A DNA stretch of 64,000 nt from the NCBI GenBank assembly GCA_020853615.1, contig JADYYO010000342.1:3172-67171 (forward strand), read 5' to 3'. The DNA is from Thermomicrobiales bacterium. Lineage in GTDB: Bacteria > Chloroflexota > Chloroflexia > Thermomicrobiales > UBA6265. The position numbers and the translations under genes were made by a program. The notes beneath the pieces are model-generated. The model saw only the letters and a list, made by a program, of their open reading frames with translations. It had not been told where the DNA came from and did not search any database. Shown one piece after another: positions 1 through 64,000 of the stretch. Numbering within the stretch: the stretch's first letter is position 1; each line of letters begins with the position of its first letter.

Positions 1-67
1 GGGCCGGGTCCGTGGCCTGCGTGGTCAGCTCGACGATGTCGCTGCCGGCGCGCCGGGCGGTGCTCAT
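1..67 (-). CDS. hypothetical protein, 5' end only (runs off left edge)
   Basis: ATG (cat 65-67) 10 nt after stop of 78-1055 gene with GAGG upstream; N-term MSTARRAGSDIVELTTQATDP. Confidence 0.4.
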   Translation of the reverse strand, partial: MSTARRAGSDIVELTTQATDPA

Positions 68-77
68 GGGCTAGGCC

Positions 78-1055
78 TCACGGGAGCCAGTCCAGGCCCT
101 GGTAGAACCGGATGAAGTCGATGTCGAACATCGTCGCGCCACCCGCGCCGTTGTTGCACCGGGCCCAGATCGCGACCGCGTTGATGCCCGCGAGGCCCGC
201 GTTCGTGTAGGTGCCCATGTAGATCTTGCCGCCGTCGTCGATGACCCAGGCCGCGTAGTCGGTCGAGTTGAGCTTCTGGAGCGCCAGGTACCCCGAGTAG
301 AACGCATAGTCGCTCCGGTTCGTCGTCGTCGCGTTCTGCCGCGTGCCCTCGCTGTTGTTGACGATCGTCGCGCCGTTGCGCCCCCAGAACAAGGGCTTGA
401 TCACGTTCGCGACCGCGCCCTCCTGCGTGTTGTTGAGGTTGATCGTCGCGTGCTTCGCGAAGCTGAAACCCGCGCCCGTGTCCTCGAAGAACGAGAGCCC
501 GATGTCGCTGTCGGCGGCCGCGGGCGCGGTCGCATTCTTCCAGCTGAAGCGGAACCGGCACCACGCGAGCAGCGCCGCGGGCGTCGCGCCGCCGAACGCG
601 GCGCTGTCGATCCGCTGCCAGATCCCGCCGAGACCTGCGGCGGGCTGCATCCGGAGCCACGTGTTCTGCGTGAGCGCGGCCGCGCTCGAGTTGTCCGGGT
701 CGCGCAGGTTCTCCCACGACGCGCGGTTCGTGACGATCGGGTTGACGTAGGGCGCCGGCCGGGTCGTGAAGTCCAGCGCGGTGAAGCCGGTCTGGAGCCA
801 GCTCGCGCTCAGCGCGTTCGTGTTGAACTCGTCGTCCGCGGCGTGCGGCGTGATCCGGGGCGCCCAGAGCTCGTTGAGCGTCGGCACCGGCGTGAGCTGC
901 GAGACCGTGCCGCCGCCGCCCATCGCAAAGAGCTGCGCGGTGCCGTTGACGCTTTTCGCGTAGAGCTGCGCCTGGCCCGCGACGACGCCGGGGTCGGCGA
1001 CGCGCGCGATCAGCTTGCCCAGCTTCGAGCCGGCCCGACGCAGGATCGAGCTCAT
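78..1055 (-). CDS. virion fibre/receptor-binding-like beta-sandwich protein (lectin/ConA-like?)
   Basis: Real start MSSILRRAGSKLG at 1055 (ATGA overlap with upstream stop). The first 117 codons of the tracked ORF are Arg/Gly junk. Beta-rich N/T/G-rich sequence at the end of the late operon. Confidence 0.65.
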   Translation of the reverse strand: MSSILRRAGSKLGKLIARVADPGVVAGQAQLYAKSVNGTAQLFAMGGGGTVSQLTPVPTLNELWAPRITPHAADDEFNTNALSASWLQTGFTALDFTTRPAPYVNPIVTNRASWENLRDPDNSSAAALTQNTWLRMQPAAGLGGIWQRIDSAAFGGATPAALLAWCRFRFSWKNATAPAAADSDIGLSFFEDTGAGFSFAKHATINLNNTQEGAVANVIKPLFWGRNGATIVNNSEGTRQNATTTNRSDYAFYSGYLALQKLNSTDYAAWVIDDGGKIYMGTYTNAGLAGINAVAIWARCNNGAGGATMFDIDFIRFYQGLDWLP

Positions 1056-1627
1056 GCCTCGTCCTGCACTTGGAGGTACGCCTCGACGTCCGTCGTGATC
1101 GGCGCGAACGCGCCGGTCGTGGTGATCGCGATGTCGAGCAGGTCGCCGGCGGCGTAGGTGTCGATGCCCGGCGCCTGCGTCACCTGCGTACCGCTGCCCG
1201 CGACGCTGGTCGCCGCCAGCGTCCCGGGCGCGCCGTTGACCCGCACGGTCAACGTCACCGAGCCCGCTGTGATGGCCTCGGAGAACCGGCTCACCAGCCC
1301 GACGATCGACCCCGCGCGCACCGCGCGCCAGGTCGCGAACAACTGCGACACGTTGGTCTCGAGCTGCACGTCGCTCTGCGAGGCCGCGACGTCCTGCTGG
1401 GCCCACATCTCGTTGGGCGTGTACCGAGCGCCGCCCAGCGCCATCCAGTCAGTGTCGGCCGCGCCGAACTTGACGTAGACCACGCCGGCGACGTTGTCCA
1501 TCGCCAGCGAGCCCAGGTCGGCCGCGAGCCCGCCGCCGGTGTTCGGCGCGGTCGCGACGCGCCGGACGTCGGCGCCGTCGGTCTTGGACCCGACGCGCAG
1601 ATGCCCGCTCGAGGCGTAGGCGGTCAT
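1052..1627 (-). CDS. fibre-associated beta-rich virion protein
   Basis: Start MTAYASSGHLRVGSK (cat 1625-1627), ATGA overlaps at both ends; only the last 191 aa of tracked ORF 1052-2902 look genuine. Confidence 0.65.
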   Translation of the reverse strand: MTAYASSGHLRVGSKTDGADVRRVATAPNTGGGLAADLGSLAMDNVAGVVYVKFGAADTDWMALGGARYTPNEMWAQQDVAASQSDVQLETNVSQLFATWRAVRAGSIVGLVSRFSEAITAGSVTLTVRVNGAPGTLAATSVAGSGTQVTQAPGIDTYAAGDLLDIAITTTGAFAPITTDVEAYLQVQDEA

Positions 1628-2943
1628 CAGATCCCTCCCTGGTGGAACACGCGGACGAGCTGCTCGGTGTCGGTGATCGGCAGGACCGGCGAGAAGTCGG
1701 TCCACGCGAACGTCCCGGCGTTGCCCAGCGACACGTCGCCCGAGCCGCCGGTGACGTCGGTCGAGCTGTCGGTCGTGACCGAGGCGTTGCGGATGCACTC
1801 GAGGCCGTAGTCGTTGCCGGTGCCGACCACGGTCGTCATGACCACCTCGAAGGAGCCCAGCACGTAGACGCCCGAGCCGGCGTTGTTGGTGCAGCGGACG
1901 CCGGCGATCGACCACGTGCCGAACCGGCACTGGATCGCGGCGCCGGTGCCGTTGCGCACCTCGGCTTGCGTGATCTCGGCCGCGAACTGGGACGTGCCCG
2001 AGCCGCCGCCGAGCGGCGAGCATGTGTCGAGCACGACCTGGTCGACGACCGCCCGGCCGCGCGTGCTGACGATGTTGAGATCGCGCCCGGCGACCTTCTG
2101 CAAGGTCGGGAACGCGCCCTCGAAGATCAGCCCGCCGTCGCGGATGACCGAGCCGTAGACCAGCACCTGCGCGCTGCCGCCGGCGAGGTGGAGCCCGTCG
2201 AGCTGGCACATCGTGAAGTCGACCGGCTGGTGCGCCCAGACCGTGAACGCCGCCGACTTGCTGGCGGCGGTCGACGCGAACGCCAGGCCCCGGAACGACC
2301 AGTCCGCCAGCGCGGCCAGGTGGATCGCGCCGTCGAGCCCCTGGGCCGGGTCGCCGTAGGTGATCGTCGCGCCCGGCGCGTAGGCCGTCGTCGCTGCCGC
2401 GAACGTCGTCGCGCTCGCGACGTAGATCGTGTTCGGCCCGGCGCCCGAGGTGTACCCGTTCTTGACGATCGGGCCCACGCCGCCGTCGACGTCGACCAGG
2501 ATCAGGTCGTCCAGAGCGCCGGGGGTGATCGCCTCGGCGACGGTGATCGTCGTCAGGTTCGTCGCCGGATCGGCGACCTGCGACGTGACCGTGAAGGCCT
2601 GCACGGGGGTCAGGTCGGCGCGGATCTGGACCTGGCGCCGGTTCGGCAGATCGGGCACGACGGGCGCGTTGTAGGTGTTGATCGTGCCGCCAAGGTCGGT
2701 GCCGCCCAGCTGCAGCAGTTCGGCGGCCGCGATCGTCATGCCGGTGACGTCGATGATCGACGGGCGGTTGGTCGCGTAGAGCGGCACCTCGCGCAGCGCG
2801 CGCTCGAGCGTCGCGAACGCGTCGAGCGCGCTCGTGCCGCTGTTGTTGTTGTCGCCGCCCGGCCGCACGTACCACGTGAGCGCGGCCTCGCCCACGGGCC
2901 ACGTGAGCGTGATGAGGCGGTTCGTCGCGAAGTCGCCTTGCAT
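1627..2943 (-). CDS. right-handed beta-helix (pectate-lyase-like) tailspike/fibre protein
   Basis: 438 aa with periodic short G/N/T/V-rich strands (NIVSTRG, VVLDTCS, IQCRFGT, VRCTNNAGSGVYV, IRNASVTT) typical of parallel beta-helix depolymerase spikes. Confidence 0.7.
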   Translation of the reverse strand: MQGDFATNRLITLTWPVGEAALTWYVRPGGDNNNSGTSALDAFATLERALREVPLYATNRPSIIDVTGMTIAAAELLQLGGTDLGGTINTYNAPVVPDLPNRRQVQIRADLTPVQAFTVTSQVADPATNLTTITVAEAITPGALDDLILVDVDGGVGPIVKNGYTSGAGPNTIYVASATTFAAATTAYAPGATITYGDPAQGLDGAIHLAALADWSFRGLAFASTAASKSAAFTVWAHQPVDFTMCQLDGLHLAGGSAQVLVYGSVIRDGGLIFEGAFPTLQKVAGRDLNIVSTRGRAVVDQVVLDTCSPLGGGSGTSQFAAEITQAEVRNGTGAAIQCRFGTWSIAGVRCTNNAGSGVYVLGSFEVVMTTVVGTGNDYGLECIRNASVTTDSSTDVTGGSGDVSLGNAGTFAWTDFSPVLPITDTEQLVRVFHQGGI

Positions 2944-2952
2944 GGAGATCCC

Positions 2953-4839
2953 CTACGGGCCGTTGAAGACGTCGAAGGTGATCACGTCGCCCAGCATGGG
3001 CGCCGTCGTGGTCTCGACGTCGAACGAGGCCGCGATCTTGGACGCGACGGCGATGCCGAACTGCCGGACGACCACGCCCAGCATGGAGCGCACCTGGTAG
3101 GTCGCGTCCGGCTGCGCGACAGGCAGCGTGACGGTGAACGCCTGGCCCTCGACGCCGGTCGCGGTGTACGTGAACGACTGCCAGTTCGTCGGCCCGGCGC
3201 CGACCGTCGCGACGATCGTCCAGTCCGAAACGCCGTCACTGACCAGCAGGAGCGCGCCGTTGGCCGGCACCCGGACCGCGCCGGCGGCGCCGCCGATCGT
3301 GTCGGCGCCGTTCGGCGTCACCGTCGCGACGCCGCCGCCGTGCTCCGAGACCAGGACGAAGCAGCCCGGGCCCGACAGGCCCTGCGCGGCCGCGCCGATC
3401 GCCGGGAGCGGTTGCGCGATCGCGCCGCCGCTCGCGTCGAGCCGCATCCAGAGGTTGAACGTCGCCGAGACCGGCGCCACCGCCGGCGCCAGCAGGTACG
3501 GCGTCGGCACCAGCGACGGCGCGACGTCGAGCCGGGGCGCGTCGATCGTGCCCAGCCAGTTCGGGTAGACGGTGTTGACCGTCGCCAGCGAGCTCGACGC
3601 CCGCTGCAGCGTCGCGCCGACCGCGCCCACCACCGCGGCCGGCACGGCGATCGCGCTCGCGCCCTCGGTACCGATGAAGACGGTCGCGCCTGCCGGCGCG
3701 TCGATCACCGGCCCGGCGACGAGCGCGCTCGCGCCGATCTGCGACGTCTCGTAGAGCTCGAAGACGACCGTGTCGCCCGGGCCCAGCGCCGCCAGGCCGA
3801 AGAACGGCTGGCCGCCGGTGACCGTCTCGAGGACGGCCCCGTGGAGCGTCACGATGCCGCCGTTCAGCAGGTCGATCACCGCTGGCGCCGTCGTGTTGAG
3901 GTTGGTGACCTGCAGGTAGCCCTGGAAGCGGCGCAGCCCGGCGAACGACGAGCCCTCGGCCAGCTCGACGAACGCGCCGAACCCGTCGGCGCGGCCCTCC
4001 CACGTCACGCCGGTCATGTTGTACGCGCCGGCGGGCACCACCGCTGGCGAGACGAACTGGTCGTCGAACTGGATCGTGTAGCAGCCGCCGCCGCTGGCGT
4101 CGGCGCGCAAGAGGCCCAGCGCCGTGATCAGGTCCGCCCACGTGTCGAACGTGCCCGGCCCGGCGCTGCCGCCGCCCGGCTGGTAGATCAGGCAGTTCGA
4201 GATGCCGGGCGTGCCGCCGCCACCGCCGCCACCGCCGGCGTCGTTGACCGCGCCCACGGCCGCCGTCGCGGTGAACGGGATGACCGCCTTGCGGCCGCTC
4301 ACGCGGACCCGCATGAAGTTGGCCGTGACGACCGCGCTCTGCTGGCCGCCGTAGTTGGCGAACGCGACGACCGGCGCGTACGCCACGCCGTCCTCGGACG
4401 CCTCGATCGTCAGCGTCACGCCCAGGAACGAGCCTGCCGTGATGAACGTGCAGTAGGAGCCCAGCGCGCTGACGTCGACGGCCGCGCCGACGCCGTTGTT
4501 GGCCGGCATCGGCAGCGCCGCGAACTGCGCGCCGATGTCGCTAGCGCCGACGTCGGCGTTGGCGGTGAACGTGACCGCGCTCTTGCGGCCCTCGACGTTC
4601 ACGCGCATGTAGCGCGCCGCCACCTCGAGCAGCCGGCGCTGGTCGCCGTTCTGGAACGTCGTCACCGGCGCGAAGCCGGTCGCGCCGCCGGCGTCCTGCG
4701 AGATCTCGATCGTGATCGTCGCGCCGGGGAAGTCGCCGCGCACCACCACGGTCTTGTCGCGGCCCATGCCGCTCACGTCCACGGCGGCGCCCGGCCCGTT
4801 GGCGACGGGCATCGGCAGGTCGGCGAACAGGTTGGCCAT
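2953..4839 (-). CDS. large fibre/spike protein with duplicated N-terminal domain
   Basis: Start MANLFADLPMP (cat 4837-4839); two ~98-aa homologous repeats, G8 linker, ~420-aa beta-rich C-terminal domain. Confidence 0.75.
   Translation of the reverse strand: MANLFADLPMPVANGPGAAVDVSGMGRDKTVVVRGDFPGATITIEISQDAGGATGFAPVTTFQNGDQRRLLEVAARYMRVNVEGRKSAVTFTANADVGASDIGAQFAALPMPANNGVGAAVDVSALGSYCTFITAGSFLGVTLTIEASEDGVAYAPVVAFANYGGQQSAVVTANFMRVRVSGRKAVIPFTATAAVGAVNDAGGGGGGGGTPGISNCLIYQPGGGSAGPGTFDTWADLITALGLLRADASGGGCYTIQFDDQFVSPAVVPAGAYNMTGVTWEGRADGFGAFVELAEGSSFAGLRRFQGYLQVTNLNTTAPAVIDLLNGGIVTLHGAVLETVTGGQPFFGLAALGPGDTVVFELYETSQIGASALVAGPVIDAPAGATVFIGTEGASAIAVPAAVVGAVGATLQRASSSLATVNTVYPNWLGTIDAPRLDVAPSLVPTPYLLAPAVAPVSATFNLWMRLDASGGAIAQPLPAIGAAAQGLSGPGCFVLVSEHGGGVATVTPNGADTIGGAAGAVRVPANGALLLVSDGVSDWTIVATVGAGPTNWQSFTYTATGVEGQAFTVTLPVAQPDATYQVRSMLGVVVRQFGIAVASKIAASFDVETTTAPMLGDVITFDVFNGP
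4246..4836 (-). repeat. in-frame tandem duplication of a ~98-aa domain (aa 2-99 / 101-198)
   Basis: FADLPMPVANGPGAAVDVS...YMRVNVEGRKSAVTFTANADVGA versus FAALPMPANNGVGAAVDVS...FMRVRVSGRKAVIPFTATAAVGA. Confidence 0.85.
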
Positions 4840-4843
4840 CGGG

Positions 4844-5161
4844 CTATCGCTTCTTCCGGTTCCGGCGGAGGATCGCACCGCCGACGAGCAACGCGACGCC
4901 GCCGAGCACGTACGGCAGCGCCCCGCGGCAGCAGCCGCCGGCCTGCGCGGTCAGGATCGCGCGGTTCTGGATCAGGTCGCCGCGGAACTGCATCGCCATC
5001 ATCTTGGGCGTCGCGATGACGTTGCCGGACTTGTCGACCGCGCCCAGCGACGCGCACGGCCGCCCCTGGGCGCAGGGCGCGCAGCACGCGCCCAACGACT
5101 CCTCCATCTGGCCGCGGGGTCCGACGTAGAGCCGGGCGCCCGGCGCGAGCATGTACGGCAT
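4844..5161 (-). CDS. small Cys-rich tail-anchored membrane protein
   Basis: Start MPYMLAPGARLY (ATGA overlap at 5161); ends GGCCRGALPYVLGGVALLVGGAILRRNRKKR. Confidence 0.65.
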   Translation of the reverse strand: MPYMLAPGARLYVGPRGQMEESLGACCAPCAQGRPCASLGAVDKSGNVIATPKMMAMQFRGDLIQNRAILTAQAGGCCRGALPYVLGGVALLVGGAILRRNRKKR

Positions 5162-6258
5162 CAGCGTGCTCCCTTCCGGCCGCGGGGCCGCGGGTTCGAC
5201 GTCGCCGCCTCGGCGCTGACGCGCCGCAGGTCGCGCACCAGCCGGTTCAGCGTCTGCGCGGCCGCGTTGGTGATCACGCGGCGGCGGTTGAGCGACGCGA
5301 TCCGCTCCTGGATCTCGGCGAAGTCGTGCGCGCCCTTGATCGCCTCGAGCATGTGCTCGGTGAGGCCGTTGGCGAGGCCCCGCCGGTTCTGGGCGTGGAC
5401 CTCGTCCTGCATCGCCACCATCTGGGCGTTCGTGAAGCCCGCGGGGTTGGCCATCGACCGCGGCGACCAGTCGACGCGCCACGCGTCCCGATCGTCGTCG
5501 GGCGAGGCGTCCAGCCATGCCTGGAAATGGATCCGCTTGAGCGGGAACGGCTTGTGGTTGTCGGTCCACGCGACGCCGGTGCCGAGCGCCTGCATCGCGA
5601 GCGCGTGCCCGAACAGGTCCGCGAGCCGGCTGGACGGCTTGCGCCCGTCGGCCTGGGCGGCCGTGCGGAACAGATCGGCGATCGGCTTGTCGTTGGCCTG
5701 CTCGTAGAGCTCGATCAGCGCCTGGCCGGCCTCAAGCGCCGAGCGCGGCGTCTCGCCGGCGGCGTCGTTCCAGTCGCCGCCGCCCGGCGCCAGCTCGCGC
5801 TGCTGGGCCTTGGGGAGCCCCTCGACCCAGTCGGCGAACGACGTCACCCAGATCGCCCGGGCCATGCCGTCCTTGATGTCGTCGTCGAAGTCGTCGGGGT
5901 TGTGGCGGGTCATCGGCTTGTTGCCCTTCCGGCGGGGATTGTCCTCGAGACGATCGCGCTCCATCTGCGGGCGCCAGTGCTTGATGTAGGCCAGCGCCCG
6001 GTCGCCCCATCCGCGCTGGTAGGACGCCCATGCCTTGTCGGGATCAAGCCCCTCGAAGTCGCCTTGATCGGCGATCCACCGCGCCTTCGTCGCTGGCGCC
6101 TTGACGTCGTAGGTCTGATCGAGGATGTCGTCCAGGAGCTGCGCGTCGGTGTAGCCAGGATGCTCGCGGAGCGCCTCACGCACGTCGTCCATATCGAAGA
6201 CGTTTTCTGCGTCGCGGACGCCGTCCTGATAGAAATGGTGGAGCGTGAGGCGGGCCAT
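5161..6258 (-). CDS. hypothetical virion-module protein (365 aa)
   Basis: Full tracked ORF with normal composition (W/D/E/K-rich, helical); C-terminus ...ATSNPRPRGRKGAR. Confidence 0.75.
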   Translation of the reverse strand: MARLTLHHFYQDGVRDAENVFDMDDVREALREHPGYTDAQLLDDILDQTYDVKAPATKARWIADQGDFEGLDPDKAWASYQRGWGDRALAYIKHWRPQMERDRLEDNPRRKGNKPMTRHNPDDFDDDIKDGMARAIWVTSFADWVEGLPKAQQRELAPGGGDWNDAAGETPRSALEAGQALIELYEQANDKPIADLFRTAAQADGRKPSSRLADLFGHALAMQALGTGVAWTDNHKPFPLKRIHFQAWLDASPDDDRDAWRVDWSPRSMANPAGFTNAQMVAMQDEVHAQNRRGLANGLTEHMLEAIKGAHDFAEIQERIASLNRRRVITNAAAQTLNRLVRDLRRVSAEAATSNPRPRGRKGAR

Positions 6259-6262
6259 GCTG

Positions 6263-6901
6263 CTAGCGCGCGAAGACGAGCGCGCCCCCCTGCCCGACCG
6301 GGCGGATCACGTTGTTCTCGATCACCACGTGGAAGTCGCAGATGTTGCCGAGGCGCTCGCGGTAGCGCGGGTCGATCTCCCACGTGCAGCGGAACGGCGT
6401 CGACACCGACAGCCGACCGCCGACGCCGGCCGGGAAGGCCTGCGCCATCTGCGCGTGCGTCCAGCCCGGGAACGCGGGCACGAACGGGCCCGGCTCGTAC
6501 GCCATCTGCTTCTGATCGGCGGTGACCCGGAGCGCGTTGCGCTCCGCGAACTCGCGCGCGAGGCAGTGCGGGCACAGCAGGTGGAGGTACATCGGCTGAT
6601 CGGGGAGCTGGTAGACGTCGATCTCGACGATCATCTCCTGCCCGCCGATCGCGTACAGGCACTTCGGGTGCCCGGCCGCGCTCTGGTTGAGCCGGTAGCC
6701 CGGCGCGACGCCGCGCGCGCTGCCACCGGTGGGGTCGGCGGCGTCGCCGGCGACGTGGAACGTCTCCTTGTAGCTGTCGGAAGGCTGCATGCGATCGACG
6801 GTACACCCGCGGGCGGACGCACGCACGGCGACGGCCGCGAGGGCCCAGGCGCTTGCCAGGGCCAGCAGCACGATCGTCACGAGGTGCGGACGCGCGGGCA
6901 T
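6263..6901 (-). CDS. secreted protein with N-terminal signal peptide
   Basis: MPARPHLVTIVLLALASAWALAAVAVRASARGC...; CPHC motif; 4-nt gap to the upstream gene. Confidence 0.75.
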   Translation of the reverse strand: MPARPHLVTIVLLALASAWALAAVAVRASARGCTVDRMQPSDSYKETFHVAGDAADPTGGSARGVAPGYRLNQSAAGHPKCLYAIGGQEMIVEIDVYQLPDQPMYLHLLCPHCLAREFAERNALRVTADQKQMAYEPGPFVPAFPGWTHAQMAQAFPAGVGGRLSVSTPFRCTWEIDPRYRERLGNICDFHVVIENNVIRPVGQGGALVFAR

Positions 6902-6909
6902 GGACGAGC

Positions 6910-7245
6910 TCAGCGGCGGCGGCGAGCCGGGTTCTTGCGCTTGCGCAGGAGCAGCGCGCCGGCGACGACCGCGACGCCGCCGACCGCGACGGGGACCACC
7001 CAGCCCGGCATGCCGCCGCGCTGCTGCAGCGCCGCCTGCTGCTGCGCCGCGATCTGCTGGTAGGCCTGCGCCTGGCCGGCCGACTGCTGGCCGGACGAGT
7101 ACACCGAGACGGCCGCCTTCGCGCCCGACTTGATGAAATCGCCGATCTTGTCCAGCACGCCGTCCAGCCCGGTGGGCGTGGGGCCGCCGTAGCCGCGCCG
7201 GGCGATCAGCTCGGTGGGGCCGTTGGTGGGTTGGAAGTAGGACAT
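6910..7245 (-). CDS. tail-anchored membrane protein with NPARRRR terminus
   Basis: Start MSYFQPTNGP (cat 7243-7245); Gln-rich middle; ends VAVGGVAVVAGALLLRKRKNPARRRR. Confidence 0.7.
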   Translation of the reverse strand: MSYFQPTNGPTELIARRGYGGPTPTGLDGVLDKIGDFIKSGAKAAVSVYSSGQQSAGQAQAYQQIAAQQQAALQQRGGMPGWVVPVAVGGVAVVAGALLLRKRKNPARRRR

Positions 7246-7261
7246 GGCCGAGCTCCTTCGA

Positions 7262-7825
7262 TCAGCGCTTGCGCTTGGTGATGGTGCGGTACAGCACGAC
7301 GCCGCCGGCGGCGGCGCCCGCCCAGATCCACCACGGCAGCTTCTTCGGTGCCGGGGCGGCGGGTTCGGCGCTGGCCTTCGTCGGGATCTCGTCGATCTCG
7401 TCGTAGAACCCGCCGCCGCCACCGCCGCCACCGCCGCCCGAGGCGGGACGCCCGGGCTGGGGCGCGACCGTGCCCGGCGTGACGCTGGTCGACGTCGACA
7501 GCGCCGGGCGGCCGGGCTGCGCCTTGACCGGCGTCAGGGTCTGGAGCGGCGGGAGCGTCGTCAGCCGAGGCGGCTTGGGCGCCGGGAGCGCGGGCATCCC
7601 GCGCGGCCGGGGCACCGGGAACGCGACGGTCACGAGCGTCCGCGGCCCCGTGCCCGAGCCGCCGCTGGCGCCCGAGCCCGAGTCCTGGCCCGGTCCGCCC
7701 TGGTTGATCGCGCCGAGCGCGCGCCGGCCGCGCAGCATCGGCGCCGGCGCCGAACGCGGGGCGGGTGCGTGCGCGGCGATCGCGCCAGCGCCCTGGGTGC
7801 GATCGAGGAAGTAGTCCTGGCTCAT
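7262..7825 (-). CDS. Pro/Gly-rich tail-anchored membrane protein
   Basis: Start MSQDYFLDRTQ (cat 7823-7825, ATGA overlap); G10 tract; ends LPWWIWAGAAAGGVVLYRTITKRKR. Confidence 0.65.
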   Translation of the reverse strand: MSQDYFLDRTQGAGAIAAHAPAPRSAPAPMLRGRRALGAINQGGPGQDSGSGASGGSGTGPRTLVTVAFPVPRPRGMPALPAPKPPRLTTLPPLQTLTPVKAQPGRPALSTSTSVTPGTVAPQPGRPASGGGGGGGGGGFYDEIDEIPTKASAEPAAPAPKKLPWWIWAGAAAGGVVLYRTITKRKR

Positions 7826-8160
7826 GCGCTCCTCCGTCGACGGCCGCTGGCGTAGCCCAGGGCGAACAGGCCGACCACGACCGCGGCGGCGCCGACGGGC
7901 ACGACCCACGGCCGCTCCCGCACCCAGACGACGGCCTCGAGCGGCTTGACCGCCGAGCACAGCCCGATGCCCTTGGTGGGCGGCTTGGGCGGCGCCGGCG
8001 GCTGGCCCGGCCGGGCGGGCGCCTGCCCGCGCTGCTCCGCGGCGTGCAGGCGCAGCACGAGCGTCGCGACGCGATCGAGGCACGGATCGGTGACGATCGC
8101 GTTGGTCGCGCTCAGGACGTCGGCGATGCCGCTCATCGGCTGGTGGGTGACGTAGGGCAT
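7822..8160 (-). CDS. tail-anchored membrane protein
   Basis: Start MPYVTHQPMSG (cat 8158-8160); ends PWVVPVGAAAVVVGLFALGYASGRRRRSA. Confidence 0.65.
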   Translation of the reverse strand: MPYVTHQPMSGIADVLSATNAIVTDPCLDRVATLVLRLHAAEQRGQAPARPGQPPAPPKPPTKGIGLCSAVKPLEAVVWVRERPWVVPVGAAAVVVGLFALGYASGRRRRSA

Positions 8161-8288
8161 GGGCTGGTAGGCAGGGGCGCGGGCCGCTCGAGGCACCCGG
8201 CGACGATGAAGCGTTGGCAGCTCTCCCGTTCTGTTCAACGACCCGGCGTCGGCCGGTTGCCTCCAGGGGCCCCCGCGGGGGTCACGGT

Positions 8289-8978
8289 TCAGGGGAGGGC
8301 CTTCTTGGGCTTGAGCGCGCCGGTCAGGCGCTCGCGGGCGCCCAGCTTGTCCCAGACGAACCAGCCCACGGCGACGACGCCGCCGATCTTGAGCCAGAAC
8401 CCCGAGTCCGTACACTTGCCGCTCTTGATGCACTCGTAGTGCTCGCGCTCCTCGGCGGTCTGGGCGCGCGACCGGATCAGCGTCGTCAGCACGAGCGCGA
8501 TCGCGCCGACGACGATGACGGCCGGCCAGAGCCAGACGAAGCCGACGTCCTGGGGCTGCGTCGCCTCGCCGGGCAGGCGCCCGCTGATCGCGATCTGCGC
8601 CAGCTTGACCGCGGCCTCGGGATCCCGGCGGAGGTCCGGAGCCGGCAGTTGGCGGGCGTCGAAGACTTCGCCCAGGAGCTGGTAGAGGTGCTCGGCCAGC
8701 GGCTGCTCGTCGGCCATGCGCTCGCGCTGGAGCTTCGTGCGGAGCACCGGCGCCGGCGGCGCCACCGCGCCCGGCCGGCGCAGGAGCGCGTCGGGCACGG
8801 GCTGGCCGCTGGCGACGCGATCATTGATCCGCCGGTAGCGCAGCCACCGCTCGAGCCCGCGCCGCATCTGCTGGAGCTCGACGCGGGCGCGCTGCGCCTG
8901 CGCCGGCGTGACCGGGGTGGTCGCGTCGGCCGGGACGTCGAGTCCCATGGCGTAGGAGGGGGCCGCGTAGATCGACAT
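8289..8978 (-). CDS. two-TM membrane protein
   Basis: Start MSIYAAPSYAMG (cat 8976-8978); helices VGFVWLWPAVIVVGAIALVLTTLI and FWLKIGGVVAVGWFVW. Confidence 0.7.
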   Translation of the reverse strand: MSIYAAPSYAMGLDVPADATTPVTPAQAQRARVELQQMRRGLERWLRYRRINDRVASGQPVPDALLRRPGAVAPPAPVLRTKLQRERMADEQPLAEHLYQLLGEVFDARQLPAPDLRRDPEAAVKLAQIAISGRLPGEATQPQDVGFVWLWPAVIVVGAIALVLTTLIRSRAQTAEEREHYECIKSGKCTDSGFWLKIGGVVAVGWFVWDKLGARERLTGALKPKKALP

Positions 8979-9009
8979 GGCGAAGGCCTTGCTCGCGCGA
9001 ACGCGCGGG

Positions 9010-9648
9010 CTACAGGTTGACGATCTTGTAGCCGGGGAAGCCGACCCAGAGGACGCCGGCGGTGGTGGCCACCTCCTCGCCGCCGCCCGGGTTGAAGACG
9101 ATCCGCTCAAAGGTCGGCGTGAACCGCACGACCGAGTTGGGCGCGAACAGCGTCGGCACCGGCAGCGGAATCGCGTTGTCGGGCCGAGACAGGATCGGCG
9201 CGACCGGCGCGTTCTGGAACTCGCGCTGCGAGCCACCGTCGGTCACCTCGTAGCTGATGTCGATCAGGTCGGTGCCGAGCTCCTGGGTCGGCAGCGGCCA
9301 CGTCGAGACCGGCCGCCACGCGCCGAAGTTGGTCGCGTTCTCGGGCTCGGTCGGACGCCAGATCGCCATCGGGTAGTGCGTCGCGATGAACGGGCCGTCC
9401 TGCGAGATCTCGAAGCGCATCGCGGTGGCGCGCGTGCCGGCCACGTCATCGTTGAACGGGAGCACGGCGCAGAGCGTGTAGAAGATCCGCCGGCCCGGGA
9501 TCGAGTCGATCTGCTGCGTGATCGACTGGGGCTGGTTCTGCAGCGCGCTCACCAGCTCGTTGTAGCGAGCGGCGATCTGCGCCATCTGCTGCTGCTGCAC
9601 CTTCTGGCGCTGCAGCAACTGGCGGACGACAACTTCGACGTTGGCCAT
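9010..9648 (-). CDS. beta-rich virion protein, capsid candidate (N-terminal Gln-rich coiled coil)
   Basis: Start MANVEVVVRQLL (cat 9646-9648); strand-patterned sequence, no TM segment; adjacent to a second beta-rich protein. Confidence 0.75.
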   Translation of the reverse strand: MANVEVVVRQLLQRQKVQQQQMAQIAARYNELVSALQNQPQSITQQIDSIPGRRIFYTLCAVLPFNDDVAGTRATAMRFEISQDGPFIATHYPMAIWRPTEPENATNFGAWRPVSTWPLPTQELGTDLIDISYEVTDGGSQREFQNAPVAPILSRPDNAIPLPVPTLFAPNSVVRFTPTFERIVFNPGGGEEVATTAGVLWVGFPGYKIVNL

Positions 9649-9793
9649 CGGACACTCCCGGCAGGGGTTGGCAGGCGAACCTGCCCTCCGCACCGACACG
9701 GTGCGGGTGGGCGCCTGGACGCATCAGCGGCCGAGGCGCGGAAGATGGACGCCCGGGGCGTCGGCCAGATCGACCGACGCCCGGGCGGGTGCG

Positions 9794-10369
9794 CTACTGC
9801 GCGTCGCGGGTCTGCAGGCCGTCGATCAGGTACATGATGACCATCTGATCGTCGGTGGCCGCGCCGTTGATCAGGTCGAGCACGTTGGTCGTCCCGACCG
9901 CGAAGAACTCGGCGTTGACCGAGATGTTCTGGCGGACCGGGATGATGATCGGACGCGCCAGCTTGAGGATGGCGGTCTGGCTCGGGTCGCCGTTGTTGAG
10001 CACCGAGTCGGCGGCGTCGAAGCCCGCGATGCCACCGCCGGCCGGGAAGTACCAGCACGGCGCGACGAACTGCGGCTTGTCGCCGAGCGTCAGCGTGAAG
10101 TACAGCTGCGACACCGTCTGCAGGTACAGATCGCGGTGGTTGGTGCCGTCGAAGTACAGCCACGCGCGGAGCGCGAGGATGACGTAGGTCTGGTCGCTCG
10201 CGAGCTGACCGGGGACCTGGAGGTTGGTGCGGTCCAGCTGGCCGACGTTCGCGTTGCCGAACAGGCGGGTGCTGGGACCGACCGCGGGGGTGGGCGAGCC
10301 GGTGCTGCGGACCAGAGTGTCCCAGACGGGCTGGTGGCGGCGCTCGCGGACTCCGTGCAGGCGGGGCAT
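9794..10369 (-). CDS. beta-rich virion protein, capsid candidate
   Basis: Start MPRLHGVRERR (cat 10367-10369); alternating-hydrophobic strands (YVILALRAWLYFDG, LYFTLTLGDK, IIIPVRQNISVNAEFFAV). Confidence 0.75.
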   Translation of the reverse strand: MPRLHGVRERRHQPVWDTLVRSTGSPTPAVGPSTRLFGNANVGQLDRTNLQVPGQLASDQTYVILALRAWLYFDGTNHRDLYLQTVSQLYFTLTLGDKPQFVAPCWYFPAGGGIAGFDAADSVLNNGDPSQTAILKLARPIIIPVRQNISVNAEFFAVGTTNVLDLINGAATDDQMVIMYLIDGLQTRDAQ

Positions 10370-10527
10370 GACATTCTCCTCGTGACGAATCGGTGCCCGG
10401 GATGGGCGGGTGGCCCCGCACATGCGGGGCCGGTGGGCGAGGTGTCGACGAGGAGGAGCGAAGAAAGGCCGGGCGGAGCGTCACCGGCCGGCGCGCCCGG
10501 AGGCGCCGGCGGTCCGGGGGCGGCTGA

Positions 10528-11862
10528 TCAGCCGCCGAAGCCGCCGGCGAAGACGCCGCCGTACAGGTTGCGCGGGTTGTCGTAGGCGGCCGACGCGTTC
10601 GGGATCGCCTTGGTGAACGAGCGGGCCGGCACCGCCTCGAGCGCGGGCATCTGCTTGATCGGCGCGAGCAGGTTGCCCTGGCGCTGGCCGCCCAGGTACG
10701 CGTCGGCGCCCAGCTCCTCCTCGAGCCCCAGCTCCTCCTCGACCTGGCCCAGCTCCTCCTCGGCACCGACCTCGAGGTAGTCGCCCACCTCGACGTAGTC
10801 GCCCATCGTGATGTTGTCGTCGATCGGCGGCGCGCCGTTGACGCCGACGTAGTCGCCCAGGCCGTCCGCGTAGACGTCGCCCAGGCCGATCTTGGCCTTC
10901 ACCGAGGCCGGCGCGATCGCCGACAGCGCGTTGTCGAGCAGGTTGAGGCCGAGGCCGATCATCACCGAGGTGCGGTACTTGGCCAGCTTGGCCACCTTCT
11001 TGGTGGCGAAGTGACCGATCACGCCCAGGCCGATCGCCATCGCGGTGCCCTGCCACTGGCTCGGGAGCCGGTTGATGAGCGGCACGCGCGAGGCCAGCGT
11101 GTACGACGCCGCGCGGGCGCCGTACAGCGAGACCGCGATCGGCACCACCTGGGTCAGCGTGTCCATGAACACGCCGGCCGGGTTCGAGCGCATCCGGTAG
11201 CGCCGGATCGTCGCGCGGCCGAGCGCGGTCTTGTAGCGGTTGCGGATCGCCCGGCGGGCGCGGAGGATGCTCCGCTGCGTCGACGGCCGCGGGTTGCGGC
11301 GGTAGCGCCGGCGGCGGGCGTGGCTGCGCATCCGGCGCGCCGGGTTCCGCCGGCGGCGCCGGCGGGGCGCGTGGCTCGCGGCGGCGTTGTGGCGCCGGCG
11401 GCGGCGCCGGCGGGGCGCCGGGTTGGCGCGGCCCTCGGTCATCGCGACGGCGCGGCGGCGCCGGGCGCGGGTGCGGCGCGCGCGCCGGGCGTGCGGGCGG
11501 GTGCCGGGGCGGACGCGCCGGCGCGCCCGGGTGCGGGTCCGGCTGCGCCGGCGGCGCCGCTTCGGGGCGGACGTGCGGGCGGTCGCGCGCCGCTTGCGGC
11601 GGCGGCTGGTGGACGGGCGGCGCCGAGAGGCACCACGGCGCCGCTTCGTCTTGGCTCGCTTGCGGGCGTGCGCGAGAGCGGCAGCGCCATGGAGCTTCTT
11701 CCGGGCCATGTTCTTCTTCCTCCGAGGACGAGTGGGTGCGGCCGAGGTGGCCGCGCGCGACCGGCGGCCGTACCGGCCCCAGTCCTTGTGCGAGGTGGAC
11801 GCGCGCTTACCCCGTGCGTGCTTCCGGGGAGCCGGGGCGGGGTTCACGTAGGTGAGCGGCAT
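10528..11862 (-). CDS. protamine-like Arg-rich / membrane / acidic tripartite protein
   Basis: Full ORF. G/C third positions and AAG Lys codons persist through the Arg-rich half. Alternative start at 11709 (MARKKLHG, AGGAAG upstream). Confidence 0.75.
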   Translation of the reverse strand: MPLTYVNPAPAPRKHARGKRASTSHKDWGRYGRRSRAATSAAPTRPRRKKNMARKKLHGAAALAHARKRAKTKRRRGASRRRPSTSRRRKRRATARTSAPKRRRRRSRTRTRARRRVRPGTRPHARRARRTRARRRRAVAMTEGRANPAPRRRRRRRHNAAASHAPRRRRRRNPARRMRSHARRRRYRRNPRPSTQRSILRARRAIRNRYKTALGRATIRRYRMRSNPAGVFMDTLTQVVPIAVSLYGARAASYTLASRVPLINRLPSQWQGTAMAIGLGVIGHFATKKVAKLAKYRTSVMIGLGLNLLDNALSAIAPASVKAKIGLGDVYADGLGDYVGVNGAPPIDDNITMGDYVEVGDYLEVGAEEELGQVEEELGLEEELGADAYLGGQRQGNLLAPIKQMPALEAVPARSFTKAIPNASAAYDNPRNLYGGVFAGGFGG

Positions 11863-11921
11863 GGTTCTCTCTGGACCTCGAGACGCGGGTTGTCACCCGC
11901 ATCGACCGTGGGAGAGAACAC
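11863..11921 (-). promoter_or_regulatory. structured 5' leader (nested hairpins) abutting the start of the Arg-rich gene
   Basis: GTTCTCTC (11864-11871) pairs with GAGAGAAC (11912-11919); inner hairpin GCGGGT-TGTC-ACCCGC (11885-11900). Confidence 0.4.
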
Positions 11922-11981
11922 GGAGCGCGACGATGCACTGGGATGTTGATCTGATCTCCCCCAGCGTGTCAAGGCCCGCGC

Positions 11982-12215
11982 TCACGATGCGGCCAACTGC
12001 TGGATGCTGTCGCCCAGCGAGATGACCAGGCTGTCGCCGTCGTCGGCGACGTCGAGCACGATCCCGTCGTCGACGCTGTCGACCTCGGCGGCCAGCTCCT
12101 CGGCAGCCGCGCGCAGCTTGGCAGATTCGTCCATGCTCTGGCGACAGGCCTCGTCGTCGTCGTCGTAGACCGGCACGGCGGCCGGCGGTGGCGGCGGTGG
12201 CGGCAGCGGGATCAT
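11982..12215 (-). CDS. small highly acidic protein
   Basis: 77 aa with P7 then a D/E-rich sequence (VYDDDDEACRQSMDES...DVADDGDS); ATGA overlap with the upstream gene. Confidence 0.6.
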   Translation of the reverse strand: MIPLPPPPPPPAAVPVYDDDDEACRQSMDESAKLRAAAEELAAEVDSVDDGIVLDVADDGDSLVISLGDSIQQLAAS

Positions 12216-12616
12216 TCAGTGCCTCCTCGGATCTTGCGGACCAGCCCCTTGAAGGCCTCGAGCATCGCCTGCGACTGGCCCTGGAGCGCGTCGGCCTGCT
12301 GGCGCGACTGGGTGATGTGGCGCTCGAGCAGCTCCTGGTAGCGCTTGTCGTGCTTGTCCTGCTGATCGGCCAGGAGCTTGAGCGTCTCCTGGTGGCCGTC
12401 GCGAACCGCCTTGACCATCTGCGCGTGGAGATCGGCGATCTGGCGATCGTGCGCCTCTTGGCCCTTGGCCTGCGACGTCCGGTCCTCGCGCCGCTCGGCC
12501 AGGAACTGGCGCAGCCCGATGATGAGCGCCGCCAGCGCCAGCGCCGCGACGACGCCGATCGCGCCGTAGCGCTCCGCCCAGGACTCGGTCCCGGGCGGTG
12601 GAATCGTTGGGTTCAT
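12212..12616 (-). CDS. N-terminal TM + coiled-coil protein
   Basis: Start MNPTIPPPGTESW (cat 12614-12616); helix GAIGVVAALALAALIIGL followed by a Q/E/K-rich coiled coil. Confidence 0.7.
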   Translation of the reverse strand: MNPTIPPPGTESWAERYGAIGVVAALALAALIIGLRQFLAERREDRTSQAKGQEAHDRQIADLHAQMVKAVRDGHQETLKLLADQQDKHDKRYQELLERHITQSRQQADALQGQSQAMLEAFKGLVRKIRGGTE

Positions 12617-12669
12617 GGTGGCACGATCGCATGGCGTTAGGACGAGCGCGATGACCGTAGAAGGATGAG

Positions 12670-13158
12670 CTAGTGGACGATGCCGCGCCGCTCGACGCCG
12701 AGCCGGCCGCCCCAGATCAGCGCGAGCAGCCGGCGCTTGCTCTGGATGATCAGGAGCGCCTTGCCGGACGGCGTCGTGTAGAGCTCGGGCAGCGGCTCGG
12801 TGGCGCCGACCTTGCGAACGCGGCCGCCCTCGTCGCGGTACGCGAACCCCAGCGACTTGCCGAGCCACGTGAAGCTCTGCTGGCGCTGCAGCCAGCTCGG
12901 CACCGCCACCAGGTCGGCGTCGGCCGGCGGCCGCGCCTCGACGCGGTGGGCGATCACGCCGGCGCCGTGCTCGTGGATGTAGTCGATCCAGCCCTCGTCC
13001 TGGCCCGTCGTCGGGTTGAGCTTGTCCGAGCGGTAGAGCACGTGCTCGGCCGTGCCCAGCCGGATCACCTCCCGCGGGATCACCAGGTCGGCGTGGAAGT
13101 CCCCCTCGCCGCGCCAGTCGCGGGAGTGGAACGTCTTGAACATCCGGCGCGCGCTCAT
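12670..13158 (-). CDS. hypothetical protein (162 aa)
   Basis: Start MSARRMFKTFHSRDW (cat 13156-13158, ATGA overlap); only the tail of tracked 755-aa ORF 12670-14937 is genuine. Confidence 0.75.
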   Translation of the reverse strand: MSARRMFKTFHSRDWRGEGDFHADLVIPREVIRLGTAEHVLYRSDKLNPTTGQDEGWIDYIHEHGAGVIAHRVEARPPADADLVAVPSWLQRQQSFTWLGKSLGFAYRDEGGRVRKVGATEPLPELYTTPSGKALLIIQSKRRLLALIWGGRLGVERRGIVH

Positions 13159-13951
13159 CGGCGCCGCCGCCGGCGCCGGGCCGGGTTCGAGGTGGGCGCG
13201 GGCTTCTTGGGCTTCGCGAGGTAGTAGGCGGCGACGCCGAGCGCGCCCCACTTCGTCCACGTCCAGATCTTGCTGACCGTGTCGGGGATCGCGAGCACGG
13301 CCTCGCCGACCTCGACGACGACGCCGACGACCGTCCGCACGATCGCCGCGAGCTTCATGCACGCCGCCGACGCCGCCTGGAACATCGAGACGATGAACGG
13401 CTTGATGCACTCGAAGTACGCGACGGCCGTGTACCCGTTGCTGGTCGTCGTCATGCTCTCGAGCACCCACCGCCGCAGGCCGGGCGCCTCGATCACGCGG
13501 ATGTTCTTCGCCTGGGCTTCCTTGATCGCGCTCGTGTACTCGAGCGACGCGTTCATCTTCTTGTAGATCAGATCGAGGCGCCCGTAGAGGAACGTGCGCG
13601 CGTCGGCGGCGGCGCCCCGCTTGATCGACGCATCGATCGCGGCCGAGGCCCCCTTCAAGTAGGCGAACGTGGCGTCGCGCAGGCGGATCACCTCGTCGAC
13701 CGAGAACGTGTCGGGCGGGCGCCACGTCGCCGCGAGCCGGTTGGTCTCGCTGTCCAGGACGGCCGTGGCCGCCTTGGCCTTCGCCATGCACGCCTCGTCG
13801 GACGGCGCGCCGAACAGCGCGTTCGCCAGATCCTTCCACGGGTCGGTGATGAACGACAGCAACCCGTCGGTGGGCGTCGCGGTCACGAGCCCGGCGTGGG
13901 CCGGGGCCGTGTAGCGACCGCGGCTGATCGGCAACGTGCGGCGGTAGATCA
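13155..13951 (-). CDS. tail-anchored membrane protein with NPARRRRRRR terminus
   Basis: Start MIYRRTLPISRG (ATGA overlap at 13949-13951); C-terminal hydrophobic segments; ends WGALGVAAYYLAKPKKPAPTSNPARRRRRRR. Confidence 0.75.
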
Positions 13952-14275
13952 TCGCGACTTCCCTCCGAGGAGCACCTTGGCGCCGACGACGCCGGCGGCC
14001 ACCAGGAGCCCGATCTTGACCAGGCCCAGGCCGCCGCCGTCGTCGCTCGCGCCGAGCGCGCCCGCGCGATCGATCGCGACGCGCCCCTGGGCGTGAACAC
14101 CCGTGCCGACGAACCGCGCGCCGGCCGGCAGCGGCCACGCCGCCTGCTCGACGGTCGATCCGAGCGCCCGCGCGCGCAGGTGCGTCGGCTTCGGGGCGTG
14201 CGCGCCGACGTCGTCGCCGGCGGCGTCGTAGTAGTCGAACTGCCGCTGGCCGGGGTTCCAGACCGAGTAGCGCAT
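13949..14275 (-). CDS. tail-anchored membrane protein
   Basis: MRYSVWNPGQRQFDYYD...; ends GLGLVKIGLLVAAGVVGAKVLLGGKSR. Confidence 0.65.
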   Translation of the reverse strand: MRYSVWNPGQRQFDYYDAAGDDVGAHAPKPTHLRARALGSTVEQAAWPLPAGARFVGTGVHAQGRVAIDRAGALGASDDGGGLGLVKIGLLVAAGVVGAKVLLGGKSR

Positions 14276-14279
14276 CGGC

Positions 14280-14804
14280 TTAGAAGACCCAGTGGACGTG
14301 GTAGTTGACGCGATCGCGCCTGCCCCGGCCCTTGTTGCGGCGGCGCGCGAGCAGCACGAGCGCCGCCAGCCCGACCGCGCCCACGACCAGCGCCTTCTTC
14401 TCGCTGTCGCTCAGGTCGTCGACGAACCCGGCCGGGGCCTGGAAGTTGCGATCGCGGAGCGGCGGGTACGGGAGCTGGTAGGGCGAGAGCCCGCTCTCGT
14501 ACAGGTCGCCGCCCGAGAGCTCGCGCGTCTCGGCGGCCCGCTGGCCGCCGGGCACGCCGCCGGGCCAGCCGTGCCACTGGAACGGGTACGACCGCGCCTG
14601 CGCCGCGAAGCGGTAGTACGCGGTCGAGCCGGGCGGCTGACGCCGCCCGTTCGCGAGGTTGATCGCCGTGCGGATGATCGGGCCGGGTGCCGCGATGCTC
14701 CCCAGCGCAGGACGCCCTGGCGCGCAGCACGCCATCACGTGAACGACGTTGGGCGTGCGGTGGCACGCACACGGGCAGTTGTTGTAAGCAGGCGGCAACG
14801 GCAC
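14280..14804 (-). CDS. Cys-rich protein with C-proximal TM and basic tail
   Basis: GTG start at 14804 preceded by GAGGAG + 7 nt (VPLPPAYNNCPCACH...); ...ALVVGAVGLAALVLLARRRNKGRGRR... Confidence 0.6.
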   Translation of the reverse strand: MPLPPAYNNCPCACHRTPNVVHVMACCAPGRPALGSIAAPGPIIRTAINLANGRRQPPGSTAYYRFAAQARSYPFQWHGWPGGVPGGQRAAETRELSGGDLYESGLSPYQLPYPPLRDRNFQAPAGFVDDLSDSEKKALVVGAVGLAALVLLARRRNKGRGRRDRVNYHVHWVF

Positions 14805-14815
14805 GGGTGTTCTCC

Positions 14816-15523
14816 TCAGCGGCGACGGGTCCGGCGGACGCGGGTGCGGCGCGTCGGCGCGCGGCGACGCTTGCCCTTCGCCGGCGGGATCGCGAACTTG
14901 AACAGCGCGAGCCCGGCGACGCCGAGCGCGGCCGCACCCAGCGGCGACTGGAAGCCGCTTGGCAGGTACGTCAGCGCCGACACCGACGCGCTGCTCTGGA
15001 TCACCGACGGCGGCGGGTGGACGACGCCGCCCGAGCTCGAGGGCTGGGACGGCTGGCTGCTGCGCGGATCGGCGACCACCGGGTAGTTCATCTCGGCGGC
15101 GACCTGCTGGATCCGCGCGACGATCAGGTCCGCGGCCTGCGCGATCGTGTCGCACGGCTGGCCGCGGATGTTGGCCCACTGCAGGCCCATCGCCTGGGCC
15201 TCGGGCGTGATCGCCTTGCTGCCCAGCCACGCCATCGCGTCGGCGACGGCGTTCACCGTCGCGGGCCCGATCCGGCCGTCGACGGCGATCAGCTTCTTGC
15301 CGGCCTTGCTCAAGACACGGTTGGTCTGGCGCTGCAGCTCCTTGAACGTCGCGAGCGTCGCGGCGTTGGTCGGCAGGCAGATCCCCTTGAGCGGCGAGCA
15401 CGAGCCTTGCCGGTTCGCGGTGCTGCACCAGTTCGCGGCCGCGATCGACCCCAGCTCGGTGGGCGGCGCCAGCGGCGGCTCGAGGCTCACCATGTGATAG
15501 GCCATGCGGGGGACGTAGGGCAT
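14816..15523 (-). CDS. peptidoglycan-binding-domain protein, tail-anchored
   Basis: PG_binding_1-like LQRQTNRVLSKAGKKLIAVDGRIGPATVNAV; AGGAG RBS; ends GVAGLALFKFAIPPAKGKRRRAPTRRTRVRRTRRR. Confidence 0.8.
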   Translation of the reverse strand: MPYVPRMAYHMVSLEPPLAPPTELGSIAAANWCSTANRQGSCSPLKGICLPTNAATLATFKELQRQTNRVLSKAGKKLIAVDGRIGPATVNAVADAMAWLGSKAITPEAQAMGLQWANIRGQPCDTIAQAADLIVARIQQVAAEMNYPVVADPRSSQPSQPSSSGGVVHPPPSVIQSSASVSALTYLPSGFQSPLGAAALGVAGLALFKFAIPPAKGKRRRAPTRRTRVRRTRRR

Positions 15524-15535
15524 CTGGAGCTCCTG

Positions 15536-16009
15536 CTAGGACCGCTTGCGGCCCACGAAGTAGTAGAACGCGGCGCCACCCGCCAGCCACGCGAGCGGGT
15601 TGGACGCCAGGCTGATCACCGGATCGAGGACGTCGCCGGTGGCGGTGGCTCGGGCGGGCGGAAGCGTGGCCTGCGGCGCGCGCGCGACGACCTTGCCGGC
15701 CATCACGTCGCCGTAGATCTGCACCCAGGTCTTGTCCATCCACCGCGGCCCGGCGTAGACGCGCGTCGCGTCCATCGTGGCGCGGCCCATCCAGCCGTCG
15801 ACCGGCACGTGGTGGCCGCGCGCGGCGAGCATGTTCTGCAGCCCCTGGACGATCGCCTGCGTGGCCTGCGCGTACGGGTCGCAGGTCCGCGGCAGGAAGT
15901 ACATGTACGGGATCGCCATCTGGGCCAGGTACTGACCGATCCCGGCGTTGAGCACCATCTCGCGGACGTTCCACTGGTGCCCGCCGATCTGCTGGACGAG
16001 TTGGGCCAT
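15536..16009 (-). CDS. peptidoglycan-binding-like protein, tail-anchored
   Basis: Start MAQLVQQIGGH (cat 16007-16009); LQNMLAARGHHVPVDGWMGRATMDA; ends NPLAWLAGGAAFYYFVGRKRS. Confidence 0.7.
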   Translation of the reverse strand: MAQLVQQIGGHQWNVREMVLNAGIGQYLAQMAIPYMYFLPRTCDPYAQATQAIVQGLQNMLAARGHHVPVDGWMGRATMDATRVYAGPRWMDKTWVQIYGDVMAGKVVARAPQATLPPARATATGDVLDPVISLASNPLAWLAGGAAFYYFVGRKRS

Positions 16010-16013
16010 GGGA

Positions 16014-17051
16014 TCACCGCTTCTTCGTGGCGACGTAGAGGAGCCCCAGCCCGCCGACGACGGCCGCGCCGACCGCGACCGGCTTGACCCAGGTCGCGCG
16101 GGCCGGCGGCGGCGGCGGCGGCGGCATCGCGGGGAGCGCCGCCGCAGCGGCGCCACCGCCGCCACCGCGGTTGCAGACGCCCGAGGCGACGCTCGCGCCG
16201 GCGGCGCCGGCCGGGCCACCGGCGGCGGTCGCGGCCAGCTGGCCCGCGCCGGAGGTGACGACCGAGCAGGCCAGCCCGCCCAGCGCCGAGATGCCGCGGG
16301 TGACGAAGTTGCCGACCGACGAGGCCGCGCTCGAGGCCGCGCCGGCGACCGCGCCGGCCGCCGACTTGACGCCCGAGCCGATCGCCTGGCCGGCGCGCTT
16401 GACCGCCGAGACGGGGTTCAGATCGCTCAGACCGAAGCCCAGGCTCTCGAGCGCGTGGCTGGTCGCCCGGGGCACGGCGTCCGGGTAGACGCCGAGCGCG
16501 AGCTGGCCCTGCCGGCTCACCGGCTGGCGCTGGCCGCGCTGCGCGCGCCGCCCGGCCTCGACGATCTCGCGCAGCATGCCCTCGGACATGCTGGTGGCGA
16601 TCGCCTGCTGGAGCGCGTCGCGCGGGCTCGCGCCCTGGCTGCGGAGCTGCGTCGCGCGCGCCTCGACGGTCCGCCAGAGCGAGCGATCGATCGCGTCGAA
16701 CATCGCCCGGAGCGCCGCCGTCCGGTGCTCCGACGGCACGCTCCTGATCGAGTGCATGATCCACGACGCCGCCTTCTGGCCGTAGCCGGCGATCGCGTCG
16801 CCCTTGGCCGCACGCTGGGGCGCCTGCGCGCCCAGCGTGTCGTCGCCGAGCGAGCCCAGGCCCGCGTCCTTGCGGTCCAGGAGCGTCGTCCCGGCGCGCT
16901 GCGCCTGGAACTCCGGCACCAGCTCGCTGATCGTGCCGCGGGGCAGCCACGCGGTCGTGAACGTCCCCCGGCCCGGCGGCTCCGCCATGACGTAGGCCGG
17001 GATCGCGTAGCCGGGATCCCACGCGGACGGAAGGTTGTAGAAGTTCGACAT
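16014..17051 (-). CDS. Gly/Ala-rich tail-anchored virion-module protein
   Basis: Start MSNFYNLPSAWDPG (cat 17049-17051); P8 tract then VKPVAVGAAVVGGLGLLYVATKKR. Confidence 0.7.
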   Translation of the reverse strand: MSNFYNLPSAWDPGYAIPAYVMAEPPGRGTFTTAWLPRGTISELVPEFQAQRAGTTLLDRKDAGLGSLGDDTLGAQAPQRAAKGDAIAGYGQKAASWIMHSIRSVPSEHRTAALRAMFDAIDRSLWRTVEARATQLRSQGASPRDALQQAIATSMSEGMLREIVEAGRRAQRGQRQPVSRQGQLALGVYPDAVPRATSHALESLGFGLSDLNPVSAVKRAGQAIGSGVKSAAGAVAGAASSAASSVGNFVTRGISALGGLACSVVTSGAGQLAATAAGGPAGAAGASVASGVCNRGGGGGAAAAALPAMPPPPPPPARATWVKPVAVGAAVVGGLGLLYVATKKR

Positions 17052-17070
17052 GCAGGGGCTCCTTCGGGGG

Positions 17071-17673
17071 TCAGGCGATCGGCCAGATATGGGCGGCACG
17101 CACGCGGGCGAGCATCTTGGCCGCGCCCTCGGCGGCGACCGGGTCGAGCACGATCCACTGGCCGGTCAGCGGCTCGCGGACGCGCACGAAGACGTGGCTG
17201 TACTGGCGCTGGCCGCGCACGAACGCGTCCCGGAACGCGACCGTCATGATCTGGACCTCGCGGCCCAGGATCAGCAGCAGCGCCACCAGCAGCGCCGTCA
17301 TGTCGTCGCAGTCGAGCGACGGCCGCCACCGGGCGTCGCCCGCCTCGGCGACCTGGCCGGTGCGCGCGATCTCGAGCAGCTGGGCGGTGTGCCGCTCGAG
17401 CCGCGCCAGCACTTCCGCCGGCGACCGGACGAGCTCGACCGACCGCGGGTCGTTCGCGTAGCGGCAGTTCGCCAGCACCCAGTAGTGGACCGCGCCGATC
17501 TCGGACAGGTAGTCCTTCGACGGCAGCCGCCCGACGATCTCCTCCGCCAGCTCGCGGAGCGCGTAGTTCAGCTGGGCCTTGACGGCCAGCCGGCGGATGT
17601 TGTCGACGGTGTGCGGCGCGCCGCGAAAGCGCTCCGTCGTGACCCGTCGGCTTGCATCGAACTGACCGCGCAA
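17071..17673 (-). CDS. transglutaminase-like cysteine protease fold protein
   Basis: Cys-His-Asp core pattern: LDCDDMTALLVALLLILG ... YSHVFVRV ... WIVLDPV. Start is probably TTG at 17673 (uncertain). Confidence 0.7.
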   Translation of the reverse strand: MRGQFDASRRVTTERFRGAPHTVDNIRRLAVKAQLNYALRELAEEIVGRLPSKDYLSEIGAVHYWVLANCRYANDPRSVELVRSPAEVLARLERHTAQLLEIARTGQVAEAGDARWRPSLDCDDMTALLVALLLILGREVQIMTVAFRDAFVRGQRQYSHVFVRVREPLTGQWIVLDPVAAEGAAKMLARVRAAHIWPIA

Positions 17674-17712
17674 CGCATGTTCGCTTCCCGGGAGAGGGAG
17701 GCCTGTAGCGTA

Positions 17713-19629
17713 TCAGGTCTGGGCGCGAAACAGTAGCTGCGCGACCTGGCGGATCCACGTGCGGCCGTGCTGCGTCACCAGCGGGCTGGACGGCTTCTCG
17801 GCCGCGACCGCCTGCAGGAAGCGATCGATCCCCACCTCCTTGATCCACTGCACCGTCGCCGGCGGGATGAGCTTCGCCGCCGACGTCGCCACCTGCTCGG
17901 GCTTCACGCCGCGTCCGAGCGCGTTCTCGAGGTACGCGACCGCCATCGCCACCTCCTTGGACTCCGGCGGCGGCGTCGCAGGCGCGGGACCGCCCTGGGC
18001 GGCGGGCGCGGCCAGCGCGGGCGCCGGGGTGGGGGTTGGTGCGGGCGCGCCGGCGGGCGCCGCCGCACCAGCACCAGCGGCGGGCGCGCTCGGCAGATCG
18101 CGCCGGCGGCGCTGGGCCAGCTGGGGCGCGGGCGCGGCCGGAGGCGTGCCACCGGCGCCGGGCTGCGCGATCTGCTGGCGCGCCCGCTGCTTGGTCGCCG
18201 CCAGCATCTGGCGGACCTGCGCTTCCTCGTAGGGGCCCTCGAACAAGGCCTCGCCGCGGTGGATGTACCACTTGCCGTCATCGGGGTTCTTGAACGGGCG
18301 GCCGATGGGCGGCAGCATCCGCGGCTGCGGGTGCGGCGCGGGGGCCGCCGCCGGCGGCGCGTCGTCGCCGGCATCGGCATCGCCGACGTCGCCATCGCCG
18401 CCGCCGGTGAGCCGCTCGACGATCTTGATCCCCACCTCGCTGTTGCCGACCGCGTCCAGCACCTGCGCGTACCACGGCTTGTTCTCGTCGCCGCCCCCGC
18501 CGCCGCCGGTGAGCGCGTCCATCTGTTCCTTGATGGTCGCCATCTCCTTGAGCAGCTCGACCGGGGTCTTGTCCTTCTTGTCGCGCAGCGCGCCGATCTC
18601 GCCCTTGCTCTCGGCGATCTGCGCCTGGAGCCGGGCCACCTCGCCCTTGAGCGACGCGATCTGCGTCTCGTAGGCGATCTTCAGCGCGGCGCTCTCGCCG
18701 GACTGGCTGCGCTCGACGTGCTTGAGCTCGCGCTCGTGCGCCTTCGTCAGATCGGCGTTGGTCCGCTCCATCTGCTTCTGGAGATCGGCCAGCGCGCGAT
18801 CGTGGCGGTCCTCGAGCCGCTTGACGTCCTGCGCGTGCCCCTCGCGGAGCTGGCGCAGTTCGGAGGCGTGGTTGTCGCGCAGCTGATCGAGGCGCTTCTC
18901 GTAGCGATCAGCCTGGGCCTGGAGCTTGGCGTTCTCGTCGTCGACGGCCTTCGCGAGCAGCTTGTCGCGGAACTCGTCGCGCGGCGGCTGGCGCGTCGTC
19001 GCCGCCAGTAGATCCTGCTGGAGCCGCTCGTTGGTCGTGCGCATCGCGGCCAGCTCGTCGCGGAGCGGCCGCATCAGCAGATCGATCTGCGCCAGGTCGC
19101 CGAGGCCGCCCTGCTGGCGCCCCGCGGCGATCTCGCGCTCGAGCCGGTCGGCGCGCTCGCGCTCCTTGTCGGCGAACTTCGTCGCGACGCCGATCGCCGT
19201 GGCCGAGACGTTCTCGTTCTCGATCGGAATCGCCGCCGCCGGCGCCGCCTCCGTCAACGGCCGTCCGTGCATCTTCGGCTCGCCCGCGAGCCGCAACTGG
19301 CGCGCCTTGCCGTACCGCCACCCGCCCGTGTCCTTGGGGAGTTGCAGTTGGAGCTGGAACGTCCCGCCGCCCCACATGTCGCGGATGTACTCCTCGAGAT
19401 CATCGGGGACATCCTCGATCGTCTCGAGCACGCCGCCGCAGTTCTCGCCGTTGCGCCCGGTCCGGGGCGCCTTGCGATCGACGCGCACCTTGCAGGCCAG
19501 GCCGTTCGTGTTGGCGTTGAACCACTCGGCTGTCGACAGATCGTCTTCGTCGCGATCGCGGCGCAGCGCGGCCGACTCGCGGCCCTTGGTCGGGCGCTCG
19601 TCCATCGTCTCGGCGTCGGGCGTCGACAT
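17713..19629 (-). CDS. long coiled-coil protein (scaffold-like?)
   Basis: 638 aa with a ~250-aa heptad-like E/R/K/L/Q region, Pro/Ala linkers and a globular C-terminus; TAGATG junction with the upstream gene. Confidence 0.8.
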   Translation of the reverse strand: MSTPDAETMDERPTKGRESAALRRDRDEDDLSTAEWFNANTNGLACKVRVDRKAPRTGRNGENCGGVLETIEDVPDDLEEYIRDMWGGGTFQLQLQLPKDTGGWRYGKARQLRLAGEPKMHGRPLTEAAPAAAIPIENENVSATAIGVATKFADKERERADRLEREIAAGRQQGGLGDLAQIDLLMRPLRDELAAMRTTNERLQQDLLAATTRQPPRDEFRDKLLAKAVDDENAKLQAQADRYEKRLDQLRDNHASELRQLREGHAQDVKRLEDRHDRALADLQKQMERTNADLTKAHERELKHVERSQSGESAALKIAYETQIASLKGEVARLQAQIAESKGEIGALRDKKDKTPVELLKEMATIKEQMDALTGGGGGGDENKPWYAQVLDAVGNSEVGIKIVERLTGGGDGDVGDADAGDDAPPAAAPAPHPQPRMLPPIGRPFKNPDDGKWYIHRGEALFEGPYEEAQVRQMLAATKQRARQQIAQPGAGGTPPAAPAPQLAQRRRRDLPSAPAAGAGAAAPAGAPAPTPTPAPALAAPAAQGGPAPATPPPESKEVAMAVAYLENALGRGVKPEQVATSAAKLIPPATVQWIKEVGIDRFLQAVAAEKPSSPLVTQHGRTWIRQVAQLLFRAQT

Positions 19630-20196
19630 CTAGCCCTCCTGCCCGGGCGTCGCGCCGCCACCCTCGACCGGATCGACGACGGGCTCGCCCTCAGCCGGCT
19701 CGGGGCCGGCGTCGTCGTCGGGTGCCTCGGGATCACCCTCGCCGTCGAGCGTCGGGATCGCCATCACGACGTCGCGCACCGCGCTCTCGGTCGCGCGGTA
19801 GGTCCGGATCGCGTTCTGGGCGCGCTTCCGGGTGGTCTGGTCCGCCGTCTTCACGGCGGCCTCGAGCAGCTGGCAGATCACCTTGCCCTGCTCGAAGACG
19901 GCCATGATCTGGCCGATCGTCTCCTCGTGCAGAAACTCGCTGTCCTCGGCGAGCGCGTCCAGTTCCTGGGCCAGCTCGGACACCTCCTGGACGACGTCCT
20001 CCTGGACGGCTTCGGCCACGGCCTCGACGAGCGGGTAGGCGTTCATCGCCAGCTCGCGCTTGAGCCACTCGAAGACGCTCTGGACCGTCGGGACGGTCTC
20101 GCCCTCGGCGAGCGTCGCCTCGAGCGGCGTGGCGAGGATGCGCTCGCGCGCGAGCGCGGCGTCGGTCTTGGTCTGCTGCAAACGGGTGACGGTCAT
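19630..20196 (-). CDS. acidic helical protein
   Basis: 188 aa, GGAG RBS 7 nt upstream, E/D-rich, ends DPEAPDDDAGPEPAEGEP. Confidence 0.75.
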   Translation of the reverse strand: MTVTRLQQTKTDAALARERILATPLEATLAEGETVPTVQSVFEWLKRELAMNAYPLVEAVAEAVQEDVVQEVSELAQELDALAEDSEFLHEETIGQIMAVFEQGKVICQLLEAAVKTADQTTRKRAQNAIRTYRATESAVRDVVMAIPTLDGEGDPEAPDDDAGPEPAEGEPVVDPVEGGGATPGQEG

Positions 20197-20208
20197 CGGG
20201 AGAGGCTC

Positions 20209-20892
20209 CTACGGGTTGACGACGAGATCGGGGTTGTTCTCGAGGAAGGTCTCGCGGCGCTTCTGGAGCTGGCGCAGCTCCTTCGGATCGCCGGGATCCC
20301 ACTGGTTGCACTCGTAGACCAGGGTCTCGGTGAGATCGGTCTCGCAGCCGGGCTGGCGCATGCACGTGCGGACGATCTGGCGCGGCGCCTTGACGGGCTT
20401 GCCATCGGGCAGCGGGACGACCTGGTTGCCCTCGCAGACCATGCACGGCACCCATCGCGGCGCCGGCTCGTCGATGACGTGGTGGTGCGCGCCCGCGTGA
20501 TTCGCCACCAGCCGGCACGGGATCTCGCGGTGGATGCCCTGGCTCGGGCGGTAGCCGCACGCCGCGTCGTCCGACGGGGCAAGATCGGGCGTCGCCATGA
20601 CCTGGCCGCGCCCCGCGCAGTTCGGGCACGGCGCCATGTCGCGCAACCCGTGGACCGGGTCGAAGGTCTGCGCCGGGTTGCCGATGTCCAGGTGGACCTT
20701 GAGCTCGCCGTAGTAGCGACACGGGCCCCGCAGGCAGATGAACGTCTGCGGCGTCGCCTCGGGCAGCGGCGCCGGCGCGCCCACGGTCCCGGCCGCGATG
20801 CCGCCGTCGGGCGCGATCGGCGGGAGCGGGGCGCTGTCGATGTTGGCGTAGACGTCGATCGGGCTCTTGTGGCGCGGGGGGAGAGTCGGCAC
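20209..20892 (-). CDS. Cys-rich protein, first gene of late operon
   Basis: GTG at 20892 (VPTLPPRHKSPIDVY...). Several CxxC-type pairs (CPNCAGRG, CMVCEG). The upstream part of tracked ORF 20209-21231 is low-GC3 noncoding. Confidence 0.6.
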   Translation of the reverse strand: MPTLPPRHKSPIDVYANIDSAPLPPIAPDGGIAAGTVGAPAPLPEATPQTFICLRGPCRYYGELKVHLDIGNPAQTFDPVHGLRDMAPCPNCAGRGQVMATPDLAPSDDAACGYRPSQGIHREIPCRLVANHAGAHHHVIDEPAPRWVPCMVCEGNQVVPLPDGKPVKAPRQIVRTCMRQPGCETDLTETLVYECNQWDPGDPKELRQLQKRRETFLENNPDLVVNP

Positions 20893-21464
20893 GGGTGGTG
20901 ACACTACGCGATCCACCGGGCGGGTTCTAGCGCCGTTCGTGCGGCGTTTTCGCGAGCCCCGATCGCGCACGGGCGCAGCTTTCGATCGCCACCAGGCCGA
21001 GACCGTTGTGGCGTTTGGGTGCCGCTCGAGCGCGCGGGCAACGCCAAACCGCCGCGCAACTGCGCTCGGGGCCCGGTTTGGCGTTAGCGGATCCTGTTGC
21101 CAAAACGCGGATCGCGGTGCCGTTCCGGAGCGATCGATGGCGCGCAAGCGCGATCTGCGGCCTGGTACCGCGGTGGCCCCGGTCCCGCGCTGGACCGGGC
21201 GCCGGATGGCCCCGGTGCGATGCGATGCCACACCAGCCTACAGTGTAGGTGTTGCGGCCCGCAACATGGTTAAAATCCCCCGCCAACCTGTCAGGTTCCC
21301 GGACACTTTCCGGTGGATTTTCACCACGTGCCCGGTCAAGTACCCGGAAACACTGCGCCTAGAACCCGGCATGCCGGATGCTTTGACCGGGAATGCGGCC
21401 GGAATCCTCCGGCGCCCCCGGCTGGACAACCGGGGCCCGTCAACCCTCACCGACAGGATACCCG
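20893..21464. promoter_or_regulatory. 572-bp divergent control region between late (-) and early (+) operons
   Basis: Lowest-GC stretch. TTTGGCG/CGCCAAA inverted repeats (21010-21108). Palindromes CCTACAgTGTAGG (21237-21249) and GTTGCGgccCGCAAC (21251-21265). TAAAAT box at 21271-21276. CCGGA-N4/5-TCCGG palindromes at 21299-21313 and 21399-21412. Confidence 0.6.
20901..20906 (-). promoter_or_regulatory. -10-like TAGTGT, 8 nt upstream of GTG 20892 (leaderless late-operon promoter candidate)
   Basis: Minus strand reads gatcgcgTAGTGTcaccacccGTG. Confidence 0.35.
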
Positions 21465-22160
21465 ATGCTGGCGACCGAAAGCCGCGCCCATGGCGCGGTG
21501 GTACAGTGCCCGTCCTGCGCCTGGACGGGGCCGCGCACCGCGCGGGGCCCCATCCCAGCGCACAAGGTGATTCGGCTGGCGGGCCCGGGCGATCGACTCG
21601 CCTCCCGCCACCGCGGGGCCGCTCCCGTGGGACCCCGTCCCGCGTGCGCGGGCCCCATGTCCGACCGGCAGATCGCCCGGGCCATCGCCCGGACGTTCGC
21701 TGCGGTGCGCATGCCGGACCTTGCGCGACTCTCGACCACGCTTCCCCCCGATCTCTGGGCTACCAGCGCGCTGTACCGCGCGCTGGCCCCGATGCCGTGG
21801 GCCCGCTACGTGGTGCGCGTGCTGGCGCCGCTGGACCACGACGGTTCGCGCCGGACCGTGGTGCAAGCGTTCCACGTCCGGGCCCATGCGGAAGCGTGGG
21901 CCCACGCGTGCGCGCTGGCGCTGGGCCCCGCGGGGACCAGCGCGCGCACCGCGGGCTACGTGACCGTGGGTGCGCTGGACACCCGCCCCAAGCGGTGGGC
22001 CACCATGGCGAGCTACTACGGGCGGGATCTGGGGCTCGAGTCCCCGGTCACGTACACCGCGATCGATCCGGGTGGCGTGGTGTTCCGGTACACGGATCCC
22101 GCGCACTACCCCGGCCATGGCGACGCACCGTCGCGTGACGCGTGGGATCGGATCTGGTGA
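21465..22160 (+). CDS. hypothetical early protein
   Basis: ATG 21465 (MLATESRAHGAVVQCPSCAW); alternative start 21657 (MSDRQIARAIAR); the C-terminal 160 aa clearly look like protein. Confidence 0.55.
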   Translation: MLATESRAHGAVVQCPSCAWTGPRTARGPIPAHKVIRLAGPGDRLASRHRGAAPVGPRPACAGPMSDRQIARAIARTFAAVRMPDLARLSTTLPPDLWATSALYRALAPMPWARYVVRVLAPLDHDGSRRTVVQAFHVRAHAEAWAHACALALGPAGTSARTAGYVTVGALDTRPKRWATMASYYGRDLGLESPVTYTAIDPGGVVFRYTDPAHYPGHGDAPSRDAWDRIW

Positions 22161-22444
22161 TGCTGGCCCCGGCCGCATACACCGTCGCGTCCGACGCGTA
22201 CGCCCGGGGCCGCTCCGGGAAGTCTCGCGACCCGCTCCCGGGCGAACGTCCGGACGCCCCGCTCCCGGCCACGGATCCGTGGCTCGCGGGTCACTTGGAT
22301 CGGTGGCTGGAGCGTTGCGCGCCGCATGGCGCGGACGTCGCCGAGCTACGGGCCCGGATCCTCGGGTACTACGCGACCGATCCCGAGGATGCCCACCGGA
22401 GCGATTACCCGACGATCCTCCGCCGGACCGGGGGCGCGCGATGA
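22160..22444 (+). CDS. hypothetical small protein
   Basis: MLAPAAYTVASDAYARG...; TGATG junction with the upstream gene. Confidence 0.55.
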   Translation: MLAPAAYTVASDAYARGRSGKSRDPLPGERPDAPLPATDPWLAGHLDRWLERCAPHGADVAELRARILGYYATDPEDAHRSDYPTILRRTGGAR

Positions 22445-22677
22445 TGCCGTGCGCGGTCATGGTGCGCCTCCCGGGCGGCCGGCGCATCCTGGACAGCTAC
22501 CGGCCCGGACGTCCGTACTACCCCGGCCCGGGCGCCGCATGGCGCCGGGCGATCGTGATCGCGCGCGCCACGCGTGGCGTGGTGGTCACGGTCGAGACCT
22601 GCAATGGCGCGCGCCTCGCATCGATCACCCGCGCCACCGACGGCGCGATCACGATCGACACCCGGAGAACCCCATGA
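22441..22677 (+). CDS. hypothetical small protein
   Basis: ATGA overlap; MMPCAVMVRLPGGRRILDSYRPG... Confidence 0.55.
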   Translation: MMPCAVMVRLPGGRRILDSYRPGRPYYPGPGAAWRRAIVIARATRGVVVTVETCNGARLASITRATDGAITIDTRRTP

Positions 22678-23012
22678 AGATCCAAGCGTACACGAGCGGT
22701 GGCCGGTCGGAGATCGCCGCGGGCGGGTTTGATGGCCCGTGGCGGTTCGATCGGTACCACCCGGCGCCCCCGGCCGACGGGTGCCGGACGTGCGCGCGCA
22801 TCGCCCCGGCCCAGTGCAGCGACCACCGGCCCGTCATGGAGCGGTGCATGATCCTCGGGCCGGGCGATCTCAGTCTCCGGTGCGTCGGGTACAGCGGCAA
22901 CGGGCCGGCCCGGCCCGAGGATCCCGCGTGGCGCGCGTACGATCCGCGCTGCGGAAGCTGCTACCTCGGGACGCCACACACGATCGCGCGCCACGATCAC
23001 GAGACCGCGTGA
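22674..23012 (+). CDS. Cys-rich small protein
   Basis: ATGA overlap; MKIQAYTSGGRSEIAAGG...CRTCARIAP...CGSCYLG. Confidence 0.6.
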   Translation: MKIQAYTSGGRSEIAAGGFDGPWRFDRYHPAPPADGCRTCARIAPAQCSDHRPVMERCMILGPGDLSLRCVGYSGNGPARPEDPAWRAYDPRCGSCYLGTPHTIARHDHETA

Positions 23013-23091
23013 TCCGGTCGCGGGGTCCGGGCCATCGCCCGGGCCGCCTCCCGACGCTGCGAACCCTTCCCCTTCCCTCTGGAGCATCACC
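23013..23091 (+). repeat. intergenic repeat element copy A (hairpin + conserved 21-mer + SD)
   Basis: CCGGTCGCGGGG, hairpin CCGGGCcatcGCCCGG (23027-23042), core GCCTCCCGACGCTGCGAACCC (23046-23066), CT-rich tract, GGAG. Confidence 0.8.
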
Positions 23092-23460
23092 ATGATCACG
23101 TTCGATCTGTACTGGACCGAATCCGCGCGCGCCTGGCACGCGGTCATGCCCGGCGCGTGCGGAAGCGGCGCCACGCCGTGGGAAGCGCTGGCGGAAGCGT
23201 TGACCGTCTGGGATCGCCGCGGACGCCCGGAGGCCGATCCCGCGGACGTCCGGCGCGGCGGCGCGGACTGGGTGATCGATCACGTGGTCGACCGCGGCCC
23301 CGGTCACTTCTACCGCTACCACGTGCGCGGCGTGAACCTGAACCAGCGGCCCGGCGGGTACGCCCGGATCATCGACTGGGACGTTCCGAGCATCGCCGAC
23401 CCGCGTTACGAGATCCTCCCGGGCGCGTGGGGTTCCGCTTGCTGGAAGTGTGCCGCGTGA
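23092..23460 (+). CDS. hypothetical protein (122 aa)
   Basis: Full ORF MITFDLYWTESARAWHAV..., GGAG RBS. Confidence 0.7.
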   Translation: MITFDLYWTESARAWHAVMPGACGSGATPWEALAEALTVWDRRGRPEADPADVRRGGADWVIDHVVDRGPGHFYRYHVRGVNLNQRPGGYARIIDWDVPSIADPRYEILPGAWGSACWKCAA

Positions 23461-23669
23461 GCGATCCCGCGATCTACCTATCGACGTCGGATGGGCGCTG
23501 GCGCGTGATCCACCACGGCGCGCAACTGTGTGCTGATACCGATCTGGCCGGTGCGCGACGGGTCGCCGAAAAGTACCGTCTCGATCTCTCTGGAGTTCCC
23601 GTGTGGAATGGCGATCTCGGAATCTGGGAGGATCGGCCCGGCGCCCACCGTGGCGGGGGTGGGCGGTGA
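23457..23669 (+). CDS. hypothetical small protein
   Basis: GTGA overlap; VSDPAIYLSTSDGRWRVIHHGAQLCAD... Confidence 0.55.
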   Translation: MSDPAIYLSTSDGRWRVIHHGAQLCADTDLAGARRVAEKYRLDLSGVPVWNGDLGIWEDRPGAHRGGGGR

Positions 23670-24034
23670 GCATCGCGATCGGGATCCGCTGGCACGTCTA
23701 CCAGGTGCGAGACGGCGCGGCCGATAAGCACGTGGGGACCGTGGTGGCCATGGACGCGGACGGCGCGCGCCGCAAGGCGTTCCTGCGGTTCGGCTCGGGC
23801 CGTACTGCGCCGGTCGGCGACCGGCCCGGCCGCGGGTTCGCGATCGGGTTCACCCTGCGGTGCGAGCGCTGGTGCGAGGTGCGGCCCGGCGCCCACCGTA
23901 CCGCGGCGGAATGCGCGCCGACGCTGCTACCGGATCGCACGTGCGCCGTGTGCGGCGTCGCGCACGCGAACCCGTGCCCGACCTGCGGCGCCGGCGGGTT
24001 CCACGCCGACGGATGCCCGGAGATCGACGCGTAG
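23666..24034 (+). CDS. Cys-rich small protein
   Basis: GTGA overlap; VSIAIGIRWHVYQVRDG...CAVCGVAHANPCPTCGAGGFHADGC. Confidence 0.6.
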   Translation: MSIAIGIRWHVYQVRDGAADKHVGTVVAMDADGARRKAFLRFGSGRTAPVGDRPGRGFAIGFTLRCERWCEVRPGAHRTAAECAPTLLPDRTCAVCGVAHANPCPTCGAGGFHADGCPEIDA

Positions 24035-24127
24035 CCCGGTCGCGGGGCCGGTAGACGGTCCGGGGCCCAGTGCCCCGGCGCGCCTCCCGACGCTGCGAAC
24101 CCCTTCCCTTGCCCGAGGATCAGCACC
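24035..24127 (+). repeat. intergenic repeat element copy B
   Basis: CCGGTCGCGGGG, hairpin CCGGGGCccagtGCCCCGG (24060-24078), identical core GCCTCCCGACGCTGCGAACCC (24082-24102), GAGGA. Confidence 0.8.
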
Positions 24128-24799
24128 ATGCGCCAGCGCTACGCGATCACCTACGTCTCGGATCGGTCCGGGCTGCGAACCCTGCGGTTCGCGAACCAGG
24201 GCCACAACCACTATGACGATCCGAAGCATGCCGCGGCCTGGCTGCGGGCCGCGCTCAAAAACTCGCCGACCGGGCTCGGCTCGGATCGCGAAAAGATCTC
24301 GCTCGCGGTGTCCCCGGTCGAGTGTTACGACCACGGCGACGCCACGGGCGTCTACGTCGACGCCGTGCTGATGACCCTGCCGGATTGCCTCTGGCTGGAT
24401 CTGGCGTCGATCCCCGACAGCCTCGCCGGGCGCGGTTTCTGGGACGAGATCAAGCGGTACTGGCCGACGCCGACCCGGCCCCAGTTGGCCACCGCGCGCC
24501 GCGTGTGCGCGCAGCTGGCGGCGCTGGCCCGGCCGTACGCCATGATCCAAGTCGCGGAGTGCAACGGGATCCCCGAGGCGGCCCGGCCCGCCCTGGCCGA
24601 GAGCGCGCGCAAGATCGAGGATCAGGCGCGCGCGCTGATCGCGGAGCTCCCGCCGCTCACCAGCGGCAAGCGCGCGGGCGTCAAGTTCACCGGCGACCCG
24701 CGCGGGTTCACGCTGCGGGTGGTGATCCCCGACGCGCCCCACGACGGCAACACGTGGGGCCGCGATGGGGAGTTTGGGATCGATCCCGGCTACGTGTGA
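24128..24799 (+). CDS. hypothetical protein (223 aa)
   Basis: Full ORF MRQRYAITYVSDRSGLRTLRFANQGHNHYDDPKH...; normal composition. Confidence 0.75.
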   Translation: MRQRYAITYVSDRSGLRTLRFANQGHNHYDDPKHAAAWLRAALKNSPTGLGSDREKISLAVSPVECYDHGDATGVYVDAVLMTLPDCLWLDLASIPDSLAGRGFWDEIKRYWPTPTRPQLATARRVCAQLAALARPYAMIQVAECNGIPEAARPALAESARKIEDQARALIAELPPLTSGKRAGVKFTGDPRGFTLRVVIPDAPHDGNTWGRDGEFGIDPGYV

Positions 24800-24810
24800 C
24801 GGCGCCGACG

Positions 24811-24835
24811 GATGGCCCGGGATGGCCCGGGCCAT
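24811..24835 (+). repeat. 10-bp perfect tandem repeat GATGGCCCGG x2 overlapping 14-bp palindrome ATGGCCCGGGCCAT
   Basis: Read directly at 24811-24835 in the gap between the 24128-24799 and 24873-25040 genes. Confidence 0.8.
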
Positions 24836-24872
24836 GCTTCGGAATCGTTCACCTCACCTTGAAAGGATCACC

Positions 24873-25040
24873 ATGCGACTCCGCCAGTACGTTCGGGACA
24901 ACCGCGATCACCTGACCGCCTACGTGCGCCAGGCGCTCGGCCGGCCCACCGTCAAGCTCACCACGTCCGATCTGGAAGACTGGATCCGGAACGATGAATC
25001 CCTGTATCTGGCGGCAAAGCGGGCGGGGGCGAACCCGTGA
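24873..25040 (+). CDS. hypothetical small protein (55 aa)
   Basis: AAGGA RBS; MRLRQYVRDNRDHLTAYVRQALGRPTVKL... Confidence 0.55.
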   Translation: MRLRQYVRDNRDHLTAYVRQALGRPTVKLTTSDLEDWIRNDESLYLAAKRAGANP

Positions 25041-25834
25041 TGCCCCCTTCCGTGACCGACCTTCCGGCCCGGCTCGAGCCTGCGGTTCGCGCGGTGATCG
25101 CCGCGCGCGATGCCGGCGAGCCTGGGATCCTGATGATCCGGAGCCCCGGGCTCGGGGCGAGCATGCTCGCGAGCCGGATCCCGACCATGATCGATCTCAC
25201 CGAGCACCAGCGGCGCTGGATCGCCGTCGAGCATGACGCGTCGACGTGGACGTGGGAGAGCAAGAGCCCCGCGCCGACCGGCGCGCCGTTCCAGGCGCCG
25301 CACTACACGATCAGCGCGCCCGCCATGGCCGCGCGCCCGCACCGGGCGCACGACGTGCGGTGTCTGAACCCGACCACGCCGCGGTGTCTCTGCGGGCTCG
25401 CGTCCGATCGCAGCGCCGGCGGGCACGTCGTGACGAAAGCGAGCGTGTGCGAGTTGGCGCGGTTTGGCGTCCTCTTGCTGGACGAGATCGAGGAATTCCA
25501 GCGGTCGACTCTCGAGGCCGCGCGCGAGCGGCTCACCCGGATGGGGCCCACCGCGCCGTTCGTCGTCGCGGCGGCGCGGCCCTGCCCGTGCGGATACGGC
25601 GCGCCGGAACCCGCGGGCTCGGCGTACTGGCGCGATTGCCAGTGCAGCGCCGACGCGATCGCGCGCCACGTCGCGCGCGTCCAGCGGCACGCCGGCATCC
25701 TGCGGCTGGTCCGGTCCGTGGTCCTGCCGACCAACGGGATCGCCAGCCGGCCCACCGAACCGGCCGGCGGCGGGCCCCGGTGCCCCGACCTGGCGACGAT
25801 CCGCGCCGCGATGGCGGCGGAGCGCGCGGCGTGA
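25037..25834 (+). CDS. ComM/YifB (Mg-chelatase-type) AAA+ -like protein, degenerate Walker A
   Basis: IRSPGLGASMLASRIP (vs GPPGSGKTMLA), APHYTIS (PHHTxS), FGVLLLDEIEEFQRSTLEAARERL, AARPCPCGY (NPCPCGY). Confidence 0.7.
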   Translation: MMPPSVTDLPARLEPAVRAVIAARDAGEPGILMIRSPGLGASMLASRIPTMIDLTEHQRRWIAVEHDASTWTWESKSPAPTGAPFQAPHYTISAPAMAARPHRAHDVRCLNPTTPRCLCGLASDRSAGGHVVTKASVCELARFGVLLLDEIEEFQRSTLEAARERLTRMGPTAPFVVAAARPCPCGYGAPEPAGSAYWRDCQCSADAIARHVARVQRHAGILRLVRSVVLPTNGIASRPTEPAGGGPRCPDLATIRAAMAAERAA

Positions 25835-26061
25835 CCCGCCGGGACCACTGTCCGGACTGCGGCGCCGCATACGCGGCGCTCCGGGTCGGCCTGACGTTCG
25901 CGGACGTGCGCCGGGAACTTCGGGCCGAGCCGGAACGCCGACGCGTCACCCGCCACACCGTCCTGGGCCGGCTGCACGAGCACAAGATGAACCTCTGGCG
26001 CTACTGGCACGGGCCGGGGCGCTGCGTTGCCGACACCCACCACGCCCGCGAGGCCGCATGA
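25831..26061 (+). CDS. small zinc-ribbon-like protein
   Basis: GTGA overlap; VTRRDHCPDCGAAYAALRVG... Confidence 0.55.
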   Translation: MTRRDHCPDCGAAYAALRVGLTFADVRRELRAEPERRRVTRHTVLGRLHEHKMNLWRYWHGPGRCVADTHHAREAA

Positions 26062-26606
26062 CCACCGCGACCATGACCGAACCGATCACCCCCACCCTGC
26101 CGCTCCGGAAGCTCCGCGAGATCCTCGTGAGCCTCCCGGTCGATCAGCGCTGCGATCCGCTCTGCCCGGGCTGGATCGTGTCCGAGGGCAACGGCGGGTT
26201 GCGCGTCGAGCGCTGCGACGACTGCGACGGCGAGCGGCGCGCGCTGGGGATGCCCCAGATCTACGATGAGGACGTGCGCCGGTTGCCCGAGGCGCGCCGC
26301 GAGCGGCTCCGCGTCCTGGCCGGCAAGCCGCTCCGCGTCCTAGGCGTCACGTGCGCGGCGATGCACTGGACCGACGGCACCGCCAGCCAGTGGCGGGTCT
26401 ACCGGGTGCCCGTCCGCGGCTACCCGCGCCCGATCAAGGCGCTGGATCTCAACAAGGGCACCGTCATCGCCACGCCGACGATGCGCGGCGACTACACCGC
26501 CAACCAGCGCGGCCTCGCCGCGCAGTACGCCACCCAGGAATGGCCCGCGTTCGCGTGGCCGTCCGCCGACGACGAGATCGCCACCCTCGACAGGAGCAAC
26601 GCATGA
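26058..26606 (+). CDS. hypothetical protein (182 aa)
   Basis: ATGA overlap; MTTATMTEPITPTLPLRKLREILV...CDPLCPGW...CDDCDG. Confidence 0.65.
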   Translation: MTTATMTEPITPTLPLRKLREILVSLPVDQRCDPLCPGWIVSEGNGGLRVERCDDCDGERRALGMPQIYDEDVRRLPEARRERLRVLAGKPLRVLGVTCAAMHWTDGTASQWRVYRVPVRGYPRPIKALDLNKGTVIATPTMRGDYTANQRGLAAQYATQEWPAFAWPSADDEIATLDRSNA

Positions 26607-27133
26607 GCCACGCCAAGCCTTCCCGCCCCGCCCCGCCGTTCTCGGCCGCCGTCCTGGCCTCCGCCCGCGACTACGTGCCGGCGCTGATCGAGGCGTGCGG
26701 CAACCTCAACCCGATTGAGGTGCTGCTCGAGACCGCGCACTACCAGGCGGTTCTCGATCGCCTCGACATGGCCGAGTTCGTCGTGGGGTGGTTCCACGGC
26801 GTCGCCGAGGCGGCCGGCGGCGACAACGTCCGCGAGACCTATCTGCGGCTGCTCGAGGCCACGCGCCCGACCGCGCCCGCGAAGCGCACGGCGCCCGCGA
26901 AGCCCAAGGCCAAGGCCCCCGCGCCGGGGAAGCGCCAGCGCGTGGCCGTGGTGCCGCCGGCCGAGCTCGCGCCCCCCGCGGCGCCGCCCGCGCCCGCGCC
27001 CGCGCTGCCGCCGCCCCCGGCCAGCAAGCGCCAGGTGATGGCGGCGATCTACGAACCGCCGACCGTCACGCCGGCCGCCAGCCCCCGCGGCCGGCGCCAG
27101 CGGGGCACCAACCAGGCGAGCCTCGCGCTCTAG
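26603..27133 (+). CDS. hypothetical protein with Pro/Ala/Lys-rich C-terminus
   Basis: ATGA overlap; MSHAKPSRPAPPFSAAVLASARDYVPALIEACG... Confidence 0.6.
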   Translation: MSHAKPSRPAPPFSAAVLASARDYVPALIEACGNLNPIEVLLETAHYQAVLDRLDMAEFVVGWFHGVAEAAGGDNVRETYLRLLEATRPTAPAKRTAPAKPKAKAPAPGKRQRVAVVPPAELAPPAAPPAPAPALPPPPASKRQVMAAIYEPPTVTPAASPRGRRQRGTNQASLAL

Positions 27134-27142
27134 GGGGCCGCC

Positions 27143-27304
27143 ATGCTGATCTGTCCCCGCTGCAAGACGCCCGTGCGGGCCTGTCACCGCCGCGATCCCG
27201 GATGCACCCATTGCGATGGGTGCGGCTGGTGCGGCACCACCGCGAAGGAAGCGCCCATGCCGAACAAAGCGATCAAGGATGTCGCGCCCGGGGTCGCGCC
27301 GTGA
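27143..27304 (+). CDS. 53-aa zinc-ribbon protein (below ORF-track cutoff)
   Basis: MLICPRCKTPVRACHRRDPGCTHCDGCGWCG...; stop overlaps the next GTG (GTGA). Confidence 0.5.
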   Translation: MLICPRCKTPVRACHRRDPGCTHCDGCGWCGTTAKEAPMPNKAIKDVAPGVAP

Positions 27305-27696
27305 CCCGCGCGCTGGACGTGCTGCCGGAGGCGGCGCGCCGAGCGATGGCCTTGCGCGCGTCGATGGAGTTGCTCGGCGTCGATCTCGAGCGTGTGATCC
27401 TGGCGCTCTCGAGCAGCGAGACGCCCGACCACGCGCGGATCGTCGTCGCCTACTGCGCCACCGAGGGGGATCTCACGAGCGCGCGCTACGTCGCGGTCTG
27501 CGGGGACGTGCCGGTGACGTGGTCGATCGACGAGATCCCGCGCGCCTGGAACGCGCTCACCCAACCCCAGCGCGGGCTCGAGCGGCAACGGTGGGTGTCG
27601 CCCGACGCGCTGACGCTGCTCGTGCTCGATCTCCACCGCGCCGGCGTGCCGATGCCGCGGCTCCCGCCCGGGCTGACGCCCCCACCCCCGAACTAG
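27301..27696 (+). CDS. hypothetical protein (131 aa)
   Basis: VTRALDVLPEAARRAMALRASMELLGVDLERV...; followed by hairpin CCCGGCccggcGCCGGG (27705-27721). Confidence 0.6.
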   Translation: MTRALDVLPEAARRAMALRASMELLGVDLERVILALSSSETPDHARIVVAYCATEGDLTSARYVAVCGDVPVTWSIDEIPRAWNALTQPQRGLERQRWVSPDALTLLVLDLHRAGVPMPRLPPGLTPPPPN

Positions 27697-27777
27697 CGGC
27701 GAAACCCGGCCCGGCGCCGGGTCGCGCGGACCACGCCCCACCGCGCCTGATGAGCCAGGGCACCCCAGGAGACCACC

Positions 27778-28365
27778 ATGATCGTGATCCACCCCGACCA
27801 CAGCCTGACCGACCTGCAAGGCACGCTGCACCGCTGCGCCACCCGGCGCGTGGCCGAGCTCGCCGCCGCGACCAGCGCGCTCCGCGCGGCCGGCTGGACG
27901 GTGCGCGGCCCCGACACGCGCGCCGGCTGGCGCCGCCCGCTGCTGCTCGCGGGCGAGCGGTGCGGTGAGCCGCTGGACGGCGCGCGGAGCGACGAGCGCT
28001 GCCAGGGGCTGGTGATCTTCCGTGGCGGCGGCGTCGACGCGACGTCGCCCGACGCGCTCGTGATCGACGCCTGCGCGGGCCTGCCGCTCGCGGTGATCGA
28101 GGATCGTGGCGTCACGACGGCCGCCCGCGCGATCGTCGCGCTCTACCTCGGGCCGCTGCCCGGCGAGCCCATCCTGTACACCACGCACGGAGACGTTCGC
28201 GGCCCCTGTGGCCACGCTCACAAGTCGATCGAGGCCGCGGTGCGGTGCTTGCGCTCCGATCTGCGCACGAATTCGGACCGCAATGTAATGCGGCTGATCA
28301 ACGGGGGGCGTCAGCCGCTCACGCTCGACGAGGCTCGACTGGTGGATCACTTGGTGGAGGCGTAG
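27778..28365 (+). CDS. hypothetical protein (195 aa)
   Basis: AGGAGA RBS; MIVIHPDHSLTDLQGTLHRC... Confidence 0.75.
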   Translation: MIVIHPDHSLTDLQGTLHRCATRRVAELAAATSALRAAGWTVRGPDTRAGWRRPLLLAGERCGEPLDGARSDERCQGLVIFRGGGVDATSPDALVIDACAGLPLAVIEDRGVTTAARAIVALYLGPLPGEPILYTTHGDVRGPCGHAHKSIEAAVRCLRSDLRTNSDRNVMRLINGGRQPLTLDEARLVDHLVEA

Positions 28366-28368
28366 CCC

Positions 28369-29037
28369 GTGCCCAAGCCTATTCGCCCGCCGGTCTTTTC
28401 ACGCCGCTCGCCGCTCGCGCCCGGGCGCGTCCAGAACGCGGCGGCCCGCTGGTCCGACGCCATGCGCTACCCGCGCGAGCTCACCGACGACGCCGCGACC
28501 GGCGCCGCCGACGCGTACGCCGCCGAGCACGCCGCGCCCGTCATGCCGACGCGCGAGGCGTTCGTGGCGGCGGCCGGCCGCGCGCGCCTTGCGATCGCCG
28601 CGCTGGCGCTGGTGGCGGGCTGCGCTGGCCCCGCGCCCGAGCCCGGCCCGGACGGCGGCGCCGACGCCGGCGCCGACGCCGCGGACGGCGGCGCGTGCGC
28701 CGATCAGTGCCTGCCGCCCGACGCCGGCGACGCCGGCGCGGGCCTGCCGATCAACGCGGCGTGCGAGCCGACGCTCGACGAGTGCGCGCCCGGCCTGACG
28801 TGCCGGATCGCGTCCGCGCACGTCGGCACGTGCCGGCCGATCGGCACGCTCGCGGCCGGCGCGATCTGCACGGCGAGCGATCAGTGCGGCGCCGCCCAGG
28901 CGTGCCTGCCGGCGGAGGCACCCAACCGGCTGCGCTGCCAGGTCGTCTGCGCGATCGCGCGCCCGCTCGAGCGCTGCCAGGCCGGCGAGACCTGCGCCCC
29001 CCAGTGGGGTGCGGACACCGGCGTCTGCATCCCCTGA
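28369..29037 (+). CDS. Cys-rich lipoprotein
   Basis: Lipobox LALVAGC then a D/G/A linker and a 12-Cys domain (CADQC, CEPTLDEC, CTASDQC). Start is GTG 28369, or more likely ATG 28543. Confidence 0.7.
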   Translation: MPKPIRPPVFSRRSPLAPGRVQNAAARWSDAMRYPRELTDDAATGAADAYAAEHAAPVMPTREAFVAAAGRARLAIAALALVAGCAGPAPEPGPDGGADAGADAADGGACADQCLPPDAGDAGAGLPINAACEPTLDECAPGLTCRIASAHVGTCRPIGTLAAGAICTASDQCGAAQACLPAEAPNRLRCQVVCAIARPLERCQAGETCAPQWGADTGVCIP

Positions 29038-29052
29038 TTCCCCAGGAGTCCC

Positions 29053-29853
29053 ATGGAGATCCAACACTTCCCATACGCCCACCTGCGCGTCGCCGCGTGC
29101 AACCCGCGCGTCCAGATCGATCCCGCCGAGCTGCGCCAGCTGGCGCTGCACGTCGCGCGCGACGGCCTCTTGACGCCGCTCCGGGTGACGCCCGGCGGCG
29201 ACATCCTGGCCGGCCAGCGGCGCTGGCGCGCGATCGGGCTCGTGATCGCGTGGCGCGAGCATTTGGTCGACGGCGAGGATGGCGCGCAGCCCGACGAGCA
29301 TGCGCTGTTCGACATGCGGGCCCAAGCGCTGATCGGCGCGGTGCCGTGCGTCGTCGACGACGCCGGCGCCGCCCAGGCGCCGGTCCGCGCGCTCGCCGAG
29401 AACCTGCACCACGAGCCGATGAGCAGCTACGACACGGCCATGGCCTACGCCGCGCTGGCGGGCCCCGTCAACGAGCCGCGCCGGACGATGACCGAGCTTG
29501 CCCGCGAGACCGGGCGCAGCAAGAGCACCGTCTCGCGCATGCTGACCGCGTGGCGTCAGGCCGGCCCCGAGCTCCACGCCGCGTGGCAGGCGGGCCTGGC
29601 GTTCGAGCGCGTGCTCGCGCTGGCGGCGCTGCCGCTCGAGGCGCAGCGCGACGCGCTCGCTGGCGGTCACAAGAGTCACGGCCGGCCTGGGATCGAGGCC
29701 ACCAAGGCGGTGCTGCGCGAACTGCGCGAGACGCATGGCGACAGCCACCCGTACTCTGACGGCGCGATCGCCGCGCTGCGGTTCGTCGCCGGCGAGTTGC
29801 CGATGGACCAGTTCATCTCGACCATCAAGGCGGAAGTCGACGTCTCGCCATGA
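29053..29853 (+). CDS. ParB/Srx-fold N-terminal domain + HTH protein (ParB-like)
   Basis: LLTPLRVTPGGDILAGQRRWRA (GxRRxxA box), ENLHHEPMSSYDTA, HTH MTELARETGRSKSTVSRML; AGGAG RBS. Confidence 0.75.
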   Translation: MEIQHFPYAHLRVAACNPRVQIDPAELRQLALHVARDGLLTPLRVTPGGDILAGQRRWRAIGLVIAWREHLVDGEDGAQPDEHALFDMRAQALIGAVPCVVDDAGAAQAPVRALAENLHHEPMSSYDTAMAYAALAGPVNEPRRTMTELARETGRSKSTVSRMLTAWRQAGPELHAAWQAGLAFERVLALAALPLEAQRDALAGGHKSHGRPGIEATKAVLRELRETHGDSHPYSDGAIAALRFVAGELPMDQFISTIKAEVDVSP

Positions 29854-29892
29854 CGTCCGCGACCGCGATCACCCCCAGCACGGAGAATCCCT

Positions 29893-30105
29893 GTGACCAC
29901 TGAGAACCGCCCCGAGTGGAAACCCCACCGCGCAATCATCGCCGACCTGACGCCGAACCGCGCCACCGTCGTGCGCGTGCTGCCGCGCGGCGCGAAGGAC
30001 GCCGAGCACCGCCCTGACCAGCGGATGGTCGCCTCCGATGAGCCGATGTTCGTCGGTGATAGAGTGTGGATAACCGGACCCCAGGCCGTTGATATCGTGG
30101 GCTGA
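29893..30105 (+). CDS. hypothetical small protein
   Basis: GTG start with GGAGA RBS; TTENRPEWKPHRAIIADL... Confidence 0.55.
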   Translation: MTTENRPEWKPHRAIIADLTPNRATVVRVLPRGAKDAEHRPDQRMVASDEPMFVGDRVWITGPQAVDIVG

Positions 30106-30119
30106 ACAAGGAGATCGTC

Positions 30120-30590
30120 ATGGGTAATACCACCGCATTGATCTGTGGCCGCGGCACCGCACCGGCAGGCCTCCAAGCTGTCGTCGCGCAGGCAGACGCG
30201 CGCTGCGTCGTCATCGACCACCGCGATCCCGACGGGCAACGCAGCTGGTGGATCGATGGGCCGAATCGCGGTGAGCCGTTCGACGGCCAGTTGCAGCGCC
30301 GAATCTGCGCCGCCGCCAAGGCGCAGGGGATTGCCGGGTTCGTCGACGAGAGCGAGGCGACGGTGCCGGTCGCGCCCGCGCCGCGGCGGCGGGGCGGCGT
30401 CCACCGCCACCGCCCCAAGCACACCGACGAGCGCGTGTACATGGGCGAGCACCCCGCCGGCGCCGCCTACGCCAAGGTCCAGTCCGCCCAAGGTGGCGTC
30501 GCCATCCGCGACACGTGCAGCTGCGGCGCGACTCGCCTGACGCTCGCCAATGGCGCCCACGTCGCCCGCGGCAGTTGGACCTCGCCGTGA
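30120..30590 (+). CDS. hypothetical protein (156 aa)
   Basis: AAGGAG RBS; MGNTTALICGRGTAPAGLQAVV... Confidence 0.7.
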   Translation: MGNTTALICGRGTAPAGLQAVVAQADARCVVIDHRDPDGQRSWWIDGPNRGEPFDGQLQRRICAAAKAQGIAGFVDESEATVPVAPAPRRRGGVHRHRPKHTDERVYMGEHPAGAAYAKVQSAQGGVAIRDTCSCGATRLTLANGAHVARGSWTSP

Positions 30591-30799
30591 GATTCTACCG
30601 CGTTCACTTCAAGGCCTTCGACGTCGGATCGGCTGGCTTCGAGTTCTTCACCAATGAAGCCGCCGCCCGGAAGGCGCTGCGGCGCGACGCGCGGATGGAG
30701 CACGACCCGAGCTCGCTCGAGGTGATCGACGTCGAGCCTACCAAGGCGGGGATCTTGCGCGCCCTGCAACGCTACGCGAGCCACCCGGACAACGGGTAG
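30587..30799 (+). CDS. hypothetical small protein
   Basis: GTGA overlap; VRFYRVHFKAFDVGSAGFEFFTNEAAARKAL... Confidence 0.6.
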   Translation: MRFYRVHFKAFDVGSAGFEFFTNEAAARKALRRDARMEHDPSSLEVIDVEPTKAGILRALQRYASHPDNG

Positions 30800-30802
30800 A
30801 CT
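30797..30802 (+). promoter_or_regulatory. TAGACT box, 7 nt upstream of ATG 30810
   Basis: gGTAGACTGgcgcggATG; the TAG is also the stop of the upstream gene. Confidence 0.45.
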
Positions 30803-30809
30803 GGCGCGG

Positions 30810-30929
30810 ATGCTAACGGTCATGCGGGTTTGTTTCGGGATTGCCTTGTTGGCGTTCATCATCTACGCGACGCTGGCTGTGGTCGCAGGCGTCCGCCTGC
30901 TTTGGTGGCGCCTTCATCGCCGTCGGTAG
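30810..30929 (+). CDS. 39-aa single-TM protein (not in ORF track)
   Basis: MLTVMRVCFGIALLAFIIYATLAVVAGVRLLWWRLHRRR; sits just upstream of the lysis genes. Confidence 0.45.
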   Translation: MLTVMRVCFGIALLAFIIYATLAVVAGVRLLWWRLHRRR

Positions 30930-30945
30930 TGGTAGCGTCGCTGGC

Positions 30946-31191
30946 ATGGGATCGCTCTTGCGGCGCTGCGCGCCGTTCGTCGCCGTGCTGGCCTCGCTCC
31001 TGATCGCCTGCGCCACCCACGGCTGGACGCCGTGGTGCTGGGCCTGCGCGTGCGTCTGGACGGGCGACGCCCCGGCCACCCGGGCCAACGTCGACGGGGC
31101 GCTCTGCGCCTACCACGAGGCGCACGACGACGACGCGATCGTGCCGACGTGCCAGCGGTGCCTGATCGAGCGGGGGCTGGTCGCGATCTGA
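30946..31191 (+). CDS. small Cys-rich membrane/secreted protein
   Basis: MGSLLRRCAPFVAVLASLLIACATHGW...; the upstream part of tracked ORF 30841-31191 overlaps the 39-aa gene in another frame. Confidence 0.5.
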   Translation: MGSLLRRCAPFVAVLASLLIACATHGWTPWCWACACVWTGDAPATRANVDGALCAYHEAHDDDAIVPTCQRCLIERGLVAI

Positions 31192-31197
31192 TAGGAT
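31192..31197 (+). promoter_or_regulatory. TAGGAT box, 7 nt upstream of ATG 31205
   Basis: ctgaTAGGATggcggccATG. Confidence 0.4.
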
Positions 31198-31204
31198 GGC
31201 GGCC

Positions 31205-31771
31205 ATGCGTTTCTTCCGCCCGTCCCTGTTGTTCCTGACCCTCTGTTGCTTTGCGCTGCTCACGATGCTCTCGGTGCCGTGGGCGCTGGCCCAGGTCGCG
31301 CCCGCGACGCCGACCGCGTCCGACGGTGGGATGTTCTGGCAGGTCACCGACGGCGTGCTCAGGATCGTCGGGCCGGCGCTGGCGATCGTCCTGACCGCCC
31401 TGGCTGCGTTGCTGGTCCGGACGTTCCAGCAGAAGACGCACGCGACCGTCACCGATCGGCAGATGGCGATGATTGACACGTGGGTGGACGAGGCGGTGCG
31501 CTGGGTGGAGGAGCAGGTCCACAAGCGCGCCAAGGCCGGCGCCGGCAAGCCCGGCCCCGAGAGCAAGCTCGAGATGGGCGTGCGCTACGTGCTCGACCTG
31601 GTGGAAGCGGCTGGCATCCCCGGGTGGACCGCCCAGAAGGTCCAGCAGAAGATCGAGGCGGCGCTCCAGCACGAGCGGGTGGTGAACCGATCGCGCAGCT
31701 CGCTTGCGGAGGCGTTCGGCATGGGTCCGGACGCGATCAAGCCGCCGCCCAGCACCGGCGACGCGCCGTGA
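31205..31771 (+). CDS. holin, LL-H-like family
   Basis: N-terminal hydrophobic segments, then WVDEAVRWVEEQVHKRAKAGAGKPGPESKLEMGVRYVLDLVEAAGIP...KIEAAL, matching the LL-H holin pattern. Alternative ATG at 31196. Confidence 0.6.
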   Translation: MRFFRPSLLFLTLCCFALLTMLSVPWALAQVAPATPTASDGGMFWQVTDGVLRIVGPALAIVLTALAALLVRTFQQKTHATVTDRQMAMIDTWVDEAVRWVEEQVHKRAKAGAGKPGPESKLEMGVRYVLDLVEAAGIPGWTAQKVQQKIEAALQHERVVNRSRSSLAEAFGMGPDAIKPPPSTGDAP

Positions 31772-32280
31772 GCATCGCGATCGGCCTCGCCGCGCTGGCG
31801 GTGATCGGGAGCCTGGTGGCGCTCGCGTTCTACGCGCTGCGCCAGGCGTTCAAGCGCACCGACCAGGCGCTCGAGGGGTGGGTGTCGGCGCTCAAGCACG
31901 CCGACCGCGCGCTCGCGCTCCAGGACCGCGTTGACGTGCTGGGGCGGGAGGTGGAGAGTCGAGATCATGCCCTGGCCGACGTCAACCGCGAGATCACCCA
32001 GCACCGAAGCGCCCTCGAAGTCGTCCGCCGCCAGCGCGACGCCGCGCGCGACGGGCTCCAGGATATCCTCGCGCGCGTCACCGCCGGCGGCGATCTCGCC
32101 GGGCCGGCGGCTGCGCCTCGCGTGGCTCAGCTGGTGCGCGCTCAGCTTGACCGCCTGCAAGCTCTGGGGGGGCGGAGCGCCAGCGGCACGTTGCCCGGAG
32201 CCCCTGCCCCCGCTGCCGGCGCCGCCGCCGACGCTCCAGGTAGTGGAGCGGACGTGCGCGGGCCCGGACCTGCCGGCTGA
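31768..32280 (+). CDS. i-spanin-like protein (N-terminal TM + coiled coil)
   Basis: GTGA overlap; VSIAIGLAALAVIGSLVALAFYAL followed by a R/E/D/L-rich coiled coil. Confidence 0.6.
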   Translation: MSIAIGLAALAVIGSLVALAFYALRQAFKRTDQALEGWVSALKHADRALALQDRVDVLGREVESRDHALADVNREITQHRSALEVVRRQRDAARDGLQDILARVTAGGDLAGPAAAPRVAQLVRAQLDRLQALGGRSASGTLPGAPAPAAGAAADAPGSGADVRGPGPAG

Positions 32281-32461
32281 CGCGCTGGCCTTCCTGGCGC
32301 GCGACTGGCCCGAGCCCGATGCCCAGGGCGGCACCTATCTCTCCCCGCTCGCGACGATCAAGTTCGTGACCGCGCTGACCGCGCTGAACGACTACATCGA
32401 GGACGACCATGCCCAGTGCCACGCGCCGGCGCCCGCCCCAGCCGCAGCCCCAGACCCGTAG
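31967..32461 (+). CDS. o-spanin-like lipoprotein overlapping the i-spanin gene in another frame (start unresolved)
   Basis: RLRLAWLSWCALSLTAC (lipobox Cys codon 32156-32158) then Pro-rich CPEPLPPLPAPPP. No ATG/GTG lies close upstream (CTG at 32111; first ATG at 31967). Confidence 0.4.
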   Translation: MPWPTSTARSPSTEAPSKSSAASATPRATGSRISSRASPPAAISPGRRLRLAWLSWCALSLTACKLWGGGAPAARCPEPLPPLPAPPPTLQVVERTCAGPDLPADALAFLARDWPEPDAQGGTYLSPLATIKFVTALTALNDYIEDDHAQCHAPAPAPAAAPDP

Positions 32462-32999
32462 GTGCCGGTTCGAGGGCCGCCACGGCCGCTGCACCAGCAT
32501 CGCCACCAGCGACGGTTTTTGCGGTCGCCATCTCGAGGAGATCGCCGCCGACGTCGCGACGCCGACCCTGGGCGAGTCGATCCTGAACCTGTTTGCCGGC
32601 ACGCCGCGCCAGCAGCGCAAGGCCCAGGAGCACGTCGTGGCGGGGCTCGGCCAGTTCTTCCAGCAGACGATCGATCGGCGCTTCCCGCCGCCCGGCGCGC
32701 CGCCGGCTGGTGGCCAGGTCGGGCCCGGCCCGGCGGGGCCGGCGCGGCCACGCGTCTCGCCCGAGGCGATCGAGCGGCGCAAGCGGCAGATCGCGGCGCG
32801 CGCGACGATCGGGTTCGAGCCCGACGAGCCGCTGACCGTCGACGCGATCCGCAAGCGCCGCCATGAGCTCATGCGGGTCTGGCACACCGACAAGGCGGCC
32901 GGCGCGCCGGACCCGACGCGCGAGAAGATGGTCCGCCAGATCAACGCCGCCACCGAGTTCCTGCTGGCGCACGTCGCGCCCCCTCCGCCCCAACCGTAG
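32409..32999 (+). CDS. J-domain-like protein (HTD instead of HPD) with N-terminal Cys/His cluster
   Basis: LTVDAIRKRRHELMRVWHTDKAAG...REKMVRQINAATEFLL; N-terminal CRFEGRHGRCTSIATSDGFCGRH. Confidence 0.65.
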   Translation: MPSATRRRPPQPQPQTRRCRFEGRHGRCTSIATSDGFCGRHLEEIAADVATPTLGESILNLFAGTPRQQRKAQEHVVAGLGQFFQQTIDRRFPPPGAPPAGGQVGPGPAGPARPRVSPEAIERRKRQIAARATIGFEPDEPLTVDAIRKRRHELMRVWHTDKAAGAPDPTREKMVRQINAATEFLLAHVAPPPPQP

Positions 33000-33017
33000 C
33001 GGCGCCCCCCGGGGCGG

Positions 33018-33026
33018 TGGTAGCAT
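33018..33026 (+). promoter_or_regulatory. extended -10-like TGGTAGCAT upstream of the SLT gene
   Basis: Identical 9-mer to 40208-40216. Confidence 0.3.
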
Positions 33027-33058
33027 GACCCCCAGCTTTCCCAGGCTGGGGCCCCGCG

Positions 33059-33679
33059 TTGCTGCCCACGACCTACGATCCGCTGTTCCGCCGCTACGCG
33101 GGTTCGATCCCGGTCGCCTACCTGCGCGCGCTCACGCAGCGCGAGAGCGGCTTCAACCCCCGCGCCAACGCCGGCAAGGCGGCCGCGCAGGGCCTGCTGC
33201 AGATCACGACCGTGGCGCGCGACGCCTTCAACCGCGCCCAGGGCACGAGCTACACGCGGGACGACACGCTCGATCCCGAGGTGAACATCCGGATCGCGAC
33301 CAACCTGCTCCAGCGCATCATCGCCAGCTACCGCGCGCACCCGAGCGCCAACATGCGCGAGGACTGGAGCAACCCGGCGTTCGTCCAACTGCTGACCGCC
33401 GGCTGGAACGCCGGCTACTCCGAGGGCGGCGGCGTCGGCAAGGTCGCGCGCTACCTCGAGCAGCGCAACCTGCCGGTCACGCCCGCCACGGTCTACCAGC
33501 ACGCCGGCGCGGCCGGCGCGGTCGCGTTCTTGTCCGATCCGGCCCGGGCCCGCTGGCACCAGTCGGTGGCCGAGCTCTACCTGGCGCAGCCCGATCGCGC
33601 CTCCGCCGCCACGCCGGCGCTGGGCCTGCTGGCCATGGCGCTGCTCGCGTGGGGCGGCTACACCCTGCTGACGAGGTGA
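33059..33679 (+). CDS. lytic transglycosylase (SLT domain) with C-terminal TM anchor; endolysin candidate
   Basis: LTQRESGFNPRANAGKAAAQGLLQIT (catalytic-Glu motif ES-GLLQI); TTG start; ends LGLLAMALLAWGGYTLLTR. Confidence 0.75.
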   Translation: MLPTTYDPLFRRYAGSIPVAYLRALTQRESGFNPRANAGKAAAQGLLQITTVARDAFNRAQGTSYTRDDTLDPEVNIRIATNLLQRIIASYRAHPSANMREDWSNPAFVQLLTAGWNAGYSEGGGVGKVARYLEQRNLPVTPATVYQHAGAAGAVAFLSDPARARWHQSVAELYLAQPDRASAATPALGLLAMALLAWGGYTLLTR

Positions 33680-33683
33680 TCCG

Positions 33684-34310
33684 ATGGCCCCCAGCCTGCG
33701 CAACCTGACCCTGGGGCTGCCCCAGCAATTCGTGGAGACGGTCGCCGACCGGCTCCGCCAGACCGGCGGCCGGATGTCGCCCGAGGTGGCGCGCGCGCTG
33801 CCGAACGGGCCTGCCGGCGCCGACGCCAAGGATCTGCAGCGGTGGCGGACCGAGATGTCGGTCATCTTCACGACGCAGCTCGGCGTCTCGCAGCAGTTCT
33901 ACCAGGCCGAGCAGTGGCAGATCGTCCAGGTCATGCTCGAGACCGCGGGCCCGGTCGCGATCTCGACGCGGACCGACGTGCTGCCGGTGCTGTCGGGCAA
34001 GGGCCGGCTGCTCACGACGAACATCAACTACAAGTTCGTGCTGCCGCGGGGCGCGCGCCTCTACTACGCCGCCGAGTCGGTCAACCGGATCGCGTTCTCG
34101 GTGGAGCCGATCCCGTGGCTCGAGCAGCTCGCGATGGAGATCCGCCGCGTCAGCGCGGGCGGACTCGCGGGCGCGAAGGAGATCGTCAAGGCCGTCCTGC
34201 GCGGCCAGCCGGCGCGCGACGAGCTGCCCGCGATGCCCGAGCCGCCGCCGCCGGCGAGCGCGCCGCCGCCGCTCCGCCAGCTCAAGCGCCTCCCCAACTT
34301 CCGCGGATAG
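33684..34310 (+). CDS. hypothetical beta-rich protein (208 aa)
   Basis: Full ORF; WQIVQVMLETAGPVAISTRTDVLPVL...YKFVLPRGARLYYAAESVNRIAFSVEP. Confidence 0.7.
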   Translation: MAPSLRNLTLGLPQQFVETVADRLRQTGGRMSPEVARALPNGPAGADAKDLQRWRTEMSVIFTTQLGVSQQFYQAEQWQIVQVMLETAGPVAISTRTDVLPVLSGKGRLLTTNINYKFVLPRGARLYYAAESVNRIAFSVEPIPWLEQLAMEIRRVSAGGLAGAKEIVKAVLRGQPARDELPAMPEPPPPASAPPPLRQLKRLPNFRG

Positions 34311-34319
34311 CGAGCCCCC

Positions 34320-35237
34320 ATGACCCTGCCCAACCAGCCCAGCTCCGTCGACGCGGTCCTCGCCAACCAGGACTTCTTCCGGATCTTCCAGCCCGTCACG
34401 AGCCCCGGGGACATCTGGGAGATCGACAACGGCGCGCACGCGGTCTACATCGGCCCCAACAGCGATCTCGCGAAGGTCCGGCTGGCCTACTACCAGCGCG
34501 CGGCCGCGCTGAACCAGCAGGAGATCGCCGACGTCTCGGTCAACGGCCCGTTCGCGACGCGGATCGACGCGCTCAACGTCACGCCCTACCAGGGCCTGGG
34601 CGGCCAGAAGGGGCGGATCCTCGCCTACCCCGACGACATCGTGGATCTGGCCTACGAGCGCCCGACGTCGGCGCTCTCGGTGCCGCAGCGGCGCTACAAC
34701 GTCGTCCCGCGGATCGACCTGATCACCGCGCTCAAGCAGATCCCGGACATCCCGCAGGTCCGCGCCGATCGGACGCTCCGCTTCCCGCGGGTGCCGTTCC
34801 AGAACCTGGGCGAGACCGACACCAACGGCTCGACCGACATCGTGATTCCGATCTACGGCCGCCGCATGGTGACCGTCCAGATCGTCACGCCGGCGCTGGT
34901 CGCGCACGAGACCTCGTTCTTCCTGGCCGCGCTGCAGCCGGGCACGACGCAGCCGTTCGCCAAGTTCCTGGGCTCGGTGCTCAAGCCAGCGATCGCGGTC
35001 CAGGACACCGACTCCGTCGTCTACCGCGCCTCCGACCAGGTCAGCCAGATCACCGGCACTGGCACCACCGACGCGCCGTCGACGTTCGACTACACGCAGG
35101 AGTCGCAGCCGCTGCCGAGCGCCAAGGGCCAGGCCGACCTGCTGATCATCAACGTGCGCCCGGCGTACGGCGAGACCCCGCCGCCCGGCTACTCGATGAT
35201 CTCGCTGTTCATCCAGGTCTCCGACCGTGAGGCGTAG
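34320..35237 (+). CDS. hypothetical beta-rich virion-like protein (305 aa)
   Basis: Full ORF with normal composition, ends ADLLIINVRPAYGETPPPGYSMISLFIQVSDREA. Confidence 0.75.
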   Translation: MTLPNQPSSVDAVLANQDFFRIFQPVTSPGDIWEIDNGAHAVYIGPNSDLAKVRLAYYQRAAALNQQEIADVSVNGPFATRIDALNVTPYQGLGGQKGRILAYPDDIVDLAYERPTSALSVPQRRYNVVPRIDLITALKQIPDIPQVRADRTLRFPRVPFQNLGETDTNGSTDIVIPIYGRRMVTVQIVTPALVAHETSFFLAALQPGTTQPFAKFLGSVLKPAIAVQDTDSVVYRASDQVSQITGTGTTDAPSTFDYTQESQPLPSAKGQADLLIINVRPAYGETPPPGYSMISLFIQVSDREA

Positions 35238-35621
35238 ATGACGACCCCCGCGACCACCATCCAAGAGGCGATCGACCTGGCCGCCGACAACATCGCGGAG
35301 CTGTCCTACGACGGCGTCGTGTCGCTGGCCAGCCGGATGAACGACTGGGTCGACGGCATGTTCGTCGCCCCGGCCGGGATCTACATCGACGTCGACAGCA
35401 CGTCCCAGCGCCGGGTGCTGGACTGGTTCGGGCCGACGCGCCGGGCGCAGGCCGAGATCGAGGGCCCGAACCCCGGCGACAGCGGGCTGATCGGCACGTC
35501 GGCGGTGATCGACGCCGTCACGCGCGCGCTCTGCGCGGTGCGCGACTCGGCGCTGGCCGGCGCGATCACGGCGACGCAGGAGACCGACACGGTGACGCTG
35601 TTCAACACGGCGTGGACCTGA
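35238..35621 (+). CDS. hypothetical protein (127 aa)
   Basis: TAGATG junction; MTTPATTIQEAIDLAADNIAEL... Confidence 0.7.
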   Translation: MTTPATTIQEAIDLAADNIAELSYDGVVSLASRMNDWVDGMFVAPAGIYIDVDSTSQRRVLDWFGPTRRAQAEIEGPNPGDSGLIGTSAVIDAVTRALCAVRDSALAGAITATQETDTVTLFNTAWT

Positions 35622-35623
35622 CG

Positions 35624-35878
35624 ATGAAGATCGTCGACGCCCGCTCGGGCAAGGCCGTCCAGATCGGCCAGACGATCAAGTACCCGTGGACCCCGGAGTT
35701 CCAACCCCACGGGCCAGAGTGGATCAGGCTGGTCGACGTCCGTCCCGGCATCTGGAGCGCGAGCGCCATCATCCAGCGCGGCAACGGGGTGCGGTCCGAG
35801 ACCCTCGAGATCCCGCTGGTCGTGCGCTGGACGCACCCGAGCTACTTTCTGCAGCACGTCGCGTTTCTGCCGACGTAG
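35624..35878 (+). CDS. hypothetical small protein (84 aa)
   Basis: MKIVDARSGKAVQIGQTIKYPWTPEF... Confidence 0.65.
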   Translation: MKIVDARSGKAVQIGQTIKYPWTPEFQPHGPEWIRLVDVRPGIWSASAIIQRGNGVRSETLEIPLVVRWTHPSYFLQHVAFLPT

Positions 35879-35881
35879 ACT
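35876..35881 (+). promoter_or_regulatory. TAGACT box, 7 nt upstream of ATG 35889
   Basis: cGTAGACTGcggcgcATG; the TAG is the stop of the upstream gene. Confidence 0.45.
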
Positions 35882-35888
35882 GCGGCGC

Positions 35889-36452
35889 ATGCGCTCTCCC
35901 ACGAACCTCGAACGCCGCCCGATCAACCGCTGGGACTCCTTCGCCACCGACGAGTTTCGCCACCGCGCCTACCTGTTCGGGAGCGGGAACATCGGACGCA
36001 TGGACCACTGCAACATGGACGTGCCGGGCTCGCTGTCGCCGGACCTGACGACGGTGATCGAGCACGTCTACGCGCGGACCGAGGCGGCCCCGCGCGATCT
36101 GGTGGCGACCCTCGATCTCCATCGGTGGGCCAGCCACGCGGTCGTCCGCTTGCTCGTCGGCGACAAGCCGCGCCGCGTGTTCGCCCTGGCGGATCTGCTG
36201 CAGGAACGTCCGTGGGAGCCGGCGGCCATCGCGATCGCGCGCGAGATGGAGGCCGGCGAGCCCGCGGCGGCAGGAGTGGTCGCGGCCTACAAGGAGCGTC
36301 TCGGACAGCGGCGCGGCGACGGGCCGCCGGGGGTGGAGGTGCCGGTGCGCCAGTACGTCGCCGTCGACATCGATGCTCCGGACTGGCCGCCCGGGCCGCC
36401 GACCCGGATCTGGATCCATCTCGAGGGCTTCCAGGTCTGGCCGCAGTGCTGA
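35889..36452 (+). CDS. hypothetical protein (187 aa)
   Basis: Full ORF MRSPTNLERRPINRWDSFATDEFRHRAYLFG... Confidence 0.7.
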   Translation: MRSPTNLERRPINRWDSFATDEFRHRAYLFGSGNIGRMDHCNMDVPGSLSPDLTTVIEHVYARTEAAPRDLVATLDLHRWASHAVVRLLVGDKPRRVFALADLLQERPWEPAAIAIAREMEAGEPAAAGVVAAYKERLGQRRGDGPPGVEVPVRQYVAVDIDAPDWPPGPPTRIWIHLEGFQVWPQC

Positions 36453-36643
36453 TCGGCTTCGACCGCACGAGCGGCGAGATCCTGATCGACCGTCACGGTC
36501 GCCGCATCACCGATGTTGGTCTCGCGGCGTTGTGGTTGCGCTGGGACGCTGGCACGCCACCCGAGACGCGGGTTGCCGAGACGCTCGTGATCGACAACTA
36601 CACCCGGGGGCGCGACGACGGGATCCCGAGTGCCTTCGGGTAA
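36446..36643 (+). CDS. hypothetical small protein (65 aa)
   Basis: GTG overlapping the upstream stop (GTGCTGA); VLIGFDRTSGEILIDRHGRRITDVGLAALW... Confidence 0.5.
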   Translation: MLIGFDRTSGEILIDRHGRRITDVGLAALWLRWDAGTPPETRVAETLVIDNYTRGRDDGIPSAFG

Positions 36644-36653
36644 GGGCTACGTG

Positions 36654-36659
36654 TAGACT
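36654..36659 (+). promoter_or_regulatory. TAGACT box, 7 nt upstream of ATG 36667
   Basis: gtGTAGACTGcggcccATG. Confidence 0.45.
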
Positions 36660-36666
36660 GCGGCCC

Positions 36667-37687
36667 ATGAAGCTCTCCGTCATCACTCCGACCTGTCGCT
36701 CCAACCCGCGGTTCGCGGAGATGGCGGCGACGCTCCTGCAGTCGTTCATGCGCGCGCCGGCGACGACGCTGCTCGAGTGGCTCATCGTCGACGAGGTGCT
36801 CTGGCGCGATCCGCCCGAGGAGCGCCTGGCGCCGATCACCGAGGCGCTCGCGACACTGCCGCTCGAGGTGCGCCAGCGGATCCACGTCGATCACTTCGCG
36901 CCGCCGCCCGGCCAGCACCGCGGCCCCGACATCGCCGACCCGCTGCCCGCCCACAACACCGCGCGCAACGCCGGCCTGGCCGCGGTCGCGCCGGACAGCC
37001 GCTACGTCATCATCCTGTCGGACTGCTCGCTCGTCACGTCCGACTGGGTCACCGTCGCGTGCGAGCTGGCGCAGCAGCACGTGGGCTGGAAGTGCCGGCT
37101 GGCGCAGGTCCACGACATGGTCGTGCCCCACCACCAGCCGCTCCGCTACCAGGACGCGTGGGACACGTTCCACCCGGTCGCAGCGACGACGGTGGCCGGG
37201 CCGTGCTGGGGCGCGCCGCTCGACGCGTTCCTCGCGGTGGGCGGCTTCGACGCCGACTACGACGGCGAGGACGACTACTACGACCACGAGATCCTGCTGC
37301 GCCTCAGCCGCGTCGGGATCCAGTTCCACACCACCAAGCGCGCCGGCGTCGTCCGGCTCCGCCGCACCCTCGTCAAGCACGAGGTGACCAACCACCGCGA
37401 GGTGCTCCATGCGAAGCGCAACGTCGCCTTCTACCGCGCCCTGGCCGCCGACCGCGATCGTCTCCTGCCGGGTGGCAACGCCACCGGAGGTGCCCAGCTT
37501 GGCCGAGGCGCCCCCCACCAGCCGCCGCGTCCCGCTCCGGCTCCGGCTCCGGCTCGCGTGGCGCCGCCTGTGGCGGCCGGAACGCGTCGGGTTCCGGGCG
37601 CTGGCGTTCCGCCGGCGCGACCTGCACCGGCGCGTCCTGCGGCTGCACCTGCTGCAGACCACCGGCTCGCGGTGGGATCCGCCGTGA
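36667..37687 (+). CDS. family-2 (GT-A) glycosyltransferase; reading frame switches +1 near 37450-37500
   Basis: MKLSVITPTCRSNPRF..., GGFDADYDGEDDYYDHEILLRL. GC3 collapses in the starting frame after ~37455 while the +1 frame has high GC3 and stops at 37685-37687. Confidence 0.6.
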
Positions 37688-39309
37688 CGGCCGCGCCGCC
37701 GGTCGCGCGCAGGAACGATCCCCTGACGCCGGCGGCGCACGCGAGCGAGATCTGCGGCTACGTCCACGACGGCACCGCCTGCAAGCTGGTCACCGGCCAC
37801 GCCGGCGCGCACGTCTTCGGGACGCCCGAGTGGGTGTTCGGCGTCGACCCGGCGACGTACGTGCCGCGGTACCGGGAGCTCGAGGCCGCGATGGCCGAGC
37901 GCCGCCTCGCGATCGCCGATCCCCAGACGCCGGCCGAGCGGATCGAGCCGCTCAAGGCGGAGATCGCGGGGCTGGCCGACGAGCAGTCCGATCTCTGGTA
38001 TGCGCTCAGCCCGGCGCAGAAGGACGAGGTGGACCCCGAGGGCGCGCAGGCGCGCGCCTACGCCCGCGAGGCGGGCTCGATCCCGCAGGAGGCCCCGCTG
38101 TCGCTCCACGAGCGCGCCCAGCAGGCGAAGGCGGCCAAGGCGGCCCGGGTGGCGGCCGAGCAGGCCGGGACCGCGCCACCGCTGGCGGACGACGAGCGCT
38201 GCCCGTACACGCCCACCCAGGGGAGCTACGCCGGCATGCGTTGCCGCCACCGCGCGCGCCACGGCGGGCCGCACGCCTACATCGGCCAGACGCCGGCGGC
38301 GCCGGCGGCGCCCGCGGCCAAGAAGCCCGCGCCCACCGTGCCCCGCACGCCGCCGCAGCCCACCGCGGCGATCCAGCAGACGATGACCGCGCTGGCGGAC
38401 CACGGCCAGGTCGTGGTCGGCGAGCTCGCGCTCCTGCCCAAGAACCGCGCCCGGATCGCGGTGGCGATGGCGGTCGCGCTCCGCCAAGACGGGCTGCTCA
38501 CGCTCGAGGCCGACTACCGGCAGTTGCTGACCGAGATCGCCGCGGTCGAGTTCGGGCCGGCCGGCAACGCGCGGTCGGCTCTCGACGAGACGCCCGAGGG
38601 CTGGCTCGCCCAGCGGATGTCGACCTACGCCGGCGCCGAGCTCGACGCCGACCTGGCCGGCGTGGCCGAGATCTGCCAGATGCTCCCGGCGATCCCGGTC
38701 TCGCAGGTCGCGTTCCGCGCGCTCCACGACCACGCGCTGCAGGTCGACCGCTGGCGGGCCGCGAGCGGGCTGTCGCCCCGGGCCGAGATGAAGCTGATCG
38801 ATCGCGCCTACGCCTGCGCCGCCGACCACGGGATCGCGCTGACGCCGCCCGACGACTTTGGGGACTACGCGCTCGACGAGCTGGCCGAGCTCGAGCGCGC
38901 CAACGCCGAGGTGGGCCAGGACGAGATCGCGTCGGTCGAGCCGCTCTCGGCGGCGGCCGCCGCGTGGGAGGCGATGGGCCCGGTCCGGGCGATCGTCCAC
39001 ACCGACGCCTACCTGCAGGCGATCGCGCACGCCAACGGCATCACCGTCGACGAGGCGCAGCGCCGGCGGGACCAGCCGGTGACGCCCGCCGATCAGCCGC
39101 ACGACGACTACGCGACGATCGTGCGCTGGGTGGCGCCTGCCGACGTCACCGGGTTGCTGGCGAAGAACTGGGTGCTGGTCAACGAGGACGACCAGGATCA
39201 GCTCCGCACCTGCTGGCCGCTGCCGGAGCCCGAGTGGCCCGAGGAGCGCCAGCTGGCGTGGGTGCCCGACGCCGACGCGGTCGCGATGCTGACGCTCGAT
39301 CCGCTGTAG
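37684..39309 (+). CDS. hypothetical protein (541 aa) with two Cys/His motifs
   Basis: GTG 37684 in a GTGA overlap with the +1-frame stop; CGYVHDGTACKLVTGHAGAHVF and CPYTPTQGSYAGMRCRHRARHGGPHAY; GC3 high again from here. Confidence 0.6.
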   Translation: MTAAPPVARRNDPLTPAAHASEICGYVHDGTACKLVTGHAGAHVFGTPEWVFGVDPATYVPRYRELEAAMAERRLAIADPQTPAERIEPLKAEIAGLADEQSDLWYALSPAQKDEVDPEGAQARAYAREAGSIPQEAPLSLHERAQQAKAAKAARVAAEQAGTAPPLADDERCPYTPTQGSYAGMRCRHRARHGGPHAYIGQTPAAPAAPAAKKPAPTVPRTPPQPTAAIQQTMTALADHGQVVVGELALLPKNRARIAVAMAVALRQDGLLTLEADYRQLLTEIAAVEFGPAGNARSALDETPEGWLAQRMSTYAGAELDADLAGVAEICQMLPAIPVSQVAFRALHDHALQVDRWRAASGLSPRAEMKLIDRAYACAADHGIALTPPDDFGDYALDELAELERANAEVGQDEIASVEPLSAAAAAWEAMGPVRAIVHTDAYLQAIAHANGITVDEAQRRRDQPVTPADQPHDDYATIVRWVAPADVTGLLAKNWVLVNEDDQDQLRTCWPLPEPEWPEERQLAWVPDADAVAMLTLDPL

Positions 39310-39312
39310 ACT
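39307..39312 (+). promoter_or_regulatory. TAGACT box, 7 nt upstream of ATG 39320
   Basis: ctGTAGACTGgagcgcATG; the TAG is the stop of the upstream gene. Confidence 0.45.
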
Positions 39313-39319
39313 GGAGCGC

Positions 39320-39937
39320 ATGGCGCTCGACCTCGGCTTCCGGAAGCCCGTCCCCGACAACGTCTTTGCCGAGGTGATGAGCGGGTGGGGCCGGCCGCGC
39401 GCCGGCGGCAAGGAGCACTCGGGGCTCGACATCCTCCTGCCGATCGGCAAGCCGGTCGTGGCGATGGCGGACGGGCAGGTGATCCGCGTCCAGGCCACCG
39501 ACGACGGCGGCTCGGCCGGCATCTTCCTCGTGATCCGCCACCCGTCGGGGATCTCGAGCCGCTACATCCACCTGGGCCGGGCCGACGTGCGGCTCAACCA
39601 GCAGGTCGCCAAGGGCCAGGTGATCGGCGCGTCGGGCAACACCGCGATCAAGAACAGCCCGCCGCACATGCACGTCGACATCAAGGTGCCGGCGGCGCTC
39701 TTGCCGCAGATCGAGGCGGCCGCCGGCAAGCCGCCGGGCGGGTGGCACCCGCTGGTCAACCCCTGGGGCTACGGCGTGCCGGCCGAGCCGTGGATCCCGG
39801 TCGACCGCTACTCGGCCCGGACGCTCGAGGACGCGCAGCGCAACGGGATCCCGCTCTACCGGGGCGGGGCCGCGAAGGCGGTCGGGCTCGCCGCGCTGCT
39901 GCTCTTGGGCTGGGGGCTCTACCGCCTGACGCGCTAG
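39320..39937 (+). CDS. M23/LytM metallopeptidase with C-terminal TM anchor
   Basis: HSGLDILLPIGKPVVAMADGQV, RYIHLGRADVRLNQQVAKGQVIGASGNT, PPHMHVDI; ends AVGLAALLLLGWGLYRLTR. Confidence 0.8.
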   Translation: MALDLGFRKPVPDNVFAEVMSGWGRPRAGGKEHSGLDILLPIGKPVVAMADGQVIRVQATDDGGSAGIFLVIRHPSGISSRYIHLGRADVRLNQQVAKGQVIGASGNTAIKNSPPHMHVDIKVPAALLPQIEAAAGKPPGGWHPLVNPWGYGVPAEPWIPVDRYSARTLEDAQRNGIPLYRGGAAKAVGLAALLLLGWGLYRLTR

Positions 39938-40200
39938 ATGCGCTCGCGGATCTGCTGCGGCTGGGCCGGCCCGTCGATGCGGGGTTGCGCCGGGGCCAAC
40001 GGGAAGTCGCGCAGGGCCTCGGCGCGCGCCGCGTCGTTCATGCGGAGGAGCTCGTCGTTGTGCGCCTTGCACAACCGCGGCTCGAGGCCCTCGGCAAAGA
40101 CGCCCAGGGCGATGTCGTAGAGGACGGTGTACTCGGCCGGGCTCGCGCACCGGCAGCACGTGGCCGGCGCGGGTGGTTCGACAACGTCGGTGTTCGGCAT
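39934..40200 (-). CDS. hypothetical small protein (88 aa)
   Basis: Full ORF MPNTDVVEPPAPATCCRCASPAEYTVLYDIALGVF...; convergent overlap with the M23 gene stop. Confidence 0.65.
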   Translation of the reverse strand: MPNTDVVEPPAPATCCRCASPAEYTVLYDIALGVFAEGLEPRLCKAHNDELLRMNDAARAEALRDFPLAPAQPRIDGPAQPQQIRERI

Positions 40201-40206
40201 CCGACG

Positions 40207-40216
40207 ATGGTAGCAT
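40207..40216. promoter_or_regulatory. overlapping divergent -10 boxes in a 23-bp intergenic gap
   Basis: Plus strand TAGCAT (40211-40216) + 7 nt + ATG 40224. Minus strand TACCAT (40212-40207) + 6 nt + ATG 40200. Confidence 0.45.
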
Positions 40217-40223
40217 CGGCCCC

Positions 40224-40571
40224 ATGTACGCGTGGCCCGACGATGCCCCCCGGATCAGCCCCACCCCCGCGCTCGAGGCGCACTACCGCGCGGCGATCGC
40301 CGCGTCGGTCGCGTGGCTCGAGGCCAACGCCGCGCCGGCGCCGACGTGGAGCGGCGGCCACCACGCCAGCCCGGCGGATCCCGCCGCGCAGGCGCACCAC
40401 GCCGCGATCGTGGCGGCGATCGCGGCGCAGCCCGGGCCGACGCCGCAGGGCCTCGCGCTCCGGACGATCGTCACCGTCGCGGCGCGCTGCGCGTTCGTCG
40501 CGCGCGCCGGCGGCTTTGGCGAGGCGGGCTGGGCCAAGGTGCGGGCGACCTTCCAGAGCCCGCGGTCGTAG
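40224..40571 (+). CDS. hypothetical Ala-rich protein (115 aa)
   Basis: MYAWPDDAPRISPTPALEAHYRAAIAASVAWLEAN... Confidence 0.6.
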   Translation: MYAWPDDAPRISPTPALEAHYRAAIAASVAWLEANAAPAPTWSGGHHASPADPAAQAHHAAIVAAIAAQPGPTPQGLALRTIVTVAARCAFVARAGGFGEAGWAKVRATFQSPRS

Positions 40572-40573
40572 CC

Positions 40574-41188
40574 GTGCCGATCCGCGGCCAGCGCGTCGTG
40601 ATCGTCGGGGACAGCCTGTCGGCCGGGCCGCACACGCCCGGCCAGGTGCTGGCCGATCGGCTCGCCGCCGCCGGCGCCGACGTTCGCGTGAACGCGCGCG
40701 TCGGGCGCAGCGCCAACAACTTCTACGGCCGCGAGGACTGGCGGGGCCAGCTGCAGCAGATCGCGGCGACGCACCCCGACGTCGCGATCGTCGTGCTCGG
40801 CACCAACGACATCGGCCTGTCGATGACCGTCGACGCCCAGCGCATGACGCAGCTCCGCGACGCGCTCGCCGGCGCCGGCGCCGACGTCTACGCGTTCGGG
40901 CCGCCGACGTTCCCGCCCGGCACCCGGCTGGTCGCCGGCCAGCCCCAGGTCGTGCGGATGATGCGCGACGTGTTCGGCGGTGATCGCTTCATCGACCTGA
41001 CGCCGCTGACCGCCGACCTGGTGACGAGCCAGCACCGGACCGGAGACCAGGTTCACTTCACCGCCGCCGGCGGCGACGTCGCCGGGCAGCGCATGGCCGA
41101 CGCGTTCCTGCGGGCCTCGAGCGCGCCGGGCGGCGGCTGGCCGGTCGCGGTCGCGCTGCTCGTGGCCGGCTGGTTCCTGCTGCGGTAG
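40574..41188 (+). CDS. SGNH/GDSL hydrolase (esterase) with C-terminal TM anchor
   Basis: GTG start; VVIVGDSLSAG (block I), VLGTNDIG (block III), GDQVHFT (block V DxxH); ends GGWPVAVALLVAGWFLLR. Confidence 0.75.
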   Translation: MPIRGQRVVIVGDSLSAGPHTPGQVLADRLAAAGADVRVNARVGRSANNFYGREDWRGQLQQIAATHPDVAIVVLGTNDIGLSMTVDAQRMTQLRDALAGAGADVYAFGPPTFPPGTRLVAGQPQVVRMMRDVFGGDRFIDLTPLTADLVTSQHRTGDQVHFTAAGGDVAGQRMADAFLRASSAPGGGWPVAVALLVAGWFLLR

Positions 41189-42118
41189 CTACGGCTGGAG
41201 GCCGTAGGCGTAGTTCATCGGGATGCGCTGCTCGATCCCGTCGAACCAGACGTGGGCGCGGCCCGGGATCCGGACCTGCTTGCCCCAGCCCTTGGTGCCG
41301 GTGAAGACGTCGAAGTGCGCGCCGAAGATGCCGCCGCCGGTGTCGTTCACGGTCACCCAGCCGTCGTGGACGTCGCCGCCCGGCAGGCGGAGCCCGACGA
41401 GCTCGAGCACCCAGACCCGGGTGCCGGCCGGCACGACGCCGCCCAGGCTCGCGTAGCGATCGTCGTGCCGCGGCAGCCGGCCGTTGTCGGCGGCGACCGT
41501 GCGGAACGGCCGGCACTCGATCCCCTTGGCGCAGATCGGCCAGCCGCCGGGCCCGGGCCGCTTCACCGCGAACGTGCGGACCTGCGTCACCTGCTGGCCG
41601 CTGACCCGCAGCCCGGCGTACCCCGGCTTGTTGGGCAGCCAGCCGTTGCGCTGCGCCAGCGCCAGCACCGGCTTGTAGAGCGGGGCGTCGGCGCCGGCGT
41701 CGCGCCAGCCGCTCACGTTGATCAGCCGCCCGTCCGCGAGGATGCTCGAGCCCTCGAGCGAGGCCTCGACGAACGCGTGGGCGTTGACCGGCGCGAGCAC
41801 GTGCCCGTCGGCGCCGTAGAGCGGCACCTGGCCCGGGCCCCACGGCTGGACCATGCCCACGTGGTAGTAGGTCAACTGCCAGCGGCGCATCGACTGGATC
41901 TGCGCCGGCGCGCTGCGCTGCAGGGCCTGCGCGATCGGCGCGAGGACGTGGTCCGTCTTGGCGCCGAACCACCCGTCGGCCTCGCCGCACGCCGGGTAGT
42001 CGCGCTGGAAGCGCCGCAGGTCGTCGCGCCAGTTCTCGCCCTCGTAGTCGCCGTCCACCTCGCCGTCGTAGTAGCCCAGCTTCTGGAGTGCGGCCTGTGC
42101 CTCGGGGATGCTCAGCAT
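41189..42118 (-). CDS. peptidoglycan-binding domain + 3D (MltA/RlpA-like) domain muralytic protein
   Basis: LQKLGYYDGEVDGDYEGENWRDDLRRFQ...ADGWFGAKT; C-terminal VNDTGGGIFGAHFDVFTG. Confidence 0.75.
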   Translation of the reverse strand: MLSIPEAQAALQKLGYYDGEVDGDYEGENWRDDLRRFQRDYPACGEADGWFGAKTDHVLAPIAQALQRSAPAQIQSMRRWQLTYYHVGMVQPWGPGQVPLYGADGHVLAPVNAHAFVEASLEGSSILADGRLINVSGWRDAGADAPLYKPVLALAQRNGWLPNKPGYAGLRVSGQQVTQVRTFAVKRPGPGGWPICAKGIECRPFRTVAADNGRLPRHDDRYASLGGVVPAGTRVWVLELVGLRLPGGDVHDGWVTVNDTGGGIFGAHFDVFTGTKGWGKQVRIPGRAHVWFDGIEQRIPMNYAYGLQP

Positions 42119-42149
42119 GGCCGCGAGCGTACCCCGGGCCGGCCCGGCG

Positions 42150-42554
42150 TCACCAGTCGAACGGGAACGCGCCCTCGGCGTTGCCGTGGCGCTCGCGACC
42201 GCCGGCGGCGACGTAGCGCTCGACGTCGGCCGCCAGGTGCGCGGGCACGTCCGCCGGCGCGGCGCCTTGGCCGAGCTGGTAGGCCCAGACCCGCACCGCG
42301 CGCTCGTGCGCCGCGATCGCCGCCGGCGTCGGCGGGATCCACGGGATGCGCGACGCGGGCGCTGACGACCACCGCGGAAGCGCCAGTGGCACCGGCGGGG
42401 GAGGCTCGGGCCGGCGGGTCAGGGCGACGTACGCGGCGGCGCCGGCAAAGCCGCCCACGACCGCGGTGGCGATCGGGTGGCGGCGAAAGAAGCCGCCTAC
42501 GGCCCGGGCGACGTCGGGATCGTTCAAGAGCCCGAGCAACCCCGGCCCGCTCAT
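42150..42554 (-). CDS. membrane protein (134 aa)
   Basis: Start MSGPGLLGLLNDPDVARAV (ATGA overlap at 42551-42554); helix HPIATAVVGGFAGAAAYVAL. Confidence 0.6.
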   Translation of the reverse strand: MSGPGLLGLLNDPDVARAVGGFFRRHPIATAVVGGFAGAAAYVALTRRPEPPPPVPLALPRWSSAPASRIPWIPPTPAAIAAHERAVRVWAYQLGQGAAPADVPAHLAADVERYVAAGGRERHGNAEGAFPFDW

Positions 42555-42853
42555 CGCCGCTGGGCCGCCGCGGCCTGCGCGTTGGTGATGCGCGTGCTCC
42601 GCGCCTGCTGCTCGAGCGGCTCGATCCGGCGCGAGATCTCGGTCAGGAGCCGGATGTACGCGGGGATGTGCCCGACGTTCTTGTAGATCGAGCGCTCGGT
42701 CTTGCCGTTGCGGGTCCACTCGCGGAACACCGCGAACGAGTGCTTGCCGTCGACGGCGCGTTCGGTGATCACGCCCACCAGGCCATCGGGGTCGCGGATC
42801 TCGGCCACCACGATGAACGCGGGCGAGGGATCGTCGGGGAGAGCGTCGGGCAT
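42551..42853 (-). CDS. hypothetical protein (100 aa)
   Basis: Full ORF MPDALPDDPSPAFIVVAEIRDPDGLVGVITERAVDGKHSF... Confidence 0.7.
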   Translation of the reverse strand: MPDALPDDPSPAFIVVAEIRDPDGLVGVITERAVDGKHSFAVFREWTRNGKTERSIYKNVGHIPAYIRLLTEISRRIEPLEQQARSTRITNAQAAAAQRR

Positions 42854-42859
42854 GGTGGG

Positions 42860-43048
42860 CTACATCACCTTGTAGTGCGTCCAGTCGCCGTGGTTGCGCG
42901 GCTTGACCGAGAAGTTGTCGCCGCGCTTGAGCTTGCGCTTGCGCGGCATCTCCAGGTAGGCGCGCTTGGCGCCGTCCAGCGAGCGGGCGTTCACGGTGCT
43001 CATGCGGCCGTCGGGGCCGCGCACCAGGTACATCTCGACGGCCGACAT
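42860..43048 (-). CDS. small basic protein (62 aa)
   Basis: MSAVEMYLVRGPDGRMSTVNARSLDGAKRAYLEMPRKRKLKRGDNF...; first gene of a 3-gene minus-strand operon. Confidence 0.65.
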   Translation of the reverse strand: MSAVEMYLVRGPDGRMSTVNARSLDGAKRAYLEMPRKRKLKRGDNFSVKPRNHGDWTHYKVM

Positions 43049-43120
43049 CGGGCCATCATCCTACCACCACGTGGCGATTGCTGTCAGGTCGCACCTCGGG
43101 CCCGGGTACGATGCGCCCGC
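43049..43120. promoter_or_regulatory. 72-bp divergent promoter region (candidate genetic switch)
   Basis: Minus strand CTGACA-N18-TAGGAT (43063-43058) + 9 nt + ATG 43048. Plus strand TACGAT (43107-43112) + 8 nt + ATG 43121. Palindromes CCACGTGG (43067-43074) and CGGGCCCG. Confidence 0.45.
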
Positions 43121-43324
43121 ATGCTGTCTCCCTCCGCCAAGGCCTTCCGGCTCCAGCTCATCGCCGCCGCCCACTGCAAGGGCCTCGCGAGCGGCGTCCA
43201 CCTGTGGGTCGCCGACGACATCCCCGGCGGGGTGATCTGCGCCGGCTGCGTCGAGCGGCGCGCGCGGGCCGACGTGATCGCCAGCCCCAGCGACGACGAG
43301 CCGCTCGAGGCGACCGCGCCCTAG
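43121..43324 (+). CDS. small protein (67 aa) with CxxC
   Basis: MLSPSAKAFRLQLIAAAHCKGLASGVHLWVADDIPGGVICAGCVERR...; only the tail of tracked 690-aa ORF 41252-43324 is genuine. Confidence 0.6.
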   Translation: MLSPSAKAFRLQLIAAAHCKGLASGVHLWVADDIPGGVICAGCVERRARADVIASPSDDEPLEATAP

Positions 43325-43860
43325 CCCTCGTTCGCCGGCGCGGCCGCCGGCGGCGGCAGCTCCGGCGCCATCGACTCGCCGGTCAGCGCGACCGCGATGC
43401 AGTCGAGCCACGAGCCGTCGGTCAGCGCGCCGGCGGCGCGCGCCTCGGTCAGCCGGGTGTGCGCGAGCCGGTAGCCGCGGATCATCTTCTGATGATCGGC
43501 GACGATCGCCTCCTGCACGTAGCGGACGTCCTGCGAGGCCCCGCGGCCGGGGCGTTCGATCGTCAGCACCAGGTGGTTGGGCGCGCCGTCCGTCGATTCC
43601 GCGCCGCCGGCCATCGTCGAACACACGTACGAGGTGCCGTCGTCGAGCAGCATCGGGATCAGCGAGTTGCCGCGCAGCTCGCGCACCCGCTGCAGATCCT
43701 GCTGGTGCTTGGTGTGCTCGTCGGCCCGCGCCGCCTGCATCGCGTTCTTGAACCATGTCTCGAGCATCTCGGGGCCGAGGCCCCGGCGCAGGAACTCCTT
43801 GGCCCACGCGTGGTGGTCGGTGCAGTTGACGGTCCAGTCGGGAGTGGGAGAGGCAGTCAT
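43321..43860 (-). CDS. hypothetical protein (179 aa), last gene of integrase operon
   Basis: Full ORF MTASPTPDWTVNCTDHHAWAKEFLRRGLGPEMLETWFKN... Confidence 0.75.
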   Translation of the reverse strand: MTASPTPDWTVNCTDHHAWAKEFLRRGLGPEMLETWFKNAMQAARADEHTKHQQDLQRVRELRGNSLIPMLLDDGTSYVCSTMAGGAESTDGAPNHLVLTIERPGRGASQDVRYVQEAIVADHQKMIRGYRLAHTRLTEARAAGALTDGSWLDCIAVALTGESMAPELPPPAAAPANEG

Positions 43861-43979
43861 CGTGGCGTCCTTCGGTTGAGAGTCCAGTTTCGGTCACGCG
43901 GGCGTTCCTCGAGCTCGGCCAGCGCGACGGTTCCACAGGTCATCCACACCCTGTGGACAACCGCGATCATCACGTTCAT
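43857..43979 (-). CDS. 40-aa ORF coupled by ATGA overlaps on both sides (excisionase/RDF-sized)
   Basis: MNVMIAVVHRVWMTCGTVALAELEERPRDRNWTLNRRTPR; its ATG overlaps the int stop and its stop overlaps the next ATG. Confidence 0.4.
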   Translation of the reverse strand: MNVMIAVVHRVWMTCGTVALAELEERPRDRNWTLNRRTPR

Positions 43980-44833
43980 CGACGTTCCTCGACCGGCGGC
44001 TCGAACATGGATTCGGCGACCCGGTCGATCGCCTCGCCGCGGACGTGGTCGACGTACTGCATCGCCGTCGACAGGTTGGCCCACTGCATGTGCTCCATCA
44101 GCTTCGGGAGCGCCTCGGCGTCGCCGGCGTGGGCGCGCAGGAACGTCACCGCGTAGGTTCGACGCAGCCGGTGCGGGTGCAGCCCGTCGATCCCACACCG
44201 TCCTCCCAGCCGCTTGAGTTGGCGCTGGACCTTCCGGGCCGCGCTCTGCAGCCGCACCTCCTCGTCCTTGGACGTCGGAACGAGCAGGTGCGCGACGGTA
44301 TCCCAGCCGCGCTCGTGCGCGAGCAGCTCGAGCCACGGCTTGAACGTCTTGAGCACGGTGAACTCGAGGTAGCGCCGCCCCTTCGCAACGAACGAGAGCC
44401 GGCCCGTAACGAGCGCGCTGACGATCTGCGCGCGCTGCATCCTCAGCACGTCGGCGTCGCGGAACCCGCGGTATGCCATCAACCCGATCACCGCGCGCAT
44501 CGGCGGTGTAAGATCCTTCGCCGCCCGCACCTCGAGCATGAGCCGCTGCAGCGGCTGGGCGTCGACCGGCACTTTCTCTTTCGCGCGCCGGGGCGGCGGC
44601 AAGCGGAACTCGCCCAACGCCTCGCGCAGCGCAGGGTCCACGGCGTAGTCCGCCCAGCGGCGGGCGGCCGCCCGCACCAACCGGCGCGTCTTCGGCGCGC
44701 CCCGCTTGAGCCGCTCGATCCAGCCGCCGTCCTCGGTCGCGCGCTTCGCGTGGTGGACGTAGATCGCGACCGTGCCGGGCTGGAGCCCGAACCGCCCCAG
44801 GTAGGTGCGGAAGCCGTCGAGCGTGGTGGCCAT
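43976..44833 (-). CDS. int: tyrosine recombinase / phage integrase
   Basis: C-terminal catalytic motifs GLHPHRLRRTYAVTFL (HxLRHT-type) and LMEHMQWANLSTAMQYV (GH..x..T..Y); start MATTLDGFRTYL (a GTG at 44845 is also possible). Confidence 0.85.
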   Translation of the reverse strand: MATTLDGFRTYLGRFGLQPGTVAIYVHHAKRATEDGGWIERLKRGAPKTRRLVRAAARRWADYAVDPALREALGEFRLPPPRRAKEKVPVDAQPLQRLMLEVRAAKDLTPPMRAVIGLMAYRGFRDADVLRMQRAQIVSALVTGRLSFVAKGRRYLEFTVLKTFKPWLELLAHERGWDTVAHLLVPTSKDEEVRLQSAARKVQRQLKRLGGRCGIDGLHPHRLRRTYAVTFLRAHAGDAEALPKLMEHMQWANLSTAMQYVDHVRGEAIDRVAESMFEPPVEERR

Positions 44834-44845
44834 GTCCGAAAACAC

Positions 44846-45125
44846 CGTGCGCCGGTCTCCATGCGCTGGTCAAGGCGAGATCCCGGTCTTGACGCGGGGC
44901 GCGGACGTTGGCAGGATGACCGGGTAAGGACATCGGCTGGTCGCCATTGTCCCTGTCGCAACGCTGGCCCGGGATGTCCCCCCGGGCCAGCGCCCTTTTC
45001 GGGCCACCGTTGGCAGATCACTGAACACGCGCACCGTGCCGATCTCCCCGGGAGTGGCGACGGTTGCAGAGTTTCGGTCCGAAAAGGTTGCAACCCCGAC
45101 CCGGCTTCCGCAGGATGCGAGGCCG
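44846..45125. promoter_or_regulatory. int-adjacent noncoding region, attP/regulatory candidate
   Basis: IR GTCAAG-N13-CTTGAC (44869-44893). Direct repeats GTTGGCAG (44907, 45009) and GTTGCA (45063, 45087). Palindrome TTTCGGtCCGAAA (45072-45084). Confidence 0.45.
44964..45000 (+). terminator. 10-bp GC stem-loop followed by CGCCCTTTTC
   Basis: CTGGCCCGGG-atgtccc-CCCGGGCCAG then a T4 run. Its orientation does not match any upstream plus-strand gene, so the function is uncertain. Confidence 0.35.
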
Positions 45126-45353
45126 ATGACCGACTTCACGATCGAGACGTGGGTGGGCGGCCACCGTTGTCCGTGCGGCGGGACGGTGGAGATCGGCGTG
45201 CTCGCCGACGACACCCCGGTCCCGCCGGGCTGCCTACCGATCGTCGTTACCCACACTCTCCCGGCCTGCGACAAGTTCACGCAGCTCGAGGCGGCCGACT
45301 TCGTCTCGTACCTGGTGCGGCACCTGACCGCGCCAGCGCCGGTGCCGGCGTGA
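45126..45353 (+). CDS. small Cys-containing protein (75 aa)
   Basis: MTDFTIETWVGGHRCPCGGTVEIGVLADD... Confidence 0.6.
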   Translation: MTDFTIETWVGGHRCPCGGTVEIGVLADDTPVPPGCLPIVVTHTLPACDKFTQLEAADFVSYLVRHLTAPAPVPA

Positions 45354-45568
45354 GCGCGCCCCTGCGCGGCGTGCCGCTGCTCGTGTCGGTGGTGACGTCG
45401 ATGTTTGCGCCACCGCCGCTGCGCGAGGCATTGCTGCAGCGCTCGGCGTGCAAACGCCTGCAGGAGATGGCGGAGGGCAATCCTGCGCTCGTCACGCTCC
45501 TTGGCGGCGTGATCGCCGAGCATCTGGCCGCGCACCACCTCGACGAGATCGGACTGCCCCGATGGTGA
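45350..45568 (+). CDS. hypothetical small protein (72 aa)
   Basis: GTGA overlap; VSAPLRGVPLLVSVVTSMFAPPPLREALLQRS... Confidence 0.5.
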   Translation: MSAPLRGVPLLVSVVTSMFAPPPLREALLQRSACKRLQEMAEGNPALVTLLGGVIAEHLAAHHLDEIGLPRW

Positions 45569-45993
45569 ACATGAACGCGATGATGAGCGCGATGACGGTG
45601 CTTGGGATGGTTGACGGCCCCGAGTTGCTGGTGACGTACGACGGCCACCGCCCGCTCGCGGTGGTCGCGCCGCTTTGCCCGATCACGACCACGACCCGCG
45701 CGCTCTACGACCGCACGCTCTACGACCGCACGCTCGTGGTCGACGCGATCGCGCGCCCCCGGCCGCAGGTGCTGCCCACCGCCGTGCTGATGGCGGCCGC
45801 GTTGGCGTCGACGCCGACCGACATCCTGCCTCGGCGGCAGGGCGGGCTCGATCCGCACCTTGATCGCCGCCACGCGATCGAGGCGGCACGCAAGGCCGAG
45901 GCGCCGGCTCAGCCGAGCGCGCCTGGCGCCGGCGTGGGCGTCAGCGAGGCGCGCCGGCGGCGCCGGGCCGCGAAGCGCAAGAGGGGGTTCTAG
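45565..45993 (+). CDS. hypothetical protein (142 aa) with basic C-terminus
   Basis: GTGA overlap; VNMNAMMSAMTVLGMVDGPELLVTYDG...; ends EARRRRRAAKRKRGF. Confidence 0.55.
   Translation: MNMNAMMSAMTVLGMVDGPELLVTYDGHRPLAVVAPLCPITTTTRALYDRTLYDRTLVVDAIARPRPQVLPTAVLMAAALASTPTDILPRRQGGLDPHLDRRHAIEAARKAEAPAQPSAPGAGVGVSEARRRRRAAKRKRGF
45702..45735 (+). repeat. 15-bp tandem repeat GCTCTACGACCGCAC x2.3 (encodes LYDRT-LYDRT)
   Basis: Read directly at 45702-45735. Confidence 0.85.
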
Positions 45994-46301
45994 TGGAGTC
46001 GCTTGCCCAGCAGCTGCGGGACACCGTCCGCAAGGGCCTCCCCATCCACCAGCGGATCGAGCTCGAGCGCCACCTGGCCGGGCTGTCGGGCTCGCACTGC
46101 GCGCGCGCGATCGGCTGGTCGCACACGCTCTGGCAAGAGCTCGAGGCCGGCCAGCGGGAGCCCCGCCACGAGGAGCTGCCGCGGATCGCCAAGATCCTAG
46201 GGATCAGCGTCCGCCGGCTGACCGGCGGCCACGCCAAGAAGACGCCCGGCTGGAAGCCGATCGGCCGGCCCCGCACCCGCAAGGCGATCACCGCGGCATG
46301 A
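45993..46301 (+). CDS. XRE/Cro-CI-type helix-turn-helix regulator
   Basis: GTG overlapping the TAG stop; LSGSHCARAIGWSHTLWQELEAGQREPRHEELPRIAKILGISVRRL. Confidence 0.7.
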   Translation: MESLAQQLRDTVRKGLPIHQRIELERHLAGLSGSHCARAIGWSHTLWQELEAGQREPRHEELPRIAKILGISVRRLTGGHAKKTPGWKPIGRPRTRKAITAA

Positions 46302-47203
46302 GCGAAGGCAAGTACACCAAGGTGGGCACCGCGCTGTTCGCGTGGGAGCCCTACCTGGCCGTCCGGCGCGAGAGTTCGGATGCCGCGCACCTGTGGCTCG
46401 CGCTCTACGCGTCCGCGCCCGCGAAGCTGCTCATCCCCGGCCTCTGGATGGGCGGCGTGGGCACGATGGCCGACGCGAGCCGCCTGACGTTCCACGAGTG
46501 CGTCCACGCGCTCGACCTGCTGTGCGAGCGCGGTCTGGCCGAGTTCGACCCCAAGACCCAGTTGCTGCGCCTGACGGCCCTGCCCGACAAGAGCGAGGCC
46601 GCGCCCAACCAGGCCTGCCTGCTCGGCTGGTGGAGCCGCCGGCAGGGCCTGCCCGACTGCGGTGTCCGCGAACGCCACCTCGACCTGATGGCGTGGTTGA
46701 CCCTGCCGATCAAGCCCTCGAAGCGCTCCACCGGGCTCGAGATGCAGCGCGCCTGGGACAACACCTGGGGCGCGGCACTGCACGCTCGTGCAGGTCTTTC
46801 CTTCCCAGCTTCTCAGGTTCCGGTTCTGGGTGCCGCAAAACCAAACCAGCTCGACCTGTTGTCCAGCCCACCAAATCGAGACGGTGGGGGGGACCGTCAG
46901 GGGGACGGTCGGGGGGACCGTCCGGAAGAGGTAGAGGTATTGGTAGAGGAGAGAGGGAGAGGTGCAGGAGAGGGAGACCCGGACCACCGGCTCTGGGCGG
47001 CCGTCCTGGCGTCCGCCTCGGAGGGCATCACGGTCCAGAACTTCGACATGTGGCTGGCGCCGCTCCAGTGCCAGCGCGAGGACACCCAGCTCCGGGTGAT
47101 CGCCCCGTCCGAGTTCCACGCGCAGTGGGTGAAGAACAACTACCTGCGCCAGCTGCAAGCCGCCGTCGACCAGCAGGCCCCGGGCCTGCGCATCGCCATC
47201 TGA
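46298..47203 (+). CDS. replication initiator-like protein with DnaA-domain-I-like C-terminus
   Basis: ATGA overlap. C-terminus LWAAVLASASEGITVQNFDMWLAPLQCQREDTQLRVIAPSEFHAQWVKNNYLRQLQAAV matches the DnaA N-terminal domain pattern. Low-GC3 linker carries DNA repeats. Confidence 0.65.
   Translation: MSEGKYTKVGTALFAWEPYLAVRRESSDAAHLWLALYASAPAKLLIPGLWMGGVGTMADASRLTFHECVHALDLLCERGLAEFDPKTQLLRLTALPDKSEAAPNQACLLGWWSRRQGLPDCGVRERHLDLMAWLTLPIKPSKRSTGLEMQRAWDNTWGAALHARAGLSFPASQVPVLGAAKPNQLDLLSSPPNRDGGGDRQGDGRGDRPEEVEVLVEERGRGAGEGDPDHRLWAAVLASASEGITVQNFDMWLAPLQCQREDTQLRVIAPSEFHAQWVKNNYLRQLQAAVDQQAPGLRIAI
46885..46922 (+). repeat. three tandem ~12-bp iteron-like repeats GGGGG(G)ACSGTC, followed by purine-rich lower-GC tract to ~46975
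   Basis: GGGGGGGACCGTC A GGGGGACGGTC GGGGGGACCGTC, then GAAGAGGTAGAGGTATTGGTAGAGGAGAGAGGGAGAGG. Confidence 0.7.
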
Positions 47204-47225
47204 CCAGCCACGAAAGGGACATCCA

Positions 47226-48293
47226 ATGAACGAGACCGACCAGCGCCATCCCGTCAACAGCATCGTCGCGACCGACCACGAGATCCACATCCGCCTCGGC
47301 GGGCTGGCGGTGGCGATCCGCCTTGGCGCAGACGCCACCGACACCGCGGTGATCAACGAGGATCTGTACCTGCCGCTCTACAGCGTGGTTTCGCGCGAGA
47401 TCGCGAAGCGCATCAAGCTTGATGGCAAGTGGCCACAGCGCTTCCGTGAGTTCTTCGAGGCCGACCCCGAGTTCATCAGGAGCTTCGGCGGCGCCATCGA
47501 CGCCTCGATCGCCACCGCTGCCGCGAATGCGCCAGCGACCGACGATGAGCTTGCGGCGCTGTTGCGCGGCGAGAGCCTTCCGCGCGGACGGCGCGTGCTG
47601 GTGATGCAGGCGGCGCTGATCCGGCTCGAGTGGCGGCTCGGGGAGCAGTTGCCGCCGCAGATGCGCGAGATCGGGGCGCGCCTCGAGTCGCTGGAGCGCA
47701 ACATCCAGCAGCTCCGGTCGAACGTCGACGCCAACCTGACGACGCGGATCAGCAAGCTCGAGAGCGACATCACGGCGCTCAAGGTGCAGAAGGGCCACCA
47801 AGGCGACGTCAACGCCGAGCACAAAAAGGCCATCTCCGAGCTCTCGGTCGCGGTCGCCGGCCTCGATCGGGCGGCGCCGCCCGAGCTGGCGTCGCTCGTC
47901 GAGCTGGTGACCGGCCAGCAGGACCAGATCGACAAGCTGCAGGCGATGCTCGAGCCGCGCATCCCCGCCGGTGTGGTCGACGGGCGCCCGGTCGCCGGCC
48001 CGGAGATCGGGATCGCGCTCGACGGCGAGATCGCGCGGGCGATCGACCGCCAGGATCTCGCGACCCGCACGCACGTCGACGAGGCGGTCCGCAGGCTGGC
48101 CGCGACGATCCGCCAGTACGTCCGCGACCAGGTCCAGCAGGCGCTGCGCCGCCGGCCCTCGGCGCTCCGCCGCGTCTGGGACGCGCTCGCCGATCGCGGC
48201 GCGCCGTCCGCGCCCGCACCCGCGCAGGAGCCGGCGGCGGTTCCGCCGGCGATCGCCGAGCTGGCCGAGCAGGCGCTCCGGCGGGGGCGGTGA
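47226..48293 (+). CDS. coiled-coil protein (355 aa)
   Basis: Full ORF MNETDQRHPVNSIVATDHEIHIRLGG...; central heptad-like region (LESLERNIQQLRSNVDANLTTRISKLESDITALK). Confidence 0.75.
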   Translation: MNETDQRHPVNSIVATDHEIHIRLGGLAVAIRLGADATDTAVINEDLYLPLYSVVSREIAKRIKLDGKWPQRFREFFEADPEFIRSFGGAIDASIATAAANAPATDDELAALLRGESLPRGRRVLVMQAALIRLEWRLGEQLPPQMREIGARLESLERNIQQLRSNVDANLTTRISKLESDITALKVQKGHQGDVNAEHKKAISELSVAVAGLDRAAPPELASLVELVTGQQDQIDKLQAMLEPRIPAGVVDGRPVAGPEIGIALDGEIARAIDRQDLATRTHVDEAVRRLAATIRQYVRDQVQQALRRRPSALRRVWDALADRGAPSAPAPAQEPAAVPPAIAELAEQALRRGR

Positions 48294-48298
48294 CCCCG

Positions 48299-49888
48299 AT
48301 GGACGCGTTGCCCGACGGGCCGATCGACGTCGAGATCTTCTCGTGCGCCGGCGGCATGGCCGAGGGGTTCCGGCGCGCCGGGATCACGTTCCACATGGCC
48401 GTCGACATGGCCAAGGACCACTGCGACAGCTACGAGCGCAACCTCGGCCATCGGCCGGTGCAGATGGACGCCCGCGACCTGCTGCGGATGGCGCGCCTGG
48501 GCTGGCGCGTGCCCGTGCGGCTGCTCGTCGCCGATCCGCCCTGCACGCCGTGGTCGCGCGCCGGCAAGCGCCAGGGCGTCAGCGACGACCGCGACATGCT
48601 CCGGCAGACCGCCGAGATCATCGGGCTGCTCCGGCCCCGGGCCTACCTGATCGGCAACGTGCCGGGGCTCGAGGACGCCAACAACCTGGCGGTCGTGCAG
48701 GACGTGATCGGCGGGCTCGCGCGGTGGGGATACTGCGTCAGCGACTTCGCCGCGCTCGACGCGGCCGACTACGGCGTGCCCCAGCACCGCGTGCGGCCGT
48801 TCTGGTTCGGGCACCGCCACGGCCCGTGCCTGCGGTGGCCGTTGCCGACGCACGGCGACCCGTGCGACATCAAGGACACGCTGCCCGGCCTGCCGATGCC
48901 CGCGCCGTGGGTGACGTGCGGGCAGGCGCTCGGTCACCTGTCGCCGCGCGAGCTGGGGCGCATGGTCTGGCTGCGGAAGCGGCCGGCGGCGCCGGCGTCG
49001 GCGCTCCGCGCGAGCGTACCCGAGCGCCCGGCCCGGACCGTCTGCGCCTCGAGCTTGGGCGACGGGAACGTGATCAACTACAGCCGCAAGCACGCGCCGT
49101 CCGCCGGCAACCAGCCCGCCAAGACCGTGCGGACCGGCGGCCGAGGCGGCCACCAGGCCGTCGTCCTCGAGAACACCAACGACTCGGACCCGGGCCAGCC
49201 GGCCAAGACGATCGTCGCGGCCCGGCGAGGCACGCAGGCGATGACGCTGCACGACACGCCCAACCACCCGCCCGCGATGGCGTTTGGCGGCCGCGATGGC
49301 GGCGTCGACCGCACGCACCAGCAAAACAAGCCCGCGCGCGCGATCACGACGCAGACCGGCGACCATGGTGTGCTGGTGCTCGCGATCGAGGGCGCCCGGC
49401 GGCGGGTGCCGCAGTCGGAGCGCGTCGTCGCGACCGATGGCCCGGCGACGACGCTCCAGGCGCGGGAGGATCGGCAGGGCACCGGCATGGTGATGGAGTG
49501 GCCGTGGGCGCGGCCGTCGACGGCGATCATGGCCGATCCCCGGCTGGGCCAGCCGGGCCACAAGGACAAGGCCTGGAAGGGCAAGGGCGGCCAGCGCGCG
49601 CGCGCGAAGCAGCGCGGCGTGCTCTTAAGCGAGCGCGCCGGCGCGATCCTGCAGGGGTTCCCCGAGACCTGGGTGTTCTCGGGCGTCACGAAGAAGACGC
49701 GGTGGAGCCAGATCGGCCAAGCGATGCCGCCGCCCCTCGCGCACGCGGTCGCGCAGAGCATCGTCGCGCAGCTTGCCGCCACCGTCGACGACGGGCCGCC
49801 CGAGAACTACGTGGGCTGGGTGCCCCCGGTCGCGCGCACCGAGTCCGAGGCGCGCGAGCAGCTCGTGCTGGTCGGGGGATCGCCATGA
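48299..49888 (+). CDS. dcm: DNA (cytosine-5) methyltransferase-like, long repeat-containing target-recognition region
   Basis: Motif I IFSCAGGMAEGF, IV DPPCTPWSRAG, VI IGNVPGL (ENV Glu replaced by Gly), VIII QHRVRPFWFG, IX/X LQGFPETWVF...GQAMPPPLA. Confidence 0.8.
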   Translation: MDALPDGPIDVEIFSCAGGMAEGFRRAGITFHMAVDMAKDHCDSYERNLGHRPVQMDARDLLRMARLGWRVPVRLLVADPPCTPWSRAGKRQGVSDDRDMLRQTAEIIGLLRPRAYLIGNVPGLEDANNLAVVQDVIGGLARWGYCVSDFAALDAADYGVPQHRVRPFWFGHRHGPCLRWPLPTHGDPCDIKDTLPGLPMPAPWVTCGQALGHLSPRELGRMVWLRKRPAAPASALRASVPERPARTVCASSLGDGNVINYSRKHAPSAGNQPAKTVRTGGRGGHQAVVLENTNDSDPGQPAKTIVAARRGTQAMTLHDTPNHPPAMAFGGRDGGVDRTHQQNKPARAITTQTGDHGVLVLAIEGARRRVPQSERVVATDGPATTLQAREDRQGTGMVMEWPWARPSTAIMADPRLGQPGHKDKAWKGKGGQRARAKQRGVLLSERAGAILQGFPETWVFSGVTKKTRWSQIGQAMPPPLAHAVAQSIVAQLAATVDDGPPENYVGWVPPVARTESEAREQLVLVGGSP

Positions 49889-50790
49889 CCGACCTGCACA
49901 CGTGGGATCCGGCGAAGCTCGCGGCGGTGCCGCTGCTCAAGTGGGTCGGCGGCAAGAGCGCGCTCCTGCCCGAGCTCCGCAAGCGCCTCCCGACGCGGTT
50001 CGGGACGTACTACGAGCCGTTCGCCGGCGGCGCCGCCCTGTTCTTCGCGCTGGCGGCCGCGGTCGTGCGCCGGGATGCTTATCCGTGGAGCCACATCTCG
50101 GATCTGAACCCGCACCTGATCGGCGCGTACCGCCTCGTGCGCGACCATCCGTCGGAGGTGTTGGCCGCACTGGTCGACTACGAACGGCGCCACGCCACCG
50201 TGCGTCCATCGAAGCGATACCCGGCGCCCGCGCTCTACTACCAGGTCCGCGAGATCTGGAATGCCGGGGCGTTCACGACCGATCACCAGCACGCGGCCGC
50301 GTTCCTGTACCTCAACCGGACGTGCTTCAACGGCATCTGGCGGGTCAACAAGGAGGGCAAGTTCAACGTGCCGGCCGGGCGCTACAAGCGGCCGCGGATC
50401 GCGGACGAACGGCGGCTCCGGGTGTGCGCCGCCGCGCTTGCGGGCGCGCGCGTGGCGGTCGAGCGGTGGCAGGACGCGATCGAGGGCATCACCAAGAACG
50501 ATCTGGTCTACTTCGATCCGCCGTACGTGCCGCTGTCCGAGACCGCGAACTTCACGGCGTACACGCAGCAGGGCTTCGGGAAAGACGACCACGCGGAGCT
50601 GGCGGAGGCTGCGCACGCGCTCGTCCGCAAGGGCGTCCACGTGATCATCAGCAACAGCGACACGCCGGCGGTCCGCAAGCTCTACAAGGGCATGCGGATC
50701 AGCCGGGTGAAGATGGCGCGCTCGCTCTCGTGCAAGGGTGACCGGCGCCAGCCCGTGGGGGAGCTGCTGATCGTCGGAGGCCGACGGTGA
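49885..50790 (+). CDS. dam: Dam-family DNA N6-adenine methyltransferase
   Basis: ATGA overlap; LLKWVGGKSALLPEL, YYEPFAGGAALFF, CFNGIWRVN, VYFDPPYVPLS. Confidence 0.85.
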   Translation: MTDLHTWDPAKLAAVPLLKWVGGKSALLPELRKRLPTRFGTYYEPFAGGAALFFALAAAVVRRDAYPWSHISDLNPHLIGAYRLVRDHPSEVLAALVDYERRHATVRPSKRYPAPALYYQVREIWNAGAFTTDHQHAAAFLYLNRTCFNGIWRVNKEGKFNVPAGRYKRPRIADERRLRVCAAALAGARVAVERWQDAIEGITKNDLVYFDPPYVPLSETANFTAYTQQGFGKDDHAELAEAAHALVRKGVHVIISNSDTPAVRKLYKGMRISRVKMARSLSCKGDRRQPVGELLIVGGRR

Positions 50791-51419
50791 TCCTGCGAGC
50801 GGCCGCACGCGACGAGGTGCTCTCACTGTTCGAGCGGCACCATGCCTACGCGGGCATTTCACGCTCGACGACGTACCTGTTTGCTGTGGAGGAACCGTGC
50901 GGCATCGTCGCAGCGTTCGCGTGGCAGCCCCCCCCGCCCGGCGCCGCCAAGAGCGTCTGCGCCGAGGCACCTCATGGCGTGCTGGCCCTGTCCCGCATGG
51001 TCGCGGTGCCAAGGACGGATCGGGCGCTGCGGCACATCTCGAAGCCGCTTCGCCAGCAGATGCGCCGCATGATCGATCGGACGCGATGGCCTGTGCTCGT
51101 GACCTACTCCGACGAGGGACTGGGGCACACGGGCCACGTCTACAAGTGCTCTGGCTGGCAGCCGACGATCCGGAGCCAGCGACCGCAGTTCGTGGATGCT
51201 GATGGCGTTCGCCGGTCAGCTTACGCGAACGGCCGTAGCGGCCACGCTCATCTCCGGTCGATCGGCACGGCCACGATTCAGCGCTGGGAGCACTGGTCGT
51301 GCGAACGCGGTGACGCCGCCCGCTGGATGGAAGCGCATGGGTGGCAGCGCGTGGCCGTGCCCGGCAAGCAATGGCGCTCGGGCAGTCCCGCGTTCACGTG
51401 GGTGCGGAGCCTCGCATGA
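50787..51419 (+). CDS. Mom-like / GNAT-fold DNA-modification protein candidate
   Basis: GTGA overlap; ERHHAYAG, VLALSRMVAVP, VLVTYSDEGLGHTGHVYKCSGWQPT resembles the Mom-family YaD..GH.G.iY.a.gW core. Confidence 0.45.
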   Translation: MILRAAARDEVLSLFERHHAYAGISRSTTYLFAVEEPCGIVAAFAWQPPPPGAAKSVCAEAPHGVLALSRMVAVPRTDRALRHISKPLRQQMRRMIDRTRWPVLVTYSDEGLGHTGHVYKCSGWQPTIRSQRPQFVDADGVRRSAYANGRSGHAHLRSIGTATIQRWEHWSCERGDAARWMEAHGWQRVAVPGKQWRSGSPAFTWVRSLA

Positions 51420-52099
51420 GCGACGCGGTCGACGAACTGGCGATCGCGCGCAAGGCCCGGGCGGCTGCCGACGAGTTGGCGGACCTGCGCGCGCAGAACG
51501 CGCGGCTGGTCGAGCTGCTCGACGTGCTGCGGGCCCAGTCGGCCGGCATCGCCGAGACGCCGCGCCCCCACGCCGAGCAGAAGTGCTACCGCTGCGCCGC
51601 GGTCTACGTCGACAACAAGCGGCGCGTCGTCGAGTGCCAGCGGTGCGGCGCGGAGCTCGACCCGATCGAGGTGCTGCACGAGTTCGCGGTGCGCGAGCGG
51701 CGGTTCCTGGCCAGCAACGATCTGGCCAAGCGCGAGCTCGCCCGGCTGCACGCCGAGATCGAGGCGCTCAAGGGCGACCTGCAGACGGCCCGCCGGCCGC
51801 CCACGCGCGTCGAGTGCCCGCGGGGCTGCGGGAAGTTCGTCGCGGCCAGCGACGTCCACCCGCGGGGCGTGGCGCCGCACGCCTGCTACGCGGCCCGCGC
51901 CAAGCGCCACCTGGTGCCGCGCGTCATCCAGGAGCGCTGGCGCGTCGTCACCGACGCCGGCGGGGGACGGTGGACCGACATGGTGACCGCCACGCGCGCC
52001 GCCGCCGTCACCGCCGGCGCGCGCGTCGAAGAATACCTCGGCCCGATCGGCGACGCGGCCGAGCGCGCGACCGAGCGGCGCGCGCTCGAGCGGCGATGA
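51416..52099 (+). CDS. zinc-ribbon + coiled-coil protein (227 aa)
   Basis: ATGA overlap; MSDAVDELAIARKARAAADEL...CYRCAAVYVDNKRRVVECQRCGAEL. Confidence 0.7.
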   Translation: MSDAVDELAIARKARAAADELADLRAQNARLVELLDVLRAQSAGIAETPRPHAEQKCYRCAAVYVDNKRRVVECQRCGAELDPIEVLHEFAVRERRFLASNDLAKRELARLHAEIEALKGDLQTARRPPTRVECPRGCGKFVAASDVHPRGVAPHACYAARAKRHLVPRVIQERWRVVTDAGGGRWTDMVTATRAAAVTAGARVEEYLGPIGDAAERATERRALERR

Positions 52100-52621
52100 T
52101 CAGGCGGGGTCGGGGGCGTCGGGGCCGCCGACCGCGCCGGGGATGTCCTCGGCCAGCGCGACGTTCGGCTGCGGGTGGCGCGCGCAGAAGTGGTAGGTCT
52201 CGAAGGTCGGGGTCTCGGGCTCGTCGGTCTTCATCAGCAGCACCGAGACCGCGTCCATGACCGCGCCGTCCTCGACGTTGCCCTTCTTGAGCACGTCTCG
52301 GACCACCTGCAGGTCGGCGCGCAGCTTGTCGCACTCGTCATCGGCGTGGCCGATCTTGGTCATCAACTCGTCGACCAACGCGATCGCCCGCTGGCGCTCC
52401 TGCCCGTTGGCCTTGAGCATCTCGGACAGCGAGGCCCAGAGCGGCGCGATCGCCTTGCGGAGCCGGCCGCCGGCGGTGACGCCGTGGACCTCGGGCAGCT
52501 TTGCCGCCCACCACCCCTCCGGCAACTCGGCCCCGCAGAGGGCCGGCGCCTCGACCTGCTGATCGCAGGCCTGCTTGGTGGCGGGGTCGATGCCGTCGCA
52601 GAACAGGAAAGCCTTGTGCAT
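52100..52621 (-). CDS. hypothetical protein (173 aa)
   Basis: Full ORF MHKAFLFCDGIDPATKQACDQQVEAPALCG...; convergent with the upstream gene. Confidence 0.75.
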   Translation of the reverse strand: MHKAFLFCDGIDPATKQACDQQVEAPALCGAELPEGWWAAKLPEVHGVTAGGRLRKAIAPLWASLSEMLKANGQERQRAIALVDELMTKIGHADDECDKLRADLQVVRDVLKKGNVEDGAVMDAVSVLLMKTDEPETPTFETYHFCARHPQPNVALAEDIPGAVGGPDAPDPA

Positions 52622-52726
52622 GCGGGTACGATAAGCCCGCTCGGTTGACGGTCAATGGCGAGGCTGCATATACTTCCGAACACCTACGGGCGCGACCTCC
52701 CTCAGCGCACAAGTCGGAGCCCCAGC
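52622..52726. promoter_or_regulatory. back-to-back divergent promoters sharing a palindromic -35
   Basis: Plus strand TTGACG (52645-52650)-N18-TATACT (52669-52674), then GGAG + 7 nt + ATG 52727. Minus strand TTGACC-N16-TATCGT (52633-52628) + 6 nt + ATG 52621. Core TTGACgGTCAA. Confidence 0.6.
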
Positions 52727-53434
52727 ATGCCCAAGCCCGCCGCGTCGAAGTCGCCCGCCAAGCCCACCAAGACGCGCCCCGGCGCCGTGCGGCGCCGGCG
52801 GGCCCGCGCGACGGCCCGGGCGGTCATCCAGCGCAGCAACCCGGCCGGCGGCGGCTGGGGCGAGCTGGGCGCGATCGCCAAGCAGGTGGGCGCCGGCGCC
52901 GCCGGCTACGCGGGGACGCGGGTGGTCCAGCGGATCGCGTGGACGCTCACCCACAAGCGCCGGCCGACGTGGAGCAAGCACGTCCAGGCGCTGGCGGGCG
53001 TCGCGACGTTCGGCGCCGTGCTCTACGGGGCCTCCAAGATCCGGGCGCTCGACGGCTACCACGAGGCGGTCCTGGTCGGCTCGGGCGTCGCGGCGGCGCA
53101 GGGCGTCGTGCAGGCCTACGTGCCGAAGTACGCGTGGCTGCTCCAGGACCCGCGCGGCGACGCGGGGCGTGCGTTGCCGGCGGCGGCGCCCGAGGCGCCG
53201 GCCGCGCAGGGCGACGACGATCTCCTCGAGCAGCAGATCCAGCAGATGGAGCGGCTGCCGCAGCGGCCGCCGCAGCAGCGGCGCGCGCCGGTCGCGCAGG
53301 CGCTGCAGACGGCCGCCGCCGCAAGCGGCGACGGGATCGACCTCGACGAGAAGCTGCTCGAGGAGCTCGGCGACGAGGACGTCGACGACCTCTACGCCGG
53401 CACGTTCGAGAACCCCACCCTGTTCGCGAACTGA
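52727..53434 (+). CDS. paralog of the 10528-11862 protein (basic N-term / hydrophobic core / acidic C-term)
   Basis: MPKPAASKSPAKPTKTRPGAVRRRRARATARAVIQRSNPAGG...; WSKHVQALAGVATFGAVLYGASKIRALDGYHEAVLVGSGV aligns with QWQGTAMAIGLGVIGHFATKKVAKLAKYRTSVMIGLGL; ends LEELGDEDVDDLYAGTFENPTLFAN. Confidence 0.75.
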   Translation: MPKPAASKSPAKPTKTRPGAVRRRRARATARAVIQRSNPAGGGWGELGAIAKQVGAGAAGYAGTRVVQRIAWTLTHKRRPTWSKHVQALAGVATFGAVLYGASKIRALDGYHEAVLVGSGVAAAQGVVQAYVPKYAWLLQDPRGDAGRALPAAAPEAPAAQGDDDLLEQQIQQMERLPQRPPQQRRAPVAQALQTAAAASGDGIDLDEKLLEELGDEDVDDLYAGTFENPTLFAN

Positions 53435-53441
53435 GGCCCCG

Positions 53442-53735
53442 ATGCCCTACCTCGCCGCGAGCAGCCTGGGCGCCGACGAGACGACGGGATCGACCGTCGG
53501 GCTTGAGGTGCTCAACCGGGTCGACCTGCGCACCCAGCAGATCCTGGCCGGCCAGCGGCGCGCCGAGGCGCGCTGGAAGTGGCAGACGATCGCCGCGGTC
53601 GCCGGCGCCGTGTTCGCGGCGGTCCGCCTGGGCATCATCGCCGTGCCGCACGTGCGGGCGCGCCGCCAGCAGCGCCTGGGGCAGCTGGGCGAGGCCACGC
53701 CGAACCCGGCGCGCCGGCGCCGCCGGCGACGGTGA
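53442..53735 (+). CDS. small membrane protein with NPARRRRRRR terminus
   Basis: MPYLAASSLGADETTG...WQTIAAVAGAVFAAVRLGIIAV...GEATPNPARRRRRRR. Confidence 0.7.
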   Translation: MPYLAASSLGADETTGSTVGLEVLNRVDLRTQQILAGQRRAEARWKWQTIAAVAGAVFAAVRLGIIAVPHVRARRQQRLGQLGEATPNPARRRRRRR

Positions 53736-53935
53736 GCGCCACGCGGCCCCGGGCCGCCGTCGCCGCGCTCCTGGCGGTGGCCGGCCACCAGCCCAACCAC
53801 GGCTCCGTCCAGTGCGAGCGGTGCCGGCGGTGGACGCCGGCGCTCTCCGCCGAGGGGAGCTACCACTGCGCGTGCGGCGACGCCTGCTACGTCGAGCCCG
53901 CCCGCGCCGCCGATCAGTCGCGGAACTCGATGTAG
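53732..53935 (+). CDS. small zinc-ribbon-like protein (67 aa)
   Basis: GTGA overlap; ...VQCERCRRWTPALSAEGSYHCACGDAC. Confidence 0.5.
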   Translation: MSATRPRAAVAALLAVAGHQPNHGSVQCERCRRWTPALSAEGSYHCACGDACYVEPARAADQSRNSM

Positions 53936-54273
53936 AACTCGATCTCCGGGGTTGCGGCCGCGCCGTCTTCGTTGGTGACCTCGATCTGGAACGCGAGGCC
54001 GGTGCCGCTCTTGACGATGCGCAGCGGCACGGCGGTCGCCGGCGCGTCGCCGACGAAGTTCCATGTGACGCGGACCGACTCGGTCAGCGGGATCGTGTCG
54101 CCCTGGTAGGCGTACGGCTTGGGGTTGAACCCGTCGGGCAGCGCCTCGGCGCCGACGACGGTGGAGCCGAACAAACCGAACAGGCCGCTCGCAGCGGCGG
54201 CGAGCGAGAGGCCGGTGACGCGCACGCAGCGGTCGCTGATCTGGGTCTTGACGGCGGTTCCGGTGAAAGCCAT
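53914..54273 (-). CDS. small beta-sandwich-like protein (119 aa)
   Basis: GGAGA RBS + 7 nt; MAFTGTAVKTQISDRCVRVTGLSL...LAFQIEVTNEDGAAATPEIEFYIEFRD. Confidence 0.7.
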   Translation of the reverse strand: MAFTGTAVKTQISDRCVRVTGLSLAAAASGLFGLFGSTVVGAEALPDGFNPKPYAYQGDTIPLTESVRVTWNFVGDAPATAVPLRIVKSGTGLAFQIEVTNEDGAAATPEIEFYIEFRD

Positions 54274-54366
54274 GACGAAATCTCCTGCAGGGGCTGGCGG
54301 GGAGCTACCCGGCGAGGATAGGCGAAATCGGGATCGGCCGCCAGCGCGTGATACCGTGACCGGCGG

Positions 54367-55206
54367 ATGACCCTCATGATCCGCTACTTCTGCCTCGTGG
54401 CGCGAGGCGCCGCCGGCGACGCCGCCCACGCCTACCTGGTCGCCCTCGCGCAGACCGGCCGGCCGCTCCGGGCGCAGCCGATCGGCCTGGCCCAGTTCGA
54501 CTGCGAGCCCCGCTGGTGGCAGGTGACCCGGCTGTTCACGCGCCCGATGGGGACGCGCTTCGTCAACGTCGTCTGCGCCCGGCCCGGGCTGGCGCTGGGC
54601 GTGCGCCTGCCGGCGCGCGCGCTCCGCCCGCAGGGCGCGGACGACCCGCTGCGCGAGCTCGAGCGCGCGATCGGTCCGCTGCCCGACGCGCCCGACGACG
54701 TCTACCAGCCCGAGCTGGCGCTGGCCGGGCTCTACACCGTGGGCTGCCGGAACGTCGCGATCACGAGCGCGACGCCGCCGCCCAGCGACGTCGAGCTCGC
54801 CGCGCTCCACCGCTACGACCTGGTGATCGCCACCAGCCCGGACGACCGGGATCGGCTCCGGGATCTGCTGGGTCATCGTCACCCCCGCGTGGTACACGTG
54901 CCACCCGACGCCTCCCTCCTGGGCGCCTTCCTCGACGAACTATGCGGATCATCTACTTCGGCCACTACTCCGCCCTCACCGGCTACGGGCGCGCCTGCCG
55001 CGACTACTGCGCCGCCCTCCACCGCGCCGGCCACGATCTCCGGATCGTCGACTGGCAGTCGATCCCCGGCAACCAGGAGCGCGCCCTCAGCGCTCCGGAG
55101 CCGCGGTTCCGGGCGCTGGATGATCTCCTGGTGCCGTGGCCTCTGGCGCTGGGCGACGACGACGTGGCGATCGTTCACGGCACGCCGAAGCTCCTCGCGG
55201 CGGTGA
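54367..55206 (+). CDS. truncated paralog of the GT1 N-terminal half; ORF tail (after ~54945) is out-of-frame read-through of the GT1 gene
   Basis: MIRYFCLVARGAAGDAAHAYLVALAQTGRPLR parallels MRIIYFGHYSALTGYGRACRDYCAALHRAGHDLR; no stop codon until 55206. Confidence 0.5.
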   Translation: MTLMIRYFCLVARGAAGDAAHAYLVALAQTGRPLRAQPIGLAQFDCEPRWWQVTRLFTRPMGTRFVNVVCARPGLALGVRLPARALRPQGADDPLRELERAIGPLPDAPDDVYQPELALAGLYTVGCRNVAITSATPPPSDVELAALHRYDLVIATSPDDRDRLRDLLGHRHPRVVHVPPDASLLGAFLDELCGSSTSATTPPSPATGAPAATTAPPSTAPATISGSSTGSRSPATRSAPSALRSRGSGRWMISWCRGLWRWATTTWRSFTARRSSSRR

Positions 55207-56171
55207 TGGTGCAGGGCGCGCTGCCGCGCGGTGGCCGCCGCGTCGCGATGACGACGTGGGAGACCGACACGTTCCCCGGCGAGTTCATCGCTCCGCTCGG
55301 CTGCTACGACCGGATCCTCGTGCCGTCGGTGTTCTGCCGCAACGCGATCCTGGCCGCGCGTGATCGTCGCGAGGAGCCGTGGGTCGACGACGTCGTGGCG
55401 GTCGTGCCCCACACCTTCGATCCTGACTGGTGGACGCCGGCGCCGGTGTCGACGTTCCCGCCGGTCAACTTCTACAGCGTCGGCACGTGGAGCGAGCGCA
55501 AGAACCACGAGGCCGTGATCAAGGCGTACCTGCACGCGTTCACGCCTGACGATCCGGTCCACCTGACGATCATCAGCTCGGCGAGCGAGGGCCAGCGCGT
55601 CACGCACGCGTTCCAGTCGGTGCTGGGGCGCAGCGGCCTCGCGCCGGCTCAGATCCCGTCGATCGAGCTCGTCCACGCTCCGCTGGGTGACGCCGAGATG
55701 CGGGAGCTGCTGCAGCGCCAGCACGTCTACGTCAACGCCTCGCGTGGTGAGGGCTGGGGCCTGTCGGTGTTCGAGGCCGCGCTCCTGGGCCACGAGATCC
55801 TGACGCCTAACGAGGCGAGCGGCGAGGCGCAGTTCCTCGCGCGCTACGACAACCAGATGGAGATCGACAGCTGGATGACGCCGTGCTTCGCCGGCCCGGG
55901 CCTGCCGATCGTCCAGAACAACCAGGTCATGGGCGAGAAGACGCTGACCGTGCCCGGCATGAGCGCCCGCGGGATCTGGATCGACATCAACGTTCACGAT
56001 CTGGCCCACACGATGCGCGAGTCGCTCGTCTGTCGACTGTCGAAGTGCGGGCGCCACGCGAACACCCCGCGCGATGTCGCGCTTGCGGCCGAGACCCACG
56101 CGCGCCTGGTCGATCACTTCGGCTACGCGGCCGTGGCGGCGACGTTGACCGAGGCGCTGCAGCCGCTGTAG
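54942..56171 (+). CDS. family-1 (GT-B, GT4-like) glycosyltransferase
   Basis: MRIIYFGHYSALTGYG...; nucleotide-sugar half HVYVNASRGEGWGLSVFEAALLGHEILTP (E-x7-E region). Confidence 0.8.
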   Translation: MRIIYFGHYSALTGYGRACRDYCAALHRAGHDLRIVDWQSIPGNQERALSAPEPRFRALDDLLVPWPLALGDDDVAIVHGTPKLLAAVMVQGALPRGGRRVAMTTWETDTFPGEFIAPLGCYDRILVPSVFCRNAILAARDRREEPWVDDVVAVVPHTFDPDWWTPAPVSTFPPVNFYSVGTWSERKNHEAVIKAYLHAFTPDDPVHLTIISSASEGQRVTHAFQSVLGRSGLAPAQIPSIELVHAPLGDAEMRELLQRQHVYVNASRGEGWGLSVFEAALLGHEILTPNEASGEAQFLARYDNQMEIDSWMTPCFAGPGLPIVQNNQVMGEKTLTVPGMSARGIWIDINVHDLAHTMRESLVCRLSKCGRHANTPRDVALAAETHARLVDHFGYAAVAATLTEALQPL

Positions 56172-56211
56172 AAGCGGGACGTTCTCCACCCCAGCACGAG
56201 GTACATCGACC

Positions 56212-56544
56212 ATGTCCACGTTCACCGCCGCCGAATCGCTCGCCATGATGTTCCACCACGCCGTCAAGGCCGAGCCGACCCGGCCGCTCCAGATCTGCCT
56301 GCCCTACACGGGCCCCATCGGGCCCGGCATCGTCCGCGTCGCCGGCGAGGCGGTCGGCGCGGAGGGCATCTACACGATCGAGACCCAGGCCCAGATGGGC
56401 CAGGGGCCGAAGGCACGGATCCTCACGCTGCCGATCACCTTCGCCGCCGAGGATCTCGTCTGGTTCTCGACGGGCGCGGTCGAGCAGGAGCAGCCGCTGG
56501 TGGTGCCGCTCAACGGCGGCGGCCTGATCGTCCCCCGCAGCTAG
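56212..56544 (+). CDS. hypothetical protein (110 aa)
   Basis: Full ORF MSTFTAAESLAMMFHHAVKAEPTRPLQICLPYTGPIG... Confidence 0.7.
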   Translation: MSTFTAAESLAMMFHHAVKAEPTRPLQICLPYTGPIGPGIVRVAGEAVGAEGIYTIETQAQMGQGPKARILTLPITFAAEDLVWFSTGAVEQEQPLVVPLNGGGLIVPRS

Positions 56545-56576
56545 GACGCAGCCGGGGGGCGGGATCTGCCCGCGCG

Positions 56577-56623
56577 CGACAAACAGTTGACATGCGGCGG
56601 ACGTTTGTCGTAGAGGTGGGGGC
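56577..56623 (+). promoter_or_regulatory. sigma70-type promoter with flanking operator-like inverted repeat, leaderless GTG
   Basis: CGACAAAC (56577-56584) ag TTGACA (56587-56592) ... GTTTGTCG (56603-56610) TAGAGG (56611-56616) + 7 nt + GTG 56624; 18-nt spacer. Confidence 0.55.
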
Positions 56624-56815
56624 GTGCGTTGGGAACACATCGACGGCGTGGGCACGGTCTGCTTCCAGCCCGACGGATCGGTCTCGATCCTCGTGGCGGA
56701 CGGCGACGGGCTGCCCGAGACGGTCACGGACGCCATCGCGGCGACCGGGCTGTCCGCGGATGCGTTGATCCAGCGTATGCTGGATGCCGCCCATGCCCCC
56801 GACCCGCAGCGGACC
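56624..56815 (+). CDS. N-terminal segment of a split/frameshifted gene (continues in frame of 56784-57125?)
   Basis: VRWEHIDGVGTVCFQPDGSVSILVADGDGLPETVTDAIAATGLSADALIQRMLDAA is protein-like. Beyond ~56850 this frame loses GC3 and has no stop until 57241. Confidence 0.35.
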
Positions 56816-57125
56816 CCCCGTGCAACGCCCAGCGCAACGCCCGGCCACGCCGGGCCGCCCGACGCCCCGGACGGGGCCGCTGGGTGCGGTGCCGTGCCCG
56901 CACTGCGGCCACAAGCTGGACATGCGGCCGATGGCCGGCGTCGCGATGGGTGGGGTGGGGGAGGGGGACGTCGGGATCGAGGTGGGCGCGGTCTGGAGCT
57001 GCGACCACTGCCGGCAGAAGTTCAAGATCACGGCGCTGGACCGGATCGTCGTGGTGAAGGTCGCGCCGATGGCGCCGGCGGTTGCGGCGCCGCGACCGGG
57101 CGCGCCGCCGCCCCGGCGCCGCTAG
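56784..57125 (+). CDS. zinc-ribbon protein (113 aa)
   Basis: Pro-rich N-terminus then CPHCGHKL...CDHCRQKFKITALDRIVVVKV; high GC3. Confidence 0.6.
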   Translation: MPPMPPTRSGPPVQRPAQRPATPGRPTPRTGPLGAVPCPHCGHKLDMRPMAGVAMGGVGEGDVGIEVGAVWSCDHCRQKFKITALDRIVVVKVAPMAPAVAAPRPGAPPPRRR

Positions 57126-57251
57126 GTTCGCCCGCAGAGGGCTGTGACCGGGGCGGCGCCCCAACGCGACGGTGCTCGGCCGAGACGCGCCACAGGCGTG
57201 CGCGTCGTCCGTACGGCTCGGCCCCGATCGGGCGTGCATAGCGCAAGTCTC

Positions 57252-57273
57252 GGGGCCCGCTGCAGCGGGCCCC
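57252..57273 (+). terminator. 22-nt perfect GC palindrome (11-bp stem) followed by weak T tract
   Basis: GGGGCCCGCTG/CAGCGGGCCCC then ggggcggaTCTTTC; lies between two operons. Confidence 0.45.
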
Positions 57274-57311
57274 GGGGCGGATCTTTCACCACCAACCGAG
57301 GATGCTCTCCC

Positions 57312-57695
57312 ATGGGTTCTGAGTCGAAAGCCGAAGCCGCCGCCGCCCAAGCCACGCTGGCTCGCGACTTCGTGATGGCGCGCTGCGCGGCCGCTCGCGC
57401 GTCGCTGCAAGCCGCGCTCGAGTCGATCGACCAGGTGCTGCTCGCGTTCGTCGCACCCGACACCGACCCGAAGGGCAAGGATCGCACGCAGGCGCTCGAG
57501 GACGCCGACGCCGCGCTGGGCGACGCGGCCAGCTCGATCCACGCGGCGATGTCCGAGTTCGGCGAGATCGATCCCGCGGAGGGCGAGCCGGAGGCCGACG
57601 ACGACGACGACGACGACGACGAGGACGAGGACGAGGACGACGACGACGACGAGGACGACGAGGAGCAACCGCGCCGGCGCGGAGGCCGTCGGTGA
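57312..57695 (+). CDS. helical protein with extreme poly-Asp/Glu tail
   Basis: GAGGA RBS; MGSESKAEAAAAQATLARDFVMARC...EADDDDDDDDEDEDEDDDDDEDDEEQPRRRGGRR. Confidence 0.7.
   Translation: MGSESKAEAAAAQATLARDFVMARCAAARASLQAALESIDQVLLAFVAPDTDPKGKDRTQALEDADAALGDAASSIHAAMSEFGEIDPAEGEPEADDDDDDDDEDEDEDDDDDEDDEEQPRRRGGRR
57597..57665 (+). repeat. GAC/GAG trinucleotide repeat tract (23 acidic codons)
   Basis: gacgacgacgacgacgacgacgacgaggacgaggacgaggacgacgac... Confidence 0.85.
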
Positions 57696-57982
57696 GCGAA
57701 GGCCTCGTGCTCCGCGTGGAGCGCGTGGAGGCGCCGCCGATGCTCGGCGATCGGGTGATCTACACCCGCGCCCAGGGCGACGAGTACGCCGCGATCATCG
57801 TGAAGGTGGTCGTCTCCCGACCCGACGACAAGCGGGTCCAGCTCGCCGTCTTCATGCCGGGCGCGATCGCCACCGGATCGCCGGACGTGTTCGAGTCGAA
57901 GACGTGGTACTCGCGCTGGGTCGGCTTCGACGCTCACGGCGCGCAGAACACCTGGCGCTGGCGCCCGGACGGGTCGCGGTGA
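57692..57982 (+). CDS. hypothetical small protein (96 aa)
   Basis: GTGA overlap; SEGLVLRVERVEAPPMLGDRVIYTRAQGDEYAAIIVKVV... Confidence 0.65.
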   Translation: MSEGLVLRVERVEAPPMLGDRVIYTRAQGDEYAAIIVKVVVSRPDDKRVQLAVFMPGAIATGSPDVFESKTWYSRWVGFDAHGAQNTWRWRPDGSR

Positions 57983-58581
57983 GCTCCGCGCGCGTCGTCA
58001 CGCCGCCCGGCACGCGCACGTCGCGGGCCATGCCGGGGGCGTTGCCCGGGCCGCTCGTGACCGTCGAGCACGGCGAGCGCGTGGTCTGGGGCGACGACAA
58101 GGAGCTCGAGGCGGTGCTCGCGGACGCGCTGGCGTCGCGGCAGATGAGCTTCCACCCGACCGTTGGCGGCAAGCTGCTGGTGCGCGTCCAGGCCGCGACG
58201 ATCGTGCCGATGGTGCGCTGGGTGATCCAGTGGCGGACGCTGCCGCCCAGCCAGAACGAGATCATGCGGCGCTTCCGCACGCCGCAGGCGTACGACCGGC
58301 TGCTGGCCAGCTGGCGCCAGGTGTTCGGCGCGGCCGCCACCACCATTCCGAAGGCGACCGGCCGCCGGCGCCTCGAGATCACGCGGTTCGTCCGCGACAA
58401 GAACTACCGGCTGGATCGAGGGAACCTCGTCGGAGGGTGCAAGCCACTCCTCGACGCTGCGGTCCACGCCGGGTTGCTGATCGACGACAGGGAGGACCAC
58501 CTCGATGACCACTACGACCAACGGATCGACCCCGTCGAGCGGGTCCGGATCGCCATCTCCGACCTGCCCGCCAGCGGGTGA
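57979..58581 (+). CDS. rusA: RusA-like Holliday-junction resolvase
   Basis: GTGA overlap; ...PPSQNEIMRRFRTPQAY...RRRLEITRFVRDKNYRLDRGNLVGGCKPLLDAAVHAGLLIDDRE (D-x-x-N...K..lDal...g...DD pattern). Confidence 0.55.
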   Translation: MSSARVVTPPGTRTSRAMPGALPGPLVTVEHGERVVWGDDKELEAVLADALASRQMSFHPTVGGKLLVRVQAATIVPMVRWVIQWRTLPPSQNEIMRRFRTPQAYDRLLASWRQVFGAAATTIPKATGRRRLEITRFVRDKNYRLDRGNLVGGCKPLLDAAVHAGLLIDDREDHLDDHYDQRIDPVERVRIAISDLPASG

Positions 58582-58717
58582 CGCCGACCGCTGCGCCTGC
58601 GGCGCGGACGCGTGGGCGACGTCGGCGACGCTGATCGCCTGTCTCGCGTGCGGTCGGCTCTGGGGCCGCGTCAACGGCGCGTGGGTGCTCGACCCCGACA
58701 CGGTGCGTCGTGGCTGA
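58505..58717 (+). CDS. small Cys-rich protein (70 aa), 77-nt overlap with the rusA-like gene
   Basis: High GC3 downstream of 58581 (DADRCACGADAWATSATLIACLACGRLWG); the only in-frame start is ATG 58505. Confidence 0.45.
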   Translation: MTTTTNGSTPSSGSGSPSPTCPPAGDADRCACGADAWATSATLIACLACGRLWGRVNGAWVLDPDTVRRG

Positions 58718-59207
58718 TGATCTGGGCCAGGCCCGGCGCGAGAGCACGCTCACGCCCGAGCAACTGCTCGCGCAGGCGCTCAAGGACAAGGCGTTCCCGA
58801 CGCACCGCTTCCGGCTCGAGAGCCCGAAGGCGGGCGCGTCGCGGCTGCTGACGCAGAAGGCGGCCGCGCGCGCCCAGGCGCGCTACGGCGGCGACGTCGT
58901 GGAGCTCGTCACGATGAAGGACTGGCTGACCGCGACCGCGCAGTCCCTGCCGACGTGCGAGCGCGCGTCGTGCCAGGCGCCGGCGGGTCTCCCGTGCCGC
59001 GACGTTCACGGCATCCGCAAGCCGCACCCGAACCGGCTCGGCAAGCGCGAGTCGACGCGGATCGCGCTCGAGGAGTACCTGCGGTGCGAGACGTGCGGGG
59101 CGTGGCCCGGCAAGTCGTGCGTGACCGAGAGCGGCATGGTCCGGCGCGCGCACAAGGATCGGCCGATGCTGGCGCCGCCGGCGCCGGTCGCGGAGCCCGC
59201 GCCGTGA
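58710..59207 (+). CDS. hypothetical Cys-containing protein (165 aa)
   Basis: GTG start; ADDLGQARRESTLTPEQLLAQALKDKAFP...CERASCQAPAGLPCRD...CETCGAWPGKSC. Confidence 0.6.
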   Translation: MADDLGQARRESTLTPEQLLAQALKDKAFPTHRFRLESPKAGASRLLTQKAAARAQARYGGDVVELVTMKDWLTATAQSLPTCERASCQAPAGLPCRDVHGIRKPHPNRLGKRESTRIALEEYLRCETCGAWPGKSCVTESGMVRRAHKDRPMLAPPAPVAEPAP

Positions 59208-59485
59208 CCCGGACCCGCTACTTCACGCCAGCGGCGAAGGTCGCGCGGCCCGAGCACGTCCGCGAGGCGCGGCCCAGCACGATCCCGTGGTCGTCCAACC
59301 CCGCCGACTCGATCGCCGTCTTCCGCCCGGCGCGCTGCACGGTCGCGCGCTGCGCCGAGAAGCCGATGATCTGGCGGCGCTGCCGCCGCTGCCGCCAGCC
59401 GATCGCCCGCTGCTACCAGCACGAGGCGCCCGACCCGATCGCCACCGCCCACGCCACCCACGAGGCCGCATGTCCAGCACGATGA
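59204..59485 (+). CDS. small Cys-rich protein (93 aa)
   Basis: GTGA overlap; VTRTRYFTPAAKVARPEHV...CTVARCAEKPMIWRRCRRCRQPIARC. Confidence 0.5.
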   Translation: MTRTRYFTPAAKVARPEHVREARPSTIPWSSNPADSIAVFRPARCTVARCAEKPMIWRRCRRCRQPIARCYQHEAPDPIATAHATHEAACPAR

Positions 59486-60210
59486 GCACCGAGACGCGCG
59501 TCTACCTGCGCGAGCGCCGCCGCCAGCAGCGGATCGAGCGGTCGTCCGAGACCGCGGCGGCCACCGAGACCCAGATCGCCCGGCTGGCCGAGCCGGCGTT
59601 CAAGGATCACGTCTTGACCGCCGAGGGCCCGCACTGGCGGTGTGGGCGGCCGGACACCGGCGTCTACGGCTTCTGGCTCTACGCGCCGGCCGGCGCGATC
59701 ATGGTGTGGGGCGACATCGGTTCGTTCATGCTGCGCCACGGCTCCAAGGACAGCCTCGCCTGGCTAGCGGGCGCCGTCCGCAACGGCGACCCGGACTACC
59801 TGCTGGGCAAGCTCTGCGCGGCCGACGGGGCGATCAGCGAGTTCAAGCGCGGCGACGCGTTCCGGTACATCGACGAGATGGTCCGCGGGAGCGGCAACGC
59901 CGCGCGGTGGCGCGCGGTGCGCCAGCGCTTCCACGAGCGGCTGCCGCACACCTACGGCAACTCCGAGGAGGCGAACGCCTTTTACGCGGCCTGCCACGAG
60001 CATCGCGCCGATCCGTGCGGGGCGATGGGGTGGGCCAGCGGGCCGCTCTACCTCTGGCATGCGCTCCGCGTCTTCGCGCGCCTCCATCGCCGGGCGACGC
60101 ACTGCGGGGTCTGCGATCGGCAGACCACGAACCAGAACCACGCGCCGGTCGGCGCCGGGCTGCCGCCGGAGCCGACGTGCGATGCGTGCATCACCCCCAA
60201 CCAGGACTAG
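59470..60210 (+). CDS. hypothetical protein (246 aa)
   Basis: MSSTMSTETRVYLRERRRQQRIERS...GVYGFWLYAPAGAIMVWGDIGSFMLRHG... Confidence 0.7.
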   Translation: MSSTMSTETRVYLRERRRQQRIERSSETAAATETQIARLAEPAFKDHVLTAEGPHWRCGRPDTGVYGFWLYAPAGAIMVWGDIGSFMLRHGSKDSLAWLAGAVRNGDPDYLLGKLCAADGAISEFKRGDAFRYIDEMVRGSGNAARWRAVRQRFHERLPHTYGNSEEANAFYAACHEHRADPCGAMGWASGPLYLWHALRVFARLHRRATHCGVCDRQTTNQNHAPVGAGLPPEPTCDACITPNQD

Positions 60211-60214
60211 CGAC

Positions 60215-60763
60215 ATGACCAGCCGAGCCGAGTCCGATCGAGCCACGTCCGAGGGCGTGCCCCAACCGCTCCTCACCTCCCGCCCCGACGATCACACGCT
60301 CCGCGTGGGCGTCGTCGGCCAGATCGACGACGAGCCCACGTCGGACGGGATCTGCGACGACTCCTACGACGGGCCGACGACGTCCGCCAAGGCCAACCAG
60401 ACCGCGATGGTGCGGTTGCCCTCGGGGGCGACCGCGGTGGTCAAGGCCGGCCAGGTGCCGCCGGCCGGCGCGCGGACGATCACGCCCGCGCCGACGTCGC
60501 CGCGCGTGCGGCGCGACGGGCTGGGCCAGCCGATCGACCCGCGCCAGCACTACTTCATCCAGGACAGCCGGCAGTGCGTCGGCAACATGATGCTGTTCTG
60601 GGGGCCGGAGCGCAGCGGCTACCTGTGCTGCATCGACGACGCCGGGCGCTACCGCGGCGACGCCCTGCCCGGCAGTCGCGAGACCGACGTGGCGTGGCCC
60701 GTGGGCTACATCGAAGCCAAGGCGGCCCGCTACGTCGACGTCCAGCGCGTGGGGAAGCCGTGA
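60215..60763 (+). CDS. hypothetical protein (182 aa)
   Basis: MTSRAESDRATSEGVPQPLL...QHYFIQDSRQCVGNMMLFWGPERSGYLCCIDDAGRY. Confidence 0.65.
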   Translation: MTSRAESDRATSEGVPQPLLTSRPDDHTLRVGVVGQIDDEPTSDGICDDSYDGPTTSAKANQTAMVRLPSGATAVVKAGQVPPAGARTITPAPTSPRVRRDGLGQPIDPRQHYFIQDSRQCVGNMMLFWGPERSGYLCCIDDAGRYRGDALPGSRETDVAWPVGYIEAKAARYVDVQRVGKP

Positions 60764-61035
60764 CGCCCGCGCAGAAAACCATCATCGCCATCGCCGCCGG
60801 GGTGGCGTGCGGCGCGGCGTTCACGTTTGCCACCGGCTGCGAGGCTCCGCCTGAGCGCCGGGCGCGCCACCTGGTCGAGCAGGCCGGCGGCGGCCCGACG
60901 ACGTGCGTCACCGCCGACAGCGGCGAGAACGGCGACGACATCTCGTTCTGCACCAACGGCGTCACCCTGACGATCTGCGTCCAGGGTGGCGGCTGCATCA
61001 CCGTCGCCGCGCCGGCGGAAAGGCTCTCCCCATGA
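60760..61035 (+). CDS. small lipoprotein (91 aa)
   Basis: GTGA overlap; VTPAQKTIIAIAAGVACGAAFTFATGC (lipobox) then a Cys-containing domain. Confidence 0.6.
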   Translation: MTPAQKTIIAIAAGVACGAAFTFATGCEAPPERRARHLVEQAGGGPTTCVTADSGENGDDISFCTNGVTLTICVQGGGCITVAAPAERLSP

Positions 61036-62222
61036 CCTGGCACCACGACCACGATCACGCCACCGCGGCGACGACATCGCCCGCGCCCGCCGCCGGCGGC
61101 ACGCCCGGCAAGCGCACGCTCACGAGCCGCCTGCCGGCCCGCCGGGCGGCGCCGTCGCCGGCGGCAGACGACGCGAACGAGATCGAGATGACCGGCGTGC
61201 CGCTCATCGACGATGGCCTGTTCTGCGACGATCAGCCCTCGGGGACGCCGGGGTGCCCGCTCAACGGCACCGAGGCCGGCTACCTGCTGTTCGCGATCCA
61301 GACCCGCGCCCTCGAGTACGCCAGCGTCGTGATGACCCAGATCGGGCGCGTCCGGCTCGAGCTGGTGACGAAGCGGACGGCGCACTGGGACGCCTGGAGC
61401 GAGGCGATCTTCATGGCGATCACGACCGCGATGATCGGCCCGCTCGCCGGCGCGGTCGCGACGGCCGCCGCCCGGACGGCGGTGGCGGTGGCGGTCCGGG
61501 GCGCGACCAAGGCGGCGTGGACGCTGGCCTCGGTCGACCCGAAGCGGATCGCCGGCGCGCTGCAGATGGTCAGCAAGATGGTCCGCACCTCGCTGGCGCA
61601 CCGCAAGGACGCGCCGCCGACGACGCAGCAGGAGTTCCTCGACTACATGGAGACGCTGGCCGCGCCATCGGCCAGCGCGCTGCTCGACGGCATCGCCGAG
61701 CAGCAGCTCGACCAGCGCGAGATGCTCGAGTTGCTGGCCCGGCTCTCCGATCCGGCGCTGACCGGCCCGGCCGCCGTCCGCGATCGTCTGCGGACGCTGG
61801 TCGGGCAGTTCGAGCTCAACCGCGTCGGCCGGATCGGCGATCGGCGCGAGGGCATCGGCGACGAGGCGGAGCTGGCCGAGCCCGTCTGGGCGACGCTCCG
61901 CAAGCAGCGCTACCTCGTGCTCTGCGAGAGCTTCGGGGCGGCGCACCTGGGCGTCGAGCTCAACGGCGCGAACCTGCCCGATCGGACGCTGGGCGACGCC
62001 TTCACCGGCGCGCCGGCGCCGGCGCGCGAGCCGCTCGCGATGGCCAGCCGGACGTTCGTCCGGATCATCGAACCCGCGTTCCACGACCTGGTGCTGGCCG
62101 AGTACACCGCCAAGCGCAAGCGCGCGCCCGATCACGTCGACTTCAACGAGCCCGACCAGCGCCAGGCGCGTTGGTTCGCCGCCTTCTACGCCGCCACCAA
62201 GCAGCTCGCGCCCCAGGAGTAG
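61032..62222 (+). CDS. hypothetical protein (396 aa) with N-terminal PGKRTLT motif
   Basis: ATGA overlap; MTWHHDHDHATAATTSPAPAAGGTPGKRTLTSRLPARR...; internal hydrophobic segment IFMAITTAMIGPLAGAVATAAA. Confidence 0.7.
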   Translation: MTWHHDHDHATAATTSPAPAAGGTPGKRTLTSRLPARRAAPSPAADDANEIEMTGVPLIDDGLFCDDQPSGTPGCPLNGTEAGYLLFAIQTRALEYASVVMTQIGRVRLELVTKRTAHWDAWSEAIFMAITTAMIGPLAGAVATAAARTAVAVAVRGATKAAWTLASVDPKRIAGALQMVSKMVRTSLAHRKDAPPTTQQEFLDYMETLAAPSASALLDGIAEQQLDQREMLELLARLSDPALTGPAAVRDRLRTLVGQFELNRVGRIGDRREGIGDEAELAEPVWATLRKQRYLVLCESFGAAHLGVELNGANLPDRTLGDAFTGAPAPAREPLAMASRTFVRIIEPAFHDLVLAEYTAKRKRAPDHVDFNEPDQRQARWFAAFYAATKQLAPQE

Positions 62223-62226
62223 CCCG

Positions 62227-62679
62227 ATGCGCACCTCCCACCTCCGCCAGCGGATCGTCCCGCTCACCACCGGCGCCATCTTCGTCGCGGCGTTCGTGAT
62301 CGCCGTGGCGATCGCCGCCCGCGCGATCCGCGACAAGGACCGGCTCGCCCAGCGGGTCCAGGCGCTCGAGGCCTCGCGCGCCCAGGCCTGCCTGATGGTC
62401 GAAGCCCGGCTCGCGCTGGGCCGCTCGATCGCCGATCAGTGGCTGGCCGGCCGGGCACCGCACCTCGAGCCAGATCGCGTCCGGCTGCGCGAGGATCTCG
62501 TGCTGATCACCGTCCAGTCCGACCCGTGCCTCTACCCGCTCCCCGAGGCCACCACCCGGGCGCTCGACGCGATGTTCGCCGGCACGCTCGAGGACGAGGT
62601 GCTGGCCCAGGGCGTCCAGTCGCTCGACGACGCACTGATCCGGCAGGCCTACAAGGGCTGGCCGCTCCGCACCGACTGA
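62227..62679 (+). CDS. N-terminally anchored membrane protein (150 aa)
   Basis: MRTSHLRQRIVPLTTGAIFVAAFVIAVAIAARAI... Confidence 0.7.
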   Translation: MRTSHLRQRIVPLTTGAIFVAAFVIAVAIAARAIRDKDRLAQRVQALEASRAQACLMVEARLALGRSIADQWLAGRAPHLEPDRVRLREDLVLITVQSDPCLYPLPEATTRALDAMFAGTLEDEVLAQGVQSLDDALIRQAYKGWPLRTD

Positions 62680-62717
62680 CCCGAACCACCTCACCCCACT
62701 CCGAAGGACTCTCCCCG

Positions 62718-63272
62718 ATGAAGATCTACGCCGCCTCCTCGTGGCGCAACCCGTGGCAGCAGCCCGTGGTCGCGCACCTCCGCTCGCTCGGCCACGACGT
62801 CTACGACTTCCGCAACCCGCCCACCGGGAGCGGGTTTGGCTGGCGTGAGCTCGATCCGAACTGGCAGCGGTGGTCGCCCACCGAGTACCGCCAGAACCTC
62901 GAGAAGCCCCGGGCCCGCGAGGGGTTCGAGAGCGACTTCAAGGCGATGCGCGAGTGCGACGCCTGCGTGCTGATCCAGCCGTGCGGCACCAGCGCCCACC
63001 TCGAGCTGGGCTGGTGCGCCGGCGCCGGCCGCCACACCGCGGTCTACTTCCCGCTCGACACCCGGGCCGACCTGGCCAGCGTCGGGCACACGGGCTCGGC
63101 CACCGGCGGAACCACCGGGATCCCCTGCGGCGCCTGCGGCGACATGGAGGGGTGCCACCTGCCGGCCAAGCTCCACCGGATCGAGCCCGAGCTGATGGTC
63201 AAGCTGGCCGACGCGCTGCTCCTGGGCCGCGTCGAGCTCGAGGACTGGCTCAAGAAGGTCGACCGGCGGTGA
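62718..63272 (+). CDS. nucleoside 2-deoxyribosyltransferase-like (Rossmann-like) protein
   Basis: MKIYAASSWRNPWQQ..., MRECDACVLIQPCGTSAHLELGWCAGAGRHTAVYF (sD..v...p...s.G...ElG.a pattern) with a Cys-containing insertion. Confidence 0.5.
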   Translation: MKIYAASSWRNPWQQPVVAHLRSLGHDVYDFRNPPTGSGFGWRELDPNWQRWSPTEYRQNLEKPRAREGFESDFKAMRECDACVLIQPCGTSAHLELGWCAGAGRHTAVYFPLDTRADLASVGHTGSATGGTTGIPCGACGDMEGCHLPAKLHRIEPELMVKLADALLLGRVELEDWLKKVDRR

Positions 63273-63691
63273 ACTGCTGCGCGATCCACGGCGGCGACGC
63301 GGACCCGGCCACGCTGGCCCGGGTCGAGCACCCGCGTGCGGCGAAGCCGTACCGCTGTTGCGAGTGCGCCGCCGTGATCGATCGCGGCGAGCGCCACGAG
63401 CACTACACGCTGCTGTCGGAAGGCGGTTGGGACACGTACCGGACGTGCCTGTCGTGCGTCGAGATCCGGACGCACTTCGCCTGCGACGGATGGCTGTTCG
63501 GCGAGATCTGGAACGATCTGGCCGACGAGTTCCTCCCCAACCTGCGCGCCGGCGGCCCGTGTCTCGAGGGCCTGAGCCCCGCGGCCCGCGCCCGGCTGTT
63601 CGAGCTGCACCTCGCGCTCAAGGCCGAGGTGCCGCACTGGACGCGCGCCCACAAGCCCGATCCGGGCGACAAGCACTGGAGCCACCGATGA
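63269..63691 (+). CDS. Cys-rich protein (140 aa)
   Basis: GTGA overlap; VNCCAIHGGDADPATLARVEHPRAAKPYRCCECAAVIDRGERHEHY...CLSCVEIRTHFACDG. Confidence 0.6.
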   Translation: MNCCAIHGGDADPATLARVEHPRAAKPYRCCECAAVIDRGERHEHYTLLSEGGWDTYRTCLSCVEIRTHFACDGWLFGEIWNDLADEFLPNLRAGGPCLEGLSPAARARLFELHLALKAEVPHWTRAHKPDPGDKHWSHR

Positions 63692-64000
63692 CCACGCACA
63701 CGATCCCACCCCGCGATCCGCTCGCCGACGAGGCGACGATCGCCGCGCTCCGCGACCTGCACGCCGCCCTGGTCGGGCGGACCGCGCTCCTCGAGCGCAA
63801 GATCGCCGACGCCGACCAGCGGCACGTCGTCGAGCGCGCCAACGCCGAGCTCTGGGGCATCATGCGGGTGCTGCAGGCGGCCAACGCGCTGCGCACCTAC
63901 CCCGACCAGCCCGCGGGGGAGCCGCCCGGCTACAACATGGGCGTCGTCCAGTGGCAGCACCTCGCGCACGAGGGCTACGCGATGATGCGCGAGCTGCTCG
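63688..64000 (+). CDS. hypothetical protein, 5' part only (runs off right edge)
   Basis: ATGA overlap; MTTHTIPPRDPLADEATIAALRDLHAALVGRTALLERKIADADQRH...; no stop before the window end. Confidence 0.6.
   Translation, partial: MTTHTIPPRDPLADEATIAALRDLHAALVGRTALLERKIADADQRHVVERANAELWGIMRVLQAANALRTYPDQPAGEPPGYNMGVVQWQHLAHEGYAMMRELL

What the first reader, a model, noticed from the sequence alone, without database searches (positions are those of the whole stretch)
1..64000. 64 kb of phage-like DNA without any recognisable terminase, portal, HK97 capsid, tape measure or intact P-loop NTPase
I scanned every plausible product for GxxxxGK[ST] and found none. The only AAA+-like protein (25037-25834) has SPGLGAS in place of the Walker A motif. 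No product has the size or composition of a large terminase, portal, tape measure, sheath or ~350-aa capsid protein. Either those genes lie outside the window, which would make the element well over 64 kb, or morphogenesis uses unfamiliar components.
Basis: inference. Interest (0 to 1): 0.55.

Follow-up and report, generated by a model that had tools for sequence, protein, structure and literature searches.

The report
Large motor-less, membrane-containing bacterial virus
This 64-kb stretch is most of the genome of a widespread, uncultivated bacterial virus with 72-92 kb genomes that carries no recognisable tailed-phage parts and no P-loop motor protein at all, so it probably builds its particle and loads its DNA in an unfamiliar way.

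Summary
I called 94 genes (90% coding). None contains [AG]xxxxGK[ST]. Pfam, PHROGs and NCBIfam find no terminase, portal, HK97 capsid, tape measure or packaging ATPase. The ComM-like protein does have a dead Walker A (K to A).

The "genes lie outside the window" option is largely excluded. I reconstructed a complete relative (81,143 bp, a circular permutation of an 86-kb contig that has a 32-bp end overlap). I also read about 10 kb of the arc missing from the window in the window's own lineage. Neither holds a P-loop NTPase or a tailed-phage hallmark.

The window belongs to a large metagenomic lineage. Contigs top out at 69-92 kb, and there is no match in GenBank phages or PLSDB plasmids.

Its conserved core has these parts:
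- two adjacent, highly conserved small proteins (191 and 212 aa) predicted as jelly-roll beta-sandwiches;
- a protamine-like protein encoded just upstream of them;
- at least seven tail-anchored membrane proteins with poly-Arg/Lys tails;
- a transglutaminase-like protein;
- modular spikes and a holin-endolysin cassette.

Best reading: a non-tailed, membrane-containing virus whose DNA is condensed by basic proteins rather than pumped in by an ATPase. This is functionally like archaeal SPV1, but in bacteria and with a genome four times larger. The capsid assignment is tentative.

The parts
78..20892 (-). Virion/morphogenesis module, 27 co-oriented genes, nearly all orphans
   Evidence: GC3 gene calls. 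The block is syntenic in more than 20 related contigs. No Pfam or PHROG structural hit.
9794..10369 (-). Candidate major capsid protein 1 (191 aa), the most conserved gene of the lineage
   Evidence: More than 674 homologues, 72-100% identical in the top 120 and all about 191 aa. 446 clusters at 50% identity. AF2 model has pLDDT 74 and pTM 0.73 and is a beta-sandwich. Foldseek hits are weak but enriched in single-jelly-roll capsid proteins: SH1, P23-77 VP16, HHIV-2, SPV1 VP4 and CRESS capsids.
9010..9648 (-). Candidate capsid protein 2 (212 aa), adjacent to MCP1 and the second most conserved gene
   Evidence: More than 418 homologues. 46-51% identical in IMG/VR relatives. AF2 pLDDT 83.7: a 36-residue N-terminal helix plus an 8-stranded sandwich. 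Foldseek gives only weak jelly-roll matches to influenza HA heads.
10528..11862 (-). Protamine-like basic protein (444 aa): Arg-rich N-terminal half, hydrophobic middle, acidic C-terminus. Proposed DNA-condensing core protein.
   Evidence: 95 R+K against 3 D+E in the first 245 residues. The gene immediately upstream of MCP1 has 49-65 R/K per 100 aa in 16 of 17 closer relatives, with K replacing R in some.
17071..17673 (-). Transglutaminase-like (Cys-His-Asp) core protein, a possible maturation protease or cross-linker
   Evidence: Pfam Transglut_core E 2e-4, 22 bits against a cut-off of 23. 40-46% identical in relatives.
17713..19629 (-). 638-aa coiled-coil and low-complexity protein, a possible scaffold or membrane organiser
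   Evidence: Only coiled-coil-type weak hits. Conserved at 28-36% identity.
4844..17051 (-). Set of tail-anchored membrane proteins (4844-5161, 6910-7245, 7822-8160, 13949-14275, 14280-14804, 14816-15523, 16014-17051): a C-terminal TM helix followed by a poly-Arg/Lys tail
   Evidence: Hydropathy census. PG_binding_3 domain in 14816-15523.
78..4839 (-). Host-recognition genes: 628-aa spike with a duplicated ~95-aa N-terminal domain (2953-4839), 438-aa beta-helix-like protein (1627-2943), and 191- and 325-aa distal proteins
   Evidence: The N-terminal duplication is 49% identical, E 2e-27. The same N-terminal domain heads different fibres in relatives. The region downstream of 78-1055 varies between strains. 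'Beta-helix' is my reading of the sequence, not a tool result.
33059..36452 (+). Second conserved structural cluster: membrane-anchored SLT transglycosylase (33059-33679), 208-, 305-, 127- and 88-aa orphans, and a paralogue of MCP1 (35889-36452)
   Evidence: SLT E 4e-12. hhalign of the MCP1 profile against 35889-36452 gives probability 85%, E 6e-6, 37% identity over 86 columns. The cluster is conserved in the 81-kb relative.
31196..31771 (+). Holin (LLH family)
   Evidence: Pfam Phage_holin_6_1 E 9e-8; PHROG holin.
39320..42118 (.). Cell-wall and envelope enzymes: M23 peptidase (39320-39937, +), GDSL esterase (40574-41188, +), PG-binding plus 3D-domain protein (41189-42118, -)
   Evidence: Pfam and PHROGs.
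43976..47203 (.). Lysogeny and replication control: tyrosine integrase (43976-44833, -), HTH repressor-like protein (45993-46301, +), DnaA_N-domain protein (46298-47203, +)
   Evidence: Pfam Phage_integrase, HTH_31 and DnaA_N; PHROG integrase and repressor.
25037..25834 (+). Truncated ComM/Mg-chelatase-type AAA+ protein with an inactivated Walker A. Accessory, not core.
   Evidence: Pfam Mg_chelatase E 3e-14. Alignment to ComM 8rxd. No homologue in the 81-kb relative.
48290..50790 (+). C5-cytosine and Dam-type N6-adenine DNA methyltransferases
   Evidence: Pfam E 6e-37 and 1e-51.

Best explanation
What it is. The window is about 80-90% of the genome of an uncultivated, probably temperate, non-tailed virus of bacteria. 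It belongs to a large lineage whose genomes map as circles of about 72-92 kb.

Proposed virion. The outer shell is built from small jelly-roll proteins: the 191-aa and 212-aa products, plus a paralogue that could serve at vertices. Beneath it lies a lipid membrane populated by many tail-anchored viral proteins. Modular spikes share a common N-terminal attachment domain.

Proposed DNA loading. No P-loop motor translocates the genome into a preformed shell. Instead the DNA is condensed by a conserved protamine-like protein, helped by the poly-Arg/Lys tails of the membrane proteins. Membrane and shell then close around this nucleoprotein.

Replication. The virus relies on host enzymes. It has a DnaA_N-domain protein and ParB-like proteins but no polymerase, helicase or primase.

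Release. Exit is by holin plus several peptidoglycan hydrolases.

Shown: gene content; absence of the hallmark genes across a complete relative and across the lineage's own flanks; conservation pattern; beta-sandwich predictions; charge and TM architecture; circular permutation.

Inferred: that the two small proteins form a capsid; that there is an internal membrane; that DNA is packaged by co-condensation.
For: Absence of hallmarks in the window.

Absence in a complete relative. The 81,143-bp IMG/VR contig was rebuilt from seven overlapping loci with 0 conflicts. It is colinear with, and circularly permuted relative to, an 86,414-bp contig that has a 32-bp end overlap. It has no Walker A in any coding-like ORF. 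PHROGs on its non-window genes give only an epimerase, M23 peptidase, endolysin, phosphatase, methyltransferase, TnpB and a weak tailspike match.

Absence in the window's own lineage outside the window.

Genome form. Two independent assemblies (72,394 and 72,386 bp) are 100% identical over 12.8 kb but start at different points. The longest of 150 JGI relatives are 71-92 kb and none is larger.

Conserved core and its ranking, with MCP1 at 59-68% and the 212-aa protein at 46-51% identity.

Jelly-roll predictions and their enrichment for capsid proteins of membrane-containing viruses, including SPV1 VP4.

Basic protein conserved in position and in charge but not in sequence.

Tail-anchored proteins.

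Bacterial host. The peptidoglycan-directed enzymes are SLT, M23, PG-binding and 3D domains, together with a holin.

Precedent. SPV1 and FLiP have jelly-roll capsids and lack packaging ATPases (PMC8812541). The SPV1 virion is a jelly-roll shell, then lipid, then a nucleoprotein core (PMC8459092).
Against: - The fold matches are weak: Foldseek E about 1e-3 to 1e-2, TM 0.2-0.5, and pLDDT 74 for MCP1. The 212-aa protein matches no capsid protein at all.
- No particle, proteome or lipid data exist, so 'capsid' and 'internal membrane' rest on conservation, size, gene order and analogy.
- About 1 kb of the non-window arc in the 72-kb genome, and about 2.5 kb if the window's own genome is 80 kb, were not read.
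- My gene calls on the 65% G+C relative cover only 71% of it. The gaps were inspected and hold only small ORFs.
- An ASCE-fold ATPase with a non-canonical P-loop, or a non-P-loop ATPase, cannot be excluded without modelling every orphan.
- Neutralising 72-80 kb of DNA would need on the order of a thousand or more copies of the basic protein. That is my own arithmetic and is untested.
Confidence: 0.55

Rival explanations
1. It is an ordinary tailed phage (Caudoviricetes). Its terminase, portal, HK97 capsid and tail genes would be either outside the window or too diverged for profile HMMs.
For: The window has integrase, repressor, RusA, holin/endolysin, methyltransferases and Lar, which is a typical temperate-phage accessory set. 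Terminase Walker A motifs can be deviant.
Against: - A complete 81-kb relative and the lineage's own flanks also lack these genes.
- No unassigned ORF has the size of a large terminase or a portal.
- Three HMM libraries are negative.
- The structural block is dominated by small membrane-anchored proteins, which tailed phages do not have.
- The two most conserved proteins are 191 and 212 aa beta-sandwiches.
Confidence: 0.05
2. It is a capsid-less or pleomorphic enveloped element. That could be a pleolipovirus- or plasmavirus-like virion, or a plasmid that spreads in membrane vesicles. Basic protein would condense the DNA and a membrane studded with spikes would wrap it. The two small conserved proteins would be matrix or spike components rather than an icosahedral shell.
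For: - Many membrane proteins and a protamine-like protein.
- No packaging ATPase.
- ParB-like partition proteins and an integrase.
- The capsid fold assignment is weak.
Against: - A holin plus several murein hydrolases point to lytic release of particles assembled inside the cell.
- The MCP1 family has capsid-like traits: extreme conservation, constant length, and loop insertions in some members.
- Jelly-roll capsid proteins are enriched among its structural neighbours.
- There is no hit in 72,556 plasmids.
Confidence: 0.2
3. It is a satellite or dependent element. It would borrow the capsid and packaging machinery of a co-infecting helper virus, which would explain why it encodes none.
For: Absence of all packaging hallmarks. 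Presence of an integrase and repressor.
Against: - Genomes of 72-92 kb are far larger than known satellites.
- About 20 kb is spent on a conserved, syntenic, apparently structural module with spikes and lysis genes.
- No integrated copy was seen. Every long contig found is virus-sized and free-standing: none of the 80 listed JGI loci lies on a contig above 92 kb, and the 6 GTDB hits lie on contigs of at most 84 kb.
Confidence: 0.07

Closest known systems
Portogloboviridae (Sulfolobus polyhedral virus 1, SPV1)
   Same: Proposed architecture and logic: a single-jelly-roll shell, an inner lipid layer with many small membrane proteins, circular dsDNA condensed by a basic protein into a nucleoprotein core, no packaging ATPase, no polymerase, and glycosyltransferase and methyltransferase genes (PMC8459092, PMC8812541). 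SPV1 VP4 is among the structural neighbours of MCP1 (PDB 6oj0, probability 0.89; BFVD, probability 0.97).
   Different: - SPV1 infects a hyperthermophilic archaeon, has a 20-kb genome and is non-lytic.
- This lineage is bacterial (peptidoglycan hydrolases), has 72-92 kb genomes and carries a lysis cassette.
- There is no sequence similarity, and TM-scores are only 0.36.
- The basic protein here is a 430-560-aa Arg/Lys-rich protein with a hydrophobic middle and an acidic end, unlike VP1.
Helvetiavirae: Sphaerolipoviridae-type viruses (P23-77, IN93, SH1, HHIV-2, HCIV-1)
   Same: Two adjacent small capsid-protein genes. Internal-membrane icosahedral design. Some members infect bacteria (Thermus). 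SH1, HHIV-2 and P23-77 VP16 are among the structural neighbours of MCP1. There are temperate members.
   Different: - All known members encode an FtsK-HerA packaging ATPase next to the capsid genes. None is present here.
- Their genomes are 16-31 kb.
- The 212-aa protein shows no match to the large MCPs.
Caudoviricetes (tailed phages)
   Same: Genome size. The accessory gene set: integrase, repressor, RusA, Lar, methyltransferases, holin and endolysin.
   Different: No terminase, portal, HK97-fold capsid, protease/scaffold, tail tube or tape measure. No P-loop protein at all.
FLiP and the ATPase-less double-jelly-roll virus group known from metagenomes
   Same: Jelly-roll capsid viruses of prokaryotes that lack a packaging ATPase (PMC8812541).
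   Different: Those have double-jelly-roll MCPs and small genomes (9 kb of ssDNA for FLiP). Here the candidate MCPs are single sandwiches of about 190-210 aa and the genome is about 80 kb of dsDNA.

Membership tests
Caudoviricetes | Large terminase subunit (ASCE ATPase plus nuclease) | tested here: not met
   No Pfam, PHROG or NCBIfam hit. No Walker A in the window, in the complete 81-kb relative or in the lineage's own flanks.
Caudoviricetes | Portal protein and HK97-fold major capsid protein | tested here: not met
   No profile hit. No unassigned ORF of portal size. An HK97 fold among the 300-aa orphans was not excluded by structure prediction.
Caudoviricetes | Tail genes (tube, tape measure, baseplate) | tested here: not met
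   The only matches to tape-measure families fall on the M23 peptidase domain of 39320-39937 or on a coiled coil.
Helvetiavirae (Sphaerolipoviridae-like) | Two vertical single-jelly-roll major capsid proteins encoded side by side | tested here: inconclusive
   Two adjacent conserved beta-sandwich proteins are present. MCP1 has weak matches to SH1, HHIV-2 and P23-77 MCPs (E about 1e-2, TM 0.3-0.4). The 212-aa protein has none.
Helvetiavirae (Sphaerolipoviridae-like) | FtsK-HerA superfamily genome-packaging ATPase | tested here: not met
   No P-loop protein anywhere in the window, its flanks or a complete relative.
Portogloboviridae | Single-jelly-roll capsid proteins homologous to VP4/VP10 | tested here: inconclusive
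   6oj0_A: probability 0.89, E 2e-2, TM 0.36. BFVD VP4: probability 0.97, E 5e-3. No sequence similarity.
Portogloboviridae | Nucleoprotein core inside an inner membrane, with no packaging ATPase | not testable with these tools
   Only indirect support: a conserved protamine-like protein, tail-anchored basic-tailed membrane proteins, and absence of an ATPase.
Bamfordvirae (PRD1/PM2-like double-jelly-roll viruses) | Double-jelly-roll MCP and A32-like ATPase | tested here: not met
   No profile hit. The candidate MCPs are single sandwiches of 191 and 212 aa. No ATPase.
Conjugative or mobilisable plasmid / ICE | Relaxase, type IV coupling protein, VirB4-type ATPase | tested here: not met
   No such Pfam hits and no P-loop proteins. 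MCP1 is absent from PLSDB.

The most novel reading that the evidence does not exclude
This is a founding member of a previously undescribed high-rank group of bacterial dsDNA viruses. Genomes are 70-90 kb and encode no P-loop NTPase of any kind: no packaging motor, helicase or recombinase ATPase. The capsid proteins would be unrelated, or only anciently related, to known jelly-roll MCPs. The genome would be encapsidated by charge-driven co-condensation with a protamine-like protein inside a viral membrane, a packaging mode not known for any bacterial dsDNA virus of this size.
Probability: 0.35. Interest if true: 0.9.

Novelty: new variant of a known kind. Interest (0 to 1): 0.78.

Why it matters
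Nearly every known dsDNA virus above about 20-30 kb uses a P-loop ATPase to load its genome, and most carry further P-loop enzymes. P-loop NTPases are also the commonest protein fold in genomes.

A widespread bacterial virus lineage with 72-92 kb genomes and none at all would show three things:
- Motor-independent encapsidation scales to large genomes.
- The SPV1-type 'shell, membrane, nucleoprotein' design, so far known only from archaea, also exists in bacteria.
- Hallmark-gene-based virus detection and classification miss a common component of soil, sediment and groundwater viromes.

It also gives concrete proteins to test: MCP candidates, a protamine-like DNA condenser and a transglutaminase-like factor.

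Tried and rejected
- Megablast of 25 kb against GenBank phages: no match. tblastn of MCP1, the 212-aa protein and the transglutaminase-like protein against phages, and of MCP1 against plasmids: no match.
- tRNA scan, Rfam and tandem repeats: nothing informative.
- Repeat, promoter and terminator scans of the larger intergenic regions (20.9-21.5, 44.8-45.6 and 50.8-51.4 kb): only short chance-level repeats, and no att-like or iteron array I could defend.
- A single-protein scan of IMG/VR with the 305-aa orphan found nothing.
- Walking a contig with exact DNA patterns yields only about 3.4 kb per scan, so I switched to protein-anchored walking.
- A profile of MCP1 against PDB sequences gave only chance hits.
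- Exact-protein look-ups with genes at the window ends returned only short Logan contigs. The window's own full contig, possibly the 80,077-bp NCBI MAG contig, could not be fetched.
- The Walker-like string AKALHGKS in a ParB-like flank protein was rejected because the orthologue reads GKP.
- I considered the ComM-like protein as a cryptic motor. I rejected it because its Walker A lysine is lost, it is truncated, and it is absent from the 81-kb relative.
- Host assignment from MAG bins stays a hint only. The bins are Gemmatimonadota (3), Thermomicrobiales, Kofleriaceae, Galbitalea and Kiloniellales.
- Two literature searches aimed at finding a prior description, like the broader first search, found no account of this lineage.
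Full report
**1. Checking the observation**

The window is 72% G+C with no tRNA. Raw ORF lists are therefore swamped by spurious frames. A GC3 frame-plot caller gave 94 genes covering 90% of the window, with no gap above 580 bp.

None of the 94 products contains [AG]xxxxGK[ST]. The six-frame translation of the whole window has only three matches. Two lie in 68-codon non-coding frames and one in a 100-aa ORF.

All 94 products were scanned against Pfam-A and PHROGs, as concatenated chunks. Key orphans were also scanned alone against Pfam at relaxed threshold and against NCBIfam. There is no terminase, portal, capsid, tape-measure, sheath or packaging-ATPase family. Only about 20 products hit anything:
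- Lysis and cell wall: holin, SLT, M23 peptidase, GDSL esterase, PG-binding/3D protein.
- Lysogeny and DNA handling: tyrosine integrase, HTH repressor, DnaA_N protein, ParB_N protein, RusA.
- Modification and other: C5 and Dam methyltransferases, GT4, nucleoside deoxyribosyltransferase, and a ComM/Mg-chelatase fragment.

That fragment (25037-25834) aligns to ComM (8rxd).

**2. What the window belongs to**

The 191-aa product of 9794-10369 has more than 674 homologues in metagenomes. The top 120 are 72-100% identical and almost all are exactly 191 aa. A full HMMER scan of 1.84 billion representatives finds 446 clusters at 50% identity. Some of these have N-terminal extensions or large loop insertions.

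The structural block around this gene is syntenic in every contig fetched.

Contig lengths cluster at virus size:
- ENA: 72,394 and 72,386 bp.
- NCBI MAG: 80,077 bp.
- IMG/VR: 75-86 kb.
- GTDB MAGs: 69-84 kb, binned variously as Gemmatimonadota (3), Galbitalea and Kiloniellales.
- JGI metagenomes: the ten longest contigs among the 80 listed loci (of 150 relatives detected) are 39-92 kb, with none larger.

The two 72-kb ENA contigs come from different samples. They are 100% identical over 12.8 kb yet start at different points.

There is no similarity to 50,697 GenBank phage records or to 72,556 plasmids. Two literature searches aimed at a prior description, like the broader first search, did not find this lineage described.

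**3. Are the missing genes outside the window?**

I walked the whole IMG/VR contig IMGVR_UViG_3300048623_000062 (81,143 bp) in seven overlapping loci with zero conflicts. It is colinear with an 86,414-bp contig. Each contig's ends fall inside the other, and the 86-kb contig has a 32-bp terminal overlap. Both are therefore complete, circular-mapping genomes.

In the 81-kb genome:
- No coding-like ORF carries a Walker A.
- The gaps in my calls hold only small ORFs.
- Every product of 400 aa or more is either homologous to a window protein or otherwise explained: epimerase, ParB-like, TnpB-like transposase, beta-helix protein and a 688-aa protein. The 688-aa protein is my assignment as a receiver-domain protein, read from its sequence.
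- PHROGs on the genes with no window homologue show no head, packaging or ATPase family.

For the window's own lineage I obtained three pieces:
- 10 kb to the right of the window (L062, 94% nucleotide identity to the window);
- 3.9 kb to the left (L013, 98% identity);
- the non-window arc of the 72-kb genome, except about 1 kb (L059 plus L003).

These regions encode ParB-like proteins, a 5'-3' exonuclease, Lar, HTH regulators, a kinase-like protein and a 1,066-aa Ig-domain protein. The precomputed Pfam calls and a PHROG scan show nothing else. The element is larger than 64 kb, but the hallmarks are not in the remainder.

**4. Anatomy of the conserved core**

Across IMG/VR relatives the best conserved genes are the 191-aa protein (59-68% identity) and its neighbour, the 212-aa protein (46-51%). 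A set of small structural-block proteins follows, then the transglutaminase-like protein (40-46%; Transglut_core E 2e-4) and a 638-aa coiled-coil protein.

AlphaFold2 with family alignments predicts the following:
- The 191-aa protein is a beta-sandwich (pLDDT 74, pTM 0.73).
- The 212-aa protein is a long N-terminal helix plus an eight-stranded sandwich (pLDDT 84).

Foldseek finds no significant match for either. The neighbours of the 191-aa model are nonetheless enriched in single-jelly-roll capsid proteins of membrane-containing viruses: SH1, HHIV-2, P23-77 VP16 and SPV1 VP4, together with CRESS and nodavirus capsids. The 212-aa model only resembles jelly-roll heads of influenza HA.

A paralogue of the 191-aa protein lies at 35889-36452 (hhalign probability 85%). 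It sits in a second conserved cluster with a membrane-anchored SLT.

Immediately upstream of the 191-aa gene, 16 of 17 closer relatives encode a 430-560-aa protein with 49-65 Arg/Lys per 100 residues followed by an acidic end. Charge is conserved, not sequence. In the window this protein has 95 R+K against 3 D+E in its first 245 residues.

At least seven structural-block proteins are C-terminal TM anchors followed by poly-Arg/Lys tails.

The spike gene (2953-4839) starts with a duplicated ~95-aa domain. The same domain also heads different fibres in relatives. The distal genes vary between strains.

**5. Mechanism proposed**

Taken together, this is the parts list of a non-tailed, membrane-containing virion, not of a tailed phage or a conjugative element.

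With no P-loop protein in a complete genome, ATP-driven translocation by a virus-encoded motor is unlikely. The conserved protamine-like protein and the basic cytoplasmic-side tails suggest that the DNA is neutralised and condensed as nucleoprotein. Membrane and shell would then assemble around it.

Release would be lytic: holin plus SLT, M23 and 3D-domain hydrolases, all directed at peptidoglycan and hence at a bacterial host.

Replication must be host-driven. There is a DnaA_N protein, two ParB-like proteins, an exonuclease and RusA, but no polymerase, helicase or primase.

These mechanistic steps are inference. The gene content, the absences, the conservation, the predicted folds and the charge architecture are shown.

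**6. Comparison with known systems**

The closest functional analogue is SPV1 (Portogloboviridae). It has a single-jelly-roll shell, an inner lipid layer with many small membrane proteins and a nucleoprotein core. It lacks a packaging ATPase and a polymerase. But SPV1 is archaeal, has a 20-kb genome and is non-lytic, and homology to it is not established.

Helvetiavirae share the arrangement of two adjacent small MCP genes. They are defined also by an FtsK-HerA ATPase, which is absent here. Membership of Caudoviricetes, Bamfordvirae and conjugative plasmids fails on defining features.

I therefore file this conservatively as a new variant of the 'jelly-roll shell, membrane and nucleoprotein, motor-less' kind. 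I give a substantial chance (about 0.35) that it is a categorically new virus group.

**7. Caveats**

- The capsid assignment rests on weak structural similarity plus conservation and gene order.
- About 1-2.5 kb of the window lineage's genome was not seen.
- Non-canonical ATPases cannot be excluded without modelling all orphans.
- A pleomorphic, capsid-less virion or a helper-dependent life style remain possible.

Noticed in passing
window 2953-4839 (-): The 628-aa spike begins with a tandem duplication of a ~95-aa domain (residues 5-99 against 106-197, 49% identity, E 2e-27). The same domain heads otherwise unrelated fibre genes in the 81-kb relative (272-aa and 829-aa proteins). This suggests a shared virion-attachment module with swappable distal parts.
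   Followed up: partly
window 10528-11862 (-) and the gene upstream of MCP1 in L003-L049: The protamine-like block (49-65 R/K per 100 aa) is conserved in position and in charge but not in sequence. Some relatives use Lys instead of Arg. An acidic C-terminal region with GDY-type repeats always follows.
   Followed up: partly
window 46298-47203 (+), 29053-29853 (+), 57979-58581 (+); flank loci L059 and L062: No DNA polymerase, helicase or primase appears in the window, its flanks or the complete relative. The replication and recombination set is a DnaA_N-domain protein, two ParB-like proteins, a 5'-3' (FEN-type) exonuclease and RusA.
   Followed up: partly
window 25037-25834 (+): A truncated ComM/Mg-chelatase AAA+ protein with the Walker A lysine replaced (SPGLGAS) but Walker B intact. 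It has no homologue in the 81-kb relative, so it is an accessory and probably decayed gene.
   Followed up: yes
window 64000 and 76; loci L001 and L002: A Logan contig from run SRR11294031 ends exactly at window position 64000, and another ends at position 76. The window's right end therefore probably coincides with an assembly break rather than an arbitrary cut.
   Followed up: no
window 54367-55206 and 54942-56171 (+): My call for the 279-aa gene overlaps the GT4 gene by 265 nt. The homologue in the relative is only 168 aa, so the true gene probably ends earlier and its Ser/Thr/Pro-rich tail is likely an out-of-frame read-through.
   Followed up: no
P0335 (482 aa), P0373 (427 aa), and P0352/P0371/P0384/P0399/P0423/P0437 (263-313 aa): Distant members of the MCP1 family carry large insertions between conserved N- and C-terminal segments, or 100-160-aa N-terminal extensions. 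The N-terminal RERxxQ/W..(F/Y)D and the C-terminal TRDV motifs stay fixed. This pattern is typical of capsid proteins with surface 'tower' insertions.
   Followed up: no
81-kb relative, positions 75069-77030 (-): The related genome carries a 653-aa TnpB-like (IS605-family OrfB, zinc-ribbon) gene that is absent from the window.
   Followed up: no
L031, L029, L036, L032 (IMG/VR contigs of 195, 104, 110 and 97 kb): Distant MCP1 homologues (23-43% identity) sit on larger contigs. None has a Walker A protein within 10 kb of the MCP gene either. Whether these are bigger viruses of the same kind or integrated copies was not examined.
   Followed up: no
contig names: Relatives occur in Hainich groundwater 0.1-um-fraction assemblies as well as in many JGI metagenome assemblies whose source environments I could not decode. 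Three GTDB hits are binned with Gemmatimonadota MAGs, which is a possible but unproven host clue.
   Followed up: no

What the first reader, a model, noticed from the sequence alone, without database searches (positions are those of the whole stretch)
9010..10369. Two adjacent ~200-aa beta-rich proteins: single-jelly-roll capsid pair?
9794-10369 (191 aa) and 9010-9648 (212 aa, with a 45-aa Gln-rich coiled coil then beta) are adjacent. Both lack TM segments and show strong alternating-hydrophobic strand patterns (YVILALRAWLYFDG, LYFTLTLGDK, IIIPVRQNISVNAEFFAV, VIMYLIDGL; IFYTLCAVLPF, AMRFEISQDGPFIATHYPMAIW, DISYEVTDGG, VVRFTPTFERIVF). Their size and pairing, amid many small membrane proteins, match the two single-jelly-roll major capsid proteins of P23-77/SH1-type internal-membrane viruses. 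They do not match 300-400-aa HK97-fold proteins. A tail-tube-type role is the main alternative.
Basis: inference. Interest (0 to 1): 0.6.

Follow-up and report, generated by a model that had tools for sequence, protein, structure and literature searches.

The report
Jelly-roll capsid candidates, large uncultured phage
Two neighbouring genes encode jelly-roll-fold proteins that are the most conserved structural proteins of a widespread, uncultured group of ~70-90 kb bacterial viruses showing no tailed-phage genes, so they are probably shell proteins of an unusually large membrane-containing tailless virus.

Summary
Both genes are real at the stated coordinates: A is 9794-10369(-), 191 aa, and B is 9010-9648(-), 212 aa. 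AlphaFold2 models are confident (pLDDT 83 and 90) and are eight-stranded jelly rolls. B also has a 34-residue N-terminal helix. Foldseek hits for A are almost all viral single-jelly-roll capsid proteins, best the SPV1 capsid protein (TM 0.45-0.48). Hits for B are generic jelly rolls, with HHIV-2 and P23-77 VP17 only at E about 0.01. All PDB matches are weak, and there is no sequence similarity to any solved protein.

A (65% mean identity) and B (49%) are the two most conserved structural-module proteins in 18 related 68-89 kb contigs. No terminase, portal, HK97 capsid or tail family appears among the window's 85 ORFs. At least 11 of 27 module proteins carry a membrane helix.

Points against a strict P23-77-type pair:
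- a conserved terminator separates A from B;
- three relatives have genes inserted between them;
- A has a fast-evolving paralog at 35889-36452;
- a conserved 305-aa protein of unknown fold remains a rival capsid candidate;
- the only HerA-type ATPase lies outside the window, and its family also occurs in a tailed phage.

Verdict: observation confirmed, interpretation partly supported. A is likely the major capsid protein; B's role is open.

The parts
9794..10369 (-). Protein A, 191 aa. Predicted single jelly roll with a conserved basic N-terminal arm. Best candidate for the major capsid protein.
   Evidence: AF2 pLDDT 82.7, pTM 0.81. Foldseek PDB hits are nearly all viral SJR capsid proteins; the best TM is SPV1 6oj0_A, prob 1.0, TM 0.45/0.48. 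674 homolog clusters. Mean 65% identity in 18/18 related loci, the highest of the module. GGAG ribosome-binding site.
9010..9648 (-). Protein B, 212 aa. Variable Gln-rich N-terminal helix (residues 4-37) followed by a conserved eight-stranded jelly roll. Second conserved virion protein; exact role open.
   Evidence: AF2 pLDDT 89.9. Foldseek hits are generic jelly rolls, including HHIV-2 6h82_A and P23-77 VP17 3zmn_A at E~1e-2. BFVD best E is 5.5e-5, to unnamed proteins. 418 homolog clusters. 49% mean identity in 18/18 loci. Column conservation is 0.41-0.54 in the helix and 0.50-0.96 (mostly >=0.73) in the beta domain.
9649..9793 (-). A-B spacer with three GC-rich hairpins. The first starts directly after the A stop codon and is terminator- or attenuator-like.
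   Evidence: MFE -87.8 kcal/mol, z -4.2. Equivalent hairpins follow A in most relatives. L025 has a canonical 14-bp stem plus T-run 19 nt after the A stop.
10528..11862 (-). 444-aa protein directly upstream of A. The polybasic N-terminal half has 95 K/R in 225 residues; the middle is hydrophobic and the C-terminus acidic. Inferred DNA-condensing protein.
   Evidence: Composition. Comparable 460-535-aa ORFs with 70-92 K/R per 150 residues sit upstream of A in at least 10 of 18 loci. Homologs found in 13/18 loci. No Pfam or PHROG hit.
4844..8978 (-). Downstream block of small membrane proteins: 8289-8978, 7822-8196, 6910-7245 and 4844-5161 have a C-terminal TM helix plus a K/R-rich tail. 6263-6901 has an N-terminal hydrophobic helix. 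5161-6258 is a soluble 365-aa protein.
   Evidence: Kyte-Doolittle scan and C-terminal K/R counts. Partial conservation in relatives.
11982..20892 (-). Upstream part of the structural module. It holds tail-anchored membrane proteins, two weak PG_binding_3-like proteins, a weak transglutaminase-like protein (17071-17673), a 638-aa coiled-coil protein and a Cys-rich protein.
   Evidence: Conservation 29-44%.
78..4839 (-). Four distal beta-rich spike- or fibre-like proteins (628, 438, 191 and 325 aa). They are the least conserved part of the module.
   Evidence: No homologs of 78-1055 or 1627-2943 in 18 relatives; 2953-4839 is about 42% identical in 11. The N-terminal duplicated domain of the 628-aa protein recurs in genes inserted between A and B in L024 and L028.
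35889..36452 (+). 187-aa paralog of A (A'), fast-evolving. Candidate vertex or penton-type jelly roll.
   Evidence: hhalign vs A profile: prob 87%, E 3.9e-6. Full-length alignment with shared motifs LFGN.N.G, GDKP, PVRQN. Only 4 homolog clusters. 74% identity in L031, where most genes of the upstream flank are 100% identical.
34320..35237 (+). 305-aa conserved beta-rich protein of unknown fold in the second module. Untested rival or partner capsid candidate.
   Evidence: 257 representatives at 50% clustering. No PDB, Pfam or PHROG hit. Unrelated to the A and B profiles. Conserved synteny in L031 and L034.
33059..41188 (+). Second module. It contains an SLT transglycosylase (33059-33679), an M23 peptidase (39320-39937) and a GDSL esterase (40574-41188), each ending in a hydrophobic segment. 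An ~880-aa protein (36667-39309) lies between them.
   Evidence: Pfam SLT 3e-13, Peptidase_M23 6.8e-22, Lipase_GDSL_2 about 1e-15. C-terminal hydrophobic tails seen in the sequences.

Best explanation
The window is most of the genome of an uncultured, temperate, high-GC dsDNA bacterial virus of about 80 kb. Its virion is probably a tailless icosahedral shell around an internal membrane.

Protein A is the major capsid protein. It is a single jelly roll whose conserved basic N-terminal arm points inward. Its gene has a good ribosome-binding site and is followed by a terminator-like hairpin, so A is likely made in excess over downstream products.

Protein B is a second conserved jelly-roll shell component. 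It could be a co-capsomer partner of A or a capsomer- or vertex-associated protein. Its variable N-terminal helix would reach towards neighbouring subunits or the membrane.

Beneath the shell, a vesicle carries many tail-anchored proteins. Their polybasic tails, together with the 444-aa protamine-like protein encoded just upstream of A, would face and condense the DNA. The variable distal proteins (78-4839) would form the host-recognition spikes.

Shown: the genes are real, the folds are predicted, the conservation ranking holds, and no tailed-phage families are detected. Inferred: the capsid role, the stoichiometry, the internal membrane, DNA condensation, and everything about assembly.
For: - Confident AF2 jelly-roll models.
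- A's Foldseek list is dominated by viral SJR capsid proteins (tombus-like, noda, picorna VP1, circo, HEV). The SPV1 capsid protein is the best TM match at 0.45-0.48, prob 1.0.
- A (65%) and B (49%) are the most conserved of 27 module proteins across 18 relatives, and the distal spike-like genes are the least conserved. Sphaerolipoviruses show the same ranking (PMC5332951).
- The 85 window ORFs give no terminase, portal, HK97 capsid, sheath or tube family in Pfam or PHROGs. They do give holin, integrase, ParB, RusA and methyltransferases.
- No P-loop motif occurs in any credible coding frame of the window.
- At least 11 of 27 module proteins have a TM helix, mostly C-terminal with K/R tails.
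- The cell-wall hydrolases end in hydrophobic anchors.
- A polybasic protein is conserved upstream of A.
- Homologs occur only on stand-alone 68-89 kb contigs. These sit in IMG/VR or in MAGs assigned to six different taxa spanning at least four phyla, which indicates free virus genomes.
- A terminator-like hairpin after A is conserved.
- In L014, homing endonucleases lie within and next to A, as is common for highly conserved essential phage genes.
Against: - All PDB Foldseek matches have E > 1e-3 and TM < 0.5, and jelly rolls also occur in fibres and receptor-binding heads.
- There is no sequence link to any known capsid protein.
- About 9 kb of the ~80 kb genome could not be retrieved, so a terminase or another capsid gene there is not excluded.
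- A conserved 305-aa protein of unknown fold next to the A paralog could be the true capsid protein.
- No prokaryotic jelly-roll-capsid virus covered in the papers read has a genome above about 31 kb (PMC8812541, PMC5332951, PMC8459092).
- There are no virion, proteomic or lipid data.
Confidence: 0.5

Rival explanations
1. Strict first-reader model. A and B are the small and large major capsid proteins of a P23-77/SH1-type virus. They form hetero- and homodimers that build pseudo-hexameric capsomers of six vertical jelly rolls, and a HerA/FtsK-type ATPase packages the genome.
For: - Two adjacent, co-conserved SJR proteins in small-then-large order.
- B's Foldseek list contains HHIV-2 6h82_A and P23-77 VP17 3zmn_A.
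- A HerA-family ATPase is encoded about 1.6 kb beyond the window start. It has Pfam DUF87 at 31.4 bits, above the cut-off, and Walker A and B motifs. HerA and FtsK structures served as modelling templates for sphaerolipovirus packaging ATPases (PMC5332951).
Against: - The VP17 and HHIV-2 matches are non-significant (E 1e-2, TM 0.26) and rank below haemagglutinin heads.
- A does not hit VP16 or VP7; its best match is SPV1.
- B lacks the second stacked barrel described for the large capsid protein (PMC5332951).
- A terminator lies between A and B.
- Genes are inserted between A and B in 3 of 18 relatives.
- The ATPase is not adjacent. Its family occurs on unrelated viral contigs and in a complete tailed phage that has its own terminase.
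Confidence: 0.2
2. SPV1-like model. A alone forms the hexameric capsomers, the paralog A' forms the pentons, B is a sub-capsomer or cementing protein, and the genome is condensed by basic proteins rather than pumped in by an ATPase.
For: - SPV1's capsid protein is A's best structural match.
- SPV1 uses two variant SJR proteins for hexamers and pentamers. It has an inner membrane and a nucleoprotein core and lacks a packaging ATPase (PMC8459092, PMC8812541).
- A' is a full-length paralog of A.
- A polybasic protein sits next to A.
- The window has no P-loop ATPase.
Against: - TM is only 0.45-0.48.
- A' was found in only a few close relatives plus one distant one.
- A HerA-type ATPase exists just outside the window.
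- SPV1 is an archaeal virus of 20 kb.
Confidence: 0.2
3. A and/or B are not shell proteins. They are vertex, spike, decoration or receptor-binding proteins. The true capsid protein is another gene, for example the conserved 305-aa protein at 34320-35237 (possibly a double jelly roll), with A' as its penton.
For: - B's hits include haemagglutinin heads, a phage tail fibre, collagen-like proteins and minor tail proteins.
- A helix followed by a jelly-roll head is a common fibre layout.
- The 305-aa family is large (257 representatives), and its 260-330 aa members are in the size range of small double-jelly-roll capsid proteins (my recollection, not checked here). It lies three genes from A'.
Against: - A and B are far more conserved than any spike-like gene.
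- In B the head is conserved and the helix variable, the reverse of what is expected for a receptor-binding protein.
- The variable spike-like genes lie elsewhere, at 78-4839.
- The fold of the 305-aa protein is unknown, and it has no PDB, Pfam or PHROG match.
Confidence: 0.15
4. The element is a tailed phage whose HK97-fold capsid, portal and terminase are too divergent to detect or lie in the unsampled ~9 kb. A and B would then be tail-tube, baseplate or head-decoration proteins.
For: - About 9 kb of the genome was not seen.
- There is a weak tape-measure PHROG hit on the 638-aa coiled-coil protein, E 0.0024.
- HerA-family homologs occur in a tailed phage.
Against: - No tail-tube or Hcp fold appears among the matches.
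- No terminase, portal, capsid or tail family is found in 85 window ORFs or in the flank ORFs tested.
- Precomputed Pfam is empty for every gene called in four syntenic 14-21 kb loci.
- The tape-measure hit is coiled-coil noise.
Confidence: 0.08

Closest known systems
Portogloboviridae (Sulfolobus polyhedral virus 1; capsid proteins VP4 and VP10, PDB 6OJ0)
   Same: A's best structural match is an SPV1 capsid chain: prob 1.0, TM 0.45-0.48. Both systems have two related single-jelly-roll proteins (here A and A'). Both have many membrane proteins and a very basic DNA-associated protein. No packaging ATPase is found within the surveyed structural region (PMC8459092, PMC8812541).
   Different: SPV1 is an archaeal hyperthermophile virus with a 20 kb circular genome. 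There is no sequence similarity. A HerA-type ATPase exists in this lineage just outside the window. TM is below 0.5, so only fold-level resemblance is shown.
Sphaerolipoviridae, Simuloviridae and Matshushitaviridae (kingdom Helvetiavirae: P23-77 VP16/VP17, SH1 and HHIV-2 VP7/VP4)
   Same: Both have two separately encoded single-jelly-roll proteins that are the most conserved structural genes, in a membrane-protein-rich module with variable vertex or spike genes. A HerA/FtsK-superfamily ATPase is present in the genome (PMC5332951).
   Different: No sequence similarity. Structural matches are non-significant. B lacks a stacked second barrel. The ATPase is not adjacent and its family is not lineage-specific. 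A terminator lies between the two genes. The genome is about 3-5 times larger (68-89 kb vs 16-31 kb).
Double-jelly-roll membrane-containing phages (Tectiviridae PRD1, Corticoviridae PM2)
   Same: From established knowledge of PRD1: an internal membrane with many small membrane proteins, a virion-associated transglycosylase, a jelly-roll penton and variable spikes. The window has membrane-anchored SLT, M23 and GDSL enzymes.
   Different: No double-jelly-roll capsid protein has been identified (the 305-aa protein is untested). There is no sequence match to any such protein in the PDB. Those phage genomes are 10-15 kb.

Membership tests
P23-77/SH1-type viruses (Helvetiavirae) | Sequence or profile similarity of the two proteins to VP16/VP17 or VP7/VP4 | tested here: not met
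   Profile searches of A1, A2 and A6 against all PDB sequences, which include 3ZMN and 6H82 (both returned by the fold search of that library), gave no capsid hit at E<=10. Pfam and PHROGs gave none.
P23-77/SH1-type viruses (Helvetiavirae) | Both capsid proteins have a single-jelly-roll core fold | tested here: met
   AF2 models with pLDDT 82.7 and 89.9 are eight-stranded beta sandwiches. Foldseek neighbours are jelly-roll proteins.
P23-77/SH1-type viruses (Helvetiavirae) | Specific structural similarity to VP16/VP17, with the large capsid protein carrying a second stacked barrel | tested here: inconclusive
P23-77/SH1-type viruses (Helvetiavirae) | Packaging ATPase of the FtsK/HerA superfamily encoded with the capsid genes (ATPase-small MCP-large MCP block; this gene order is my recollection, not checked here) | tested here: not met
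   The gene upstream of A is a polybasic membrane protein. The window has no P-loop protein. A HerA-like ATPase lies about 12 kb away on the opposite strand, outside the window. Its family also occurs in a tailed phage with its own terminase.
P23-77/SH1-type viruses (Helvetiavirae) | Vertical orientation of the barrels and pseudo-hexameric capsomers built from homo- and heterodimers | not testable with these tools
   This needs multimer modelling or cryo-EM.
P23-77/SH1-type viruses (Helvetiavirae) | Internal lipid membrane in the virion | not testable with these tools
   The only evidence is indirect: at least 11 of 27 module proteins have TM helices.
Portogloboviridae (SPV1-like) | One SJR protein forms hexamers and a related SJR protein forms pentamers | tested here: inconclusive
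   A and its paralog A' exist, and A's best TM match is an SPV1 capsid chain. Oligomeric states are unknown, and A' was detected in only a few genomes.
Portogloboviridae (SPV1-like) | No packaging ATPase; genome held in a nucleoprotein core | tested here: inconclusive
   The window has no P-loop ATPase and has a conserved polybasic protein next to A. A HerA-type ATPase is encoded just outside the window.
Tailed phages (Caudoviricetes) | Terminase large subunit, portal and HK97-fold capsid protein | tested here: not met
   None was found among the 85 window ORFs or the tested flank ORFs in Pfam or PHROGs. About 9 kb of the genome was not examined.
Tail-tube / Hcp-like proteins | Tail-tube beta-barrel fold | tested here: not met
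   No tube or Hcp structure appears among the top 50 Foldseek matches of either model.

The most novel reading that the evidence does not exclude
These genes mark a widespread, uncultured bacterial virus lineage (genomes 68-89 kb) that builds a tailless, membrane-containing icosahedral virion from single-jelly-roll proteins unrelated in sequence to any known capsid protein. Its genome would be several-fold larger than that of any known prokaryotic jelly-roll-capsid virus. The DNA would be condensed by membrane-anchored polybasic proteins. The lineage would be a bacterial counterpart of, or missing link between, SPV1-type and P23-77-type viruses, and would probably deserve a new high-rank taxon.
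Probability: 0.35. Interest if true: 0.85.

Novelty: new variant of a known kind. Interest (0 to 1): 0.66.

Why it matters
Known prokaryotic viruses with jelly-roll capsids have small genomes: double-jelly-roll ones below about 20 kb, sphaerolipoviruses about 30 kb, SPV1 20 kb (PMC8812541, PMC5332951, PMC8459092). The origin of the single-jelly-roll dsDNA virus lineages is debated (PMC8812541).

If A and B are shell proteins, this lineage changes that picture. It comprises hundreds of metagenomic clusters, IMG/VR contigs, and contigs mis-binned into MAGs assigned to six different taxa spanning at least four phyla. Such capsids would then scale to 70-90 kb genomes in bacteria. The lineage would also add a new clade for reconstructing the evolution of these viruses. 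A and B would serve as marker genes for recognising a class of non-tailed phages that current annotation misses.

It is also a practical warning. These contigs contaminate MAGs and carry methyltransferases, an integrase and lysis genes.

Tried and rejected
- **Family and sequence searches on A and B.** Pfam and PHROGs gave nothing. A weak DUF7592 signal (best E 7.6e-4, below cut-off, 9 of 15 members) could not be interpreted. PDB sequence and profile searches with A1, A2, A6 and the 305-aa family found no capsid protein.
- **GenBank phages.** No homolog of A or B.
- **Recovering the rest of the genome.** Exact-protein look-ups returned only short contigs. IMG/VR scans with end-of-window proteins and with the 305-aa protein or family found nothing. 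The first metagenome scan found nothing. The second gave the 5.9 kb contig L036 carrying the ATPase. Walking one IMG/VR relative past its fibre genes showed a methyltransferase, an AAA ATPase and a PAPS reductase, but no terminase.
- **HerA-like ATPase as the packaging enzyme.** I first read it that way and then downgraded it. Twelve IMG/VR loci share only this gene with the window. A complete tailed phage, MW202482, has a homolog alongside its own terminase, portal and capsid genes.
- **Other tests.** The A, B and 305-aa profiles are mutually unrelated. Rfam found no intron at the interrupted A gene of L014. Terminase, portal and capsid proteins of MW202482 gave no tblastn hits in 0.84 Mb of collected loci, which is a weak test. 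No paper describing this lineage was found.
Full report
**Observation**

The window is 72% GC, so raw ORF lists are crowded with spurious frames. A codon-position GC analysis picks out both reported ORFs as coding, with GC3 0.94 and GC2 0.45-0.47. They lie in a run of minus-strand genes from about 20.9 kb down to 78. A is 9794-10369(-), 191 aa, with an ATG preceded by GAGGAG. B is 9010-9648(-), 212 aa, with an ATG preceded by GGGAG. Neither protein has a hydrophobic segment. B has 13 Gln in its first 48 residues.

**Families and folds**

Neither protein matches Pfam or PHROGs or any PDB sequence, even as a profile. Both belong to large families annotated only as hypothetical: 674 clusters for A and 418 for B.

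AlphaFold2 on 120-sequence alignments gave confident models. A has pLDDT 82.7 and pTM 0.81, is all-beta with two short helices, and has an N-terminal hairpin. B has pLDDT 89.9, a helix at residues 4-37, and then eight strands.

Foldseek against the PDB gave no match below E 1e-3 for either protein. For A the list is nevertheless almost entirely viral single-jelly-roll capsid proteins: tombus-like, nodavirus, picornavirus VP1, circovirus and HEV. The best superposition is a capsid chain of Sulfolobus polyhedral virus 1, 6oj0_A, with prob 1.0, TM 0.45/0.48 and rmsd 5.9. For B the list is headed by influenza haemagglutinin heads and a phage tail fibre. HHIV-2 6h82_A (E 9.6e-3) and P23-77 VP17 3zmn_A (E 1.7e-2) appear at TM about 0.26. 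Against predicted viral structures, B's best hits are three unnamed proteins with consecutive accessions (E 5.5e-5 to 5.5e-3, TM up to 0.47). Below them is a mixture of circovirus capsids, minor tail proteins and collagen-like proteins.

The jelly-roll fold is therefore supported for both. The tail-tube alternative is not. A looks capsid-like, and B's fold alone does not decide its role.

**What kind of element this is**

Homologs of A occur on IMG/VR contigs of 75-86 kb, plus two shorter ones of 23 and 55 kb. They also occur on stand-alone 68-89 kb contigs, plus one 5.6 kb fragment, binned into MAGs labelled Gemmatimonadota, Galbitalea, Peribacteria, Kiloniellales, Deltaproteobacteria and Myxococcales. 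The repeated size and the discordant hosts indicate free virus genomes that were mis-binned. No GenBank phage has a homolog.

I scanned all 85 predicted window proteins in one pass. The scan found holin, integrase, ParB, RusA, C5 and N6 methyltransferases, SLT, M23, GDSL and 3D/PG-binding enzymes. It found no terminase, portal, HK97 capsid, sheath, tube or baseplate family. No Walker A motif lies in any credible coding frame.

In four syntenic 14-21 kb loci around A, precomputed Pfam is empty for every gene called.

At least 11 of the 27 proteins of the module carry a TM helix, typically C-terminal and followed by an Arg/Lys-rich tail. The SLT, M23 and GDSL enzymes of the second module also end in hydrophobic anchors.

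Directly upstream of A lies a 444-aa protein with 95 Lys/Arg in its first 225 residues and an acidic C-terminus. Equivalent polybasic ORFs precede A in at least 10 of 18 relatives.

**Conservation ranking**

I ran tblastn with every module protein against 18 related loci. A is present in 18/18 at 65% mean identity and B in 18/18 at 49%. All other proteins are at 29-44% or absent. The distal beta-rich proteins (78-2943) are not conserved at all. Sphaerolipoviruses show the same ranking, with capsid proteins most conserved and vertex proteins least (PMC5332951).

Within B the N-terminal helix is variable (column conservation 0.41-0.54), while most of the beta domain is conserved (0.50-0.96, mostly at or above 0.73). 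This is the reverse of what a receptor-binding fibre would show.

In one relative (L014) the A gene is interrupted inside its LFGNANVG motif by a LAGLIDADG endonuclease ORF, and an HNH endonuclease ORF sits between A and B. Such elements typically home into highly conserved essential genes.

**Points against a simple two-capsid-protein pair**

- A GC-rich hairpin begins right after the A stop codon. The window spacer has MFE -87.8 and z -4.2. The hairpin recurs in most relatives and is a canonical stem plus T-run in L025. A and B are therefore probably not made in equal amounts.
- In L024 and L028, spike-like genes are inserted between A and B.
- A has a paralog, A', at 35889-36452(+): hhalign E 3.9e-6 and a full-length alignment with shared motifs. 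A' sits in a cassette that is only 74-77% identical in a relative whose upstream flank is mostly 100% identical. This suggests a fast-evolving vertex protein.
- Three genes upstream of A' is a 305-aa beta-rich protein. Its family has 257 representatives at 50% clustering and matches nothing.

**The ATPase**

The window has no P-loop protein. The contigs that extend it do show one. Just beyond the window start, convergent with the structural module, lie three genes:

- a kinase-like gene;
- a small zinc-finger-like gene;
- a 600-aa HerA-type ATPase with Walker A SGGGKS and Walker B VVVDEAH.

The ATPase matches Pfam DUF87 at 31.4 bits, above the cut-off, and its PDB best hits are HerA helicases. 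Its C-terminus is present at the cut end of L019, whose 325-aa protein is identical to window 78-1055.

HerA/FtsK-superfamily ATPases are the packaging enzymes inferred for sphaerolipoviruses (PMC5332951). This particular family, however, is shared with twelve otherwise unrelated IMG/VR contigs. It also occurs in a complete tailed phage that has its own terminase, portal and capsid genes. Its role here is open.

**Coverage limit**

The window and the extending contigs (some from close relatives rather than the same genome) cover about 71 of the ~80 kb. About 9 kb was not seen.

**Interpretation**

The best-supported reading is that A is the major capsid protein of a tailless, membrane-containing virus and that B is a second conserved shell component of unresolved role (confidence about 0.5). 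The evidence does not decide between three narrower models:

- a P23-77-like A+B capsomer;
- an SPV1-like arrangement of A hexamers with A' pentons;
- a capsid built by the 305-aa protein.

Membership of the P23-77/SH1 group is not supported, because sequence similarity, specific structural similarity and gene order all fail or are inconclusive. The lineage works most like the SPV1 and sphaerolipovirus type of virion, but with a genome three to five times larger and, apparently, bacterial hosts. No paper describing it was found.

Noticed in passing
window 10528-11862 (-): A 444-aa protein with a protamine-like N-terminal half (95 K/R in 225 residues), a hydrophobic middle and an acidic EEELG-repeat C-terminus, directly upstream of A. 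Similar polybasic ORFs precede A in at least 10 of 18 relatives.
   Followed up: partly
window 4844-8978 and 12212-17051 (-): A series of small proteins with a single C-terminal TM helix followed by an Arg/Lys-rich tail (for example ...RKRKNPARRRR, ...PARRRRRRR, ...TRVRRTRRR). This is an unusual, repeated tail-anchored polybasic architecture.
   Followed up: partly
window 35889-36452 (+); L031 10001-10612; L034 14059-14748 (-): A fast-evolving paralog of A. In L031 this gene and the neighbouring ~880-aa gene are 74-77% identical, while most genes of the upstream flank are 100% identical at protein level. It looks like a diversifying cassette.
   Followed up: partly
window 34320-35237 (+): A 305-aa beta-rich protein with a PIYGRR motif. 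Its family has 257 representatives at 50% clustering, has no match to anything known, and shows conserved synteny with SLT and M23 genes.
   Followed up: partly
L014 9043-11149: The A gene is split after LFGNANV by an insertion of roughly 0.75-0.8 kb carrying a LAGLIDADG homing-endonuclease ORF (9246-9926). An HNH endonuclease ORF (10523-11149) lies between A and B. Rfam detects no group I intron, so intron versus intein is unresolved.
   Followed up: partly
L024 10677-12032; L028 10691-14316: Spike-like genes are inserted between A and B. They share the duplicated N-terminal domain of window protein 2953-4839. The capsid-proximal position of spike genes is therefore variable in the lineage.
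   Followed up: no
L036 1486-3288 (+); L019 6613-6723 (-), just outside the window start: A 600-aa HerA-type ATPase with a coiled coil and two C-terminal GTFGNIRGRL repeats, next to a zinc-finger-like 65-aa gene and a protein-kinase-like 270-aa gene. The family also occurs in a complete tailed phage, MW202482.
   Followed up: yes
window 23038-23094 and 24074-24130 (+): A 57-nt element repeated at 82% identity, each copy ending at an ATG start. It is probably a shared promoter or leader in the divergent early region.
   Followed up: no
window 20900-23600: About 2.7 kb between the divergent modules has no confidently coding frame by codon-position GC, and many short imperfect repeats. It may be a regulatory or origin region.
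   Followed up: no
window 25037-25834 (+): A Mg-chelatase/ComM-like AAA domain (Pfam E 1.3e-17) whose Walker A looks degenerate (SPGLGASM).
   Followed up: no
window 43976-44845 (-), 29053-29853 (+), 48290-50790 (+): A tyrosine integrase, a ParB-like protein, and adjacent C5 and N6 DNA methyltransferases. These suggest a temperate or plasmid-like lifestyle and genome modification.
   Followed up: no
L024-L030 (GTDB MAG contigs): Virus contigs of this lineage are binned into MAGs labelled Gemmatimonadota, Galbitalea, Peribacteria, Kiloniellales, Deltaproteobacteria and Myxococcales. This is evident contamination of public MAGs.
   Followed up: partly
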